Position numbers and translations under genes: made by a program
Part shown: positions 1 through 32,000 of the stretch, one piece after another
How positions within the stretch are numbered: the stretch's first letter is position 1
How the letters are laid out: each line of letters opens with the position of its first letter
Source: Cupriavidus necator
Lineage (GTDB): Bacteria; Pseudomonadota; Gammaproteobacteria; Burkholderiales; Burkholderiaceae
Reading direction: 5' to 3'
DNA length: 32,000 nt
NCBI RefSeq assembly: GCF_016127575.1
Contig: NZ_CP066018.1
Coordinates: 570,001 to 602,000 of the forward strand
The notes under the pieces: model-generated
Database searches by the model: none
What the model was told of the DNA's origin: nothing
What the model saw: the letters and a program-made list of their open reading frames with translations, nothing else

Positions 1-77
1 TCTTAAAGAGCATTGCGGGTTATTGTTCATGCATCGCGCCGGCCAGCGTCCATCACGAAGAATGAAGGAGACCGATC

Positions 78-914
78 ATGCTCACCACCCAATCCCAACG
101 AGAAGCGTTTCGCAATGACGGCGCCGTACTTGTAGAAAACTGTCTTGACCCGGCGCAGCTCGCTCAGTGCTACGAGGCGTTCAAGTGGAACGTCGCCAAT
201 CCGGGTCCGTATCACTTCCGCTCGCTGGACGGCACGAGCCTGCAGACCCATATCGACAACGCCAATCCGGTCGTCAAGGACAAGCTTGACGATCTGGTCT
301 CGACGCTACCGTTCGGAAAGATATTCCAGCAGTTATGGGGATCGGCGCATGTCTGGTATTTCGCCGAGGAGGTGTTCGCCAAGGAAGGTGGCCAAAGCGG
401 CCGCGGACCGTGGCATCAGGACACCGCCAACCTACCCTGGGCCGGCAAGCACTGGGGCAACGCCTGGATCACCTTCCAGCCCATTCCAAAGAGGAATTCG
501 CTGGAGATCATTCGCGGCTCGCATCTCGGCATCCAGTACGACGGGGCCAGCTTCGCGAATGCCGATGACCCGACCGATCCGCTCTACGGCGACGGCACGC
601 TGCCCCGCCTTCCGCATATCGACAAGGAACTCGCCGAAGATCCGAACGCCTGGGACGTGCTCTCCTGGGGCGTGACGCCCGGCGACGTCGTATTCCTGCA
701 TCCGCGTTCGCTGCACGGAGGAGCCGCCGTCGACGCCGACTGTCCGACCCGCCATACCCTGGTACTTCGATTCTTCGGTGACGACGCCACGTTCCGCGCC
801 CTGCCGCTGTCGAACCCGCGCTATGCCCGTAACGGGCCCCTATTCAGCGAAGAAATGGCCAAGCTCAATGAAGGCGAGCCGTTCCGCTCGCCTGTCTTCC
901 GCCAGATCGCCTGA
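78..914 (+). CDS. Phytanoyl-CoA dioxygenase (PhyH)-family Fe(II)/2-oxoglutarate-dependent oxygenase
   Basis: ATG at 78 follows an AAGGAGA Shine-Dalgarno at 63-69. 278-aa ORF. H-x-D motif in GPWHQDTANLPW and a distal His in HPRSLHGG fit the PhyH-type facial triad. Codon third positions are GC-rich like the neighbouring genes. Confidence 0.85.
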   Translation: MLTTQSQREAFRNDGAVLVENCLDPAQLAQCYEAFKWNVANPGPYHFRSLDGTSLQTHIDNANPVVKDKLDDLVSTLPFGKIFQQLWGSAHVWYFAEEVFAKEGGQSGRGPWHQDTANLPWAGKHWGNAWITFQPIPKRNSLEIIRGSHLGIQYDGASFANADDPTDPLYGDGTLPRLPHIDKELAEDPNAWDVLSWGVTPGDVVFLHPRSLHGGAAVDADCPTRHTLVLRFFGDDATFRALPLSNPRYARNGPLFSEEMAKLNEGEPFRSPVFRQIA

Positions 915-939
915 TATCGCCTTGGACGGAGAAGCAGCC

Positions 940-1347
940 ATGAAACGACAAATGATCAATCCCGGCCTTGCACAGGCAAGGCACTACGACCAGCTTCATT
1001 TCTCGTCGGCGACCCGTGTCGGCGACATGATCTGGGTGTCCGGCCAGGTGGGGTTCGATCTGGCGACGGCCACGGTGGGACAGGGAATGGAAGCGCAGGC
1101 CCGACAGGCGTTTGAAAACCTGAAGACGGTCCTCGAAGCCGCGGGAGCCAGCATGGCCGATATCGTGGAGATCATGACTTTCCACACCGACTTGCGCGGC
1201 GACATCCATGAGTTTGTGAAGGTCAAGGATGAATACCTACCCGACCGCTATCCCTCGTGGACAGGCGTGGGCGTAAGCCAGCTGGCCCGCCCCGAGTTCC
1301 TCGTCGAGATACGCGCCATTGCGGTCGCCGGCTGCGGCGCCGGCTGA
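940..1347 (+). CDS. RidA/YjgF/UK114-family (reactive imine/enamine deaminase-like) protein
   Basis: Internal ATG at 940 of track ORF 778..1347, 25 nt after the upstream stop, with a GGACGGAGAAG purine-rich SD. The 135-aa product (MKRQMINPG...VSGQVGFD...EFLVEIRAIAV) has the size and sequence style of the YjgF/RidA family. The 778 start would overlap the upstream gene by 137 nt and add an Arg/Ser-rich non-homologous extension. Confidence 0.85.
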   Translation: MKRQMINPGLAQARHYDQLHFSSATRVGDMIWVSGQVGFDLATATVGQGMEAQARQAFENLKTVLEAAGASMADIVEIMTFHTDLRGDIHEFVKVKDEYLPDRYPSWTGVGVSQLARPEFLVEIRAIAVAGCGAG

Positions 1348-1441
1348 CTGCCGGATGCCGCCGCCCCGTTTGCACACCAGGGTCGCGGCACACGATCCCA
1401 AAAGAAAATAGAACAGCGACAAAGCTGATGGAGACACCAAC

Positions 1442-2875
1442 ATGAATCGTCCCAATACGGTTGTCAGGCCGGATAAGCCATCCAGCATCCTGGCGAGGCT
1501 TGACCGCCTGCCGGTGATGGCTTCCCACTACGTCTGGGCCGCGCTGCTCGCGGCCAACCTGATGCTGGAGTATTACGACAACGCCATCTTTGCCTACGCC
1601 AGTCCAACGATCAAAGCCCATACCAATCTGAGCACGGAGCAGATCGGCCTCATCAGCAGCGCGTTCTTCATCGGGATGATTGTCGGCGCGCTGGTGGGAG
1701 GAAGGCTGTCTGACAGGTGGGGACGACGCTCGGTTCTGGTATGGACCACCGTCCTGTACTCGCTGGGCGCGTTAGCGACGGCGTTCGCGCCTACCTACGA
1801 GACCATACTGGCCTCCCGCGTCGTCACGGGTGTCGGCGTGCAGGCCGCCACATCGGTGCTGCTTGTCTATATCGCCGAGATGTTTCCCGGCAAGGCGCGT
1901 GGCCGTTTCGTCTCCATCGTGACGATCGGGTTCGTGGTCTCCGGCATCGGGGCTGCGGCGCTGGCGATGTTCTATCTCCCGCACAGCAGTACCGGTGCCT
2001 GGCGCAACCTGTTCCTGGCTGGCAGCATCGGCCTGCTGATTGCGCCCCTGGCACGCTTGGTCCTGCCCGAATCGGTGCGCTGGTGTGTGTCGCGCGGGCG
2101 GTCCGACCGCGCCGAACGCATCGTCAGCGAACTGGAAGCACGCGCACTGCGCCGCGGTCCGCTCGACGAACCCGGAATTGCCTCAGCTCAACAGAACGCC
2201 GCAGCACCAACACTGCGCGACCTCATCAACAACAAGGCCGTTCTTCGAACCATAGCCATTCTCACGCTCGGCTATTTCGGCGCCACCCTGGCCTACTACC
2301 TGTTCGGGCAGTGGGGCGTCTACTCGCTCGTGTACAGCCTCAAGTACTCCGAGGATGATGCGTATTTCATCCTGTTCCTGTGGAACGTGATCTATGGCGT
2401 CACGCCGTTCGTAGCCATGCTGTTTCTCGACCGGTATGAACGCAAATCCACCATCCTTGTTGTGTCCGTGCTCAGTGCACTGCCGTTGGTCGTGCTCGGC
2501 ATCTCGGCCACCAGCTGGGTGGTGATCGGTGCGGGGGGCCTCGCCTCCATCATCACCGGGCTCGTCGTCAACGCGTACTACACCTACATCCCGGAGACGA
2601 TTCCGACGCAGCTGCGCGCCCTGGGCAGTGGCATCGTGATGTCTGGCGGCCGGTTCGGCGGAGCGGCCGCCGGCGTCCTGGGCGCCGCGCTGTTCTCCGC
2701 AAGCGGCATGGCGGGTGTAATGCTCGCCGCGGCAGCCTGCTACATCGTGTTCTCCATCCCCGTCGCCCTGTTCGGCCCGCGCACGACCAACCGCTCGCTG
2801 GAAGCCGTTACCGACGAAGGGCCCGGCGCCGCAAACGGCGTGCGTCAATCCACGGACACGCCCATGGCCGCCTGA
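1442..2875 (+). CDS. MFS transporter (sugar-porter/SV2/NiaP-like metabolite:H+ symporter subfamily)
   Basis: ATG 1442 with a GGAGA SD 8 nt upstream. 477 aa. N-terminal LDRLPV...H motif, the MFS loop 2-3 signature GGRLSDRWGRR, about 12 hydrophobic segments and a central cytoplasmic loop (RWCVSRGRSDRAERIVSELE). Confidence 0.9.
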   Translation: MNRPNTVVRPDKPSSILARLDRLPVMASHYVWAALLAANLMLEYYDNAIFAYASPTIKAHTNLSTEQIGLISSAFFIGMIVGALVGGRLSDRWGRRSVLVWTTVLYSLGALATAFAPTYETILASRVVTGVGVQAATSVLLVYIAEMFPGKARGRFVSIVTIGFVVSGIGAAALAMFYLPHSSTGAWRNLFLAGSIGLLIAPLARLVLPESVRWCVSRGRSDRAERIVSELEARALRRGPLDEPGIASAQQNAAAPTLRDLINNKAVLRTIAILTLGYFGATLAYYLFGQWGVYSLVYSLKYSEDDAYFILFLWNVIYGVTPFVAMLFLDRYERKSTILVVSVLSALPLVVLGISATSWVVIGAGGLASIITGLVVNAYYTYIPETIPTQLRALGSGIVMSGGRFGGAAAGVLGAALFSASGMAGVMLAAAACYIVFSIPVALFGPRTTNRSLEAVTDEGPGAANGVRQSTDTPMAA

Positions 2876-2918
2876 CACGGCATGTCAGCAAATTGCCGGG
2901 TGGTTGTGTCCCGGCAGC

Positions 2919-4280
2919 ATGGATCTCCAGACCAAGGAGCACGGCAACGTGACTGAAGACTTCAAGACATACCGAACACTGGGCGGCTGGATAGAAAAGC
3001 CGGCCGATCTGCAGCCACCGCTCGAGGGCCACACCAACGCCGATGTGGTCATCGTCGGCGCGGGCTTTGCCGGCCTCTGCGCGGCGCTGGAGCTTGCGCG
3101 GCACCGCGTGAAGGTGGTCGTCCTTGAACGCGAATTCTGCGGCTATGGAGCGAGCAGCCGCAATGCGGGCTATCTCGCCGGCGGGCAGGGACTCAAGTAC
3201 GACCGCTTCCTCAAGCGCGCAGGCCATGAGAAAGCAAGGCAGATCGTCCGCTTCTACGAGGACGGCGTCAGCTTCGCCGAAGGCAAGTTCGCCGAGCACG
3301 GGATAGACTGCGACTACAACCAATCGGGACTGATCCGTGCCGGCATCGACCCCTCACAGGAAGCCAGGGTGCGCGACGATATGCGCATCAGCGCCGAACT
3401 CGGATGCCCATCGGAGTATCTGGACCAGGCCGAGATGCGCGCACGCGGCATCCCGCCAGCGTTCCTGTTCGGCAGCTACGTGTCGAACGGCGGCACGCTC
3501 GATCCCGGCAAGTACGTCCTGGGGCTGCGGCGCGCAGCCCTGCAGGCGGGCGTGACGATCCACGAGAACACGCCGTTGCTGTCCTACACCGAAGGACCGA
3601 CCGTCAAGGTGCGGACGCCGCGCGGCAGCGTCAGCGCGCCGGTCATGATCCTGGCCACCAACGCCTACACGCCGCAACTCGGCCCGCTCGCGGACAAGGT
3701 GGTGCCATTGCGGCTGTCGGCCATGGAAACCGAACCGCTTTCCCCCGTCCAGCTGGCCGCGCTTGGGTGGCATCGTCGCGAAGGCATCACGACCATGCAC
3801 TGGGTCATGGAGAGCCATCGCCTGACGGCGCGCAACACGCTGGTCGTGACGACCAAGCGCCTGCGCTACCCGTTCGGCTCGCAGACTCCGGACGTGCCAG
3901 AGCATGCCCAACATCGGGCGCTGCGGATGGCCCTTCACGACCGCTTTCCACCCCTGAAGGGCATCGCCATCCGGCGCAGCTGGAGCGGCTACATCAGCTA
4001 TGCCGACGATGGCCTGCCGGTGATCGGCACCACCGGAGCGGATCGGAACATCTACTACGCGGCGGGATGTTCCGGCCACGGCGTCGGCACACAGGGCATG
4101 GTCGGACACATGCTGGCCGGGAAGATCTGCGGTATCGAAAACCCGCTGCTTGCGATGCTGATGCAACACATCCCCCCATTGACGCTGCCCGAGCCGCTGC
4201 GCTGGTTTGCTCTCAACGGCGCCCTGAAGGTCGCAAGCAGGCTCGATGAACGCTCGAACCGCAAGGCACGCGCCGCATGA
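2919..4280 (+). CDS. FAD-dependent oxidoreductase, DAO family (gamma-glutamylputrescine-oxidase/PuuB-like); paralog A
   Basis: The track ORF starts at TTG 2904 and the first ATG is at 2919. An in-frame GTG at 2949 has the better SD (AAGGAG 2934-2939), so the start is uncertain by 30 nt. Dinucleotide fold ADVVIVGAGFAGLCAALELA...LEREFCGYGASSRNAGYL. Roughly two-thirds identical by eye over the full length to the minus-strand ORF at 20053..21402. Confidence 0.85.
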   Translation: MDLQTKEHGNVTEDFKTYRTLGGWIEKPADLQPPLEGHTNADVVIVGAGFAGLCAALELARHRVKVVVLEREFCGYGASSRNAGYLAGGQGLKYDRFLKRAGHEKARQIVRFYEDGVSFAEGKFAEHGIDCDYNQSGLIRAGIDPSQEARVRDDMRISAELGCPSEYLDQAEMRARGIPPAFLFGSYVSNGGTLDPGKYVLGLRRAALQAGVTIHENTPLLSYTEGPTVKVRTPRGSVSAPVMILATNAYTPQLGPLADKVVPLRLSAMETEPLSPVQLAALGWHRREGITTMHWVMESHRLTARNTLVVTTKRLRYPFGSQTPDVPEHAQHRALRMALHDRFPPLKGIAIRRSWSGYISYADDGLPVIGTTGADRNIYYAAGCSGHGVGTQGMVGHMLAGKICGIENPLLAMLMQHIPPLTLPEPLRWFALNGALKVASRLDERSNRKARAA

Positions 4281-4367
4281 AGGAGCGCCGGCGGCTGCTA
4301 CGCGATTGCATGACAGCAGGGCCTTGCGAAACCCCTGCATCCCCCGAAACTCACTACGGATGTACTC

Positions 4368-5672
4368 ATGACAGATCTGTACGATGTTGCCGTGATTGGC
4401 GCTGGCTTTGCAGGCGTTACTGCTGCACGGGACCTCAGCATGGCAGGCCATTCAGTGGTACTGCTCGAAGCGCGTGACCGGATTGGCGGCCGGACCTGGT
4501 GGGGAAAGGCCCTTGGCCTGCACCTCGATCTGGGCGGCACCTACGTGCACTGGACCCAGGCGCATGTGTGGCGCGAACTCAAGCGCTATGGCATCGGGCT
4601 GGCGACGCCAATGCCGGTGACGAGAGCCTACTGGTACGCCGACGGCGCGGTGCACACCGGGACGTGGGAGCAACTCCACCAACTGACCGCGCCGCTGGTC
4701 GCCCGCTTCTTTGCCGATGCCCGGATGCACTTTCCCCAGGTGGATGACCTGGCAGCAGCCGATGTCAGCGCGATCGACAGGCAAACCATCGGCGACCGGC
4801 TTGACGCGCTTGAACTCTCCGCGCACGACCGTGACCTGCTGGTCAACGCGATGTCCATCCTGGTTTGCTCTGAACACGAGCAGGGACTCGCGCAACTGCT
4901 GTTCTGGTGCGCGATCTGCTTTGGCAGCTGGAGCGCGTTCAAGGAAGTCGCCGGCCACTGGCCGATCGAGGGCGGCACCGGTCGCCTGATCGACGCCATG
5001 AGCGCCGAGTCGACAGCTGAGTTGCGCCTCTCGACGCCGGTGGCCGCTGTCGATGACAACGGGCATGAGGTCATCGTGACCACCCGCGATGGACAGCGTA
5101 TCCGGGCCCGGCGCGCCGTGGTGGCATTGCCGCTGAACATGCTGAGCGAGTTTTCCGTCACGCCTGCGCTGCCGCAACCCGTGCGCGCCATGATCGAGCA
5201 AAAGAACCCGATCATGCCCAGCAAGATCTGGGTACGGGTCAGGGGCGAGATCGAGCCCTTCGTGATCTATGCGCCGGCGGGCAAGCATCCCATCAATACC
5301 GCCCATGCCGAACGCCGCGACGATGGCGATACGCTGGTGGTGTGCTTCTGCGCCGATCCCTCAACGCTGGACGGCAATGACCGCGAGGCAGTACAGCAGG
5401 CGCTGCGGGACTTCATTCCGGACATCGAAGTAGTGGACACCGTCTGCCAGGATTGGGCGAACGACCCGTTTTCCAAAGGCGGATGGATGCATCACCGCCC
5501 CGGCAATCTGACGCAGGCAGCTCCCTTGATGCGACAGCCCCACGGCCGCATCCATTTCGCAGGAGCGGACATAGCGCCGATCGGGGTTGGCGGCATCGAC
5601 GGTGCCATCGAGACCGGCACTAGGGCTGCCGCTGACGTCGCCCGCGCCCTGGATGGCGCCCATCATCCCTGA
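4368..5672 (+). CDS. Flavin-containing amine oxidase family protein, cytoplasmic (no signal peptide)
   Basis: ATG 4368. 434 aa. YDVAVIGAGFAGVTAARDL...LLEARDRIGGRTWW...GGTYVHWTQAHVWRELKRYG is the GxGxxG + GGR motif set of flavin amine oxidases. The Rossmann fold starts at residue 5, so there is no room for an export signal. Confidence 0.9.
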   Translation: MTDLYDVAVIGAGFAGVTAARDLSMAGHSVVLLEARDRIGGRTWWGKALGLHLDLGGTYVHWTQAHVWRELKRYGIGLATPMPVTRAYWYADGAVHTGTWEQLHQLTAPLVARFFADARMHFPQVDDLAAADVSAIDRQTIGDRLDALELSAHDRDLLVNAMSILVCSEHEQGLAQLLFWCAICFGSWSAFKEVAGHWPIEGGTGRLIDAMSAESTAELRLSTPVAAVDDNGHEVIVTTRDGQRIRARRAVVALPLNMLSEFSVTPALPQPVRAMIEQKNPIMPSKIWVRVRGEIEPFVIYAPAGKHPINTAHAERRDDGDTLVVCFCADPSTLDGNDREAVQQALRDFIPDIEVVDTVCQDWANDPFSKGGWMHHRPGNLTQAAPLMRQPHGRIHFAGADIAPIGVGGIDGAIETGTRAAADVARALDGAHHP

Positions 5673-5679
5673 TCCGGTG

Positions 5680-6339
5680 CTACGTGCGCGCCGCCCGTCC
5701 GCCAGGCTTCTGCTCCCCTGGCACGGGCGCAACCAGCACCGCCAGGGCATCGATCAGCGCCCGCATTCGCTTTGGCGTGAATCGCTTGGGCTCGATGGGG
5801 TACATCATCATCCACCCGTCGCCCATGGCAACGAGCTGGTCGGTGAGGATGTCCGCCGAAATATCGTTGCGGACCGTCCCCCGTTCCTGAGCGTCCTTGA
5901 CAATGGCGGCGAGCAAGCGGCGATAACGCGCGTAGCGCCTGGCGATGACTTCCGCAAACGCTGGCTCGTGTCGCCCCTGCGCCAGCAACTCCGATGTCGC
6001 CGGCCAGAACCTCGTGCTGCGGTCCGTCAGCCTTATCCAGCTTTCGAACGGCGCGAGGATGTCACCCCTTTCCCGGGCCGACTCCAGCATCGCGTCGAAA
6101 CGGTCGAATGCGCTTTCCATCAGCGCCACCACCAGCTCTTCCTTGTTCGCGAAGTAATACGTCACCGCGCCAGTGGTGTAGCCCGCATGCTTGGCAACCT
6201 TGCGCAGCGATGCGTTGGCATATCCCTCCTGTGCAATCACCATTGATGCCGCGCGCAGCAGCTCCTTGCGCTTCGCTTCGCGGTCGCCGACCGGACGACC
6301 CCGGGTTGAGACCTGCTCGATATCGTCGTCGCTGTCCAT
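5680..6339 (-). CDS. TetR/AcrR-family transcriptional regulator (A)
   Basis: 219 aa, ATG at 6339. N-terminal HTH ...LLRAASMVIAQEGYANASLRKVAKHAGYTTGAVTYYFANKEELV is typical of TetR. It is convergent with the amine oxidase (stops 7 nt apart) and divergent from the porin gene. Confidence 0.9.
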   Translation of the reverse strand: MDSDDDIEQVSTRGRPVGDREAKRKELLRAASMVIAQEGYANASLRKVAKHAGYTTGAVTYYFANKEELVVALMESAFDRFDAMLESARERGDILAPFESWIRLTDRSTRFWPATSELLAQGRHEPAFAEVIARRYARYRRLLAAIVKDAQERGTVRNDISADILTDQLVAMGDGWMMMYPIEPKRFTPKRMRALIDALAVLVAPVPGEQKPGGRAART

Positions 6340-6409
6340 GTTCTGTTCTGTCTCTTGAGGATTTCGATAACTGGATGCCGACTGGTTAGCCGCCAGAAGC
6401 CTGATTTTA

Positions 6410-6436
6410 CAGAATCGACGTTATGTTCTGATTCTA
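6410..6436. promoter_or_regulatory. Imperfect inverted repeat (AGAATC-N13-GATTCT, overlapping CAGAA-N11-TTCTG), candidate TetR-A operator
   Basis: Read directly in the AT-richer stretch 70-100 nt upstream of the TetR-A ATG (6339). The octamer ATGTTCTG also occurs twice (6338-6345 and 6423-6430). The arms are short, so this could be chance. Confidence 0.25.
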
Positions 6437-6612
6437 GCCTCTCCAGCGTTCTCGCCTCCAGCATCTCCCAGATGCGGCGCATTCCATCCGGATCGCGAAG
6501 CCTGTGTCCGCACACGCCAGCATATGGCAACGCCTGTGCCCCTCTCCTTGCCGGGACCACGCAGGGAATACCCGCCCTTTCTATTTAACATCACGCTCGT
6601 TATGCTAATTCA

Positions 6613-6628
6613 CGATTCGCGCGAATCG
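6613..6628. promoter_or_regulatory. Perfect 16-bp palindrome CGATTCGCGCGAATCG in the TetR-A/porin divergent intergenic region
   Basis: Read directly. The sequence equals its own reverse complement. It lies about 130-175 nt upstream of the candidate porin starts and about 275 nt from the TetR-A ATG. Its function is unproven. Confidence 0.35.
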
Positions 6629-6787
6629 CCGGGCAGGACTTCAGGAAGAGTGCGCGGCCGATGTTCTTGCATGCGGCCGCCAGGCAACTGACAAACATGG
6701 AGATTGTTGATGGATGCATTCAGGCGTAATGCGTTGAGCAAGGATGGTGCCGTCGTCATGGAACAGCGCCGTGAGGAGAAACACCGA

Positions 6788-7948
6788 GTGCCGCGCAATG
6801 TGGCACGCAACTGGGGCACCACGCCTGTTATCGCACTGGCAGCACTTGGTGCCTTCGCAGGCGCGGCACATGCTCAGTCCTCCATCACGTTGTACGGTAC
6901 GCTGGACACCAACCTTGAAATCGATACCAACTTCAAGAGCGCGGGCGGCGGCTCGGCCAATCGATACGCGCTGAACGGCGAAGGCCTGTCTGGTTCGCGT
7001 TGGGGTCTGCGCGGCGTGGAGGATCTCGGCGGCGGCGTGAACGGCGTCTTTGTGCTGGAAAGCGGCGTCGGCGGCGACGATGGCACCATGCAGCAAGGCG
7101 GCCGCCTGTTTGGCCGGCAGGCATTCATCGGCCTGCAGAGCGCCACCTACGGCAAGATCACCTTCGGGCGCCAATACACCTCGATGCTCGAGGCACTGGC
7201 CAACTTCTCGCCGGCGGCCATGTCGAGCCTGTATGAACCCGTCATCGCCCAGATCGGACCGGTGTACCGCGAAGACAACACCGTCAAGTATTCCGGGACC
7301 TTCGGTCCGGTCAGCGTCGGGGCCCACTGGAGTTTTGGCACCGGCGGAAGCAGCGGCACCGTGGACCTCAGCCGCCTTGGCGGATCGGGAGAGGTTCCGG
7401 GCCAGTTTCGCCGCGATACCGGCTATGGTGCCCGGGCGTCCTATACGGCAGGGCCGTTCAGCGCTACCGTGACCTATGATCAGGTGAACCCGAGCATCAT
7501 CGGCAATAGCGGCTTCGCCGGTACCGGCACATTCAAGAAGGCCGCCGCAGCAGCCAGCTACGCCGTCGGGCCCGCGATCTTCATGAGTGGATACCGCTGG
7601 GGCATGTCGACTGCGCCGGGGCAGACACTGACGCGCGACAATCTGTACTGGGCTGGCGTCTACTACGAGATGACGCCTGCCCTGAGCCTGACGCTGGACT
7701 ACTACTACCAGACCTTCCGGTCCTCGACCTTGCCGGCGCTGAGGCCTGCGGGCAATCCAAGGCAGCTGATGTTCATCGCCGACTACCACCTCTCCAAGCG
7801 TACGGACCTGTATCTGACCACCGCCTATGCGAAGAATGCTGGCCTGTGCCTGGACACCGCATCCATTGCGTTCAACAACGGCTATCAACCGGGTGCTGGC
7901 AAGACCAGCATGTTCGGCGCCGCACTAGGTATCCGCCACAACTTCTGA
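6788..7948 (+). CDS. General outer-membrane porin (Burkholderiales OmpC/Porin_4 type)
   Basis: Signal peptide ...VIALAALGAFAGAAHA/QSS. Then ITLYGTLDTNLE, GSRWGLRGVEDLGGG, FGRQAFIGL and a C-terminal ...ALGIRHNF with terminal Phe. Start uncertain: GTG 6788 (SD GAGGAGA 6773-6779, 8-nt spacer) is preferred, with ATG 6758 or GTG 6800 as alternatives. Confidence 0.85.
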   Translation: MPRNVARNWGTTPVIALAALGAFAGAAHAQSSITLYGTLDTNLEIDTNFKSAGGGSANRYALNGEGLSGSRWGLRGVEDLGGGVNGVFVLESGVGGDDGTMQQGGRLFGRQAFIGLQSATYGKITFGRQYTSMLEALANFSPAAMSSLYEPVIAQIGPVYREDNTVKYSGTFGPVSVGAHWSFGTGGSSGTVDLSRLGGSGEVPGQFRRDTGYGARASYTAGPFSATVTYDQVNPSIIGNSGFAGTGTFKKAAAAASYAVGPAIFMSGYRWGMSTAPGQTLTRDNLYWAGVYYEMTPALSLTLDYYYQTFRSSTLPALRPAGNPRQLMFIADYHLSKRTDLYLTTAYAKNAGLCLDTASIAFNNGYQPGAGKTSMFGAALGIRHNF

Positions 7949-7984
7949 GCGCGACGGATATCCTCAAACCGTTGCCGATGCCAA

Positions 7985-8019
7985 CCCGATGCGATGCTGC
8001 TTCAGCGATCTGCATCGGG
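7985..8019. terminator. Stem-loop between convergent gene ends (porin stop 7948, MBL stop 8062), putative bidirectional terminator
   Basis: CCCGATGC-GAT-GCTG / loop CTT / CAGC-(G)-ATC-(T)-GCATCGGG gives about 15 bp of pairing with two single-base bulges. There is no U-tract on either side, so the terminator function is inferred from position only. Confidence 0.45.
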
Positions 8020-8061
8020 ACATGGCGCGAGGGCCACTGCCGAAATGGCCTCCAAGGTATG

Positions 8062-8988
8062 TCACCTCATCCGATAGACGCCATCTTCACTCACCTCAAC
8101 CCGCCCGTCAGCCAGCAGCTCCGCCAGATGCTGAGAAATCGTACGGGTCTCGGCGTTGACCACCCACAAGCCTTCATAGCCCGGCGGATACAGCAGCCGC
8201 AGGTCGACCAGCTGCGCCAGTGTCTTTGGCGATTCGCGCAGCATGGCCATCAGGCGCTGTTCGCGCTCGTCCAGCTTGGCCACATAGGCAGCGAGATCAC
8301 GCAGGAAGTGCTCGCGATCGGTGTAGACGCCCCGGTGATGGGACGTAACCCAAACCTTGGCCGGAATCTCGGGCAGCCGTGCCAGGCTGCGACGGAAGTC
8401 CGCCAGGCTGGACCCCGCGTCGCCATAGTAAGGCCCAAATCCAGTCAGGTCGATGTCGCCCGTGAAAGCCACTCCCTCCGGTTCAACAAGAAGAACGGTG
8501 TGGCCCGCGGTGTGCCCTGGAAGGTGGAAAGCGCGAATGCCGGCCTGCCCCAGACCCCAGCACGCGCCGTCGACGTAGCCTTGCGCATCAGGCCGCGGCG
8601 CATAAAAGAAATCGCGCTGGAACTTGAGCAGCGTCTCCGATGCATACTCCGCATTGCCGAAAGCGGCGACCATGCCGTCCCAGCTCCTTGCCGCTGGCAA
8701 ATCCCGTTCGTGCACATATACCGATGCATACGGAAGACGATGCAAACCGGCCATATGGTCCTCATGCACATGGCCCATCACCACCAGCTCGGTCGCGTCA
8801 AATTCGGGGCCGATGTAGTTCGCGACAAGCGGCGTGTCGAACGCCGCGCGAGTCTCCGAGCCTCGTATCAATACCTGACTTCCGTCGGGATACTTTCCGC
8901 TTTTCTCGCCGAAGAAGACCGAAACGCGCCCGAAATCCACGCGCTGGATGTTTCCCTGCATGTCGGAATTGCTAAAAGCTGTGCTCAT
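8062..8988 (-). CDS. MBL-fold metallo-hydrolase
   Basis: HxHxDH zinc motif in VVMGHVHEDHMAG, plus later His/Asp ligands (LPGHTAGH, TGDID, VTSHH). ATG 8988 lies 9 nt after a GGGAGG SD. The track start ATG 8997 abuts that SD and is less likely. Confidence 0.85.
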   Translation of the reverse strand: MSTAFSNSDMQGNIQRVDFGRVSVFFGEKSGKYPDGSQVLIRGSETRAAFDTPLVANYIGPEFDATELVVMGHVHEDHMAGLHRLPYASVYVHERDLPAARSWDGMVAAFGNAEYASETLLKFQRDFFYAPRPDAQGYVDGACWGLGQAGIRAFHLPGHTAGHTVLLVEPEGVAFTGDIDLTGFGPYYGDAGSSLADFRRSLARLPEIPAKVWVTSHHRGVYTDREHFLRDLAAYVAKLDEREQRLMAMLRESPKTLAQLVDLRLLYPPGYEGLWVVNAETRTISQHLAELLADGRVEVSEDGVYRMR

Positions 8989-9295
8989 GTCGATCATCCT
9001 CCCTGGCAGTCCGTTGCGATCTTCCCGCAGCCGAGGCGTTCCAGGAGCGGTCAGGCGCTACGCAACTCTGTTTTCAGTCTATTTATAATAACATCTGTCA
9101 TAAAAATAGAGTGCCTGCAAACACAGACCGTGTGATATTTTGGGATGGCCGTTTTAGAGCGTCAACCGACTTCCTCGCCCTGCAGGCTGCGCATCGTCAG
9201 GGCTAGTTGCAGTTCTTCGGTGACTATGGCGCGCTCGCCGACGCGGCTGCCTTCGCCCAGTGGCTTGCACCACCTCCTCCCGGTCTTCGTCGGGA

Positions 9296-10768
9296 TCAGT
9301 CCGTTGCTTTGAGCATATCTTCGACCACCTTCTTGGCGTCGCCGAACACCATCATGGTCTTGTCCATGTAGAACAGTTCGTTGTCCAGCCCGGCATAGCC
9401 GGCGGCCATCGAGCGCTTGTTGACGATGATGGTCTTGGCCTTGTACGCCTCCAGGATCGGCATGCCGGCGATCGGCGACTTGGGGTCGTTCTTGGCCGCC
9501 GGGTTGACCACGTCGTTGGCGCCCAGCACCAGCACCACGTCGGCCTGGCCGAACTCGCTGTTGATGTCTTCCATCTCGAAGACCTGGTCGTACGGCACCT
9601 CGGCCTCGGCCAGCAGCACGTTCATATGGCCCGGCATGCGGCCTGCCACCGGGTGGATCGCGTACTTCACGGTCACGCCCTTTTCGGCCAGCTTCTCGGT
9701 CAGTTCCTTGAGCGCGTGTTGGGCGCGCGCCACGGCCAGGCCATAGCCCGGCACGATGATGACCGTCTCCGCATTGCCCATCAGGAAGGCAGCGTCATCG
9801 GCCGAGCCCGATTTCACATTGCGCTGCGCCTGCCCTGCCGGGCCGCTCGCGGCCGCGGCGTCGCCGCCGAAGCCGCCCAGGATCACGTTGAAGAACGAGC
9901 GGTTCATCGCCTTGCACATGATGTACGAGAGGATGGCACCGCTTGCCCCCACCAGCGAGCCGGCGATGATCAGCATCGGGTTGTTCAGCGAGAAGCCGAT
10001 GCCCGCTGCTGCCCAGCCCGAATATGAGTTCAGCATCGACACCACCACCGGCATGTCGGCGCCGCCGATCGGGATGATGATCAGCACGCCCAGCACGAAG
10101 GCGAGCGCCAGCATGACCAGGAACGGCATCCACGCCTGCGTCAGGAAGAATGCAATGCCGAAGCCTACCATCGCCACCGCCAGCAGCAGGTTCAGCCAGT
10201 GCTGGCCGGCAAACACCACCGGCGCGCCCTGGAACAGCCGGAACTTGTAGCGCCCGGCCAGCTTGCCGAAGGCGATCACCGAGCCCGAGAAAGTGATGGC
10301 GCCGACGAAGCAGCCAATGAAGAGCTCGATGCGGTTGCCCAGCGGAATGTCGTGCGAACCGGCAGCCGTGATGCCGAAGGCAGCGGGCTCCGCCACTGCC
10401 GCCACCGAGATAAACACCGCGGCCAGGCCGATCAGCGAGTGCATCGCCGCCACCAGTTCCGGCATCTTGGTCATCTGCACCTTCTTCGCCACATAGGCAC
10501 CGATACCGCCGCCCACCACCAGCGCGGCCAGGATCAGCGCCAGGCCGGTGCCCGGCGCGGACGGGTCCGCCCCGCCGGAGAACAACCCACTCTTCAGCTT
10601 GAAGATCAGCGCCACCGTGGTAAGCGCCGCGACCACCATCCCGGCCATGCCGAAGACATTGCCGCGCCGCGCCGTGGTCGGGTGTGACAGCCCCTTGAGC
10701 GCCTGGATAAAGCACACAGACGCGCCCAGGTAGGACAGCGTCACCATATTCATCGACAGGCCATTCAT
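9296..10768 (-). CDS. pntB: NAD(P) transhydrogenase subunit beta
   Basis: 490 aa. [29 protein letters not shown]..., a multi-TM N-terminal half and a C-terminal NADP(H) domain (...[16 protein letters not shown]...[14 protein letters not shown]...[12 protein letters not shown]...). Its start overlaps the pntAB stop (ATGA). Confidence 0.95.
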
Positions 10769-11115
10769 TGCGCTACCTCCGCCAGTTTTCCGCCGGGCTG
10801 CCCCTTGGCTTCGGGCTGCGCCTTGGGTGCCTTCTTCCTGAACATCTCCAGCATGCGCTGCGTGACCAGGAAGCCGCCGAACACATTGACCGCTGCCAGC
10901 GCCACCGCCAGCGTGCCCATTGCGCGGCCAACGTAGCCCTCGGTCAGGCCGGCGGCCAGCATGGCGCCGACGATGATGATGGCCGAGATTGCGTTGGTCA
11001 CCGCCATCAGCGGCGTGTGCAGCGCGGGCGTGACCGTCCAGACCACGTGGTAGCCCACGTAGATCGCCAGTACAAAGATGATCAGGTTGATCACCGTGTG
11101 GCTAACCATTTCCAT
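10765..11115 (-). CDS. pntAB: NAD(P) transhydrogenase subunit alpha, part 2 (membrane segment)
   Basis: 116 aa and very hydrophobic ([45 protein letters not shown]...). It sits between pntAA and pntB, the three-gene split arrangement known from Rhodospirillum and many proteobacteria. Confidence 0.9.
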
Positions 11116-11137
11116 CGATATCTCCTTGATTGCCGGA

Positions 11138-12256
11138 TCAGCTGGCCAGCGCCAGTTCTTCGCGCCGTGTCATCAGGCAGGCCGCGACCATGTCGTCGTC
11201 GGTGTTGATCACGAGCTTGCCGTCCTTGTCGATCAGCAGCTTGAGAAAGTCGAGCACGTTGCGCGCGTACAGCGCCGAGGCGTCCGCCGCGACCATGCCG
11301 GCCAGGTTGGTGTGTCCGATCAGCACGACGCCGTGGCGCTCGACCACTTCGTCGGCCACCGTCAGCGGGCAGTTGCCGCCCTGTGCCGCGGCCAGGTCCA
11401 CCACCACCGAGCCGGGTTTCATCTGCGCCACAGTGGCTTCCTGCAGCAGCACCGGCGCCTTGCGGCCCGGGATCAGCGCGGTGGTGATGACGATATCGGC
11501 CTGGATCGCGCGCTGGTGGACCAGTTCGGCCTGGCGCTTCATCCAGTCGGGCGGCATCGGGCGGGCATAGCCGCCCACGCCCTGTGCGATCTCGCGCTCT
11601 TCGTCGGTGAGGAAGGGCACGTCGAGGAACTTGCCGCCGAGCGATTCGATCTGCTCCTTGACCGCGGGGCGCACGTCGGAGGCCTCGATCACCGCGCCCA
11701 GGCGCTTGGCCGTGGCGATGGCCTGCAGGCCCGCCACGCCCGCGCCCAGGATCAGCACGCGCGCCGCCTTGACGGTGCCGGCGGCGGTCATCAGCATCGG
11801 CATGAAGCGCTGGTAGTGGTGCGCCGCCACCAGCACGGCCTTGTAGCCGGCGATATTGGCCTGCGACGACAGCACGTCCATGCTCTGCGCGCGCGTGGTG
11901 CGCGGCGCGGCTTCGAGGGCAAAGGCGGTGATGTTCGCGGCGGACATGCGCGCGTTGTTCTCGGCATCGAAGGGATTGAGCATGCCGACCAGCACGGCGC
12001 CCGGTTTCATCTGCGCCAGTTCGGCGGCGTCCGGTGCGCGCACCTTGAGCACCAGCTGGGCGCCCAGAGCTTCGGCGGCGGTGCCGATGGTGGCGCCGAC
12101 CGCCTCATACGCGCTGTCGGGCTGGCTGGCGCTTACGCCGGCGCCGGCCTGCACGACCACCTTGTGGCCCTGCGCGACGTACTTCTTGACTGTCTCCGGG
12201 GTGGCGGCGACGCGAGTCTCGCCTCGCAGTGTTTCCAGCGGAATACCAATTTGCAT
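11138..12256 (-). CDS. pntAA: NAD(P) transhydrogenase subunit alpha, part 1 (dI, NAD(H)-binding)
   Basis: The true start is the internal ATG at 12256 ([26 protein letters not shown]...). Alanine-dehydrogenase/PNT fold with [22 protein letters not shown]. The 26-codon upstream extension in track ORF 11138..12334 has no homology-like features. Confidence 0.95.
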
Positions 12257-12365
12257 ATCGATAGATCCCCTTGCACCGGAAGCCCGCCAGATGGCCGAAC
12301 TCCAGGTCGTTTCATTAGCAGGACAAAACACCAATCAGTTAATGATGACTCCGCGGCGCCCGACG

Positions 12366-13142
12366 TCAGGCGAGCGTCAGGCCGCCGTCGACGAGAAGGG
12401 TCTCGCCAACCATATAGGAGGCCAGGGGAGAGGCCAGGAAGATGGCTGCCCCGGCTATCTCGTGCGGCAAGCCCATGCGGCCGATGGGCACGCGCGACAG
12501 CGTTGCATCGAGCCGAGCCGGCGACGCCGTGGTCACCTTGGTCAGTTTTGTGTCCACCAGGCCAGGGGCGATGCCGTTGACGCGAATACCTTCGGCTGCC
12601 CACGCTTCACCCAGCGTACGGGTCAAGCCCACCACGCCGGACTTGGATGCGGCGTAAGCCGGGTTTCCCCGCACGGACCGGAAGCCCGCGATCGAGCTCA
12701 GCGTAATCAGCGAACCCCGGCTCTCATGGAGCATCGGCCGGAACTTGACCGCGCAGGCCATCACGCTGGACAGATTGACGTGCAGCACCTGGTCAAAGGT
12801 GACCATCTCGAACTCGGCACGCTTGTACTGGATCGTACCTTGCGCCAGCACCAGCACGTCCAGGCGTTCGAAGGCGGGCCGCACGGCGTTGACGGCCGCC
12901 TGGTCGGAAACATCCACTTGCGCGTAGTGCAGGCCAGAAAGATCTGAACCTTCGTCGAAGCGATAGTCGGACGCCCGGGCACGCGTGCCCCAGGCGTGAA
13001 CCTCTGCACCGAGTTGCCGGAATGCCTGCGCGATGCCATTGCCTATGCCGCTGGAGCCCCCCACAACCAACACGGTCTTGCCGGTGAAATCGAGGGACTC
13101 GGCAAACCGGGGCTGAGCGAGGGGAGAGTTGGAATTCGTCAT
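12366..13142 (-). CDS. SDR-family oxidoreductase
   Basis: Internal ATG 13142 (MTNSNSPLAQ...). TGKTVLVVGGSSGIGNGIA cofactor motif and YAASKSG (YxxxK) catalytic motif. 258 aa. No convincing SD, so the start is moderately uncertain. Confidence 0.85.
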   Translation of the reverse strand: MTNSNSPLAQPRFAESLDFTGKTVLVVGGSSGIGNGIAQAFRQLGAEVHAWGTRARASDYRFDEGSDLSGLHYAQVDVSDQAAVNAVRPAFERLDVLVLAQGTIQYKRAEFEMVTFDQVLHVNLSSVMACAVKFRPMLHESRGSLITLSSIAGFRSVRGNPAYAASKSGVVGLTRTLGEAWAAEGIRVNGIAPGLVDTKLTKVTTASPARLDATLSRVPIGRMGLPHEIAGAAIFLASPLASYMVGETLLVDGGLTLA

Positions 13143-13298
13143 GATTGGGCGATGTAGAGAAATGGTGTCAGTACCGGAGTCAACGCAGGACGTCCCAGGC
13201 GCAGTAGCGTTCCCCGCTTCTGGCATAGAACAGGAATTCGTGATCGCGCTGGTCCGGTTGACCCGACGAAGCCGCGGCTGCGGCCCCATGGATGCTGG

Positions 13299-14375
13299 TC
13301 ATCGCGCCTGCTTCTGCAGGTATTTCCAGGCCATCGCGGCCATGGGTCGGGCGAGCTTTCCCGTTTCGAGCGCCTGCGCCGATGACGCCGTGCCATCCAC
13401 CACCCGCTTCATGATCCCCTGCAGGATGCCTGCGGTTCGGAACATGCTGAACGCGAGATAGAAGTTCCAGTTCCCGCCGATCCTGCGCCCGGTGCGCTGC
13501 TCATACGCGCGGCGGTAAAGCGCTTCGTCCGGGATACCCAGGTTGGCCCGGTCGACACCTCCCATGCCTCGCAGCGGGCCCGGTGAAATGTGCCAGCTCA
13601 TGCAGTGATAACTGAAATCGGCCATCGGATGACCCAGCGTCGACAGCTCCCAGTCGAGCAGCGAGAGTACGCGGGGCTCGGTCGGATGGAACATGAGGTT
13701 GTCGAGCCGGTAGTCCCCGTGCACGATGCAGACCTGCTCCTCCGCTTCCTCCGGGATTCGGTCGGGCAGCGATGCAATCAGCGCATCCATCGCCGGGATC
13801 GATTCGGTTTCGGACAGCCTGTACTGCCTGCTCCATCGTTCGATCTGGCGAAAGAAATAATTGCCGGGCTTACCGTAGTCCGCAAGGCCGATGGCCTTGT
13901 AGTCCACGCGATGCAACGCCGCGATCACGCGATTCATCTCGTCATAGATCGCCGTACGTTCGCTGTTGCTCATGCCAGGCAGCGCGGGATCCCATAGCAC
14001 GCGGCCATTGACGAATTCCATGATGTAGAAGGCACGACCGATGACGGCTTCGTCCTCGCACAGGGCATACATCCTGGCCACAGGCACTTCGGTGTCGGCA
14101 AGCGCCGCCGTCACACGAAACTCGCGCTCGATCGCATGCGCCGACGGCAGCAGCTTTGCCTTCGGCGCGGGCTTGGCGCGCATCACGTAAGCCTGGCGCG
14201 GCGTGACGAGCTTGTACGTTGGATTGGACTGGCCGCCGCTGAACCGCTCAACGGTCAGCGGGCCGGCAAAGCCTTCCACATGGCGCGCCATCCAGGCTTC
14301 GAGTCCGCCCAGGTCAAAACCCAGTGTCTCCTGTGCCGGCCGCGTGCCGGCGAACGCTGAAGAAGCATTGCTCAT
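13299..14375 (-). CDS. Phosphotransferase (APH/choline-kinase fold) family protein, ACAD10/11-N-terminal/LvaA-like
   Basis: Internal ATG 14375 (MSNASSAFAG...). ...ERFSGGQSNPTYKL... nucleotide-binding lysine region and Brenner motif IVHGDYRLDNLMF, followed by LLDWELSTLGHP. 358 aa. Confidence 0.85.
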   Translation of the reverse strand: MSNASSAFAGTRPAQETLGFDLGGLEAWMARHVEGFAGPLTVERFSGGQSNPTYKLVTPRQAYVMRAKPAPKAKLLPSAHAIEREFRVTAALADTEVPVARMYALCEDEAVIGRAFYIMEFVNGRVLWDPALPGMSNSERTAIYDEMNRVIAALHRVDYKAIGLADYGKPGNYFFRQIERWSRQYRLSETESIPAMDALIASLPDRIPEEAEEQVCIVHGDYRLDNLMFHPTEPRVLSLLDWELSTLGHPMADFSYHCMSWHISPGPLRGMGGVDRANLGIPDEALYRRAYEQRTGRRIGGNWNFYLAFSMFRTAGILQGIMKRVVDGTASSAQALETGKLARPMAAMAWKYLQKQAR

Positions 14376-14388
14376 CCGGTCGCCCCGT

Positions 14389-15060
14389 TCATCGAAGCGC
14401 CGGCACGGGAGCCAGCGACCCCGCATCCTTTTCCGCGCGATCCAGCGCGCAGTACGCGTAGTACAGCTCCACACACATGAACGACCAAGTCAGGCAAGCG
14501 AGCGAAAAGAAGATCAGGTGTTGCTCGTCGTCGCCGGGGATCGTATGGAAATCATAGATGCAGGCAATGGCTTGCGCGGTCAGCAGGACCATGAACACGC
14601 CAAATGCGTGCCAGCCTTCCCCGGCGCTGAGCAGCTTCCAGGCAAACCAGGCCAGGTATACCGAAAATACCGACCACATCACCACATAGAAATACGGCCT
14701 CGGCTGCGCCAGCGCGTCGATCGACAACAGCACGATCGTCCCTGCGATCGCTCCCGCGAAGAACACGACATCCATCAGGATGGACGGCTTGTAGCGATGC
14801 GTAACGGACATCAGCCCGGCCAAGGCAACCACCGGGATGCCGAAGCCCCGGGAGAACGCATCGCAAAAGTACGAGATGCCATACGAAAACTGCACGCCAC
14901 CCAAGGCGAAAAGCAGGAAATTCGACGCGGAGAAGGTCACGATCAGCCATTCGAAGCCGAGCAGGTAGTTGCGCTGCCTGAGGAACTTCAGGCCGTGGAT
15001 CAATGACGTCATCACGAGGACGAACATCGCAAAACAGAGAAGATAGAGATTGCGGTCCAT
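14389..15060 (-). CDS. Integral membrane protein of unknown function (about 7 predicted TM segments)
   Basis: ATG 15060 follows GGGAG by 6 nt. 223 aa with seven hydrophobic stretches of 20-25 residues read by eye. I recognise no family motif. It lies 37 nt after the cytochrome c stop and 13 nt before the kinase start. Confidence 0.7.
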   Translation of the reverse strand: MDRNLYLLCFAMFVLVMTSLIHGLKFLRQRNYLLGFEWLIVTFSASNFLLFALGGVQFSYGISYFCDAFSRGFGIPVVALAGLMSVTHRYKPSILMDVVFFAGAIAGTIVLLSIDALAQPRPYFYVVMWSVFSVYLAWFAWKLLSAGEGWHAFGVFMVLLTAQAIACIYDFHTIPGDDEQHLIFFSLACLTWSFMCVELYYAYCALDRAEKDAGSLAPVPALR

Positions 15061-15097
15061 CACGACTCCCAAGGCTCGATTTGCAGGATTGGATTGT

Positions 15098-15757
15098 TCA
15101 CGGCTTTCGCGGCGCCAGACTGGCGAGGTAGGTGGCCATCGCCTTGCGGTCCTCCGGCGACGCCGCCGCGGCCACGCTTTTCATCATCCCGGTCGGTTCG
15201 CCGCGCGTGCCGGTGGCAAACGCATCAAACTGCGCCAGCAGATACTCGTAGCCCTGGCCCGCGAGGCGCGGGAACTGGTCGTGCCCCATCAGCTGGCTGC
15301 CATGGCACGCGGCGCAGTTTCCCGAGGCCACCAGCCGCTTGCCCTTCTCCAGCAATCCCGCATCGGGCGTGAAGTAACGGTTGGCGCCGGCCGGCTGCCT
15401 GGCGAAGTGGCCGGCAAGATCGTTGATCTCTGCCTCACTCATCGTCTTGGCCAACGGGCCCATGATCGGATTGGACCGCTCCCCGCTGGCGAACTTGCGA
15501 AGCTGGGCCGCCACGTACGGTGCCGGCTGGCCCGCGAGGCTCGGATAGCCCTGGTGCAGCGAATTGCCCTTGGCACCGTGGCAGCCGATGCAGGCGTCGG
15601 TCACGCGTGGCCACGGGCTGCCGTCGGCGTTATAAGCGGCAGCCGACGCCGTGATATAGCGGTCGAGGCGATAGATCCCCAGGAGGTCGTGGCCGAACCA
15701 GGCGAGCAGCCCGGCGGCAGCGATAGCGGGAACGCCCAGCCATATGCGCTTCTTCAT
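15098..15757 (-). CDS. Dihaem c-type cytochrome (cytochrome c4-like) with N-terminal signal/anchor
   Basis: ATG 15757 follows an AGGAGA SD by 5 nt. Hydrophobic N-terminus MKKRIWLGVPAIAAAGLLAW. Two CxxCH motifs (CIGCH at residues 56-60, CAACH at residues 148-152), each followed by a P-x-LAGQ motif and Met-containing stretches (PIMGP, GMMKS) as in class I/c4 cytochromes. Confidence 0.9.
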   Translation of the reverse strand: MKKRIWLGVPAIAAAGLLAWFGHDLLGIYRLDRYITASAAAYNADGSPWPRVTDACIGCHGAKGNSLHQGYPSLAGQPAPYVAAQLRKFASGERSNPIMGPLAKTMSEAEINDLAGHFARQPAGANRYFTPDAGLLEKGKRLVASGNCAACHGSQLMGHDQFPRLAGQGYEYLLAQFDAFATGTRGEPTGMMKSVAAAASPEDRKAMATYLASLAPRKP

Positions 15758-15766
15758 TTCCGTCTC

Positions 15767-17245
15767 CTAGGCGCGACGCAAGGCATTGAGAACCTGGAGG
15801 GCGGCCTGATGGCCAGAGCGCACGGCGCCATCCATGTAGCCGGCCCAGATCTCGGCCGTCTCGGTGCCCGACCAGATAAGCCTGCCGCAGGGCGGCCGCA
15901 ATGCCTCGCCGTGGGTGCTCCAGAAGCCCGGCGGAATCGCGGAGACACAGGTGATCGTCCAGGGATCGGCACGGCCCCAGTCGTGATCGTGGTATGACAC
16001 CGGCGCCAAGGCTTCGCTGCCGAAGGCCTGCGCATAGATCTCTGACAGGAACCTCTGCGCCGCCTTGTGATCCGAGGGAACCGACGCATTCGAGATGAAG
16101 GCATTGATAACGCCGAGCTCGCCCCCCGGCGGCGAGTTGTCGAAGGCCCACAGAATGGGCCCGTCGACCTGGAAGATGTGTCCGTTCAGTCCCTTGTCGC
16201 GCCAGAACGGACGGGAATAGACCATCGCCGTCTTCCGCGCCGGCGAATGGGCGGGCCAGGCGCGCTGCAGCGCTGCACGCTTCTGCGGCAGCGGCGGATC
16301 GAACTGCAACTGCTGGCACAAGGGTGGACTCAGTGCCATGATGACCTGGCGCGCGCGCACTTCGCCCTGGTCCGTGTGCAGCGTGACGACCTCGCGGTCC
16401 CAGTTCGAGATCCGCCGGACGGGGCTCGACAGGCGCACCCTCTTCCCCAATGCCTGCGCCATCCTGACGCAGAGGATCTGCGAACCACCGGCAAATCGCG
16501 TTTCCTGGGCGCTGTGCTTGATGCTGTCCAGCTGCATATAGTCGCAGGCGGCCGAGTTGATCATTGACAGGAAATGGAGCATCCCCATTTTTGCCGGCAT
16601 CACGCCACCGGAAAGCGCGATGCTCGCATTCCACCCCGTTCGGTCCTCGGGCTTGATGTTCTGCTTCGCCAGCCAGTCGCCGACCGACAGTTTGTCCAGT
16701 TCCACGACCTTCGGTGATTTCCACGGCGCGCCCGACGGCACGTCGCGCGAAAGCACGCTGAGCCTGCCACCGATCGCCTCGTCGCTGCCGAATGTGCCCT
16801 TCAGGTCGACCTCCAGACGACCGTCACCGCCGAGGATGACCGTGTTCCCCTTGTAGTAGCTGGGAAACGTGCCCACATCGAGTTCGCGCGCCAGATCGGC
16901 CACCGCCGTCTGGCCGGGGCCGATCCACTGTCCCCCGACTTCGGACACCTGTCCCGAACCCACATCGTAGTTAAGCGTCCGCCCGCCCACGCGATTGCGC
17001 GCTTCCAGCACGACAAAGGACTCGCAGCCTGCCTGGCGCAGGTCCCTCGCGGCGGTCAGGCCCGCCAGGCCCGCGCCGATGATGGCGACGTCGAGGACGT
17101 CTTCGGGCGTGCCGGCTTTGGCCGCCGCCTTGGCCGGCCCCGGGCTCAAGCCGATGGTTCCTGCCGCCGTGGAGGCGCCGGCCATTTTCAGCAATTGCCT
17201 TCGCTGCGTGTTGATTGAAGTGTCCGAGGACGAAATCTTGCCCAT
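15767..17245 (-). CDS. Tat-exported flavin-containing amine oxidase family protein (MAO/putrescine-oxidase-like)
   Basis: 492 aa. After the signal region comes DVAIIGAGLAGLTAARDL...VLEARNRVGGRT...VGGQWIGPGQT, resembling the MAO/putrescine-oxidase clade. The stop is 9 nt upstream of the cytochrome c ATG. Confidence 0.9.
   Translation of the reverse strand: MGKISSSDTSINTQRRQLLKMAGASTAAGTIGLSPGPAKAAAKAGTPEDVLDVAIIGAGLAGLTAARDLRQAGCESFVVLEARNRVGGRTLNYDVGSGQVSEVGGQWIGPGQTAVADLARELDVGTFPSYYKGNTVILGGDGRLEVDLKGTFGSDEAIGGRLSVLSRDVPSGAPWKSPKVVELDKLSVGDWLAKQNIKPEDRTGWNASIALSGGVMPAKMGMLHFLSMINSAACDYMQLDSIKHSAQETRFAGGSQILCVRMAQALGKRVRLSSPVRRISNWDREVVTLHTDQGEVRARQVIMALSPPLCQQLQFDPPLPQKRAALQRAWPAHSPARKTAMVYSRPFWRDKGLNGHIFQVDGPILWAFDNSPPGGELGVINAFISNASVPSDHKAAQRFLSEIYAQAFGSEALAPVSYHDHDWGRADPWTITCVSAIPPGFWSTHGEALRPPCGRLIWSGTETAEIWAGYMDGAVRSGHQAALQVLNALRRA
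17126..17245 (-). other. Twin-arginine (Tat) signal peptide coding region of the amine oxidase
   Basis: MGKISSSDTSINTQRRQLLKMAGASTAAGTIGLSPGPAKA/AAKA. The T-Q-R-R-Q-L-L-K stretch matches the (S/T)-R-R-x-F-L-K pattern and is followed by a mildly hydrophobic h-region and AxA sites. This depends on the 17245 start being used rather than Met21. Confidence 0.7.
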
Positions 17246-17269
17246 AGTGCTTCGCTGTTTCCTGTCATC

Positions 17270-17638
17270 TCATTGCGGGTCGAGCGCAAACCTGCGAACG
17301 CTCTTCCCGCTTCTCATGCTTCTGTGCCGGACAGCCCAGACGAGCCCACGCAGCGCCTGTTGATCGACTTGTTGGACTGCGGCTGTACACTGCTCCAGCA
17401 CCTCCTGCTCCGGGAACAGCATGAGTTCGGCCGCGCTCCCCAATACGAGCGCGATATCGAATGGCGAGCCTGTCGCGAGCGCGTGCCGCAGAAGGCTCGA
17501 CAAGCGGCGTTCGATGGCGGCACCGTCCGCGGCGTCCATTCGAATCCTTGCGACCGATGCCCGGATGAAGTGGAGCAGCTCACTGGAGCCAGGCTGATGC
17601 CCGAAGGCGGTCGTGGTCGAGCAGGAGCTTGACGTCAT
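17270..17638 (-). CDS. Hypothetical protein (122 aa), no recognisable family
   Basis: It fills the 480-nt gap between the ACAD and the amine oxidase on the same strand. ATG 17638 follows GGGAAAG by 6 nt (the track ORF starts at TTG 17656). About three quarters of third-codon positions are G/C by my hand count, lower than neighbouring genes but above non-coding expectation. A competing + strand ORF (17273..17632) exists. Confidence 0.4.
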   Translation of the reverse strand: MTSSSCSTTTAFGHQPGSSELLHFIRASVARIRMDAADGAAIERRLSSLLRHALATGSPFDIALVLGSAAELMLFPEQEVLEQCTAAVQQVDQQALRGLVWAVRHRSMRSGKSVRRFALDPQ

Positions 17639-17725
17639 CGCGGCTTTCCCATGCAAATGGCTGATTGGTCTGGCGCGCTCCAGCCGCCTGCAGCGACGGC
17701 CGGTATCCCGCGCTTGACCGGGCGC

Positions 17726-19015
17726 CTACTCCCGCGCCCACCCATTCTGGTAGAGGCGCCCGGCCAGCACGCCCAACCGCGACGTGAGCACGTAGTTCTC
17801 GCCGTCCTCGATCAGCGCCGAGCGCGCGTCGCGGAACAACTTCTCGATCGGGAACTCGCGCGTCGTGCCGTTGCCGCCGAAGAGCTGAAATGCCTCGTGC
17901 GTGATCTTCATGGCCTCCTCGGTTACGCTGACCTTGGCCTGCGCGGTCGCATAAGGGTGGCTCTGCGGAGACAGTCGCGCGAACGCCAGGCTGCGCCGGG
18001 CGATGGCCCGTGCCATCTCGAGCCGGCGCAGCATCTCGCCCACGCGCAACTGGGTCATCTGGTGTTCCAGCAGCAGCGCCCCGCCCTGCTTGCGCTCATG
18101 GCAATAGGCAAGCGCAAGTTCGAACGCGGCGCGGGCCGCACCGACAAAGACCTGGCACATGTGAGTACCTGCGAACGACCATGTAGAAGCCAGGTTTCCG
18201 AGGTACTCATCCTTCAGCGCGATGGCGAAGCGCTTGGGCACCCTGACGTTATCAAAATAGATCTCGCCCTGGGGCAACGCACGCTGGCCGATCTTGTCCA
18301 GCGGTTTGCCGCGCGAAATGCCAGGCAGGTCGAGCGGCAGGATCAGGCCGATGCCGTTGGTGAACGCGCCGTGCTCATCCGTCCCGTGGAACCCGTCGCC
18401 ATAGTCCGCCGCCATGTAGGCGAGCGCCACCTGTGCCACCGACCCGTTCGACACCCATGCCGAGCTCTGCCCGTTGATGACGATCTCGTCGGCACCGACC
18501 CTGGCGGTCACGTTGCCAACCGGCTGCTTTCCGCCTGCGCTCAGCTCTTCGCGGTAGAGGATCGCGGCATCGGAGCCACGGTCAGGCTGCGTATTCATCC
18601 AGCAACCGATCTTTCCAGTGCACATCTCGATCAGTTCCTGATTGCCGAGCGACTGCGCCATCGTCAGCGGCATGGTCGCAGCGCCGAGCGAAACGGCCAG
18701 ACCCGAATCCCCCCAGCCCAGCTCTTCGCCGATCAGGGACTCGATGCGCACCGCGACCTCCGGCGGGAACTGCGCGATGAGTTGCGGATCGAGCCCGAGC
18801 TTCGCGCTCTCCATCATCGCCGTCCAGTACGGAGAACCCGCAGCGATGACGTCCTCGGGCGCCATGCGGTCAAGCTCCCTGCCGATCGGCCGCAGCACAT
18901 CGCGCGCAAAGCGATGAACCGTCTGCTGAATCGCGTTTTCCTCTTCGCTCAGCGGCGTCTCGAATCCGGTCAGGCCAACTACCGGCAACGCCGCGGTCTT
19001 GTGCAATCGAATCAT
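17726..19015 (-). CDS. Acyl-CoA dehydrogenase family protein
   Basis: The true start is ATG 19015, 5 nt after a strong AGGAGGAG SD (MIRLHKTAALPVVGL...). 429 aa. ACAD N-, middle and C-terminal domains, with ...AFQLFGGNGTTREFPIEKLFRDARSALIEDGENYVL near the C-terminus. The 107-codon extension in the track is rejected. Confidence 0.9.
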   Translation of the reverse strand: MIRLHKTAALPVVGLTGFETPLSEEENAIQQTVHRFARDVLRPIGRELDRMAPEDVIAAGSPYWTAMMESAKLGLDPQLIAQFPPEVAVRIESLIGEELGWGDSGLAVSLGAATMPLTMAQSLGNQELIEMCTGKIGCWMNTQPDRGSDAAILYREELSAGGKQPVGNVTARVGADEIVINGQSSAWVSNGSVAQVALAYMAADYGDGFHGTDEHGAFTNGIGLILPLDLPGISRGKPLDKIGQRALPQGEIYFDNVRVPKRFAIALKDEYLGNLASTWSFAGTHMCQVFVGAARAAFELALAYCHERKQGGALLLEHQMTQLRVGEMLRRLEMARAIARRSLAFARLSPQSHPYATAQAKVSVTEEAMKITHEAFQLFGGNGTTREFPIEKLFRDARSALIEDGENYVLTSRLGVLAGRLYQNGWARE

Positions 19016-19082
19016 TCTGAGTCTCCTCCTGTCATGGAAGCATGCGTGGCGGCTTGCCGCAGATACGGCACGCCCATCGCTC

Positions 19083-19100
19083 ATCGTGTTAGAACACGAT
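19083..19100. promoter_or_regulatory. Inverted repeat ATCGTGTT-AG-AACACGAT (8-bp arms), candidate TetR-B operator upstream of the ACAD gene
   Basis: Read directly, 68-85 nt upstream of the ACAD ATG and just downstream of the TetR-B terminator. It is followed by two copies of CCAAACATA (19102-19110 and 19121-19129) and a short AACAT-N5-ATGTT repeat, all in an AT-richer stretch. Confidence 0.4.
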
Positions 19101-19135
19101 ACCAAACATAGGTCATGTTGCCAAACATACAAGCG

Positions 19136-19162
19136 AAAAAAAAGACAGGGTATTCCCTGTCT
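19136..19162 (-). terminator. Rho-independent terminator downstream of TetR-B
   Basis: On the minus strand: AGACAGGG-AATA-CCCTGTCT, a perfect 8-bp stem with a 4-nt loop, followed immediately by TTTTTTT. It lies 38 nt after the TetR-B stop codon (19200-19202). Confidence 0.8.
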
Positions 19163-19199
19163 CCTGGCGTTGGCACGCAGTAGCGTTGCTTTGTCGCCG

Positions 19200-19883
19200 C
19201 TAGCCGGCCATTTCGGTTGACCGCTCCTTGAATATGATCTGCTCGACAGCGGTCCGATATGCCGCATCGAGCCCGCGCGAGTCACGCTTGCGACGCCCCG
19301 CGCCGACCTGCAGCGCCAGTCCGTCGGCCAGCGCAATCAGCAACGAGGCAGCGTGCAGGCTGTCTGCCGTTTTCAGTTCCGGATTGATCGCCCGCACCAG
19401 TTCCGCAATGCCGCGCGTCAGCGTGTCATACCACTCCTCAAACATCCGCGCGCACTCGGGATCGGTCGATGCCAGCGAAACGAAGTGCCACCACAGCGCC
19501 GAGTCCTTGACATTCCTCGCGTCGCTGAGCGCCTTATCCAGCAGTGCGTTGAGCGACTCGCGCGGCGTGACGCGGCTGTCCAGCGCGCGCTTCAGGTCTT
19601 CGAGATAGGCGTCGATAATCGGCGCCATGATCGCCCGCAGGACGGCCTGCCGGGTGGGAAAGTAGTACTGGAGATTGCTGATGCTAATCCCGGCGCCGAG
19701 GGCGACGGCACGCAGCGAGAATTCCAGGCTGCCGCCCTCGAGCAACAGCTTTCTGGCAACGCGAACGATGGCATTGCGCGTGCGCAAGCCCTGGGCTCGC
19801 AAGCTGTCGGGGTCGGCTCCTGTGGCGGCTGCGCTCGATGCACGCCGCTTCCTGGGGGTGCGCTGCTCCATGGGCACTGTCAT
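19200..19883 (-). CDS. TetR/AcrR-family transcriptional regulator (B)
   Basis: 227 aa. HTH ...IVRVARKLLLEGGSLEFSLRAVALGAGISISNLQYYFPTRQAVL. The start may be ATG 19883 or ATG 19871. Confidence 0.9.
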   Translation of the reverse strand: MTVPMEQRTPRKRRASSAAATGADPDSLRAQGLRTRNAIVRVARKLLLEGGSLEFSLRAVALGAGISISNLQYYFPTRQAVLRAIMAPIIDAYLEDLKRALDSRVTPRESLNALLDKALSDARNVKDSALWWHFVSLASTDPECARMFEEWYDTLTRGIAELVRAINPELKTADSLHAASLLIALADGLALQVGAGRRKRDSRGLDAAYRTAVEQIIFKERSTEMAG

Positions 19884-20052
19884 CCTGTCTGCCTTGATTC
19901 AGGGCTTTTCAGCCCTTTGTAAGGAATCGCGCCAGCGGTAGGCTGGGCGGGCATCATTATATCTGACGCCCGTCGACGCGCGTGGCGCCCGGGTCGCTTC
20001 GGCGGGGGCTTACCTCCTTTGTCCTGATTGCGACGGCAATGATCGGCGAGGC

Positions 20053-21402
20053 CTACGACCGCGCTGCGTAGCGTGCCTTGCGGTTCACCCGATCGTCCAT
20101 CATGTTGGCCACGCCCAGCGCGGAATTGACGGCGCACCATTGCAGCGGTTCGGGCAGCGTCGACGGCGTCCTGTGGTGCAACGCCGAGAGTAGCGGATGC
20201 TCCGCGCCACGTATCCGTTCGGCCAGCAGCAGTCCCATCAACGACTGGGTACCTACGCCATGCCCGGAACACCCGGCGGTATAAAGGATGTTGCGGTCAG
20301 CACCCGCCGCGCCGACCACGGGCAGCGCATCGTAGGCAAGGCTGATGTACCCGCTCCAGCATGACCGGATGGCGACCCCTCCCAGCATGGGAAACCGCTC
20401 ATGCAGCGCCCTGGCCAGGGCACGGTAGGACGCTTCGTCCGGCACGTTCGGTGTCTGCGCACCATAGATGTAGCGCAACCGCTTCGTCGTCAGAACAAGC
20501 GTATTGCGCGCCGTCAGCCGATGGCTTTCCATGGTCCAGTGCGACGTCACGATGCCTTCGCGCCGTGGCCAGCCAAGCGACGCCAGTTGCGCCGAGGACA
20601 ATGGCTCAGTCTCGATTGCCGACACCCGCAGCGGCATTACCTTGTTCCGCAGCAAGCCAAGTTGCGGCGTATAGGCGTTGGTTGCAAGCACCAGGAACGG
20701 CGCGCTCGCGCTGCCCTTCGCGGTCCGCACCCGGACGGTGGGACCTTCGTCCCAGGACAGCACCGGCGTGTTCTCATAGAGCTTCACGCCCGCGCGCAGC
20801 GCCGCGCGCCGCAGCCCCAGAACATACTTGCCGGGATCGAGCGTACCGCCACGAGGGACATGACATCCGAACAGGAACGCCGGCGGGATGCCCCGTGCCC
20901 GCATCGCGGCGTAGTCCAGAAACTCCCCGGGAGAGCCAAGTTGCACGCCGGTACGCATGCTCTTGCGCAGCTTCCTTTCCTGGGACGGATGGACGCCCGC
21001 GCGGATGATGCCCGAGGCGTTGTAGTCGCAGTCGATCGCGTACTCTGCAAGCTTGCGCTCCACGTAGTCGACGCCTTCATCGTAGAAGCGCACGATTTCC
21101 CTGGCCTGCTGGTGTCCCACGCGCTTGAGAAACAGGTCGTACTCCAACCCCTGCCCACCCGCAAGATAGCCCGCGTTGCGCCCGCTCGCGCCGAACCCGG
21201 CGAACTCGCGTTCGAGGACGATCACCTTTGCCCCGCGCGCGGCAAGCTCCAGCGCGGTGGACAGTCCGGCAAAGCCGCCCCCGGCAACGACCACATCCGC
21301 GCTGACGTCACCGTCGAGTTGCGGCTGCAGGTCATCTGGCCGCTCCACCCAGCCTCCAAGTGGCCGATACGCCTGTCCGCCTTGCCAGTTGAACCCGTCC
21401 AT
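20053..21402 (-). CDS. FAD-dependent oxidoreductase, DAO family (PuuB-like); paralog B
   Basis: ATG 21402 follows a GAGGGAGG SD by 5 nt. The track start 21417 is a GTG overlapping the thiolase stop. ADVVVAGGGFAGLSTALELA...LEREFAGFGASGRNAGYL. Colinear with paralog A (2919..4280), including the shared C-terminal tail ...LPEPL(Q/R)W...(D)(D/E)R(V/S)NRKAR. Confidence 0.9.
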   Translation of the reverse strand: MDGFNWQGGQAYRPLGGWVERPDDLQPQLDGDVSADVVVAGGGFAGLSTALELAARGAKVIVLEREFAGFGASGRNAGYLAGGQGLEYDLFLKRVGHQQAREIVRFYDEGVDYVERKLAEYAIDCDYNASGIIRAGVHPSQERKLRKSMRTGVQLGSPGEFLDYAAMRARGIPPAFLFGCHVPRGGTLDPGKYVLGLRRAALRAGVKLYENTPVLSWDEGPTVRVRTAKGSASAPFLVLATNAYTPQLGLLRNKVMPLRVSAIETEPLSSAQLASLGWPRREGIVTSHWTMESHRLTARNTLVLTTKRLRYIYGAQTPNVPDEASYRALARALHERFPMLGGVAIRSCWSGYISLAYDALPVVGAAGADRNILYTAGCSGHGVGTQSLMGLLLAERIRGAEHPLLSALHHRTPSTLPEPLQWCAVNSALGVANMMDDRVNRKARYAARS

Positions 21403-21413
21403 ATCTGCCTCCC

Positions 21414-22655
21414 TCACTCCTTGCTCAAAATATGGATTGCAAGCGCAGCCTCTTCGACGCCCTGCAAGCCGCCACCGTTCTCCTGAATCGCGTGACGCGC
21501 GCCGCCTACCTGCCGCGCCCCTGCTTCTCCACGCAGTTGGGTGACCAGTTCGTAGAGCTGGCCGATACCTGTCGCACCCAGTGGATGGCCCTTGGATTCA
21601 AGGCCGCCAGACGTGTTGATCGGAATGCGCCCGCCGAGTGTAAATTCCCCGCGCTCCGCAGCCGGCCCACCCTCCCCCAGCGGCACCAGCCCAAGGTTTT
21701 CGGCCTGGATGATCTCGCCCATCGCCGAGGCATCGTGTACCTCGGCCACGTCGATATCCTCAGAGCCCAGGCCGGCCTGCTCATAAGCCTGAAGCGCGGC
21801 GAGGCGGCCGATGTTCTTCTCCGGCTCGTCGATGCGCCGATGCGAAAAGCTGCGGATCACGCTCGCCGCGATCCGGATGCAACGACTGCGATCGGCGCCG
21901 ATGCGCCGCAGACCCTCTTCCGTGCAGAGGATTGCCGCCGCTGCACCGTCCGAGACCGGCGCGCACATCGGCAGCGTGATCGGATAGGTGATCGGCGGCG
22001 CGGCGAGCACCTCTTCGACCGTAAAAGCCTGGCGGAACTGCGAATGCGGGTTGTGCACCGAATGCCCGTGATTCTTCGCCGATATAGCCGCAATCTGGCG
22101 CTGTGTCGTGCCGTAGGTCTTCATGTGATACCGGCACAGGGCGGCATAGATCTTCATGAAGCGGCTATAGGGCCGGTCGGATTCCGATCCCGGCGGCGGC
22201 TCGATGCCTTCCCCCAGCTTCGCCAGCGTCGCGAAGTTTTCCTCGACGCGGGATACGTCCCATCCCGCGTCGAACAAGGCGAACGACCTCGACTTGTCAG
22301 CGACGTTCATCTTCTCCGCGCCAAGTGCCAGCGCGACGTCGCAGCTGCCTGCCCTGAGGTGCTGTACTGCAAGGTGCACCGCCGTGCTGCCGGACGCGCA
22401 GGCATTTTCGACGTTGAACACAGGAATGCCTTCGATACCGACCTTGCTGAATACGACCTGGCCAGGGATCGACAACTGCCCCTGAAGCTGGCCATTGGTG
22501 ATGCCGGCGTAGAAGGCCGCACCGATGGCGTCGGCACTACAGCCGGCGTCCTGCAAGGCGCCGCGTAGCGCGGCACCGGCGAGTCCCTCGATGCTCATGT
22601 CGAAATGCCGGCCGAAGATGGTCATTGCGATGCCGGCGATGTAAATGTTGCTCAT
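21414..22655 (-). CDS. Thiolase-family protein, SCP-x/lipid-transfer-protein type
   Basis: True start ATG 22655 (MSNIYIAGIAMTIFGRH...). Catalytic Cys in VENACASGSTA, and GHPLGATG and ENGGG motifs near the C-terminus. 413 aa. The 79-codon upstream extension in the track is rejected. Confidence 0.9.
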   Translation of the reverse strand: MSNIYIAGIAMTIFGRHFDMSIEGLAGAALRGALQDAGCSADAIGAAFYAGITNGQLQGQLSIPGQVVFSKVGIEGIPVFNVENACASGSTAVHLAVQHLRAGSCDVALALGAEKMNVADKSRSFALFDAGWDVSRVEENFATLAKLGEGIEPPPGSESDRPYSRFMKIYAALCRYHMKTYGTTQRQIAAISAKNHGHSVHNPHSQFRQAFTVEEVLAAPPITYPITLPMCAPVSDGAAAAILCTEEGLRRIGADRSRCIRIAASVIRSFSHRRIDEPEKNIGRLAALQAYEQAGLGSEDIDVAEVHDASAMGEIIQAENLGLVPLGEGGPAAERGEFTLGGRIPINTSGGLESKGHPLGATGIGQLYELVTQLRGEAGARQVGGARHAIQENGGGLQGVEEAALAIHILSKE

Positions 22656-22678
22656 GTCTTCTTTCCTGGGTGCCTCGT

Positions 22679-24235
22679 TCAGATCTTGCGTTGCTGTCCT
22701 TGCCAGTACTGTTCTCTCAGATCCTTCTTCAACACCTTCCCGACCGGGCTTCGCGGCAGTGCGGCGACGAATTCCACGCTCTTCGGCGCTTTGACCGAGC
22801 CGAGCTTCTGTTTGCAAAGGGCAACGAGCTCGTCGGCGCTTACCTCGTAGCCCGCATTGAGTTCCACCACGGCTTTCACCGCCTCGCCCCACTTCTCGTC
22901 CGGCACGCCGATCACCGCGCAGTCCTGCACAGCCGGATGGGACCAGATCACCTGCTCGATTTCACTCGGATAGACGTTGAAGCCGCCGCTGATGATCATG
23001 TCCTTCTTGCGGTCGGTGATATGGAGGTAGCCCTCCGCATCGAGGTGTCCGATGTCGCCGGTATGCAGCCAGCCGTCGACGATCGCCTCCGCAGTCTTGT
23101 CGGGCGCCTTGTAGTAGCCCTTCATGACGAGGTCGCCGCGCACGCAGATCTCGCCGGTCTCGCCTTGCGGCAGAACCTCGCCGTGCTCGCCCATGATCTC
23201 CACACGGATGAGCGGGTTGGGACGGCCGACCGAGGATAGCCGTTCGTCGGACGCCAGTTCGCCGCCGACAAAATGCTCGGCCGGCGTCAGGTAGGAGATC
23301 GACGCCGGGGCCTCGGTTTGACCGTAGCCGCCGGCCATGATCGGGCCAAACACCTCGATAGAGCGCTTGAGCTTCTCTACCGACATGGGCGCAGCACCAT
23401 AAAGGAAGTACTTGAGCGATGAGAAATCCTGTTTCCCGATCCCGGGAATGTCCAGCAACCGGTAGATCACCGTCGGCGGCAGGAAGAGCTCCGTGACCCG
23501 GTGCTTCGCAATCGCACCGATCAACGCTGCCGGGTCCGGCTTCGGCAGCACGACCACCGTACCGCCGCGCGCAGTGCAGGGCAGCGACAGCATCCCGGCG
23601 GTATGCGTCATCGGCGCGGCGGCGAGATTCACCGGGCGTTCGTCCCCCTGGTAGGGGAACGCCATCATGAACTGCGCGAAGTACGCCTGGTAAGCGCGGT
23701 GCGCGTTCATTACGCCCTTGGGTGCTCCGGTCGTCCCGCCCGTTGCCGAAAGGGTCACGACATCGTCCATGTCGTAATCGATGAGCGGCGCGCTCGAGGC
23801 CTGGCCCTCGCTCCAAGTAGACAGCGACGGCGCCCACGGCAGCGCGGCATCGATACACACCCAGAGCCTGACCTTCGGCAGTCGGGGACGCAGCGTCTCG
23901 ATTACCGATGCGAACGCTTCCTGGAAGAACAGCACTTCGCAGTCGAATGCGTCAAGAATGAACTGGTTCTCCTCCGGCGCGTTGCGCCCGTTGACGGGGA
24001 TGTACGCCATCCCCGCTCGCCATAGCCCCAGCGCACAACTCCAGGCAGTCACGTCGTTATCTGCCCAGACCGCTCCCTTGGTTTCCCTGCCGAAGCCTTC
24101 CGCCAGCAACCCGTTGGCGATGCGGCAGGAAAGCTCGCCAATCTCCCGGAACGAGTAGCTGCGCTCGCCCTGGATATAGGCAATGCCGCGGGGATTGATG
24201 CGCAACCCGCGGTCAAAATAATCAATGATTGCCAT
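22679..24235 (-). CDS. AMP-dependent acyl-CoA synthetase/ligase (ANL superfamily)
   Basis: 518 aa. AMP-binding signature LSATGGTTGAPKGVMNAH, then YGQTE, GDIGHLDAEGYLHITDRKKDMIISGGFNVYP and a C-terminal ...LPRSPVGKVLKKDLR. GAGGA SD 9 nt upstream of ATG 24235. Confidence 0.9.
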   Translation of the reverse strand: MAIIDYFDRGLRINPRGIAYIQGERSYSFREIGELSCRIANGLLAEGFGRETKGAVWADNDVTAWSCALGLWRAGMAYIPVNGRNAPEENQFILDAFDCEVLFFQEAFASVIETLRPRLPKVRLWVCIDAALPWAPSLSTWSEGQASSAPLIDYDMDDVVTLSATGGTTGAPKGVMNAHRAYQAYFAQFMMAFPYQGDERPVNLAAAPMTHTAGMLSLPCTARGGTVVVLPKPDPAALIGAIAKHRVTELFLPPTVIYRLLDIPGIGKQDFSSLKYFLYGAAPMSVEKLKRSIEVFGPIMAGGYGQTEAPASISYLTPAEHFVGGELASDERLSSVGRPNPLIRVEIMGEHGEVLPQGETGEICVRGDLVMKGYYKAPDKTAEAIVDGWLHTGDIGHLDAEGYLHITDRKKDMIISGGFNVYPSEIEQVIWSHPAVQDCAVIGVPDEKWGEAVKAVVELNAGYEVSADELVALCKQKLGSVKAPKSVEFVAALPRSPVGKVLKKDLREQYWQGQQRKI

Positions 24236-24323
24236 TTCAAGTAGTCCTCAGAATCTGTGACGGTTCGGCCGGGTTGCGGTGCGAGCCGTCCGTGTACGGG
24301 TCAAAGCGGCCGGTGCATTTTTC

Positions 24324-24355
24324 CCGCCCCGGGCCTGAAGAGCAGGCCGGGGCGG
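24324..24355 (-). terminator. GC-rich stem-loop 9 nt downstream of the reductase stop, putative intrinsic terminator or intercistronic processing/attenuation hairpin
   Basis: CCGCCCCGG(G)CCTG / loop AAGAG / CAGGCCGGGGCGG gives a 13-bp stem with one bulged G. There is no U-tract on the minus-strand transcript (it is followed by GAAAAATG), so it is not a canonical terminator. Confidence 0.4.
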
Positions 24356-24363
24356 CACGGCAA

Positions 24364-25497
24364 TTACAGATGCGAAACCGTCGCACGAGCCAGCCCGCGC
24401 TGCTCGAGGAAGCCGAGCAGGTAGCGGTGTCCGAAGGCCTTCGAGCCGGATGCGAAGCCGACCTTTGCGGTGTCGCCGTCGAGTAGTTTGATGACGCCTG
24501 CCGTCTGGATAGCCCCGGTGGCGATGTATGGCGTGGTCCCATGCACGGTCGCCCGCACCGAAGCGACCTGACCGCGGCCGATGGCGAAATCGACGGTGCG
24601 CTGCAGCGTAGTGCGTTCCCTTGGCGGCATGGCCGGCGTGGTCGAATCAACGATCTGCTTCAGCACCGCGTCCTGCTGCTCGCGGGGCAGGTGCTTGTAC
24701 TCTGCTTCCCACTTCTTGCCCAGCGCATGCACTGTCTGCATCGCGTTGTTGTCGTAAAAACCGACACTGGAGATGCAGCTGCGTACGCGCGGATCGTTTT
24801 CGAAGTAGACCGGCAGCGACGTACCGCCCCACGGCAGACAGAACACCGGTTGCATGAAGGCAGGATCGACCACATTGAACGACGCATCCGCCGCATATGG
24901 CACCAGCTTCTTCTCCCAGAGGTAGCAAGCCTCGTGGCGATAGCCTTCAAAGATCGTCGCGGTCGAACCCACGCTCACGCCGGCACCGCCGCTACGCGGG
25001 CCGCGCGCCAACGTCGCGGTTTCCAGGGCATCGACGCCGGGTGTCTCCAGCGCCAGCTCCGCGGCAATCTCGGCGAACGTGTACATGTAGGCATTGGACG
25101 GCGACAGCAGCAGCCCGGCCTGCCGGTACAGGTCGCCGAATTGATCGCGCGCCCGGCGGATGTGCGGCTGCTCGCCCGTGGTGTCGAGGTAATGGCATCC
25201 CGCCTTGAGCGCCGCTTCGACGCCAACGAGCCCGACCGTGGAGAATGGCCCGACGGTGTTGCATACCACCCTCGCGCCGCGGAATGCATTCACCAGGGCA
25301 TCGACGTCATGTTCCGCCTCGATGAGTTCATAGTTTGCCGATTCCAGGCGCACGACACGCTGTGCCATCATTTCCTTCGCCCGGCCTGCGTTGCGCGCCA
25401 CGGCCGTAAAAGGGATGCCCTGGTCGATCAGCCAGTCCATGATCAACATGCCGGTGTAGCCGCTTGCGCCATAGACGACGACGGGGTGCTTTGCCAT
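24364..25497 (-). CDS. Saccharopine-dehydrogenase-like NAD(P)-binding reductase family protein
   Basis: ATG 25497 follows an AAGGAGA SD by 6 nt. N-terminal Rossmann MAKHPVVVYGASGYTGMLIMDWL. The 377-aa length and layout fit the saccharopine dehydrogenase-like / trans-acting enoyl reductase-like family. The substrate is not inferable. Confidence 0.8.
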   Translation of the reverse strand: MAKHPVVVYGASGYTGMLIMDWLIDQGIPFTAVARNAGRAKEMMAQRVVRLESANYELIEAEHDVDALVNAFRGARVVCNTVGPFSTVGLVGVEAALKAGCHYLDTTGEQPHIRRARDQFGDLYRQAGLLLSPSNAYMYTFAEIAAELALETPGVDALETATLARGPRSGGAGVSVGSTATIFEGYRHEACYLWEKKLVPYAADASFNVVDPAFMQPVFCLPWGGTSLPVYFENDPRVRSCISSVGFYDNNAMQTVHALGKKWEAEYKHLPREQQDAVLKQIVDSTTPAMPPRERTTLQRTVDFAIGRGQVASVRATVHGTTPYIATGAIQTAGVIKLLDGDTAKVGFASGSKAFGHRYLLGFLEQRGLARATVSHL

Positions 25498-25589
25498 GGT
25501 TTGTCTCCTTGAGAATTGTGTCTGACAAGTGATTGGGTTGGAAGGAATGCCGCCCTATGAAGGGACGACTGGACAATACTTTTGGGTGC

Positions 25590-26570
25590 CTATCGCCTGT
25601 CCGGGCCGTCGTCCTGCAACGGACCCGCCATTGACATCAGCAGCGGCCGCGAACCGTTCGCTAGCACTGCAGTCAGGGACTCCTGCCCTGCGCGCTGCGT
25701 AACCGAGAACGTCTTGCCGCCGTCCTTGCTGTCGAGTACGGTCCCGGCCATGCCGACGACGACGATGCGGCCGTCAGCAAGCTCCGCGATCCCGGTCAGC
25801 GATTGGGTGGTATGCGAGTCCACGCGCTGCCATGTCTTACCGTCGTCGCTGCTGCGGTACAGGTGTCCTCGCATGCCGCAGACCAGAAGAGAGCCGTCGG
25901 GAAGTGAGTGCCCGTACCACAGCGAGCCGTTGTCGCCAGTGGTCGACGCCTGCCACGACTTGCCTCTGTCGGCGGAGCGGAAGATGGTGCCGCCTTCGCC
26001 AGCGATGAAGAGCGATCCGCGGCCGGATCCGAACATGTGCAGTAGGTGACGGTCCGCGTTTTCACCCGCCTCCACCTTGATCTCGGACCAGGTCCGGCCG
26101 GCATCGCGTGTTTCGATAGCCCAGCCGTACAGCCCTACGGCGATGCCATGCTCCGGACTGTCGAAGTAGAGCGAAAGGATCGGCTGCTCTGCGCCCCGCT
26201 CGGCACGCAAGAGCATCCACGTCTCGCCGCCATCCTGTGTGCCAAGCACAACGCCATCGTGCCCCGCCGCATAGCCGCGCCGCGCATCGATGAACTGAAC
26301 GGAAGTCAGCAGCGAGCGGACCGGCACCATCCTTGCTTGCCGGAACTTGATGCCGTCATCAGAAAGGAGGATGACGCCGTGGTCGCCGACGGCGACCACG
26401 CGGTTGCCGGCACGCGCAGACGCCAGCAGCGGTGCGGCGACCGCATTGGACACCTGCCGGGCCGGCTCCAGGGTCGGCCACGGAGCTGCGGCAGCGGTCT
26501 CCACCGCCCGCGACGGGCACACCACGCCCAAGGCGATCGCGACAACAGGTAAAAATCGGTGCAGGTTCAT
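25590..26570 (-). CDS. Exported BNR/Asp-box repeat beta-propeller protein (Ycf48/photosystem-II-assembly-factor-like)
   Basis: Signal peptide MNLHRFLPVVAIALGVVCPSRA. Five Asp-box-like repeats read directly: TQDGGETW, TRDAGRTW, SADRGKSW, SSDDGKTW, SKDGGKTF. 326 aa. Confidence 0.8.
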   Translation of the reverse strand: MNLHRFLPVVAIALGVVCPSRAVETAAAAPWPTLEPARQVSNAVAAPLLASARAGNRVVAVGDHGVILLSDDGIKFRQARMVPVRSLLTSVQFIDARRGYAAGHDGVVLGTQDGGETWMLLRAERGAEQPILSLYFDSPEHGIAVGLYGWAIETRDAGRTWSEIKVEAGENADRHLLHMFGSGRGSLFIAGEGGTIFRSADRGKSWQASTTGDNGSLWYGHSLPDGSLLVCGMRGHLYRSSDDGKTWQRVDSHTTQSLTGIAELADGRIVVVGMAGTVLDSKDGGKTFSVTQRAGQESLTAVLANGSRPLLMSMAGPLQDDGPDRR

Positions 26571-26594
26571 GGGAGATTGACGCCTACTTGCGTC

Positions 26595-28973
26595 TCAGTG
26601 CTTCAGGATTTCCGGCATGCGCACTGGGCCGCGCCGGGGAAAGAACTTCTCCAGCACCGCCGCGAACGCGGGCAGGAGGGTGATGGCCATGACCATGTTG
26701 ACGAGGAACATGAAGGTCAGCAGAGCTCCCATGTCGGCCTGGAATTTAAGGCTCGAGAACATCCAGGTCGCCACACCGACCGAGAGCGTAATGGCCGTGA
26801 ACACGGTCGCCAGCCCTGTCTCCTTCAGCGCGACCGCAAGCGCGTCGGTGAACGCAAGACCGTTTGCCAGTTGTACCTGCAGGCGGTTGTAGATGTAGAA
26901 GGCGTAGTCCACGCCGATGCCGACCGCGAGCACCATCACCGGCAGCGTCGCCACGGTCAGGCCGATCTCAAGCTCCTTCATGAACCAGTAGCCAATCCAC
27001 GTGGCCACGGTCAGCGGCAGGCAGCACGCAACCATCGCCCGCCAGTCCCGATACACAAGGAAGACCAGAATGAGGATGGCGGCGTAGACGTACAGCATCA
27101 TCGGCAACTCGCTGGCCTCCAGCACTTCATTCGTGGCTGCCTGGACGCCAGCATTGCCGCTTGCCAGCCTGACCGTGACGCCATCAAGCCGGTTGGACTC
27201 GCGGAACTGCTTGACCGCCGCCACCACGGTCTTGATCGTCGTGGCGCGGTGATCGGGCAGATAAAGGTTGACGCCTTGTACTCGGCAGTCGCTCGACGAA
27301 AGCCCGGCGATGCGGTTGTTCACGCCCTGGAACTGCGAGCCGAGCCCGCGGGGGTCCCGCGTCACGGTGGCCATCTTCGGACTGCCTTCGTTCATGCCGG
27401 CGTTGTAGAGTTTGAGCTGGGCGGCCAGCGAATCGGTGGACACCACGCCGGGTACGCTGCCCATGCGCCAGGCGAAGTCGTCGACGAACAGGAACTCGTC
27501 GGCGCGGGAGCAAACCTCGCCATGGCGATCGGGCGTGGCCTCGAACACCACGGTGAGCCAGTCCAGGCCGACGTCGAAGCGGCTGACGATCGCGGCGACG
27601 TCCAGGTTGTAGCGGGAATCCGCGCGCAATTCCGGCGCCCCGGCCTGGAGACTGCCCACGTGCCTGTCCTGGCTCTGCCAGAACGCAAGGCCGAAAACCA
27701 CTGCGCCGGCGACGGTCACGATCAGTGCGTTCCGCGGCTGGGCGATCCGGGCCACCGCCCCCAGCCATCCGCTATGACTCTCGCGCCGCGCCAGCGCCCG
27801 TTTCGCGAACTCAGGCGTGAACCGGAAGTACGACGCCGCCACCGGCAACATCATCAGGTTGGTGACGATCTTGTAGCCCACGCCGATGGCCGCGGTGATC
27901 GCCAGTTCTCGGATCATCGGGATCGGGATGAGAATAAGCGTGACGAAGCTCGCCAGCGCGGTGATCAGCGCCAGCGATCCGGGAATCAGCAGGCCGGTGA
28001 AGCTGCGCCGGGCGGCAATGGCGGAGTCGGTACCCTGGGCGACCTCGCGGACGATAAAGTTGATCTGCTGGATACCGTGTGAGACACCGATCGCGAACAC
28101 CAGGAACGGCACCAGGATGGCGAGCGGGTCAAGCCCATAGCCCAGCAGGTGCAGCGTGCCGAACTGCCAGACCAAGGACACGAGCGAGCAGCCGAGCGGC
28201 AGCAGGGTCAGGCGCACCGACCGGCAGTACCAGTAGACCGCCAGCCCGGTGAGCAGGAAGGCGATGCCGAAGAAGCGCGTCACGTCCGCTCCGCGGTCGG
28301 CAATGTCGCCGATCTGCTTGGCGAAGCCGATGATCTCGATCTCGACCTGGTCGTTCTCGAACGGGCGCCGGATCTTTTCCTCGAGCAGCCGGTTGAACTG
28401 GATATAGTCGAGCTTCTTGCCCGTGCGGGGATCGACGTCGGCCAGTTCGGCGGTGATCAGGGCGCTGGACTGGTCGCGTGCGACCAGGGTCCCGACATGG
28501 CCGCCGGCCATGGTGCGCTGACGCATCTTGCCGATGACATCGGCGGAGAGCTTTTCCGGCACGATATCCCCGCCTGCCACCGCCTCTGCCCGGAAGCCGT
28601 CCTCGGTGATCTCGGTGAAGAAGACATTCGGTGTCCACAGCGACGTCACGCTGGTGCGATCTACGCCCGGAAGATAGGTGACGGCCTCGGTCACCTTGAG
28701 GACCTGCGTAAGCGCCGCCGCATTCCAGACATCGCCCTTGCGGGCATGCACGGCAATGGTCAGCCGGTTGGCACCGAAGAGCTTGTCGCGGAACTGCTCG
28801 AAGGTCTTGATGTACTCGTGGCCTTGCGGCAACTGCTTCTCGAAGCCGGCTTCGAGGTGCAGCTTCGCGCCGAGCACGCCCATCAAGGCGGTGAATCCTG
28901 CCAGTGCGAGCAGGAAAGGAAGGCGGTGCCCGAACAGGGCCGCTTCCAGACGGGTTATCAAGCGTGAAAGCAT
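26595..28973 (-). CDS. RND-superfamily permease (MMPL/HpnN-like, about 790 aa)
   Basis: 792 aa with two repeated halves. Each half has a large periplasmic loop followed by a cluster of TM helices (e.g. ...FFGIAFLLTGLAVYWYCRS... and ...VYAAILILVFLVYRDWRAMV...). The ATG (28973-28971) overlaps the DUF1302 stop by 1 nt (TAATG). Confidence 0.9.
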   Translation of the reverse strand: MLSRLITRLEAALFGHRLPFLLALAGFTALMGVLGAKLHLEAGFEKQLPQGHEYIKTFEQFRDKLFGANRLTIAVHARKGDVWNAAALTQVLKVTEAVTYLPGVDRTSVTSLWTPNVFFTEITEDGFRAEAVAGGDIVPEKLSADVIGKMRQRTMAGGHVGTLVARDQSSALITAELADVDPRTGKKLDYIQFNRLLEEKIRRPFENDQVEIEIIGFAKQIGDIADRGADVTRFFGIAFLLTGLAVYWYCRSVRLTLLPLGCSLVSLVWQFGTLHLLGYGLDPLAILVPFLVFAIGVSHGIQQINFIVREVAQGTDSAIAARRSFTGLLIPGSLALITALASFVTLILIPIPMIRELAITAAIGVGYKIVTNLMMLPVAASYFRFTPEFAKRALARRESHSGWLGAVARIAQPRNALIVTVAGAVVFGLAFWQSQDRHVGSLQAGAPELRADSRYNLDVAAIVSRFDVGLDWLTVVFEATPDRHGEVCSRADEFLFVDDFAWRMGSVPGVVSTDSLAAQLKLYNAGMNEGSPKMATVTRDPRGLGSQFQGVNNRIAGLSSSDCRVQGVNLYLPDHRATTIKTVVAAVKQFRESNRLDGVTVRLASGNAGVQAATNEVLEASELPMMLYVYAAILILVFLVYRDWRAMVACCLPLTVATWIGYWFMKELEIGLTVATLPVMVLAVGIGVDYAFYIYNRLQVQLANGLAFTDALAVALKETGLATVFTAITLSVGVATWMFSSLKFQADMGALLTFMFLVNMVMAITLLPAFAAVLEKFFPRRGPVRMPEILKH

Positions 28974-30919
28974 TAGAAGGAGGTGGTCATGCTGAGGGAG
29001 ACAAAATCGCGGTCGCGCAGCAGGTTGCTGCCGCTACCGCCCCAGTTGTGCGTGTAGTCGAGGCGCATCTTTGTCTCCGGCTTCGTCTTGAAGTCGAGGG
29101 TCGCGCCGATCACTGCGGCGCCCGCGCCCCGGATGAAGCCAGGCAGCGCCGTGGCCGAATAGCCTCCGATGCCTTGCATGACGGCGATGTCCGGTGACAG
29201 CGATGCCCGCGTGCCGAAGATGTTGGGATAGGTCACCGAGGCTGCCAGCACCATCCCCGCCGACAACTTGGTGGGCAGCGTGTAGTCGGCGGTGACCGCA
29301 TACGGAATCCCGGCGTTGAGCCTGAGCTTCGGGTAATACGCCAGCGCACCTTCCGCGGTGATCGTGCCTTCGGACGCGCCCAACGCGCGCAGCAGCCAGC
29401 CAAACGAGCCCGAAGGCGACATGATGTGGATGCCGGTCAGGTGGAGCTGATAGTGCTGCGTGTCGATCGCCCCGCGGCAACTGCTTCCGACCGGCTTGAC
29501 CGCAAAATCGGCCAGGGCGTTGCAGTAGTAGGGGTTGGCCGGATCGATGACCGTGGTCGGATCGATGGCGACGCTGTCCCGCGGACGGTACGACAGCTCG
29601 GTGCCGATCGCCCATTCGCCAACCTGGAAGTTGTACGAGAGGCCGAACAGGTCGCGGTTCTTGCCGTAGTCGAGGGACGCCTGCCAGCCGAACGGGTTGC
29701 TCGTCGTGTTGACCACCTGGTAGCTCACGAACGGCACCTTCTCGCTGTAGTGGTAGTAATAGAGGCCGAGTTCGTTGCCGCTGTCGGGGAACTTGTAGCG
29801 CATCGCCATCCCACCTTGCCCGTTGTTGCTCGGATTGTTGTCCGGGCCGCGCGGGATGAAGGTGCCGGTTCCGACCAGGGGCCCGACCGGATTGGTATTG
29901 GGGTTCGCCAGCTCCCCGGTGCTCAGGCGGCGGTTGTAGGGCATCCCGGTCGCGGGATTGATGCCGACGATCCGGGTCCCCGTGTCGCCGATCGTGCCGG
30001 TGGGAAGCGGGGCCAGCCCCGACGCAGCCAGCGCGCCATTGACGGCTGAAGTCGGGATATAGAAGCCCCGTCCGCCCTTGCCGAGGAAGTCGCTGGTCGA
30101 AAAGAAGGTCCCGGGCGCGTCGAACTTGAAGCTGTTCCACTTCCACTGGTAGAAGGCCTCCAGGCCGAGGTCCTTGCCGAGTGAAGTGCTCGCAGAGACC
30201 ATGGGCGCGGGGATGAACAGATTTTTAAGCGGCGTTCCCGGCTGGTGCGCGGACGGCAGGTAGATCGCGTTGATCGCGTTGATACCGCCCGGGATGTAGA
30301 GGTTTTCACCCCAGTTCAGCACCTGGTTGCCGACCCGGACACGCGCCTGCTGGTCGCCGACGTCGAATTCCTTGGTGATGTAGGCGTCGAGCAGACGCGG
30401 GTCGCTGGTGGCGAAGTTTCGCGCATCCGAGTCGAGATCGGTTCGTCTGGTGTGGGCGGTCGCAAAGTCATAGTTGACGACGCCGCGCACCAGCCCGCTC
30501 CACCCGTTGGTGCCCTTGACATAGAGGTCGCTGGTCCACTGCGCATTGGCCGAAACCGGCTGCCAGCGCTTGTAGTTCAGGTTGCCGTCGTCCTGATTCA
30601 GGCGCAGCGTATCCAGGTTCGACGAGAAGACAGACGGGTTACTTTTCTGCAGCGGCGTAGGCGCGTCGCCGACACAGCCGCCGTTGTCGTTGCCGACAAA
30701 GCTGCAGTTCGTTTTCGACGTTCTCATCGCTGCACCAAACGAAACCGTCGAGTCGAAGGCTACCGCCCAGCCGTTGTCGAGCGTCCACTGTGCAGCGTAA
30801 GCCGAGCCGGCATCCGCCATCGCCAGCAGGCCTACGATTACCGAGCGGGCCAGCTTCCGTTCCATCCGCATCCCCGCGGCGGCTTGCGCCGCCGCTGCTG
30901 CAACATCACGCAGTTTCAT
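28973..30919 (-). CDS. DUF1302-family outer-membrane beta-barrel protein
   Basis: ATG 30919 follows a GGGGAGA SD by 5 nt. Signal peptide ending ...LLAMADAGSAYA/AQW. 648 aa, rich in Gly/Asn/Tyr with alternating beta-strand patterns. C-terminal ...FVSLSMTTSF with terminal Phe, the OMP signature. The family assignment is from sequence recollection, not a search. Confidence 0.8.
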   Translation of the reverse strand: MKLRDVAAAAAQAAAGMRMERKLARSVIVGLLAMADAGSAYAAQWTLDNGWAVAFDSTVSFGAAMRTSKTNCSFVGNDNGGCVGDAPTPLQKSNPSVFSSNLDTLRLNQDDGNLNYKRWQPVSANAQWTSDLYVKGTNGWSGLVRGVVNYDFATAHTRRTDLDSDARNFATSDPRLLDAYITKEFDVGDQQARVRVGNQVLNWGENLYIPGGINAINAIYLPSAHQPGTPLKNLFIPAPMVSASTSLGKDLGLEAFYQWKWNSFKFDAPGTFFSTSDFLGKGGRGFYIPTSAVNGALAASGLAPLPTGTIGDTGTRIVGINPATGMPYNRRLSTGELANPNTNPVGPLVGTGTFIPRGPDNNPSNNGQGGMAMRYKFPDSGNELGLYYYHYSEKVPFVSYQVVNTTSNPFGWQASLDYGKNRDLFGLSYNFQVGEWAIGTELSYRPRDSVAIDPTTVIDPANPYYCNALADFAVKPVGSSCRGAIDTQHYQLHLTGIHIMSPSGSFGWLLRALGASEGTITAEGALAYYPKLRLNAGIPYAVTADYTLPTKLSAGMVLAASVTYPNIFGTRASLSPDIAVMQGIGGYSATALPGFIRGAGAAVIGATLDFKTKPETKMRLDYTHNWGGSGSNLLRDRDFVSLSMTTSF

Positions 30920-30949
30920 GCCTGTCTCCCCGTGGTTCTCTTTTTTGGC

Positions 30950-32000
30950 TTATCGTGTGGTGAACCGGCGCAGGCCGTCCGGCTCGAAGGTCTTCTCCTT
31001 CAGGCGCCCTTCCCTCGCGGCGAGCCAGTCAGGCTCCTTGTGGCCGGCGACGACTCGGTCGAGCACGGCGCGGCGGGTCTGGTGGTCATAGCTGGTATTG
31101 GCCGCCCAGACGCAGGCCGGCACTTCCCAGGCCATGTAGGGACCCATCTCGGTGGTGCGCCAGACCTTGCCCTGCGCGTCGTACATGTCCTCCACCAGGA
31201 TCGTCCACGTGTCCTCGTCGATGTAGAACACGCGCTTGGGGAAGGTATGCCGCATGCCTTGCTTGAGCGTGGCCTCGACCACCCACATCCGGTGCAGCTC
31301 ATAGCGCGTCAGGTCGCGGCTGAGGAACTTCGGCTTGACGACTTCATCGACCTTGTTCGCCGAAGAGTTGACCCGGTACGTGTTGTAGGGCACGTACATC
31401 TCCTTCTTGCCGGCCAGCTTCCAGTCATAGCGGTCTAGTGGGCCGTTGAACTGCATGTACTGGTCGACGGTCAGCAGGTTCTCGGTGTTGAGCTGCGGGG
31501 CGTCGTACTGGTATGTCGGCGCGCGGCGCACGCGGCGCTGGCTCGCGAAGTACAGCCAGACGTCGTTGGCCTCGGAGAACTTGTACTGCGTCAGGGTGGC
31601 ATCCCCCGCGATCGAGGGCGGGCTGGTAAACGTGTTGAGGTACAGGCTCTCGATGCCGCGGGCGTCGTCGACGCCCTTGTTCGACGGCGACCACATCGGC
31701 GACATCTGCCATTCCTGCTGGCCAAGCGGCTCCCCAATGCTGTCGGTGCCCTTCGGCGGGATGTAGCCCGCATAGCTCATCTGGAATCCCTCTCCTTTCC
31801 AGTGCAGCTTGTGGTTCCACATGGCTTCGGCGCCGTTCTGCGGAATCGGGAACGGCACGGCGGCGCCGATCGCCTCGGCGAGGTCCTGGCCGTTGGCGCC
31901 AAGCTTCGCCGTCGTTGCGTTCTTCTTCGTCCGCTCGTAGAAGAAGTCGGGGAAACCGCAAGAACGGTGGGTCGGATAAACATCCATCCGATAACCCGGG
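30950..32000 (-). CDS. DUF1329-family periplasmic protein (LolA-like fold family), N-terminally truncated by the window edge
   Basis: Stop TAA at 30950-30952. The frame stays open from the first Met (31987) to the window edge (...PGYR-MDVYPTHRS...), and no signal peptide is present in the visible part. The gene therefore starts beyond 32000. The sequence style (YPTHRS..P.FFYE.TKKNA...DRYDWKL.GKKEMYVPYN) matches my recollection of DUF1329. Confidence 0.8.
   Translation of the reverse strand, partial: PGYRMDVYPTHRSCGFPDFFYERTKKNATTAKLGANGQDLAEAIGAAVPFPIPQNGAEAMWNHKLHWKGEGFQMSYAGYIPPKGTDSIGEPLGQQEWQMSPMWSPSNKGVDDARGIESLYLNTFTSPPSIAGDATLTQYKFSEANDVWLYFASQRRVRRAPTYQYDAPQLNTENLLTVDQYMQFNGPLDRYDWKLAGKKEMYVPYNTYRVNSSANKVDEVVKPKFLSRDLTRYELHRMWVVEATLKQGMRHTFPKRVFYIDEDTWTILVEDMYDAQGKVWRTTEMGPYMAWEVPACVWAANTSYDHQTRRAVLDRVVAGHKEPDWLAAREGRLKEKTFEPDGLRRFTTR

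Follow-up and report, generated by a model that had tools for sequence, protein, structure and literature searches.

The window considered here is a 32,000-nucleotide stretch of the Cupriavidus necator genome. An ORF survey of the whole stretch places 16 ORFs between 12366 and 32000, every one on the minus strand, in agreement with the earlier note, which had described a co-directional series of genes reaching from the right-hand edge down to 12366; each of its family calls is likewise upheld by Pfam. The features are given below in the order in which the minus strand reads them, followed by a plus-strand module that lies outside the main finding.

30950..32000, minus: DUF1329, LolA-like periplasmic protein (Pfam PF07044, E 1.7e-119)
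28973..30919, minus: DUF1302, predicted outer-membrane protein, AmeA-like (Pfam PF06980, E 1.4e-122; role from PMC6394551)
26595..28973, minus: RND/MMPL-type inner-membrane transporter, HAE3-like, AmeD-like (Pfam MMPL and ACR_tran)
25590..26570, minus: BNR/Ycf48-like beta-propeller protein, AmeC-like (Pfam PSII_BNR, E 6e-20)
24364..25497, minus: DUF5938 protein with a saccharopine-dehydrogenase-type NAD(P) domain (Pfam PF19362, E 2e-50, and Sacchrp_dh_NADP)
24324..24355, minus: G+C-rich hairpin after DUF5938 (-28.3 kcal/mol, z = -2.9)
22679..24235, minus: acyl-CoA ligase, long-chain fatty-acid-CoA ligase-like (Pfam AMP-binding, E 2e-71)
21414..22655, minus: SCP-x or "lipid-transfer protein" type thiolase (Pfam Thiolase_C_1 and Thiolase_N)
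20053..21402, minus: cytoplasmic DAO-family FAD amine/imino-acid oxidoreductase (Pfam DAO, E 6e-66)
19200..19883, minus: TetR-family regulator with a BetI-type C-terminal domain (Pfam TetR_N and TetR_C_6)
19085..19165, minus: conserved promoter cassette of about 80 nt with four elements (three full copies in the genome)
17726..19015, minus: acyl-CoA dehydrogenase, ACAD (Pfam ACAD domains)
17270..17656, minus: small conserved ORF of 122-128 aa, no known family
15767..17245, minus: Tat-exported flavoprotein amine oxidoreductase, MAO/putrescine-oxidase family (Pfam Amino_oxidase, E 1e-55)
15098..15757, minus: di-haem c4-type cytochrome c (two Pfam Cytochrom_C domains; CxxCH at residues 56 and 148)
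14389..15060, minus: multi-pass membrane protein with 5-7 TM segments, no known family
13299..14375, minus: APH-family small-molecule kinase of the LvaA/ACAD10/ACAD11 kinase clade (PDB 3dxp, E 2e-188)
12366..13142, minus: classical SDR oxidoreductase (Pfam adh_short_C2, E 6e-53)
78..6339, plus: paralogous "soluble-amine" module (PhyH, RidA, MFS transporter, DAO, cytoplasmic amine oxidase)

Intergenic distances, taken from the best-supported start codons, return every short gap listed earlier: 30 nt from DUF1329 to DUF1302, a 1 nt overlap of DUF1302 and RND (TAATG), 24 nt from RND to BNR, 23 nt from ligase to thiolase, 11 nt from thiolase to DAO, 24 nt from the small orphan ORF to the amine oxidase, and then 9 nt to cytochrome c, 37 nt to the membrane protein and 13 nt to APH. 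The claim that only three punctuation points interrupt this run does not hold. Further larger gaps lie between BNR and DUF5938 (92 nt), DUF5938 and ligase (128 nt), DAO and TetR (169 nt), TetR and ACAD (184 nt), ACAD and the orphan ORF (69-87 nt) and APH and SDR (156 nt, assuming an SDR start at 13142, which is favoured because the APH-to-SDR spacing is shorter in relatives). The SDR is separated from pntAA by 109 nt. The hairpin reported at 24324-24355 is borne out by its folding energy; it is followed by GAAAAAUG with no U-run and is therefore not a canonical intrinsic terminator, and it is possibly an mRNA-stabilising or attenuating element.

The cluster runs on past 32000. Window-edge truncation of the DUF1329 5' end is evident from a Pfam match that starts at profile position 30; the complete gene, seen in locus L001, encodes 454 aa. 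Beyond it are PhyH and RidA, together with another amine oxidoreductase/cytochrome pair a short way upstream of the window. The genes that had been inventoried are all present, and what the inventory missed are these upstream genes and the shared cassette. In the module at 78..6339 the TetR gene is on the opposite strand, and PhyH, RidA and DAO are 59%, 64% and 68% identical to the cluster copies, the DAO paralogue being at 2904..4280.

By its protein families the envelope module is of the AmeABCD type, a type linked with hydrophobic substrates (PMC6394551), and the earlier proposal of hydrophobic-substrate envelope machinery is thus upheld. In Castellaniella defragrans the same four families are encoded together within an island for the catabolism of a hydrophobic substrate, as would be the case here, and they recur in clusters of Shewanella and Pseudomonas (bioRxiv 072470; bioRxiv 2020.07.04.188060). 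The order here is DUF1329-DUF1302-RND-BNR, whereas known systems have DUF1302-DUF1329-BNR-RND, with partners from terpene, ester or aromatic pathways rather than amine oxidoreductases. The RND protein has about ten hydrophobic segments and scores 130.7 bits against TIGR00921 (HAE3), which is under the model cut-off; the BNR protein has a hydrophobic, signal-peptide-like N-terminal segment. The direction of transport is contested, being export in Castellaniella (PMC6394551), while the system is required for growth of P. putida on fatty esters. Price et al. proposed the four-gene module to be a cell-wall-component exporter, given pleiotropic mutant phenotypes.

The amine oxidoreductase carries an RRQLLK motif and scores 18 bits for TAT_signal, under the 22.7-bit cut-off. 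Its PDB matches are the bacterial MAO 8p84 (E 1e-86) and putrescine, cyclohexylamine and monoamine oxidases (about 1e-55). The cytochrome c gene adjoins it in 80/80 loci, and we infer that the cytochrome is its electron acceptor; the moderately hydrophobic N-terminus of the cytochrome is a possible membrane anchor. A periplasmic amine oxidation step, as proposed earlier, fits the published class of Tat flavoprotein amine dehydrogenases with membrane-bound di-haem c4 partners of about 20 kDa, which are slow with O2 and have been put forward as dehydrogenases (PMC12224317). Among known cytochrome-c-dependent enzymes are NicA2/CycN and Pnao of Pseudomonas putida S16, in which the gene for a Tat-exported FAO-family flavoprotein likewise lies beside a cytochrome c gene. 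Clade 1 (Akram et al., 2025) is the group that has such a c4 partner, and it includes enzymes from Burkholderia metallica, B. stagnalis and P. aeruginosa. Orthologues from B. metallica and B. stagnalis, 75-77% identical, are among our loci and were matched to clade 1 by species. NicA2 itself is distant (E 1e-24), and 8p84, putrescine oxidase and cyclohexylamine oxidase are closer. The published account covers neither the conserved membrane protein nor the wider gene cluster described here.

This membrane protein, without a match in Pfam or NCBIfam, is the third constant core member and is found in 80/80 loci. Residues D67, R71, D170 and W192 are invariant and R208 nearly so (0.99), and there is only one conserved His.

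A similar logic is known from SphB/SphC of Pseudomonas aeruginosa, a periplasmic cytochrome c and a Tat-exported flavoprotein needed for sphingoid-base metabolism (PMC11893366, PMC3900636). Those proteins detoxify or metabolise a lipophilic amino alcohol, and they are likened to the present pair by description. SphB is described as mono-haem, whereas the window cytochrome is di-haem; Sph regulation is by the AraC-type SphR; no homologue of the SphD aldolase or SphA porin was recognised here; and, unlike SphB/SphC, the counterpart of the window oxidoreductase in P. aeruginosa is accessory and ICE-borne.

The acyl-CoA ligase scores 432.6 bits against NF004837 (cut-off 476) and the thiolase 303 bits against the lipid-transfer protein model NF006102. 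The ACAD has an Asp at the catalytic-base position (IEDGEN) and MCAD as its best PDB match (E 4e-30); ETF genes lie between it and the oxidoreductase in Paraburkholderia. DUF5938 is 79-98% identical across beta- and gamma-proteobacteria and has no PDB sequence match. Its AF2 model, of moderate confidence (pLDDT 66), resembles carboxyspermidine and saccharopine dehydrogenases/reductase over the full length (TM 0.6-0.7, E 1e-12) at a sequence identity of 12-14%. The nearest NCBIfam models to the DAO protein, aminophosphonate oxidoreductase and L-pipecolate oxidase, are both under cut-off. The small ORF has no match in Pfam or NCBIfam; copies of 65-98% identity occur in 11 loci, between ACAD and the amine oxidoreductase in ten of them. 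In Pseudomonas sp. TH41 the ACAD-DUF5938-ligase-thiolase block has a wax-ester synthase and a sulfatase as neighbours and no amine genes, so the block is a generic lipid module and not amine-specific.

Regulation offers a further link. TetR orthologues (52-86% identity) occur in 27/80 loci. The sequence at 19136-19162, taken earlier for a canonical terminator, is indeed a hairpin followed by T8, but rather than a mere terminator it is the first element of a recurring promoter cassette. This consists of the ACAGGGAATACCCTGT hairpin/palindrome with T8 (19140-19165), a -35-like TTGGCA, the operator-like palindrome ATGACCTA-N3-TTGGTA, and GTTCTA. The copies in the C. necator genome are upstream of ACAD, DUF1329 and PhyH; the cassette is conserved across Burkholderiaceae genera and in relatives also precedes DUF5938 and the oxidoreductase. 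In 1.65 Mb of related loci GGGAATACCC occurs 64 times against about four expected, with 63 of the 64 no more than 400 nt upstream of cluster genes. The repeated cassette points to one regulon.

Co-occurrence was counted in 80 genome loci, with 10-kb flanks limiting the counts, and three further loci were added. The oxidoreductase, di-haem cytochrome c and membrane protein are together in all 80, across at least eight genera. Within 10 kb there are at least two envelope-module genes in 39 loci, at least three of ACAD, DUF5938, ligase and thiolase in 42, and DAO or PhyH with RidA in 73; only four have neither envelope module nor acyl-CoA block. By the earlier note, its proposal would fall if the sub-blocks never co-occurred in other genomes; they do travel together in this sample. 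Gene orders vary among Cupriavidus, Paraburkholderia, Burkholderia, Pseudoduganella, Pseudomonas, Marinobacter and Nevskiaceae. Since these orders are clade-specific and the envelope modules merely 24-77% identical, the association is not mere inherited synteny. One strand of Paraburkholderia L090 reads PhyH-RidA-DUF1329-DUF1302-RND-BNR-AmOx2-CytC2 and then DUF5938-ligase-thiolase-DAO-TetR-ACAD-ETF-AmOx, and Pseudoduganella L091 is arranged similarly. The P. aeruginosa cluster belongs to the accessory genome and is carried on an ICE, adjoining an integrase and a relaxase, which fits spread as a functional unit. No acyl-CoA block lies within 10 kb in the B. cepacia-complex loci.

The cluster is common to many soil bacteria. 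We consider it fairly likely that the genes from 12366 to 32000 make up most of one co-regulated regulon that serves the catabolism (or detoxification) of a hydrophobic compound bearing an amine, the alkylamine and sphingoid base named in the earlier note being candidates. The DUF1329/DUF1302/RND/BNR tetrapartite system would handle the substrate across the outer membrane and periplasm, where the Tat-exported flavoprotein would oxidize a C-N bond. Judging from the published behaviour of the enzyme class, its two electrons would pass to the di-haem c4 cytochrome and the respiratory chain and not to O2. The multi-pass membrane protein may, more speculatively, dock the oxidoreductase/cytochrome pair or carry the carbonyl product inward. 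The aldehyde or ketone would then be converted to an acid, activated by the ligase to an acyl-CoA and shortened in a dedicated beta-oxidation-like manner by the ETF-linked ACAD, the DUF5938 NAD(P) enzyme and the SCP-x-type thiolase. In the cytoplasm, an additional nitrogen function would be removed or processed by DAO, PhyH and RidA, with TetR and the cassette before three transcription units coordinating expression.

Several points count against this reading. Clade-1 enzymes reacted only modestly with their cytochromes in solution (PMC12224317), and the window holds no aldehyde dehydrogenase and no enoyl-CoA hydratase. The generic nature of the acyl-CoA block, the contested transport direction of the envelope module and the moderate confidence of the DUF5938 model weigh on the same side. 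The missing aldehyde dehydrogenase had been noted before; it is indeed absent from the window, but in nine Pseudomonas loci its gene comes immediately after that of the membrane protein, close to a GMC oxidoreductase, an esterase and a BVMO. It would form the acid in the P. putida-group versions, and in C. necator the acid-forming enzyme would have to be encoded elsewhere.

An alicyclic, secondary or polyamine-type substrate (cyclohexylamine-like, N-alkylated or a conjugated polyamine) in place of a lipid-like primary amine is an alternative that we hold to be unlikely. DUF5938 would then act in the manner of saccharopine or carboxyspermidine dehydrogenase on a secondary-amine (Schiff-base) C-N bond, and DAO, PhyH and RidA would carry out stepwise N-dealkylation. 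The full-length resemblance of the DUF5938 model to carboxyspermidine dehydrogenase and saccharopine reductase argues for it, as do the putrescine and cyclohexylamine oxidases among the PDB relatives of the oxidoreductase and the duplicates of PhyH, RidA and DAO at 78..5672, where their neighbours are an MFS transporter and a cytoplasmic amine oxidase. So does the BVMO, esterase, GMC and ALDH set of the Pseudomonas versions, which is that of the cyclohexylamine-to-adipate route. However, the AmeABCD-type module, long-chain-type ligase and SCP-x thiolase favour a bulky hydrophobic moiety, DUF5938 is also found in a lipid context without amine genes, and its likeness comes from a model of moderate confidence at 12-14% identity.

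It is quite improbable, in our judgement, that island accretion has merely set side by side independent modules for envelope transport, lipid beta-oxidation, periplasmic amine dehydrogenation and 4-hydroxyacyl-CoA phosphorylation that serve no single pathway. Several promoters and a regulator gene lie within the cluster, its blocks separate in some genomes (the B. cepacia complex without the acyl-CoA block within 10 kb, TH41 with that block alone), APH and SDR are clearly late additions, and the P. aeruginosa cluster is on a mobile element. Against this, the association recurs in eight or more genera, with varied gene orders and with envelope modules of divergent lineages, and an identical cassette precedes the PhyH, DUF1329 and ACAD units and, in relatives, DUF5938 and the oxidoreductase. 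Turnover, remodelling or export of an endogenous envelope aminolipid, with the four-protein module exporting a cell-envelope component, instead of use of an external nutrient, would accord with the proposal of Price et al. and with AmeABCD acting as an exporter. We hold it to be very improbable given that the genes linked to the module encode degradative enzymes (ligase, ACAD with ETF, thiolase, ALDH, BVMO, esterase), that the accessory, ICE-borne state of the P. aeruginosa cluster does not resemble that of a housekeeping function of the envelope, and that repression of the TetR type usually goes with inducible catabolism.

Within the proposed regulon for a hydrophobic amine, the kinase requires separate comment. 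The APH protein is by homology a genuine LvaA/ACAD11-type kinase, strongly matching the ACAD11 kinase domain (E 5e-77). In the lvaABCDE levulinate operon of P. putida and in mammalian ACAD10/ACAD11, a 4-hydroxyacyl-CoA kinase is paired with a phospho-eliminating ACAD (PMC12440821); in the window, too, the kinase is accompanied by a ligase and an SDR, by a small orphan ORF and by an ACAD whose catalytic position is an Asp. Kinase/ACAD chemistry, as suggested earlier, stands for the kinase but not for the adjacent ACAD, which has THMCQ in place of the HCMR of ACAD11/LvaC and neither arginine of the R...HCMR phosphate site; assignment of this ACAD to the LvaC/ACAD11 type was rejected on these grounds. 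Kinase and ACAD are not co-conserved among the 80 loci. Orthologues of APH and SDR are confined to Cupriavidus (5/80 loci; for SDR, at least 84% identity in L007-L011 only), and from this distribution both are lineage-specific accessory additions. A core APH paralogue in C. necator has a 3HCDH-ECH-His_Phos_1 context followed by no ACAD. Elsewhere in the genomes of Ralstonia and Paraburkholderia the set is 3HCDH-ECH-His_Phos_1-APH-ACAD, the paralogue adjoining an HCMR-type ACAD to which the window ACAD is 25% identical. The Cupriavidus-specific APH and SDR probably feed a 4-hydroxy/4-oxo acyl-CoA side product into an LvaA/ACAD11-type route, the ACAD partner of which would be encoded elsewhere.

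The 16 genes that run along the minus strand from 12366 to the window edge at 32000 form a real, conserved and very probably co-regulated system. They are the only convincing coding ORFs in this interval (window G+C about 64%), their start codons having been picked from ribosome-binding sites and domain boundaries. The short gaps reported in the earlier note were all reproduced: 30 nt, a 1-nt overlap and 24 nt in the envelope module (DUF1329/DUF1302/RND/BNR), 23 and 11 nt through ligase, thiolase and DAO, 24, 9, 37 and 13 nt through the orphan ORF, amine oxidase, cytochrome, membrane protein and APH, and 109 nt before pntAA. Its count of only three punctuation points was too low, with further gaps of 92, 128, 169, 184, 69-87 and 156 nt being present. 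Each family assignment made there is backed by Pfam. No cluster protein matched an NCBIfam equivalog at or above the cut-off, which limits naming of the proteins to the family level, and an Rfam scan of the whole window gave no match.

The DUF1329 gene is cut off by the window edge. A related locus, L001, shows the DNA beyond 32000, where the cluster continues (L001 4414-8169). Immediately upstream of DUF1329, and in its orientation, are genes of the Fe/2-oxoglutarate dioxygenase family (PhyH) and of the imine deaminase family (RidA). Transcribed divergently from these are another Tat-type amine oxidoreductase, of 516 aa and with about 60% identity by cross-hit, a di-haem cytochrome c of its own (224 aa) and, next, an M23 peptidase. 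Beyond the opposite end of the cluster a paralogous amine module occupies 78..6339, mostly on the plus strand:

78..914, plus strand, PhyH paralogue, 59% identical to the cluster copy
about 943..1347, plus strand, RidA paralogue, 64% identical to the cluster copy
1442..2875, plus strand, MFS transporter
2904..4280, plus strand, DAO paralogue, 68% identical to the cluster copy
4368..5672, plus strand, cytoplasmic Amino_oxidase
5680..6339, divergent from the module, second TetR, of the family that accompanies the cluster in Pseudomonas and Marinobacter

This module and the genes beyond 32000 together mark a neighbourhood densely given to amine oxidation. The closest database relatives of the cluster amine oxidoreductase are 97-99% identical, one of them (97%) annotated as Cupriavidus necator, and the DUF1302 protein is also encoded in GCA_051903385.1.

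The earlier note had proposed, as a check on its own reading, asking whether the sub-blocks co-occur in other genomes. They do. An alignment of 22 homologues of the Tat oxidoreductase was used to fetch 80 loci with 10-kb flanks, one genome per species, onto which the window proteins were mapped by tblastn. The oxidoreductase, the cytochrome and a membrane protein belonging to no family are present in all 80. Within the same flanks at least two envelope-module genes occur in 39 loci, at least three of ACAD, DUF5938, ligase and thiolase (66-93% identity) in 42, and DAO or PhyH plus RidA in 73; only four of the 80 lack both the envelope module and the acyl-CoA block. The gene arrangement varies by clade, as the following orders illustrate:

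Pseudomonas mandelii type: RND-BNR-ACAD-DUF5938-ligase-thiolase-DAO-AmOx-CytC-TM, then divergent AmOx2/CytC2, TetR, RidA, PhyH
B. cepacia complex: AmOx-CytC-TM-PhyH-RidA-DUF1329-DUF1302-RND-BNR
P. putida group: DUF1329-DUF1302-RND-BNR-DAO-TM'-AmOx-CytC-TM-ALDH

Here AmOx, CytC and TM denote the trio of oxidoreductase, cytochrome and membrane protein. In loci anchored on DUF5938 the whole set lies on a single strand in Paraburkholderia and nearly so in Pseudoduganella. Since the orders differ and the core is joined by envelope modules of separate, divergent lineages (24-77% identity), inheritance alone does not explain the association, which has evidently been put together or preserved on repeated occasions. 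Amine genes are missing around the acyl-CoA block of Pseudomonas sp. TH41, the neighbours of which are a wax-ester synthase, an esterase and a sulfatase; the block is therefore a module for lipid processing that the amine system has recruited. The P. aeruginosa cluster belongs to the accessory genome, and its core copy (L093 3843-7051) adjoins genes for a TraI_2 relaxase and a phage-type integrase, with tolB-pal-queC alongside, which suggests carriage on an integrative element. The same P. aeruginosa locus contains a GMC oxidoreductase in three fragments. A literature search did not find the cluster described as a unit, which is not proof of novelty.

A second membrane protein without a family, of about 240 aa, accompanies the trio in 26 loci (for example L019 12883-13617 and L074 9168-9887), placed either behind the membrane protein of the trio or immediately ahead of the oxidoreductase. 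The window has no such protein; there a 128-aa orphan ORF fills the slot before the oxidoreductase. In the window the cluster is followed by the transhydrogenase genes pntA/pntB (9296-12256), and the same holds for 13-15 Paraburkholderia loci (L040 14043-17064, for example), in which an EthD-like 98-aa ORF separates cluster and pntA/pntB. This placement may represent retained synteny or an NADPH supply link.

Comparison of the intergenic regions revealed a cassette of about 80 nt common to the upstream regions of ACAD, DUF1329 and PhyH. The copies are:

window 19085-19165, minus strand, upstream of ACAD
L001 6760-6840, plus strand
L001 8475-8560, plus strand

The cassette consists of ACAGGGAATACCCTGT plus a T-run (this first element written out is ACAGGG-GAATA-CCCTGT plus T-run), a -35-like TTGNCA, ATGACCTA-N3-TTGGTA and GTTCTA. 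The window has one copy of its 25-nt core, for an expectation of 0.00. Base composition predicts about four occurrences of GGGAATACCC in the 1.65 Mb of related loci, but 64 are present. For 63 of them a cluster gene lies no more than 400 nt downstream: the oxidoreductase (20), PhyH (20), ACAD (17), the membrane protein (3), DUF1329 (2) or DUF5938 (1). The cassette is confined to Burkholderiaceae; it was looked for in the Pseudomonas and Pseudoduganella versions and was absent. Those versions carry a different TetR, the window orthologue of which is at 5680-6339. A partial copy of the cassette is present at 6563-6573 (plus strand), ahead of a porin gene (6704..7948).

The sequence at 19136-19162 had been read as a canonical terminator behind TetR. 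There is a hairpin, but it is part of this regulon-wide promoter cassette, and the same sequence recurs, folding weakly, in a divergent promoter region that has no upstream gene to terminate; the reading as no more than a TetR terminator was revised accordingly. Ahead of ACAD the first element forms a strong fold (-15.9 kcal/mol), while the other two copies in this genome fold no more stably than shuffled sequence, so that conservation is at the level of sequence. This suggests a protein-binding site. The hairpin at 24324-24355 lacks a U-run and was discarded as a terminator.

The enzyme at the centre of the cluster has the FAO (Amino_oxidase) fold with an FAD-binding N-terminus (Pfam PF01593, E = 1e-55). 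Matches in the PDB are to 8p84 (E = 1e-86), to MAO, putrescine oxidase and cyclohexylamine oxidase (about 1e-55) and to NicA2 (1e-24), and place it in the MAO/putrescine-oxidase/cyclohexylamine-oxidase branch of the flavoprotein amine oxidoreductases. A twin-arginine leader, TQRRQLLKMAG...AKA, is readable in the sequence; the Pfam TAT_signal model scores 18 bits against a cut-off of 22.7, and Arg15 and Arg16 are invariant in 22 orthologues. The cytochrome c gene, 9 nt away and adjacent in 80 of 80 loci, encodes 219 aa with two CxxCH motifs. A moderately hydrophobic N-terminus, below the hydropathy threshold, hints at a membrane anchor.

Clade 1 of the Tat-bearing FAO enzymes, with members from B. 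metallica, B. stagnalis and P. aeruginosa, is encoded beside membrane-bound di-haem c4 cytochromes of about 20 kDa (Akram et al., 2025; PMC12224317). The reaction of clade-1 enzymes with O2 is roughly as slow as that of free flavin, and they have been proposed to be dehydrogenases (PMC12224317). The window pair resembles them in the FAO fold, the Tat leader and the adjacent di-haem c gene, and two of the 80 loci (L035 and L025) are from the clade-1 source species B. metallica and B. stagnalis. The window enzyme is very likely a member of clade 1, and we infer that it deaminates its substrate in the periplasm and hands the electrons to the c4 cytochrome. SphBC offers a comparison: SphC is described as FMN-linked/flavin-dependent and SphB is mono-haem (PMC11893366, PMC3900636), and in P. 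aeruginosa SphBC is controlled by the AraC-type SphR, whereas the window has no AraC regulator. The membrane protein of the trio has invariant acidic, basic and aromatic residues. A single conserved His in an 84-sequence alignment excludes it as a haem-b electron carrier, and any role assigned to it in the cluster would be speculative.

DUF1302, DUF1329, the BNR/Ycf48-like protein and RND are co-encoded contiguously, all four with Pfam matches; the best NCBIfam model for RND is TIGR00921 (HAE3), at 130.7 bits against a cut-off of 351.9. The module is of the type of AmeABCD of Castellaniella defragrans, in which the order is DUF1302-DUF1329-BNR-RND rather than DUF1329-DUF1302-RND-BNR as here; an Ame-like order is present in Marinobacter loci. 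Modules of this type have been implicated in monoterpene tolerance (AmeABCD; PMC6394551) and in growth on Tween 20 and fatty esters (bioRxiv 2020.07.04.188060), and have also been proposed to export wall components (bioRxiv 072470). The envelope module would handle a hydrophobic substrate.

The acyl-CoA block would carry out CoA-dependent breakdown of the oxidoreductase product. Its thiolase is of the SCP-x/'lipid-transfer protein' type, and in Paraburkholderia the ACAD is flanked by ETF genes. DAO has only distant relatives in the PDB. A sequence search of the PDB with DUF5938 found no relative; the predicted model, of moderate confidence (pLDDT 66, pTM 0.69), shows full-length matches to carboxyspermidine dehydrogenase and saccharopine dehydrogenase/reductase. 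Enzymes of this fold catalyse NAD(P)-linked reactions of amine-aldehyde Schiff bases. The earlier note counted the lack of a visible aldehyde dehydrogenase against its own proposal. That objection is weakened, since an ALDH (nearest model MdlD, below cut-off) immediately follows the membrane protein in nine P. putida-group loci, most of which also contain, close by, genes for a Baeyer-Villiger-type monooxygenase, a GMC oxidoreductase and an esterase, and a ligase-like gene. This gene content suggests that both aldehydes and ketones are possible products of the oxidoreductase.

The cluster therefore combines known kinds of system, namely a periplasmic cytochrome-linked amine dehydrogenase, an Ame-type envelope system and a lipid acyl-CoA module. 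It ties together three widespread orphan families (clade-1 amine dehydrogenases, DUF1302/DUF1329/BNR/RND systems and DUF5938) in one conserved, apparently co-regulated and horizontally mobile unit with a recognisable putative operator and a candidate cognate TetR. Three questions of function become one, what induces the cassette, and the interest lies mainly in the families being jointly testable. Any naming of the substrate is speculative. One proposal, which we regard as improbable, is that the trio and the envelope conduit constitute an undescribed respiratory 'lipid-amine dehydrogenase' machine, which would take membrane-active amines such as sphingoid bases and long-chain alkylamines from the envelope, deaminate them at the inner-membrane surface and pass the electrons to the respiratory chain. 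If true, this would give the clade-1 FAO dehydrogenases their first physiological substrate, the DUF1302/DUF1329 transport systems a defined cargo and DUF5938 a role. Were the substrate a membrane-active amine, for instance a sphingoid base, a surfactant amine or a product of biocide breakdown, the cluster would be relevant to bioremediation and to the evasion of host defences, and would add a respiratory, H2O2-free route of amine oxidation in soil bacteria.

Removal of a hydroxyl group by the kinase and ACAD acting together had also been suggested. APH is near-identical to the structural-genomics entry 3dxp and matches the ACAD11 kinase domain (8v3v; E = 4.7e-77, residues 19-349), which places it in the LvaA/ACAD10/ACAD11 clade of 4-hydroxyacyl-CoA kinases (PMC12440821). 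The window ACAD (17726-19015) does not fit as its partner. Its THMCQ aligns with HHCMR of an HCMR-type ACAD, Ser replaces the upstream Arg and identity is 25%; GTHM[CSGA]Q, present in 40 of 43 ACAD sequences (the window one counted), aligns with the HCMR helix of ACAD11/LvaC, the arginines of which are missing in the window ACAD. This motif test and the low identity reject it as an LvaC/ACAD11-type kinase partner. In addition, Asp and not Glu occupies the position equivalent to MCAD Glu376, IEDGEN (in 35 of the 43 sequences examined) aligning with FADGPDEV; this catalytic Asp is shared with the HCMR-type ACAD. With these motifs the active site is atypical.

Nor are kinase and ACAD inherited together: the ACAD is found in 42 of the 80 loci and an APH orthologue (at least 79% identity) in five, with a distant APH (48-50%) in six more. 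Orthologues of both APH and SDR are restricted to five Cupriavidus-type loci; more distant APH-SDR sets occur in six other loci and, together with an HCMR-type ACAD, next to the Pseudoduganella cluster. We conclude that this kinase recurs as an accessory and that its ACAD partner is one other than the window ACAD.

A core APH paralogue (70-78% identical) in Ralstonia, Cupriavidus and Paraburkholderia lies in the context 3HCDH-ECH-His_Phos_1-APH. An ACAD follows directly in Paraburkholderia and two genes on in Ralstonia (Ralstonia/Paraburkholderia loci L087 and L089), and none follows in C. necator. The Paraburkholderia ACAD sequence has the R...HCMR motif and a catalytic Asp. The set 3HCDH-ECH-His_Phos_1 (phosphatase)-APH-ACAD is a core bacterial counterpart of ACAD10/ACAD11 and recalls the phosphatase-kinase-ACAD architecture of ACAD10.

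Follow-up and report, generated by a model that had tools for sequence, protein, structure and literature searches.

A putatively Tat-exported flavoprotein and its dihaem cytochrome c4 as a probable periplasmic amine dehydrogenase system in Cupriavidus necator H16

More than 100 pairs of a Tat-exported FAO/MAO-family flavoprotein (Tat-FAO) and a cytochrome c have been described and assigned to three clades (Akram et al. 2025, Biochemistry 64:2834; PMC12224317). Clade 1 combines a Tat-FAO with a membrane-bound dihaem cytochrome c4 of ~20 kDa, and enzymes from Burkholderia metallica, B. stagnalis and Pseudomonas aeruginosa were assayed (PMC12224317). Their kox(O2) of 160–590 M-1 s-1 is about the rate of free flavin, and their kox(CytC) with c4 is 290–2700 M-1 s-1 (PMC12224317). 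The latter is 100–1000 times below the values of the monohaem clades, which the authors attribute to the missing membrane (PMC12224317). Because of this deficit, c4 is not established as a sufficient acceptor, and its role as the efficient physiological acceptor is only weakly shown in vitro. No amine substrate is on record for clade-1 members, and the report makes no mention of a gene for a protein with seven transmembrane helices (7-TM), an aligned flavinylation cysteine or a catabolic gene context (PMC12224317).

Here we analyse an FAO–c4 pair in a 32,000-nucleotide stretch of C. necator H16 chromosome 1 (the window). We consider the pair to be a periplasmic flavin-dependent amine dehydrogenase system of the published clade 1, with a probability of about 75%. 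An earlier note on this DNA had proposed an uncharacterised amine:cytochrome c dehydrogenase. The dehydrogenase part of this reading holds, whereas the class itself was already published (PMC12224317). With more than 100 such pairs on record, including those of its type, the C. necator pair is not of an unrecognised kind, and the view that O2 use among flavin amine oxidases has no exceptions besides NicA2 and Pnao is out of date (PMC12224317).

The flavoprotein and its cytochrome partner

The Pfam family PF01593 (Amino_oxidase) matches FAO over its full length with 190.2 bits (cutoff 19.8; E=1e-55), profile positions 1–443 covering residues 60–486. The closest PDB match is the bacterial MAO 8p84 (about 1e-86); putrescine oxidase (1e-62) and MAO-A/B (1e-55) also match, and the hits to MAO, putrescine oxidase and cyclohexylamine oxidase span 1e-87 to 1e-51. 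NicA2 (1e-24 to 1e-26) and Pnao (7e-20) are matched more weakly. This is in line with the earlier placement of the protein nearer to MAO/putrescine oxidase (1e-55 to 1e-87) than to NicA2/Pnao (1e-20 to 1e-26). Literature searches for the PDB codes returned nothing relevant to the identity or substrate of 8p84. Judged by these matches, FAO is a member of the MAO/FAO superfamily PF01593, and amine C–N oxidation is its predicted reaction. The window contains another FAO at 4368–5672, which is the NicA2-like one.

Table 1 Features of the FAO–c4 locus and its surroundings (window coordinates; counts refer to the 80 loci surveyed).
Feature	Position	Strand	Basis or remark
SDR	12366-13142	-	14/80 loci
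APH-family kinase	13299-14375	-	10/80 loci
Integral membrane protein, 223 aa, seven predicted TM helices	14389..15060	-	no known family
c4-type dihaem cytochrome c, 219 aa, 23.2 kDa precursor, N-terminal signal-anchor	15098..15757	-	ORF, Pfam
CAACH haem site 2, cytochrome residues 148-152	15302-15316	-	sequence
CIGCH haem site 1, cytochrome residues 56-60	15578-15592	-	sequence
FAO–cytochrome intergenic spacer, 9 nt	15758..15766	-	sequence
FAO/MAO-family flavoprotein amine oxidoreductase (FAO), 492 aa	15767..17245	-	ORF, PF01593
TITCVSA segment with Cys433	15938..15958	-	HMMER alignments to MAO-A and 8p84
ARKTAM segment with invariant Lys338	16223..16240	-	aligned to Lys of 8p84
GAGLAG dinucleotide-binding motif, FAD domain, residues 57-62	17060..17077	-	Pfam + sequence
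AKA/AAKA candidate cleavage sites, residues 38-44	17114-17134	-	sequence
Predicted Tat signal peptide, residues 1 to ~41	17123..17245	-	sequence, homologue conservation
TQRRQLLK twin-arginine motif, residues 13-20	17186-17209	-	sequence
Small ORF, 89-122 aa depending on the assembly's call	17270..17638	-	no family
Acyl-CoA dehydrogenase (ACAD), 429 aa	17726..19015	-	Pfam; MCAD-like 1e-30
TetR/BetI-type regulator	19200..19871	-	Pfam; 27/80 loci
Cytoplasmic DAO-family FAD amine oxidoreductase, 449 aa	20053..21402	-	Pfam DAO 6e-66
SCP2-type thiolase	21414-22655	-	SCP2-thiolase type-1 6.5e-66; 42/80 loci
Acyl-CoA ligase	22679-24235	-	51/80 loci
DUF5938 NAD(P)-binding protein	24364-25497	-	
BNR/Ycf48-like protein	25590-26570	-	
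MMPL/RND transporter	26595-28973	-	
DUF1302 protein	28973-30919	-	
DUF1329 protein	30950-31987	-	cut by window end

The active-site positions of the family are largely recognisable in FAO. The GGQWIGPGQT segment was read directly at residues 104–113. Arg337 and Lys338 are invariant among 121 FAO sequences, and Lys338 is likely the family's conserved lysine beside the flavin N5, which is nearly universal across FAOs (PMC12224317). The active-site Tyr470 is also invariant in the homologues. The second aromatic-cage Tyr is kept, and Val434 takes the place of the first cage tyrosine of MAO. From the family literature, we take Lys338 to be equivalent to Lys296 of MAO-B and Lys340 of NicA2. Particularly, Cys433 is present in 121/121 sequences and aligns with the Cys of the MAO-A SGGCY motif and with a Cys of 8p84; the same position is Ala in putrescine oxidase. 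The aligned cysteine of MAO carries covalent FAD, and FAO probably links its FAD covalently via Cys433. An invariant cysteine aligned with the covalent-FAD cysteine of MAO is a new element here.

At the N-terminus, the TQRRQLLK motif lies 41 residues upstream of the Rossmann fold, and a mildly hydrophobic stretch separates it from the AKA/AAKA sites. Of 120 FAO homologues, 117 retain the RRx[LWF]LK motif, and the three others are truncated gene calls. The twin arginines, Leu19 and Lys20 are conserved, and the surrounding n- and h-regions drift. The motif, its position and its conservation argue for Tat export of FAO, which would have a mass of ~48.6 kDa once the ~41-residue signal is removed. 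A start of the orthologues at the internal Met21, an alternative raised beforehand, is impossible since this position is not conserved (mostly Y/F/L). The other elements that the earlier note had ascribed to the 492-aa flavoprotein, namely TQRRQLLK, the hydrophobic stretch, AKA/AAKA and GAGLAG, can all be read directly, and its ORF coordinates are exact.

The FAO–cytochrome junction reads GCC TAG GAGACGGAA ATG AAG. An AGGAGA Shine-Dalgarno sequence overlaps the TAG stop of FAO and ends 5 nt before the cytochrome ATG, so that both the 9-nt gap and the ribosome-binding site reported earlier are found in the sequence. The Pfam family Cytochrom_C matches the 219-aa product in two stretches (E=1.4e-17), and its PDB matches include c4 and c552 proteins at 1e-19 to 1e-14 (c4, for example, 6e-19 and 8e-18) and the haem subunits of flavocytochrome c (1fcd_C and 3vrd_A, ~1e-14). 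Each haem site is followed by a PxLAGQ signature (YPSLAGQ and FPRLAGQ). In addition, Met99 and Met192, which 95% or more of the 78 cytochrome sequences share, are candidate axial ligands. By these features the protein is a cytochrome c4 with two predicted class I domains, each having a CxxCH site and an axial Met. Its N-terminus consists of MKKR followed by a hydrophobic segment, which in the homologues ends with G-P or G-S and is without an AxA site. The lack of this signal-peptidase site argues for an uncleaved N-terminal anchor. The description of this protein as carrying a signal/anchor, two CxxCH motifs and c4-type PxLAGQ signatures is thus confirmed by sequence, Pfam and the PDB c4 matches. 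The features of both proteins far exceed what chance would give.

Conservation of the pair and its gene context

The neighbourhood survey covered 80 loci with an FAO identity of 61–90%. The c4 gene adjoins the FAO gene in 79 of them; a cytochrome gene not conserved beside the oxidase, which the earlier note had named as a refuting outcome, is thus not what is observed. In 78 loci the c4 homologue is located 12–108 nt downstream on the same strand, in one it is upstream, and the remaining locus is cut off by the end of its contig. The pair is distributed over Cupriavidus, Burkholderia, Paraburkholderia, Ralstonia, Pseudomonas, Sphingomonas, Marinobacterium and Nevskiaceae.

Upstream of FAO, the ACAD gene is probably the first of the transcription unit. 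A promoter-like site at 19096–19124 (consensus match only) is located upstream of it, after a terminator-like hairpin, and no inverted repeat that could serve as an operator was found in the TetR–ACAD intergenic region. A copy of ACAD, 80–93% identical, is present in 38/80 loci, and the DAO gene in 53/80 (65–87% identity). The DAO protein shows weak, below-cutoff resemblance to the NCBIfam models of L-pipecolate oxidase and aminophosphonate oxidoreductase. Further upstream, the DUF1329, DUF1302, MMPL and BNR genes form a four-gene module, which also adjoins the FAO–c4 pair in B. ubonensis and P. putida and has been tied in the literature to catabolic clusters for hydrophobic compounds. Taken together, the module, ligase, SCP2-thiolase, ACAD and DAO recur with the pair in 31–53/80 loci at 65–90% identity.

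A levulinate-type context (LvaABCDE / ACAD10-11) was considered and rejected. The APH kinase matches PDB 3dxp (1.8e-188) and the ACAD11 kinase domain (5e-77). The kinase and SDR genes are immediately downstream in Cupriavidus only, and the small ORF, conserved in 10/80 loci, is likewise Cupriavidus-specific. These genes fall outside the conserved core because they occur in only 10–14/80 loci and the ACAD is MCAD-like.

In other genomes, an aldehyde dehydrogenase gene directly follows the 7-TM gene, or the pair is accompanied by a Baeyer-Villiger monooxygenase, an esterase and a GMC oxidoreductase, or by PhyH and RidA. Since the accessory genes vary between genomes, the context gives only a substrate class. 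It weakly suggests a lipophilic, possibly branched, amine, and a gene context suggesting a lipophilic amine is also new here.

Proposed electron path and alternative readings

In the proposed mechanism, FAO would fold and bind FAD in the cytoplasm, probably attaching it covalently via Cys433, and the Tat pathway would export it already folded. In the periplasm it would oxidise the amine C–N bond to an imine, which would be hydrolysed to an aldehyde or ketone and ammonia. The reduced flavin would then pass its two electrons singly to the co-translated, membrane-tethered dihaem c4 instead of O2. From c4 the electrons may reach a terminal oxidase, and amine oxidation would thereby be coupled to respiration without H2O2 formation. 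The carbonyl or acid product would enter the cell, possibly via the 7-TM protein, and the CoA ligase, acyl-CoA dehydrogenase, SCP2-thiolase and DAO enzymes encoded nearby would then handle it.

The start of the 7-TM gene is 37 nt past the stop of the cytochrome gene, and it is served by a GGGAG Shine-Dalgarno sequence of its own. Of the 80 loci, 78 contain this gene, as a rule immediately behind the c4 gene (35–40 nt), and this co-conserved membrane protein of no known family is the third new element here. Searches of Pfam and NCBIfam with the 223-aa protein gave no match. Its homologues number only 272, all annotated as hypothetical, and their taxonomic range is that of the pair. The AF2 model (pLDDT 91, pTM 0.86) has seven helices, and a Foldseek search against the PDB found no fold match at E<=1e-3, the best being a generic 7-TM bundle resemblance with E of 0.02 or worse. 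DAFSRGxGxP and YDFxxIPG are its invariant motifs. No conserved His, Cys or Met was found in the homologues. With this and the generic fold resemblance, a role as haem b or quinone subunit finds no support.

The strongest rival to the two-protein reading is a three-component system, in which the soluble c4 domain would by itself accept electrons poorly and efficient turnover would need the membrane and the 7-TM protein and, in many genomes, also a 238-aa multi-TM protein. The 7-TM protein could serve as a membrane docking site for FAO and c4, or it could hand an amine dissolved in the membrane to the enzyme. Its presence in 78/80 loci, the small family with matching range and the confidently predicted fold outside known families agree with this, as do the adjacency of the 238-aa protein in 41 loci and the low published c4 rates that were blamed on the absent membrane (PMC12224317). 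The homologues, however, lack conserved residues for a redox cofactor, and an importer of the oxidation product fits the 7-TM protein equally well. Moreover, in Telluria four genes lie between the 7-TM gene and the FAO–c4 pair, and on a Noviherbaspirillum-like metagenome contig the 7-TM gene is beside ACAD, and the 6-kb flanks retrieved there contain neither FAO nor c4. This unlinking weakens the idea of a fixed subunit, and second FAO–c4 pairs in Pseudomonas are also without a 7-TM gene of their own. We therefore regard a three-component system as unlikely.

Tentatively, and with less than even odds, FAO–c4 may represent the periplasmic entry of a widespread undescribed pathway for lipophilic, possibly branched, amines, for which the 7-TM protein is needed at the membrane. 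The pathway may comprise DUF1329/DUF1302/MMPL/BNR, FAO, c4, the 7-TM protein, DAO, the DUF5938 reductase, ligase, SCP2-thiolase and ACAD, and may span Cupriavidus, Burkholderia, Paraburkholderia, Pseudomonas and others. A need for the 7-TM protein at the membrane, either for docking or for substrate/product hand-over, would explain the sluggish solution assays of clade-1 enzymes.

A periplasmic true oxidase that makes H2O2, the cytochrome serving another purpose, is very improbable. The FAO–c4 adjacency is near-invariant and the genes are tightly coupled, the cluster shows neither a catalase nor a peroxidase gene, and clade-1 enzymes are no faster with O2 than free flavin, even though some Tat-FAOs without a nearby cytochrome are fast with O2 and product binding can speed the O2 reaction of other FAOs (PMC12224317). 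The earlier note had likewise considered an enzyme that reoxidises rapidly with O2 and does not reduce the cytochrome; the published clade-1 enzymes are slow with O2 and reduce c4 modestly (PMC12224317). A non-amine role as a C–C desaturase or other PF01593-superfamily oxidoreductase (phytoene-desaturase/HpnE-like), to which the weak, far-below-cutoff NCBIfam matches to HpnE and carotenoid desaturases and the Val434 replacement could point, is the least credible reading, as the full-length amine oxidase similarity (1e-87 to 1e-51) is far above the desaturase models, the active-site Lys338 and Tyr470 are invariant, and the DAO, RidA and aldehyde dehydrogenase neighbours suit amine/imine chemistry.

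As a probable amine dehydrogenase system, the pair brings C. necator H16, a well-studied and genetically tractable organism, into a recent class of respiration-feeding MAO-like enzymes. Working out in H16 what the enzyme acts on, what sets the electron-transfer rates and what the 7-TM protein does would establish a new route of amine catabolism. Such work would also test membrane context as a control of acceptor choice in the FAO family.

Comparison with described systems

MAO-A/B, 8p84, putrescine oxidase and cyclohexylamine oxidase share with FAO the GGQWIGPGQT region, the N5 Lys and the second cage Tyr, and MAO and 8p84 additionally have the cysteine that corresponds to the site of covalent FAD attachment. 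The aligned sequences of these relatives begin at the FAD domain without a Tat signal, whereas FAO has one, and their first cage Tyr is Val in the C. necator protein. To our knowledge, O2 is their acceptor and none of them has a partner cytochrome.

The earlier note had named SphB/SphC of P. aeruginosa as a periplasmic cytochrome c and flavin oxidoreductase pair, which the literature supports. Like FAO–c4, it consists of a Tat-exported periplasmic flavoprotein and a co-operonic cytochrome c, and oxidation of a lipid amine (sphingosine) has been proposed. By its description as D-arabinono-1,4-lactone-oxidase-like, SphC differs in fold from the PF01593 FAO, and the gene of SphB, a monohaem lipoprotein, lies upstream of that of SphC, whereas the C. 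necator partner is dihaem and downstream. Because of these differences, SphB/SphC are analogues and not homologues. Orthology to SphC was also rejected, since P0074, the P. aeruginosa homologue with 74% identity, is located in an integrase/TraI island and not at PA5326-5328.

The flavocytochrome c sulfide dehydrogenase FccAB similarly combines a periplasmic FAD subunit with a dihaem cytochrome subunit, and the structural relatives of the C. necator c4 include FccA haem subunits (1fcd_C and 3vrd_A, ~1e-14). In contrast to FAO–c4, its flavoprotein belongs to the disulfide-reductase family, oxidises sulfide and forms a stable heterodimer.

NicA2/Pnao with CycN from Pseudomonas putida S16 share the superfamily, Tat export and the use of cytochrome c instead of O2. 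However, they are distant from the C. necator FAO (1e-20 to 1e-26 vs 1e-55 for human MAO), and CycN is a soluble monohaem protein of ~11 kDa, whereas the partner of FAO is dihaem. Their substrates are nicotine pathway intermediates, and the nicotine gene cluster that holds their genes has no counterpart in the C. necator window. In view of the weak similarity and the dihaem partner, assignment of the C. necator pair to this type was rejected.

The clade-1 assays concern enzymes of other species. The FAO orthologues in B. metallica, B. stagnalis and P. aeruginosa are 73–77% identical to the C. necator FAO, and the cytochromes beside them are 52–59% identical to its c4. As in the clade-1 pairs, a Tat signal on FAO and an adjacent membrane-bound dihaem c4 of ~20 kDa are encoded in one operon. 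From the matching species, architecture and cytochrome type, rather than from accessions or a tree, we infer that the C. necator pair belongs to clade 1.

Flavoprotein, cytochrome and predicted export signal

All elements that an earlier note had listed for the flavin amine oxidoreductase (FAO) and its dihaem cytochrome (c4), together called the pair, were found in place in the ORF list and by direct reading, and the observation is confirmed. FAO is a full-length member of the Pfam family Amino_oxidase (E=1e-55), and its identical sequence with the same neighbours is present in the C. necator H16 chromosome 1 record AM260479.1 (~917-939 kb). The junction of the two genes reads GCC-TAG-GAGACGGAA-ATG with a gap of 9 nt, and the AGGAGA element overlaps the FAO stop codon and ends 5 nt 5' of the c4 start.

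Features of the pair and its surroundings (window positions, or residues where stated)
Feature	Position	Strand	Remark
FAO, 492 aa	15767-17245	minus	ORF list
T-Q-R-R-Q-L-L-K	FAO residues 13-20
AKA/AAKA	FAO residues 38-44
GAGLAG	FAO residues 57-62
GGQWIGPGQT	FAO residues 104-113
T-I-T-C-V-S-A	15938-15958	minus	contains Cys433 of FAO
c4, 219 aa	15098-15757	minus	ORF list
CIGCH	c4 residues 56-60
CAACH	c4 residues 148-152
7-TM protein, 223 aa	14389-15060	minus
APH-family kinase	13299-14375	minus
pntAA-pntAB-pntB transhydrogenase	9296-12256	minus	follows cluster
DUF1329-DUF1302-MMPL/RND-BNR envelope module	25590-31987	minus	heads cluster
Terminator-like hairpin, then promoter-like site	19096-19165	minus	after TetR, ahead of ACAD
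Second FAO, 434 aa	4368-5672	plus
MFS transporter	1442-2875		flanks second FAO
TetR-like ORF	5680-6339	minus	flanks second FAO
PhyH dioxygenase	78-914		flanks second FAO

The export signal of FAO was judged by conservation in 120 homologues of 70-99% identity. The motif RRx[L/W/F]LK is present in 117 of them at equal spacing to the Rossmann fold, and the remaining three are shortened gene models that begin at an internal start codon. R15, R16 and L19 are kept at no less than 95%, while the remaining n- and h-region positions vary. Orthologues beginning at Met21 without the RR motif, the outcome that would have spoken against export, are not what the alignment contains: position 21 is mostly Tyr, Phe or Leu, which rules out the alternative Met21 start for the family. 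This motif conservation supports a predicted Tat export signal in FAO.

The c4 protein begins with MKKR followed by a hydrophobic segment, carries two PxLAGQ motifs and matches Pfam Cytochrom_C twice. It is related to solved c4/c552 cytochromes (6e-19 to 3e-14) and to the haem subunit of flavocytochrome c sulfide dehydrogenase (~1e-14). In its homologues the segment consists of 17-20 Leu/Ile/Val/Ala residues and is terminated by F/Y-G-P or F-G-S; an AxA site after the segment is absent, and Pro often occupies position +1. These features favour an uncleaved signal-anchor, through which c4 would be tethered to the membrane.

Among PDB entries, FAO matches the bacterial 'monoamine oxidase' 8p84 (1e-86), putrescine oxidases (1e-57 to 1e-62), human and rat MAO-A/B (about 1e-55) and cyclohexylamine oxidase (1e-53), far ahead of NicA2 (1e-24 to 1e-26) and Pnao (7e-20), so its earlier placement in a MAO/putrescine-oxidase-like lineage separate from NicA2 is correct. 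Cys433 aligns with the SGGCY cysteine of MAO-A and with its counterpart in 8p84, whereas putrescine oxidase has Ala at this position. In MAO, the SGGCY cysteine bears 8-alpha-S-cysteinyl FAD. Because Cys433 is invariant, together with Lys338 and Tyr470, in 121 FAO sequences, it is reasonable to expect that FAD is covalently bound through it. The residue next to it is an aromatic-cage Tyr in MAO but Val or Ile in the same 121 sequences, which suggests an altered, more aliphatic substrate pocket.

Conservation of the pair and its membrane partner

Relatives were scanned at one genome per species (327 relatives), and the best 80 loci (FAO identity 61-90%) were analysed. They include Cupriavidus, Pandoraea, Burkholderia, Paraburkholderia, Caballeronia, Trinickia, Ralstonia and Massilia as well as Pseudomonas, Marinobacterium, Sphingomonas, Nevskiaceae and a Rhodospirillaceae MAG. 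Using tblastn with the window proteins, a c4 homologue was found in 79 of these 80 best loci, which bears out the proposed gene pairing; the sole locus without it stops at a contig edge. The c4 gene lies 12-108 nt downstream of FAO on the same strand in 78 loci and upstream in one (L087). The loci of B. metallica (L035, FAO 75% identical to that of the window), B. stagnalis (L026, 77%) and a P. aeruginosa island (L006-L008, 73-74%) all show the order FAO-c4-membrane protein. In many genomes the pair is not alone: another FAO-c4 pair, or FAO-FAO-c4 in tandem, lies near the first (L094 6751-8885; L091 20791-21488; L092 8315-9793; L093 1-1793), often with TetR, RidA and PhyH.

The gene of a seven-helix membrane protein (7-TM) is present in 78 of the 80 best loci, mostly directly after c4. 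The protein has no match in Pfam or NCBIfam, and only 272 homologues are detectable among 5.8 billion sequences, all 'hypothetical' and from the same genera. Its AlphaFold2 model (40 sequences; pLDDT 91, pTM 0.86) contains seven transmembrane helices, and a Foldseek comparison with the PDB gave no match at E<=1e-3, only a likeness to generic 7-TM bundles above that threshold. The motifs D67-A-F-S-R-G-x-G-x-P76 and Y169-D-F-x-x-I-P-G176 are invariant, and the alignment contains no conserved His, Cys or Met, which makes a redox cofactor unlikely. Neighbourhoods were inspected from three homologues: that of Pseudomonas lies directly 3' of FAO-c4, that of Telluria is in the same operon four genes downstream, and one from a metagenome adjoins ACAD and DUF1329/DUF1302/MMPL genes with no FAO in its 6-kb flanks. 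The 7-TM protein is therefore part of the same pathway as the pair, yet not necessarily a fixed subunit; it could be a membrane dock or an importer of the oxidation product. In addition, 41 loci have a 238-aa multi-TM protein of no known family beside the FAO-c4-7TM genes (L091 9195-9911; L006 7227-7943). It is encoded upstream of FAO in Pseudomonas and downstream of 7-TM in Paraburkholderia, and the C. necator window lacks it.

Gene context and possible substrate class

The minus strand carries, in order, DUF1329, DUF1302, MMPL/RND, BNR/Ycf48-like, DUF5938 (NAD(P)-binding), acyl-CoA ligase, SCP2-type thiolase, DAO-family FAD oxidoreductase, TetR, ACAD, a small ORF, FAO, c4, 7-TM, an APH-type kinase, SDR and pntAA-AB-B. 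Within the best 80 loci, the pair is accompanied by DAO in 53, ligase in 51, thiolase in 42, ACAD in 38, DUF5938 in 31, pnt genes in 19-20, SDR in 14, and the kinase and the small ORF in 10 each. The syntenic DAO, ligase, thiolase, ACAD and DUF5938 copies are ~65-93% identical to the window proteins. Between TetR and ACAD, a terminator-like hairpin (11-bp stem) is followed by a promoter-like TTGGCA-17-TATCGT, consensus matches only, which suggest that the transcription unit may begin at the ACAD gene. An operator in the form of an inverted repeat was looked for in this spacer and not found.

FAO-c4 pairs of two other species have the four-gene envelope module beside them, at L089 15337-21494 in B. 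ubonensis and at L091 1121-7620 in P. putida. In the literature, such modules are reported within or close to gene clusters for the metabolism of phenanthrene, p-cresol, steroids and monoterpenes, with phenotypes on fatty esters. In P. putida, an aldehyde dehydrogenase directly follows the 7-TM gene, and a Baeyer-Villiger monooxygenase (BVMO), esterase, ligase, GMC oxidoreductase and second FAO-c4 pair are nearby. The B. ubonensis pair is near TetR, PhyH, RidA and the module, and that of Sphingomonas near a TonB receptor, PhyH, RidA, an FMO-like monooxygenase and a tandem FAO. Further processing of an imine, aldehyde or ketone product would be in keeping with RidA (imine deaminase), BVMO and aldehyde dehydrogenase. 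Taken as a whole, the gene context hints at a lipophilic, perhaps branched, amine as the class of compound. Moreover, ~20 of the 80 loci, and Telluria (L093) too, have pnt homologues no more than 10 kb from the pair, which suggests an NADPH demand in the pathway.

The kinase corresponds almost exactly to PDB entry 3dxp (1.8e-188) and shares homology with the ACAD11 kinase domain (5e-77), of the 4-hydroxyacyl-CoA kinase type. Only Cupriavidus-like loci have this kinase together with the pair, and the window ACAD is MCAD-like, not ACAD11-like. The window also encodes a second FAO without signal peptide, 27% identical to the first and close to NicA2/Pnao (~1e-69), probably a cytoplasmic oxidase of NicA2-like clades.

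Proposed electron path and comparison with known systems

Akram et al. (Biochemistry 2025, PMC12224317) started from NicA2 and described bacterial FAOs that combine a Tat signal with a neighbouring cytochrome c gene; they number more than 100 and fall into three clades. The earlier view of NicA2 and Pnao as the only exceptions is out of date, and the enzyme that the earlier note took as probably uncharacterised is of a kind already published. Judged by architecture, cytochrome type and species, rather than by a tree, the window FAO most likely belongs to clade 1, in which a Tat-exported FAO is combined with a membrane-bound dihaem c4. The reading as an amine:cytochrome c dehydrogenase is supported and matches their proposal for this clade. 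FAO would be loaded with FAD in the cytoplasm, exported by Tat, and oxidise an amine in the periplasm. Its two electrons would go one by one to the tethered c4 and on to a terminal oxidase; the carbonyl or acid product would enter the cell for CoA-dependent breakdown.

According to the main rival reading, c4 would not suffice by itself, both the membrane and the 7-TM protein being required. The clade-1 enzymes assayed, from B. metallica, P. aeruginosa and B. stagnalis, are reoxidised by their own c4 at only 290-2700 M-1 s-1, against 1e4-1e6 in the monohaem clades, and the authors propose the absent membrane environment as the cause (PMC12224317); the varied positions of the 7-TM gene stand on the other side. 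That FAO is a true oxidase is unlikely: clade-1 kox(O2) is 160-590 M-1 s-1, about that of free flavin (PMC12224317). Action on a non-amine substrate is likewise unlikely beside its matches to amine oxidases. The pair is a further case of a kind published in 2025 and so not surprising to a specialist; of note are the weak in-vitro acceptor kinetics of clade 1 and the undescribed 7-TM partner, whose gene goes unmentioned in Akram et al. (PMC12224317).

The earlier note had also named SphB/SphC of P. aeruginosa as a periplasmic cytochrome c and flavoprotein pair, which holds in outline: SphC is a validated, flavin-binding Tat substrate, SphB is a periplasmic monohaem cytochrome c, and both are required for sphingoid base detoxification. 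However, SphC is reported to be homologous to D-arabinono-1,4-lactone oxidase, a different flavoprotein fold from the window FAO, and the cytochrome gene comes first in sphB/sphC, whereas FAO precedes c4 in the window. The P. aeruginosa protein 74% identical to the window FAO is located in an integrase/TraI island, not at PA5326-5328. Orthology with SphC was rejected, and SphB/SphC and the window pair are analogous, not homologous.

Follow-up and report, generated by a model that had tools for sequence, protein, structure and literature searches.

The window, a 32,000-nucleotide stretch of Cupriavidus necator DNA, carries a module of four consecutive, co-directional genes on the minus strand. 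Open reading frames and Pfam identified them as genes for a DUF1329 protein, a DUF1302 barrel, an RND permease, and a propeller. The initial annotation had proposed the same genes and domains, and a profile check bore this out, with DUF1329, DUF1302, MMPL, and BNR all passing Pfam. The DUF1329, DUF1302, and BNR proteins have signal-like N termini.

The DUF1329 gene (30950 to 32000, minus strand) continues past the end of the window, which holds the C-terminal 349 of its 454 codons. The full gene encodes 454 aa in the source genome (locus L001, 8606 to 9970); its first 105 or so codons, which encode the signal peptide among other residues, fall outside the window, past 32000, and the ATG listed at 31987 lies inside the gene. 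The N terminus in L001 reads MRYKTLFLSVTLAFGGAAYA/AAS, in which a signal peptide is seen. The protein matches PF07044 (406.2 bits, E = 2e-121) and also LolA_like PF17131 (51.4 bits, E = 1.3e-13). A sequence search of the PDB gave no match, and matches came from fold comparison alone. The AF2 model has a pLDDT of 90, and its best Foldseek matches are LolA3 9tp6 (TM 0.83), 4z48, 3bk5, and 3buu, with a probability of 1.0 for LolA3, 3bk5, and 3buu. LolA, LolB, and RseB were matched more weakly. As modeled, DUF1329 has a LolA-like fold, an open β-sheet with a hydrophobic groove, in line with the LolA/LolB classification given for it in the initial annotation.

The DUF1302 gene (28973 to 30919, minus strand) encodes a 648-aa outer-membrane β-barrel, as judged by Pfam, AF2, and Foldseek. 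It matches PF06980 with 410.9 bits against a cutoff of 23.2 (E = 1.4e-122). The protein ends in ...MTTSF, so the terminal Phe read earlier is correct, and a terminal Phe codon (TTC or TTT) is present in every ortholog tabulated (81 loci). The AF2 model has a pLDDT of 91.2 and a pTM of 0.86. Its best Foldseek matches are AlgE, OccK2, and OccAB (target-normalized TM 0.5 to 0.58, E of about 1e-10), and the model is that of an AlgE/Occ-like barrel. However, it shares only 7 to 10% sequence identity with the AlgE and Occ (OprD-family) channels and exceeds them in length by about 200 aa, with large insertions around residues 67 to 120 and 259 to 367. A P. aeruginosa DUF1302 protein likewise best matched AlgE/Occ structures (ECLIPSE 2026, PMC13499233), and in the same study DUF1302 and AlgE/Occ formed separate sequence clusters. 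A PDB sequence search found no solved structure for a DUF1302 barrel.

At the junction of the barrel and RND genes (TTC TAA TG), the last base of the barrel stop is also the first base of the RND ATG, giving the TAATG overlap at 28971 to 28975 on the minus strand. A T[AG]ATG overlap is kept in 15 loci, comprising a Cupriavidus and Oxalobacteraceae clade plus one Nevskia locus; outside these loci, the median gap between the two genes is about 60 bp. Through this overlap, translation of the RND gene is coupled to that of the barrel gene in the Cupriavidus/Oxalobacteraceae clade; for the window, the initial annotation had already proposed such coupling.

The RND gene (26595 to 28973, minus strand) encodes a 792-aa permease of the MMPL type, probably HAE3, as judged by Pfam, NCBIfam, and hydropathy. 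It matches Pfam MMPL with E = 1.5e-22 (80.5 bits against a cutoff of 20.5). The best NCBIfam model is HAE3 TIGR00921, at 130.7 bits, below the cutoff of 351.9. The HpnN models score far below cutoff (TIGR03480, 41.7 bits versus 751.85; NF052374, 24.1 versus 1100). The MmpL (HAE2) model TIGR00833 gives 83.5 bits against 874.7, and the HAE1 models give 17 to 34 bits against cutoffs above 900 (NF000282, 17.7 versus 1250; TIGR00915, 17.6 versus 940). A strict hydropathy threshold yielded nine segments, and a relaxed scan gave the RND-typical 1+5 / 1+5 pattern, with eleven peaks, a weaker TM6-like stretch, and two periplasmic loops of about 190 aa each. Matches in the PDB are remote and partial, the best being to MmpL3 (E = 2e-6, one transmembrane half). 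In alignments with MmpL3, the GVDY motif of the permease (D689/Y690) falls on both D-Y motifs.

The last gene of the module (25590 to 26570, minus strand) encodes an exported Ycf48-like BNR/Asp-box β-propeller of 326 aa. It matches PSII_BNR/Ycf48 PF14870 (72.1 bits against a cutoff of 27, E = 6e-20) and the PDB Ycf48 entries 5ojr and 2xbg (E of about 4e-20). The five Asp-boxes counted in the initial annotation were recovered as motifs at residues 111, 154, 199, 240, and 281, of which three match under a strict pattern and the remaining two when it is relaxed. Against the Ycf48 equivalog NF010237, the propeller scores 72.9 bits, where the cutoff is 326. It has only the fold family in common with the Ycf48 photosystem II assembly factor.

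None of the scanned window genes matched an HlyD/MFP or OEP/TolC family, and no MFP or OMF was found in the 8.6 kb upstream of the module, beyond 32000, in the source genome. MFP and OMF are also absent from the families matched by at least two of 118 flank ORFs of related loci (same strand, within about 4 kb of the module, loci with full flanks). The lack of an adaptor and of a TolC-like gene, first noted within the window, therefore extends beyond it. This lack is not itself anomalous, because HAE3/MMPL-type RND proteins such as HpnN are normally without an MFP and a TolC-like channel (PMC6394551).

In a survey of 80 genome loci of other species, each complete copy has the order DUF1329-DUF1302-RND-BNR. 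The synteny of the four genes, which the initial annotation had required for its reading, is far beyond chance. DUF1329 is missing beside the module in two of the 80 loci (L028 and L068); a frameshifted or masked gene was ruled out there, as tblastn was empty and the loci contain no Ns, and the gene is genuinely absent next door. Among relatives with an RND of about 39% identity, the Ame-type order is seen, in which both gene pairs are flipped with respect to C. necator. These relatives keep the barrel with DUF1329 and the propeller with the RND, either in that order or as two divergent operons, which fits a design of two sub-modules. At least 7,000 sequence clusters match each of the RND and DUF1329 queries. 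The family is large, plasmid-mobile, and found in both pathogens and biodegraders.

By families and composition, the C. necator locus appears to encode a four-component envelope system of the AmeABCD type. AmeABCD of Castellaniella defragrans 65Phen (Puentes-Cala & Harder 2018, PMC6394551) has the same DUF1302, DUF1329/LolA-superfamily, and COG4447 Ycf48-like families and an RND of the HAE3 type, to which the C. necator RND probably also belongs, with lengths of 605/451/316/787 aa versus 648/454/326/792 aa in C. necator. Both lack an MFP/OMF, and both sit in a catabolic island for a hydrophobic substrate. However, the Ame order is A-B-C-D (barrel, DUF1329, propeller, RND), as opposed to DUF1329, barrel, RND, propeller in C. 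necator, and the Ame context is one of monoterpene genes rather than amine/acyl-CoA genes. Deletion of ameABCD lowered monoterpene tolerance and raised Nile Red accumulation (PMC6394551).

The same four families occur in Shewanella amazonensis (Sama_1588-1591), P. stutzeri (Psest_1122/1123 and Psest_1923/1924), and P. putida (PP_0765/0766 and PP_2018/2019). Order or linkage in these homologs is unlike that in C. necator, and the two pairs can be at separate loci, which matches the two-sub-module picture. The Pseudomonas DUF pair is under a LuxR-type regulator, whereas the C. necator string ends with a TetR gene. Phenotypes of the Shewanella and Pseudomonas homologs are known on Tween 20 and fatty esters, and none for amines. 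In RB-TnSeq, the four genes are cofit in several species, even when unlinked (10.1101/072470). In P. putida, all four homologs are required on Tween 20, three also on butyl stearate, and none on free fatty acids (10.1101/2020.07.04.188060).

The initial annotation had inferred a distinct trans-envelope machine for hydrophobic cargo. That idea is a published proposal and not a new discovery, since the module and the suggestion that it is a distinct trans-envelope transporter are already in the literature, where AlphaFold-multimer work has also put it forward as a transport system: PMC6394551 (AmeABCD), 10.1101/072470 (Price et al.), 10.1101/2020.07.04.188060 (Thompson et al.), PMC10866462 (Foldy), and PMC6449761 (Suvorova & Gelfand). 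A literature search for later structural or biochemical study of the module returned only the Ame paper. What is new here is the flipped-order lineage, its repeated amine-gene neighborhood, and the barrel and carrier models.

Three better-known systems resemble parts of the module. HpnN and MmpL3/MmpL5 are RND proteins without an MFP or TolC-type channel that move lipids outward from the inner membrane, and the D-Y motif in the C-terminal transmembrane bundle of MmpL3 aligns with the C. necator RND. HpnN, unlike the C. necator RND, has no dedicated barrel, LolA-like, or propeller partner. The Lol pathway (LolCDE-LolA-LolB) would share its working logic with the module: an energized extractor in the inner membrane, a periplasmic carrier of the LolA fold, and an acceptor in the outer membrane. 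However, in the module the extractor would be an RND rather than an ABC transporter and the acceptor a large β-barrel rather than LolB. DUF1329, which has the LolA-like fold in its C-terminal part, is twice as large as LolA and structurally nearest to the non-canonical LolA3, 4z48, and 3bk5. Its presumed cargo is a small hydrophobic molecule and not a lipoprotein; no Lol genes were found near the module, and the gene context of DUF1329 argues for another cargo. HAE1 pumps of the AcrAB-TolC type also belong to the RND superfamily, use the proton-motive force, and span the envelope. They differ in that the module has no MFP/OMF, has short periplasmic loops, scores far below cutoff with HAE1 models, and has a porin-like barrel in the place of TolC.

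Downstream of the module, the co-directional string continues on the minus strand with genes for a DUF5938/saccharopine-dehydrogenase-like NAD(P) oxidoreductase (24364 to 25497; Pfam), an acyl-CoA ligase (AMP-binding) that is a conserved neighbor (22679 to 24235; Pfam, NCBIfam), an SCP2-type thiolase/lipid-transfer-like protein of 413 aa as called in L001 (21414 to 22655; Pfam, NCBIfam), and a DAO-family FAD oxidoreductase of an amine- or amino-acid-oxidizing type (20053 to 21402; Pfam, NCBIfam). A TetR/BetI-type regulator gene (19200 to 19883; Pfam) ends the string. The coding strand has no strong terminator-like site from the module until past the TetR gene, where a terminator-like hairpin (19165 to 19140, minus strand) is the only strong one on the strand. 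Farther on, the minus strand encodes a flavin amine oxidase with a Tat signal (15767 to 17245; Pfam) and its paired cytochrome c (15098 to 15757; Pfam). Beyond 32000, upstream of the module, the source contig encodes RidA, PhyH, a divergent amine oxidase/cytochrome c pair, and an M23 peptidase; the second flavin amine oxidase/cytochrome c pair is upstream of the module, outside the window, at L001 4414 to 6639. The twin-arginine N termini of the amine oxidases are TQRRQLL and LTRRRLL. NicA2 (5ttj) is a true but distant homolog of the amine oxidase (E = 1.5e-24). P. aeruginosa SphC/SphB was considered as a possible homolog of the amine oxidase/cytochrome c pair but is kept only as an analogy, since SphC is described as an FMN-linked oxidoreductase (PMC11893366).

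These neighbors recur. The DUF5938 gene adjoins the module in Cupriavidus, Massilia, Pseudoduganella, Paraburkholderia, Burkholderia, and Caballeronia, and pairs of Tat-signal amine oxidase and cytochrome c flank it in 24 of the 80 genome loci. An aldehyde dehydrogenase is found near the module in nine other loci, a class-III aminotransferase in nine, and a methylamine-dehydrogenase heavy chain, a redoxin, and a penicillin amidase in five each, the first two together. About 40% of the surveyed loci have no amine-type neighbor within 8 kb. The flipped-order lineage thus repeatedly adjoins amine-catabolic genes, an association by gene neighborhood. The initial annotation had taken the catabolic array to argue for substrate acquisition; the link is real and conserved, but it fits tolerance efflux of a toxic substrate too. 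A literature search with C. necator H16 locus tags (prefixes H16_A081-086) found no expression or fitness report. The C. necator copy offers a handle on the problem, with a genetically tractable host and tight coupling to TetR and periplasmic amine dehydrogenases. The range of candidate cargoes is thereby reduced to hydrophobic amines, and the choice between uptake and efflux becomes directly testable.

We suggest that the module works as two sub-modules. The outer-membrane sub-module would be the AlgE/Occ-like DUF1302 barrel with the soluble, LolA-fold DUF1329, and the inner-membrane sub-module the proton-driven MMPL/HAE3-type RND with the Ycf48-like propeller sitting on it. DUF1329 would dock on the propeller-RND pair, a cargo molecule would be handed to its hydrophobic groove, and DUF1329 would carry it on to the barrel, which would release it to the outer membrane or the outside. 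The scheme would resemble Lol, with an RND replacing the ABC extractor. AlphaFold-multimer predicts barrel-DUF1329 and DUF1329-propeller-RND contacts (PMC10866462, PMC13499233). In the C. necator lineage, the cargo would most likely be a membrane-active hydrophobic amine, or an amide or aldehyde relative, that the neighbor genes degrade. The system may then act as a valve that serves substrate homeostasis or tolerance and is expressed together with the catabolic genes. For the C. necator module we thus infer contacts, a cargo class, and a direction, and we tentatively favor an outward, proton-driven hand-off of a membrane-toxic hydrophobic amine over uptake.

Several observations count for the outward direction. 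HpnN, a characterized HAE3 protein, carries lipid out of the inner membrane in the direction of the periplasm, in the summary given in PMC6394551, and the PDB entries of MmpL3 and MmpL5 were deposited as those of exporters. The D-Y motif alignment with MmpL3 and the location of the energy source at the inner membrane count in the same sense. Belonging to the RND superfamily does not by itself imply export: among eukaryotic RND relatives, NPC1, with its soluble carrier NPC2, transports sterol inward. The AlgE/Occ-like barrel is uninformative on direction. The AmeABCD data have been read as export (PMC6394551), and the P. putida data fit either direction (10.1101/2020.07.04.188060).

Uptake is possible, though we consider it doubtful. 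In this scenario, the barrel would admit a poorly soluble substrate, DUF1329 would ferry it through the periplasm, either to the amine dehydrogenases located there or to the RND-propeller pair, and the RND would place it in the inner membrane or move it through that membrane in an NPC2-to-NPC1-like inward mode. To our knowledge, no bacterial RND imports, which counts against this reading, and a hydrophobic molecule would enter the inner membrane without need of energy there. The module does head or sit within catabolic gene strings in many genera, and the adjoining oxidases are periplasmic, with Tat signals; however, APC and MFS inner-membrane permeases are encoded beside several copies, and the RND is therefore not obviously the importer. 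[quoted passage not shown] However, the defects on Tween 20, butyl stearate, limonene, and phenanthrene fit uptake and export equally well. The strong cell-autonomous ester defect in pooled fitness assays argues against a shared secreted function and is neutral between uptake and tolerance. The ameABCD deletion was, moreover, more limonene-sensitive even with acetate and accumulated more Nile Red (PMC6394551), which argues against uptake.

A narrower form of this idea, which we regard as unlikely, is that the flipped-order lineage is dedicated to acquiring hydrophobic amines and handing them to Tat-exported periplasmic amine dehydrogenases, with the barrel and the LolA-like carrier making the delivery and the RND-propeller acting inward or as a loader. 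The dehydrogenases concerned would be a flavin oxidase with cytochrome c, or of the methylamine-dehydrogenase type. If true, a bacterial RND would for the first time be seen to operate in an NPC1/NPC2-like direction, and lipophilic nitrogen compounds would have a new way across the Gram-negative envelope.

Envelope biogenesis is less likely still. Here the module would export an endogenous lipid or cell-wall component, or support OMVs or nanopods, and affect access to or tolerance of hydrophobic compounds indirectly. Export of a cell-wall component was proposed from pleiotropic phenotypes (Price et al., 10.1101/072470), DUF1302 and DUF1329 proteins occur in Delftia nanopod/OMV preparations (PMC3110197), and the HpnN and MmpL relatives export endogenous lipids. 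However, copies are often several per replicon and plasmid-borne, in up to five places on one plasmid. Each copy has a different catabolic or regulatory context, with regulators of TetR, AraC, and aromatic-compound types (flank survey; PMC6449761), which is typical of substrate-specific accessory modules and not of housekeeping. The flank survey also found no lipid-biosynthesis genes conserved beside the module.

It is highly improbable that the RND is an ordinary efflux pump that borrows an adaptor and a TolC-like channel from elsewhere, with the DUF1302/DUF1329 pair an unrelated neighbor such as an esterase (an idea raised for the pair by Thompson et al., 10.1101/2020.07.04.188060): a weak match to Pfam ACR_tran, confined to the transmembrane region (36.4 bits), and the PGAP name of homologs, "efflux RND transporter permease subunit," speak for it, but the HAE1 scores are far too low, the periplasmic loops, at about 190 aa, look too short for an AcrB-like docking domain, the barrel and LolA folds are without hydrolase features in Foldseek, translation of the RND gene is coupled to that of the barrel gene, and the four genes show strict linkage over the 80 loci and are cofit where unlinked (10.1101/072470).

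The module consists of four consecutive minus-strand genes, as the initial annotation had listed them. ORFs and Pfam matches agreed throughout, and the sole exception was the first gene, which is truncated by the window end. This gene encodes the DUF1329 protein (from 30950 past the window end; Pfam DUF1329, E = 2e-121), with a second match to LolA_like (E = 1.3e-13). The DUF1302 barrel (28973 to 30919, 648 aa; DUF1302, E = 1.4e-122), the RND permease (26595 to 28973, 792 aa; MMPL, E = 1.5e-22), and the Ycf48-like BNR propeller (25590 to 26570, 326 aa; PSII_BNR [Ycf48], E = 6e-20) follow, so each family assignment is supported by the Pfam scan. The ATG at 31987 is an internal Met of the DUF1329 gene, and the frame is stop-free from there to base 32000. 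In L001, the source-genome locus that reaches past the window end, the full gene encodes 454 aa (L001 8606 to 9970). Therefore, about 105 N-terminal codons lie outside the window, the signal peptide (MRYKTLFLSVTLAFGGAAYA/AAS) among them. The barrel/RND junction reads TTC-TAA-TG, with one base common to the barrel stop and the RND start codon. The barrel thus ends in Phe (…MTTSF), as had been claimed along with the overlap. An exported five-Asp-box propeller was likewise borne out: three of its five Asp-box-like motifs are strict and two relaxed, and the N terminus is signal-like. The barrel protein is encoded on a 4.05-Mb chromosome (GCA_051903385.1), and RND proteins that are identical or nearly so are recorded for Cupriavidus necator.

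We obtained a confident model of the barrel (pLDDT 91.2, pTM 0.86). Its best PDB folds were the AlgE, OccK2, and OccAB channels (E about 1e-10, target-normalized TM 0.5 to 0.58, 7 to 10% identity). A Pseudomonas aeruginosa DUF1302 homologue in the ECLIPSE 2026 study gave a matching fold result (PMC13499233). The full DUF1329 model (pLDDT 90, pTM 0.90) matched Porphyromonas gingivalis LolA3 (9tp6, TM 0.83), as well as 4z48 (a JCSG "DUF1329 family protein"), 3bk5, and 3buu. Weaker fold matches were RseB, MucB, LolA, and LolB. The LolA/LolB fold named for DUF1329 in the initial annotation therefore agrees with the model. Such confident monomer models, though predictions, are new here. The propeller matched Ycf48 crystal structures by sequence (E about 4e-20) but did not reach the cut-off of the Ycf48 equivalog model.

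The hydropathy profile of the RND permease follows the 1+5 / 1+5 pattern of its family; the stretch resembling TM6 is weaker, and the two periplasmic loops are each about 190 aa long. Its top curated model was HAE3 (TIGR00921), at a score under the cut-off; scores against the HpnN, MmpL, and HAE1 models were far under theirs. PDB matches by sequence were weak, with MmpL3 at E = 2e-6 over one transmembrane half. The Asp-Tyr motifs of MmpL3 serve as a proton relay, and the GVDY motif of the permease (D689/Y690) aligns with both of them. This C-terminal-bundle pair (residues 689 to 690; window about 26906 to 26911) is invariant among 12 aligned homologues. The pseudo-symmetric site in the N-terminal bundle (residues 298 to 299; window about 28079 to 28084) is an invariant Ser-His, within GVSH, in 12 of 12. 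With GVSH in place of Asp-Tyr, the alignment suggests that the proton relay would be asymmetric compared with that of MmpL3.

An HlyD-type adaptor (MFP) and TolC-like channel (OMF) pair could have lain just beyond base 32000, but neither gene was found upstream of DUF1329 in L001. There, a 437-bp gap separates DUF1329 from co-directional RidA and PhyH genes; farther upstream come an amine oxidase/cytochrome c pair in divergent orientation and a gene for an M23 peptidase. HlyD and OEP were also absent from the families matched by at least 2 of 118 same-strand flank ORFs lying within about 4 kb of the module in the loci whose flanks are complete. A coding-strand scan from the window end found one strong terminator-like hairpin (19165 to 19140), just 3' of the TetR gene, and a weak 6-pair site inside the RND gene. 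The sole strong hairpin follows TetR, and gaps between the genes span -1 to 169 bp. The module is therefore the probable start of a nine-gene unit made up of DUF1329, barrel, RND, propeller, DUF5938 oxidoreductase, acyl-CoA ligase, SCP2-type thiolase, DAO-type flavoprotein, and TetR.

A pattern scan with one genome per species gave 80 loci (RND 59 to 90% identical) in Burkholderiales, Rhodocyclales, Nevskiaceae, and a few other MAGs. We searched six-frame ORFs of 86 loci (these 80 and six source-locus copies) with the window proteins. The four genes proved syntenic: 74 of 86 loci had the plain order DUF1329 > DUF1302 > RND > BNR, and 2 more had it with an extra fragment or second copy. Eight of the remaining 10 end at a contig end. 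In the other two, L028 (Massilia phosphatilytica, 4000 to 6100) and L068 (Burkholderia sp. Ax-1724, 3450 to 5900), barrel, RND, and propeller are present and a DUF1329 gene beside the barrel is genuinely absent (2 of 80 loci). A porin gene occupies the position upstream of the L028 barrel. All tabulated barrel genes have a C-terminal Phe codon, and the barrel/RND stop/start overlap occurs only in the Cupriavidus and Oxalobacteraceae clade and in one Nevskia locus.

Plasmid relatives (RND about 39% identical) have either the published order DUF1302-DUF1329-YCF48-MMPL or two divergent pairs. Since both pairs persist in these arrangements, what stays constant is one pair of barrel and LolA-like genes and a second pair of propeller and RND genes. 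Compared with the published order, both pairs are flipped in the window lineage. This flipped order, which characterizes the lineage, and the two-pair architecture are new here. Module copies occur at up to five places per replicon on megaplasmids.

The module was also seen on megaplasmids and chromids (plasmid matches H1 to H25; loci L088, L089, L091), including megaplasmids of P. aeruginosa clinical isolates, and IS1380 and Tn3 transposase genes flank it in L089. A Rhodocyclaceae MAG (L058) has a second, far more divergent RND-propeller pair (14723 to 18349, minus strand) 4 kb downstream of the main module, with no barrel or DUF1329 gene for it in view at the locus. Among the matches listed, DUF1329 homologues were about 53% and barrel homologues about 40% identical at the point where RND homologues still shared about 60%. 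The parts evolve at very different rates, and a barrel that changes fast because it is exposed to cargo or at the surface would be consistent with this.

The set has a published record. DUF1302, DUF1329, COG4447 BNR, and COG1033 RND genes are cofit in Shewanella, Kangiella, and Pseudomonas, and export of a cell-wall component was proposed (Price et al., 10.1101/072470). Puentes-Cala and Harder named the Castellaniella defragrans set AmeABCD, a "tetrapartite RND transporter" in its own HAE3 sub-lineage; the ameABCD mutant was less tolerant of hydrocarbon monoterpenes, grew less well on them, and accumulated more Nile Red (PMC6394551). In P. putida, all four homologues were specifically needed on Tween 20, three also on butyl stearate, and none on free fatty acids (Thompson et al., 10.1101/2020.07.04.188060). 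The Foldy paper predicted one complex of barrel with DUF1329 and another of DUF1329 with propeller and RND, and termed the set a novel transport system (PMC10866462). The four genes also belong to aromatic-compound regulons in Betaproteobacteria (Suvorova and Gelfand, PMC6449761). Our literature search turned up no structure of the four-part complex and no biochemical work that resolves it. The "distinct trans-envelope machine" of the initial annotation was accurate in its parts; its kind was already known from the AmeABCD and Foldy papers. RND proteins of this class normally lack an MFP and a TolC-like channel, and the C. necator locus is a tractable test case for the family.

The identity of the parts, their linkage, the absence of MFP and OMF, and their predicted location in the periplasm or outer membrane are established. 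We suggest that the LolA-like protein may join the RND-propeller pair to the barrel, as a shuttle or bridge. Our tentative preference, a little short of an even chance, is outward transfer, because energy enters only through the proton-driven RND in the inner membrane, HpnN and MmpL (the relatives that have been characterized) are lipid exporters, energized extractors supply LolA-fold carriers with their cargo, and the AmeABCD results speak for efflux or tolerance. Uptake is plausible and ranks below it, as a rather doubtful reading: growth defects fall on hydrophobic carbon sources, the oxidases adjoining the module are periplasmic, and in NPC1/NPC2 an RND-family protein receives cargo from a soluble carrier. 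DUF1329, YCF48, and MMPL proteins appear in a "nanopod" cluster in a 2026 proteomics paper, and Delftia nanopods contain DUF1302 and DUF1329 proteins (PMC3110197). A role in envelope biogenesis or vesicles is improbable. An unrelated or borrowed-partner pump is very improbable.

In 24 of the 80 genome loci, flavin amine oxidase genes, mostly with a paired cytochrome c gene, lie beside the module (more than 10 genera, up to three copies per locus); by a rough reckoning, about 1% would be expected near a random gene. In C. necator, one pair (window 15098 to 17245, minus strand) and a paralogous pair (L001 4414 to 6639) lie on opposite sides of the module. Both oxidases have twin-arginine signals and their cytochromes signal anchors, so these are periplasmic dehydrogenase pairs, presumably of the NicA2/CycN kind, although NicA2 itself is only a distant match. 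The best PDB match of the oxidase was "monoamine oxidase" 8p84 (E = 1e-86). The largest neighbor clusters in the remaining loci were two of AraC regulators (11 and 8 loci) and one each of aldehyde dehydrogenase and class-III aminotransferase (9 loci each), followed, at 5 loci each, by amino-acid permease, methylamine-dehydrogenase heavy chain with its MauD-like redoxin, and penicillin amidase. By raw count, a gene for processing amines, aldehydes, or amides lies within 8 kb of the module in about 47 of the 80 loci. This conserved association with periplasmic amine oxidation is new here. From the gene neighborhood only, we propose a membrane-active hydrophobic amine, or related amide or aldehyde, as the cargo at the C. 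necator locus.

A region of about 45 kb (window 78 to 6339, 19200 to 21402, and beyond) looks like an island of duplicated amine-oxidizing genes. It holds two copies each of PhyH (window 78 to 914; L001 6902 to 7735), DAO (2904 to 4280; 20053 to 21402), and TetR (5680 to 6339; 19200 to 19883), a third, signal-less amine oxidase (4368 to 5672), and an MFS transporter (1442 to 2875). SDR, APH-family phosphotransferase, and acyl-CoA dehydrogenase genes lie close together (12366 to 14474 and 17726 to 19336, minus strand), a group that we take to recall the lva/ACAD10-type route for 4-hydroxyacyl-CoA. Between the APH and cytochrome c genes lies an ORF of 227 aa (14389 to 15072, minus strand) that matched nothing in Pfam. 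Another ORF (8062 to 8997, minus strand), with a weak metallo-beta-lactamase-fold match (E = 1e-7), adjoins a porin gene (6704 to 7948). The pntAB transhydrogenase genes (PntB, 4TM segment, and PntA dehydrogenase domains; 9296 to 12334, minus strand) sit amid catabolic genes, and an MMPL relative on the Comamonas plasmid pBHB (L087) also has a pntB gene upstream.
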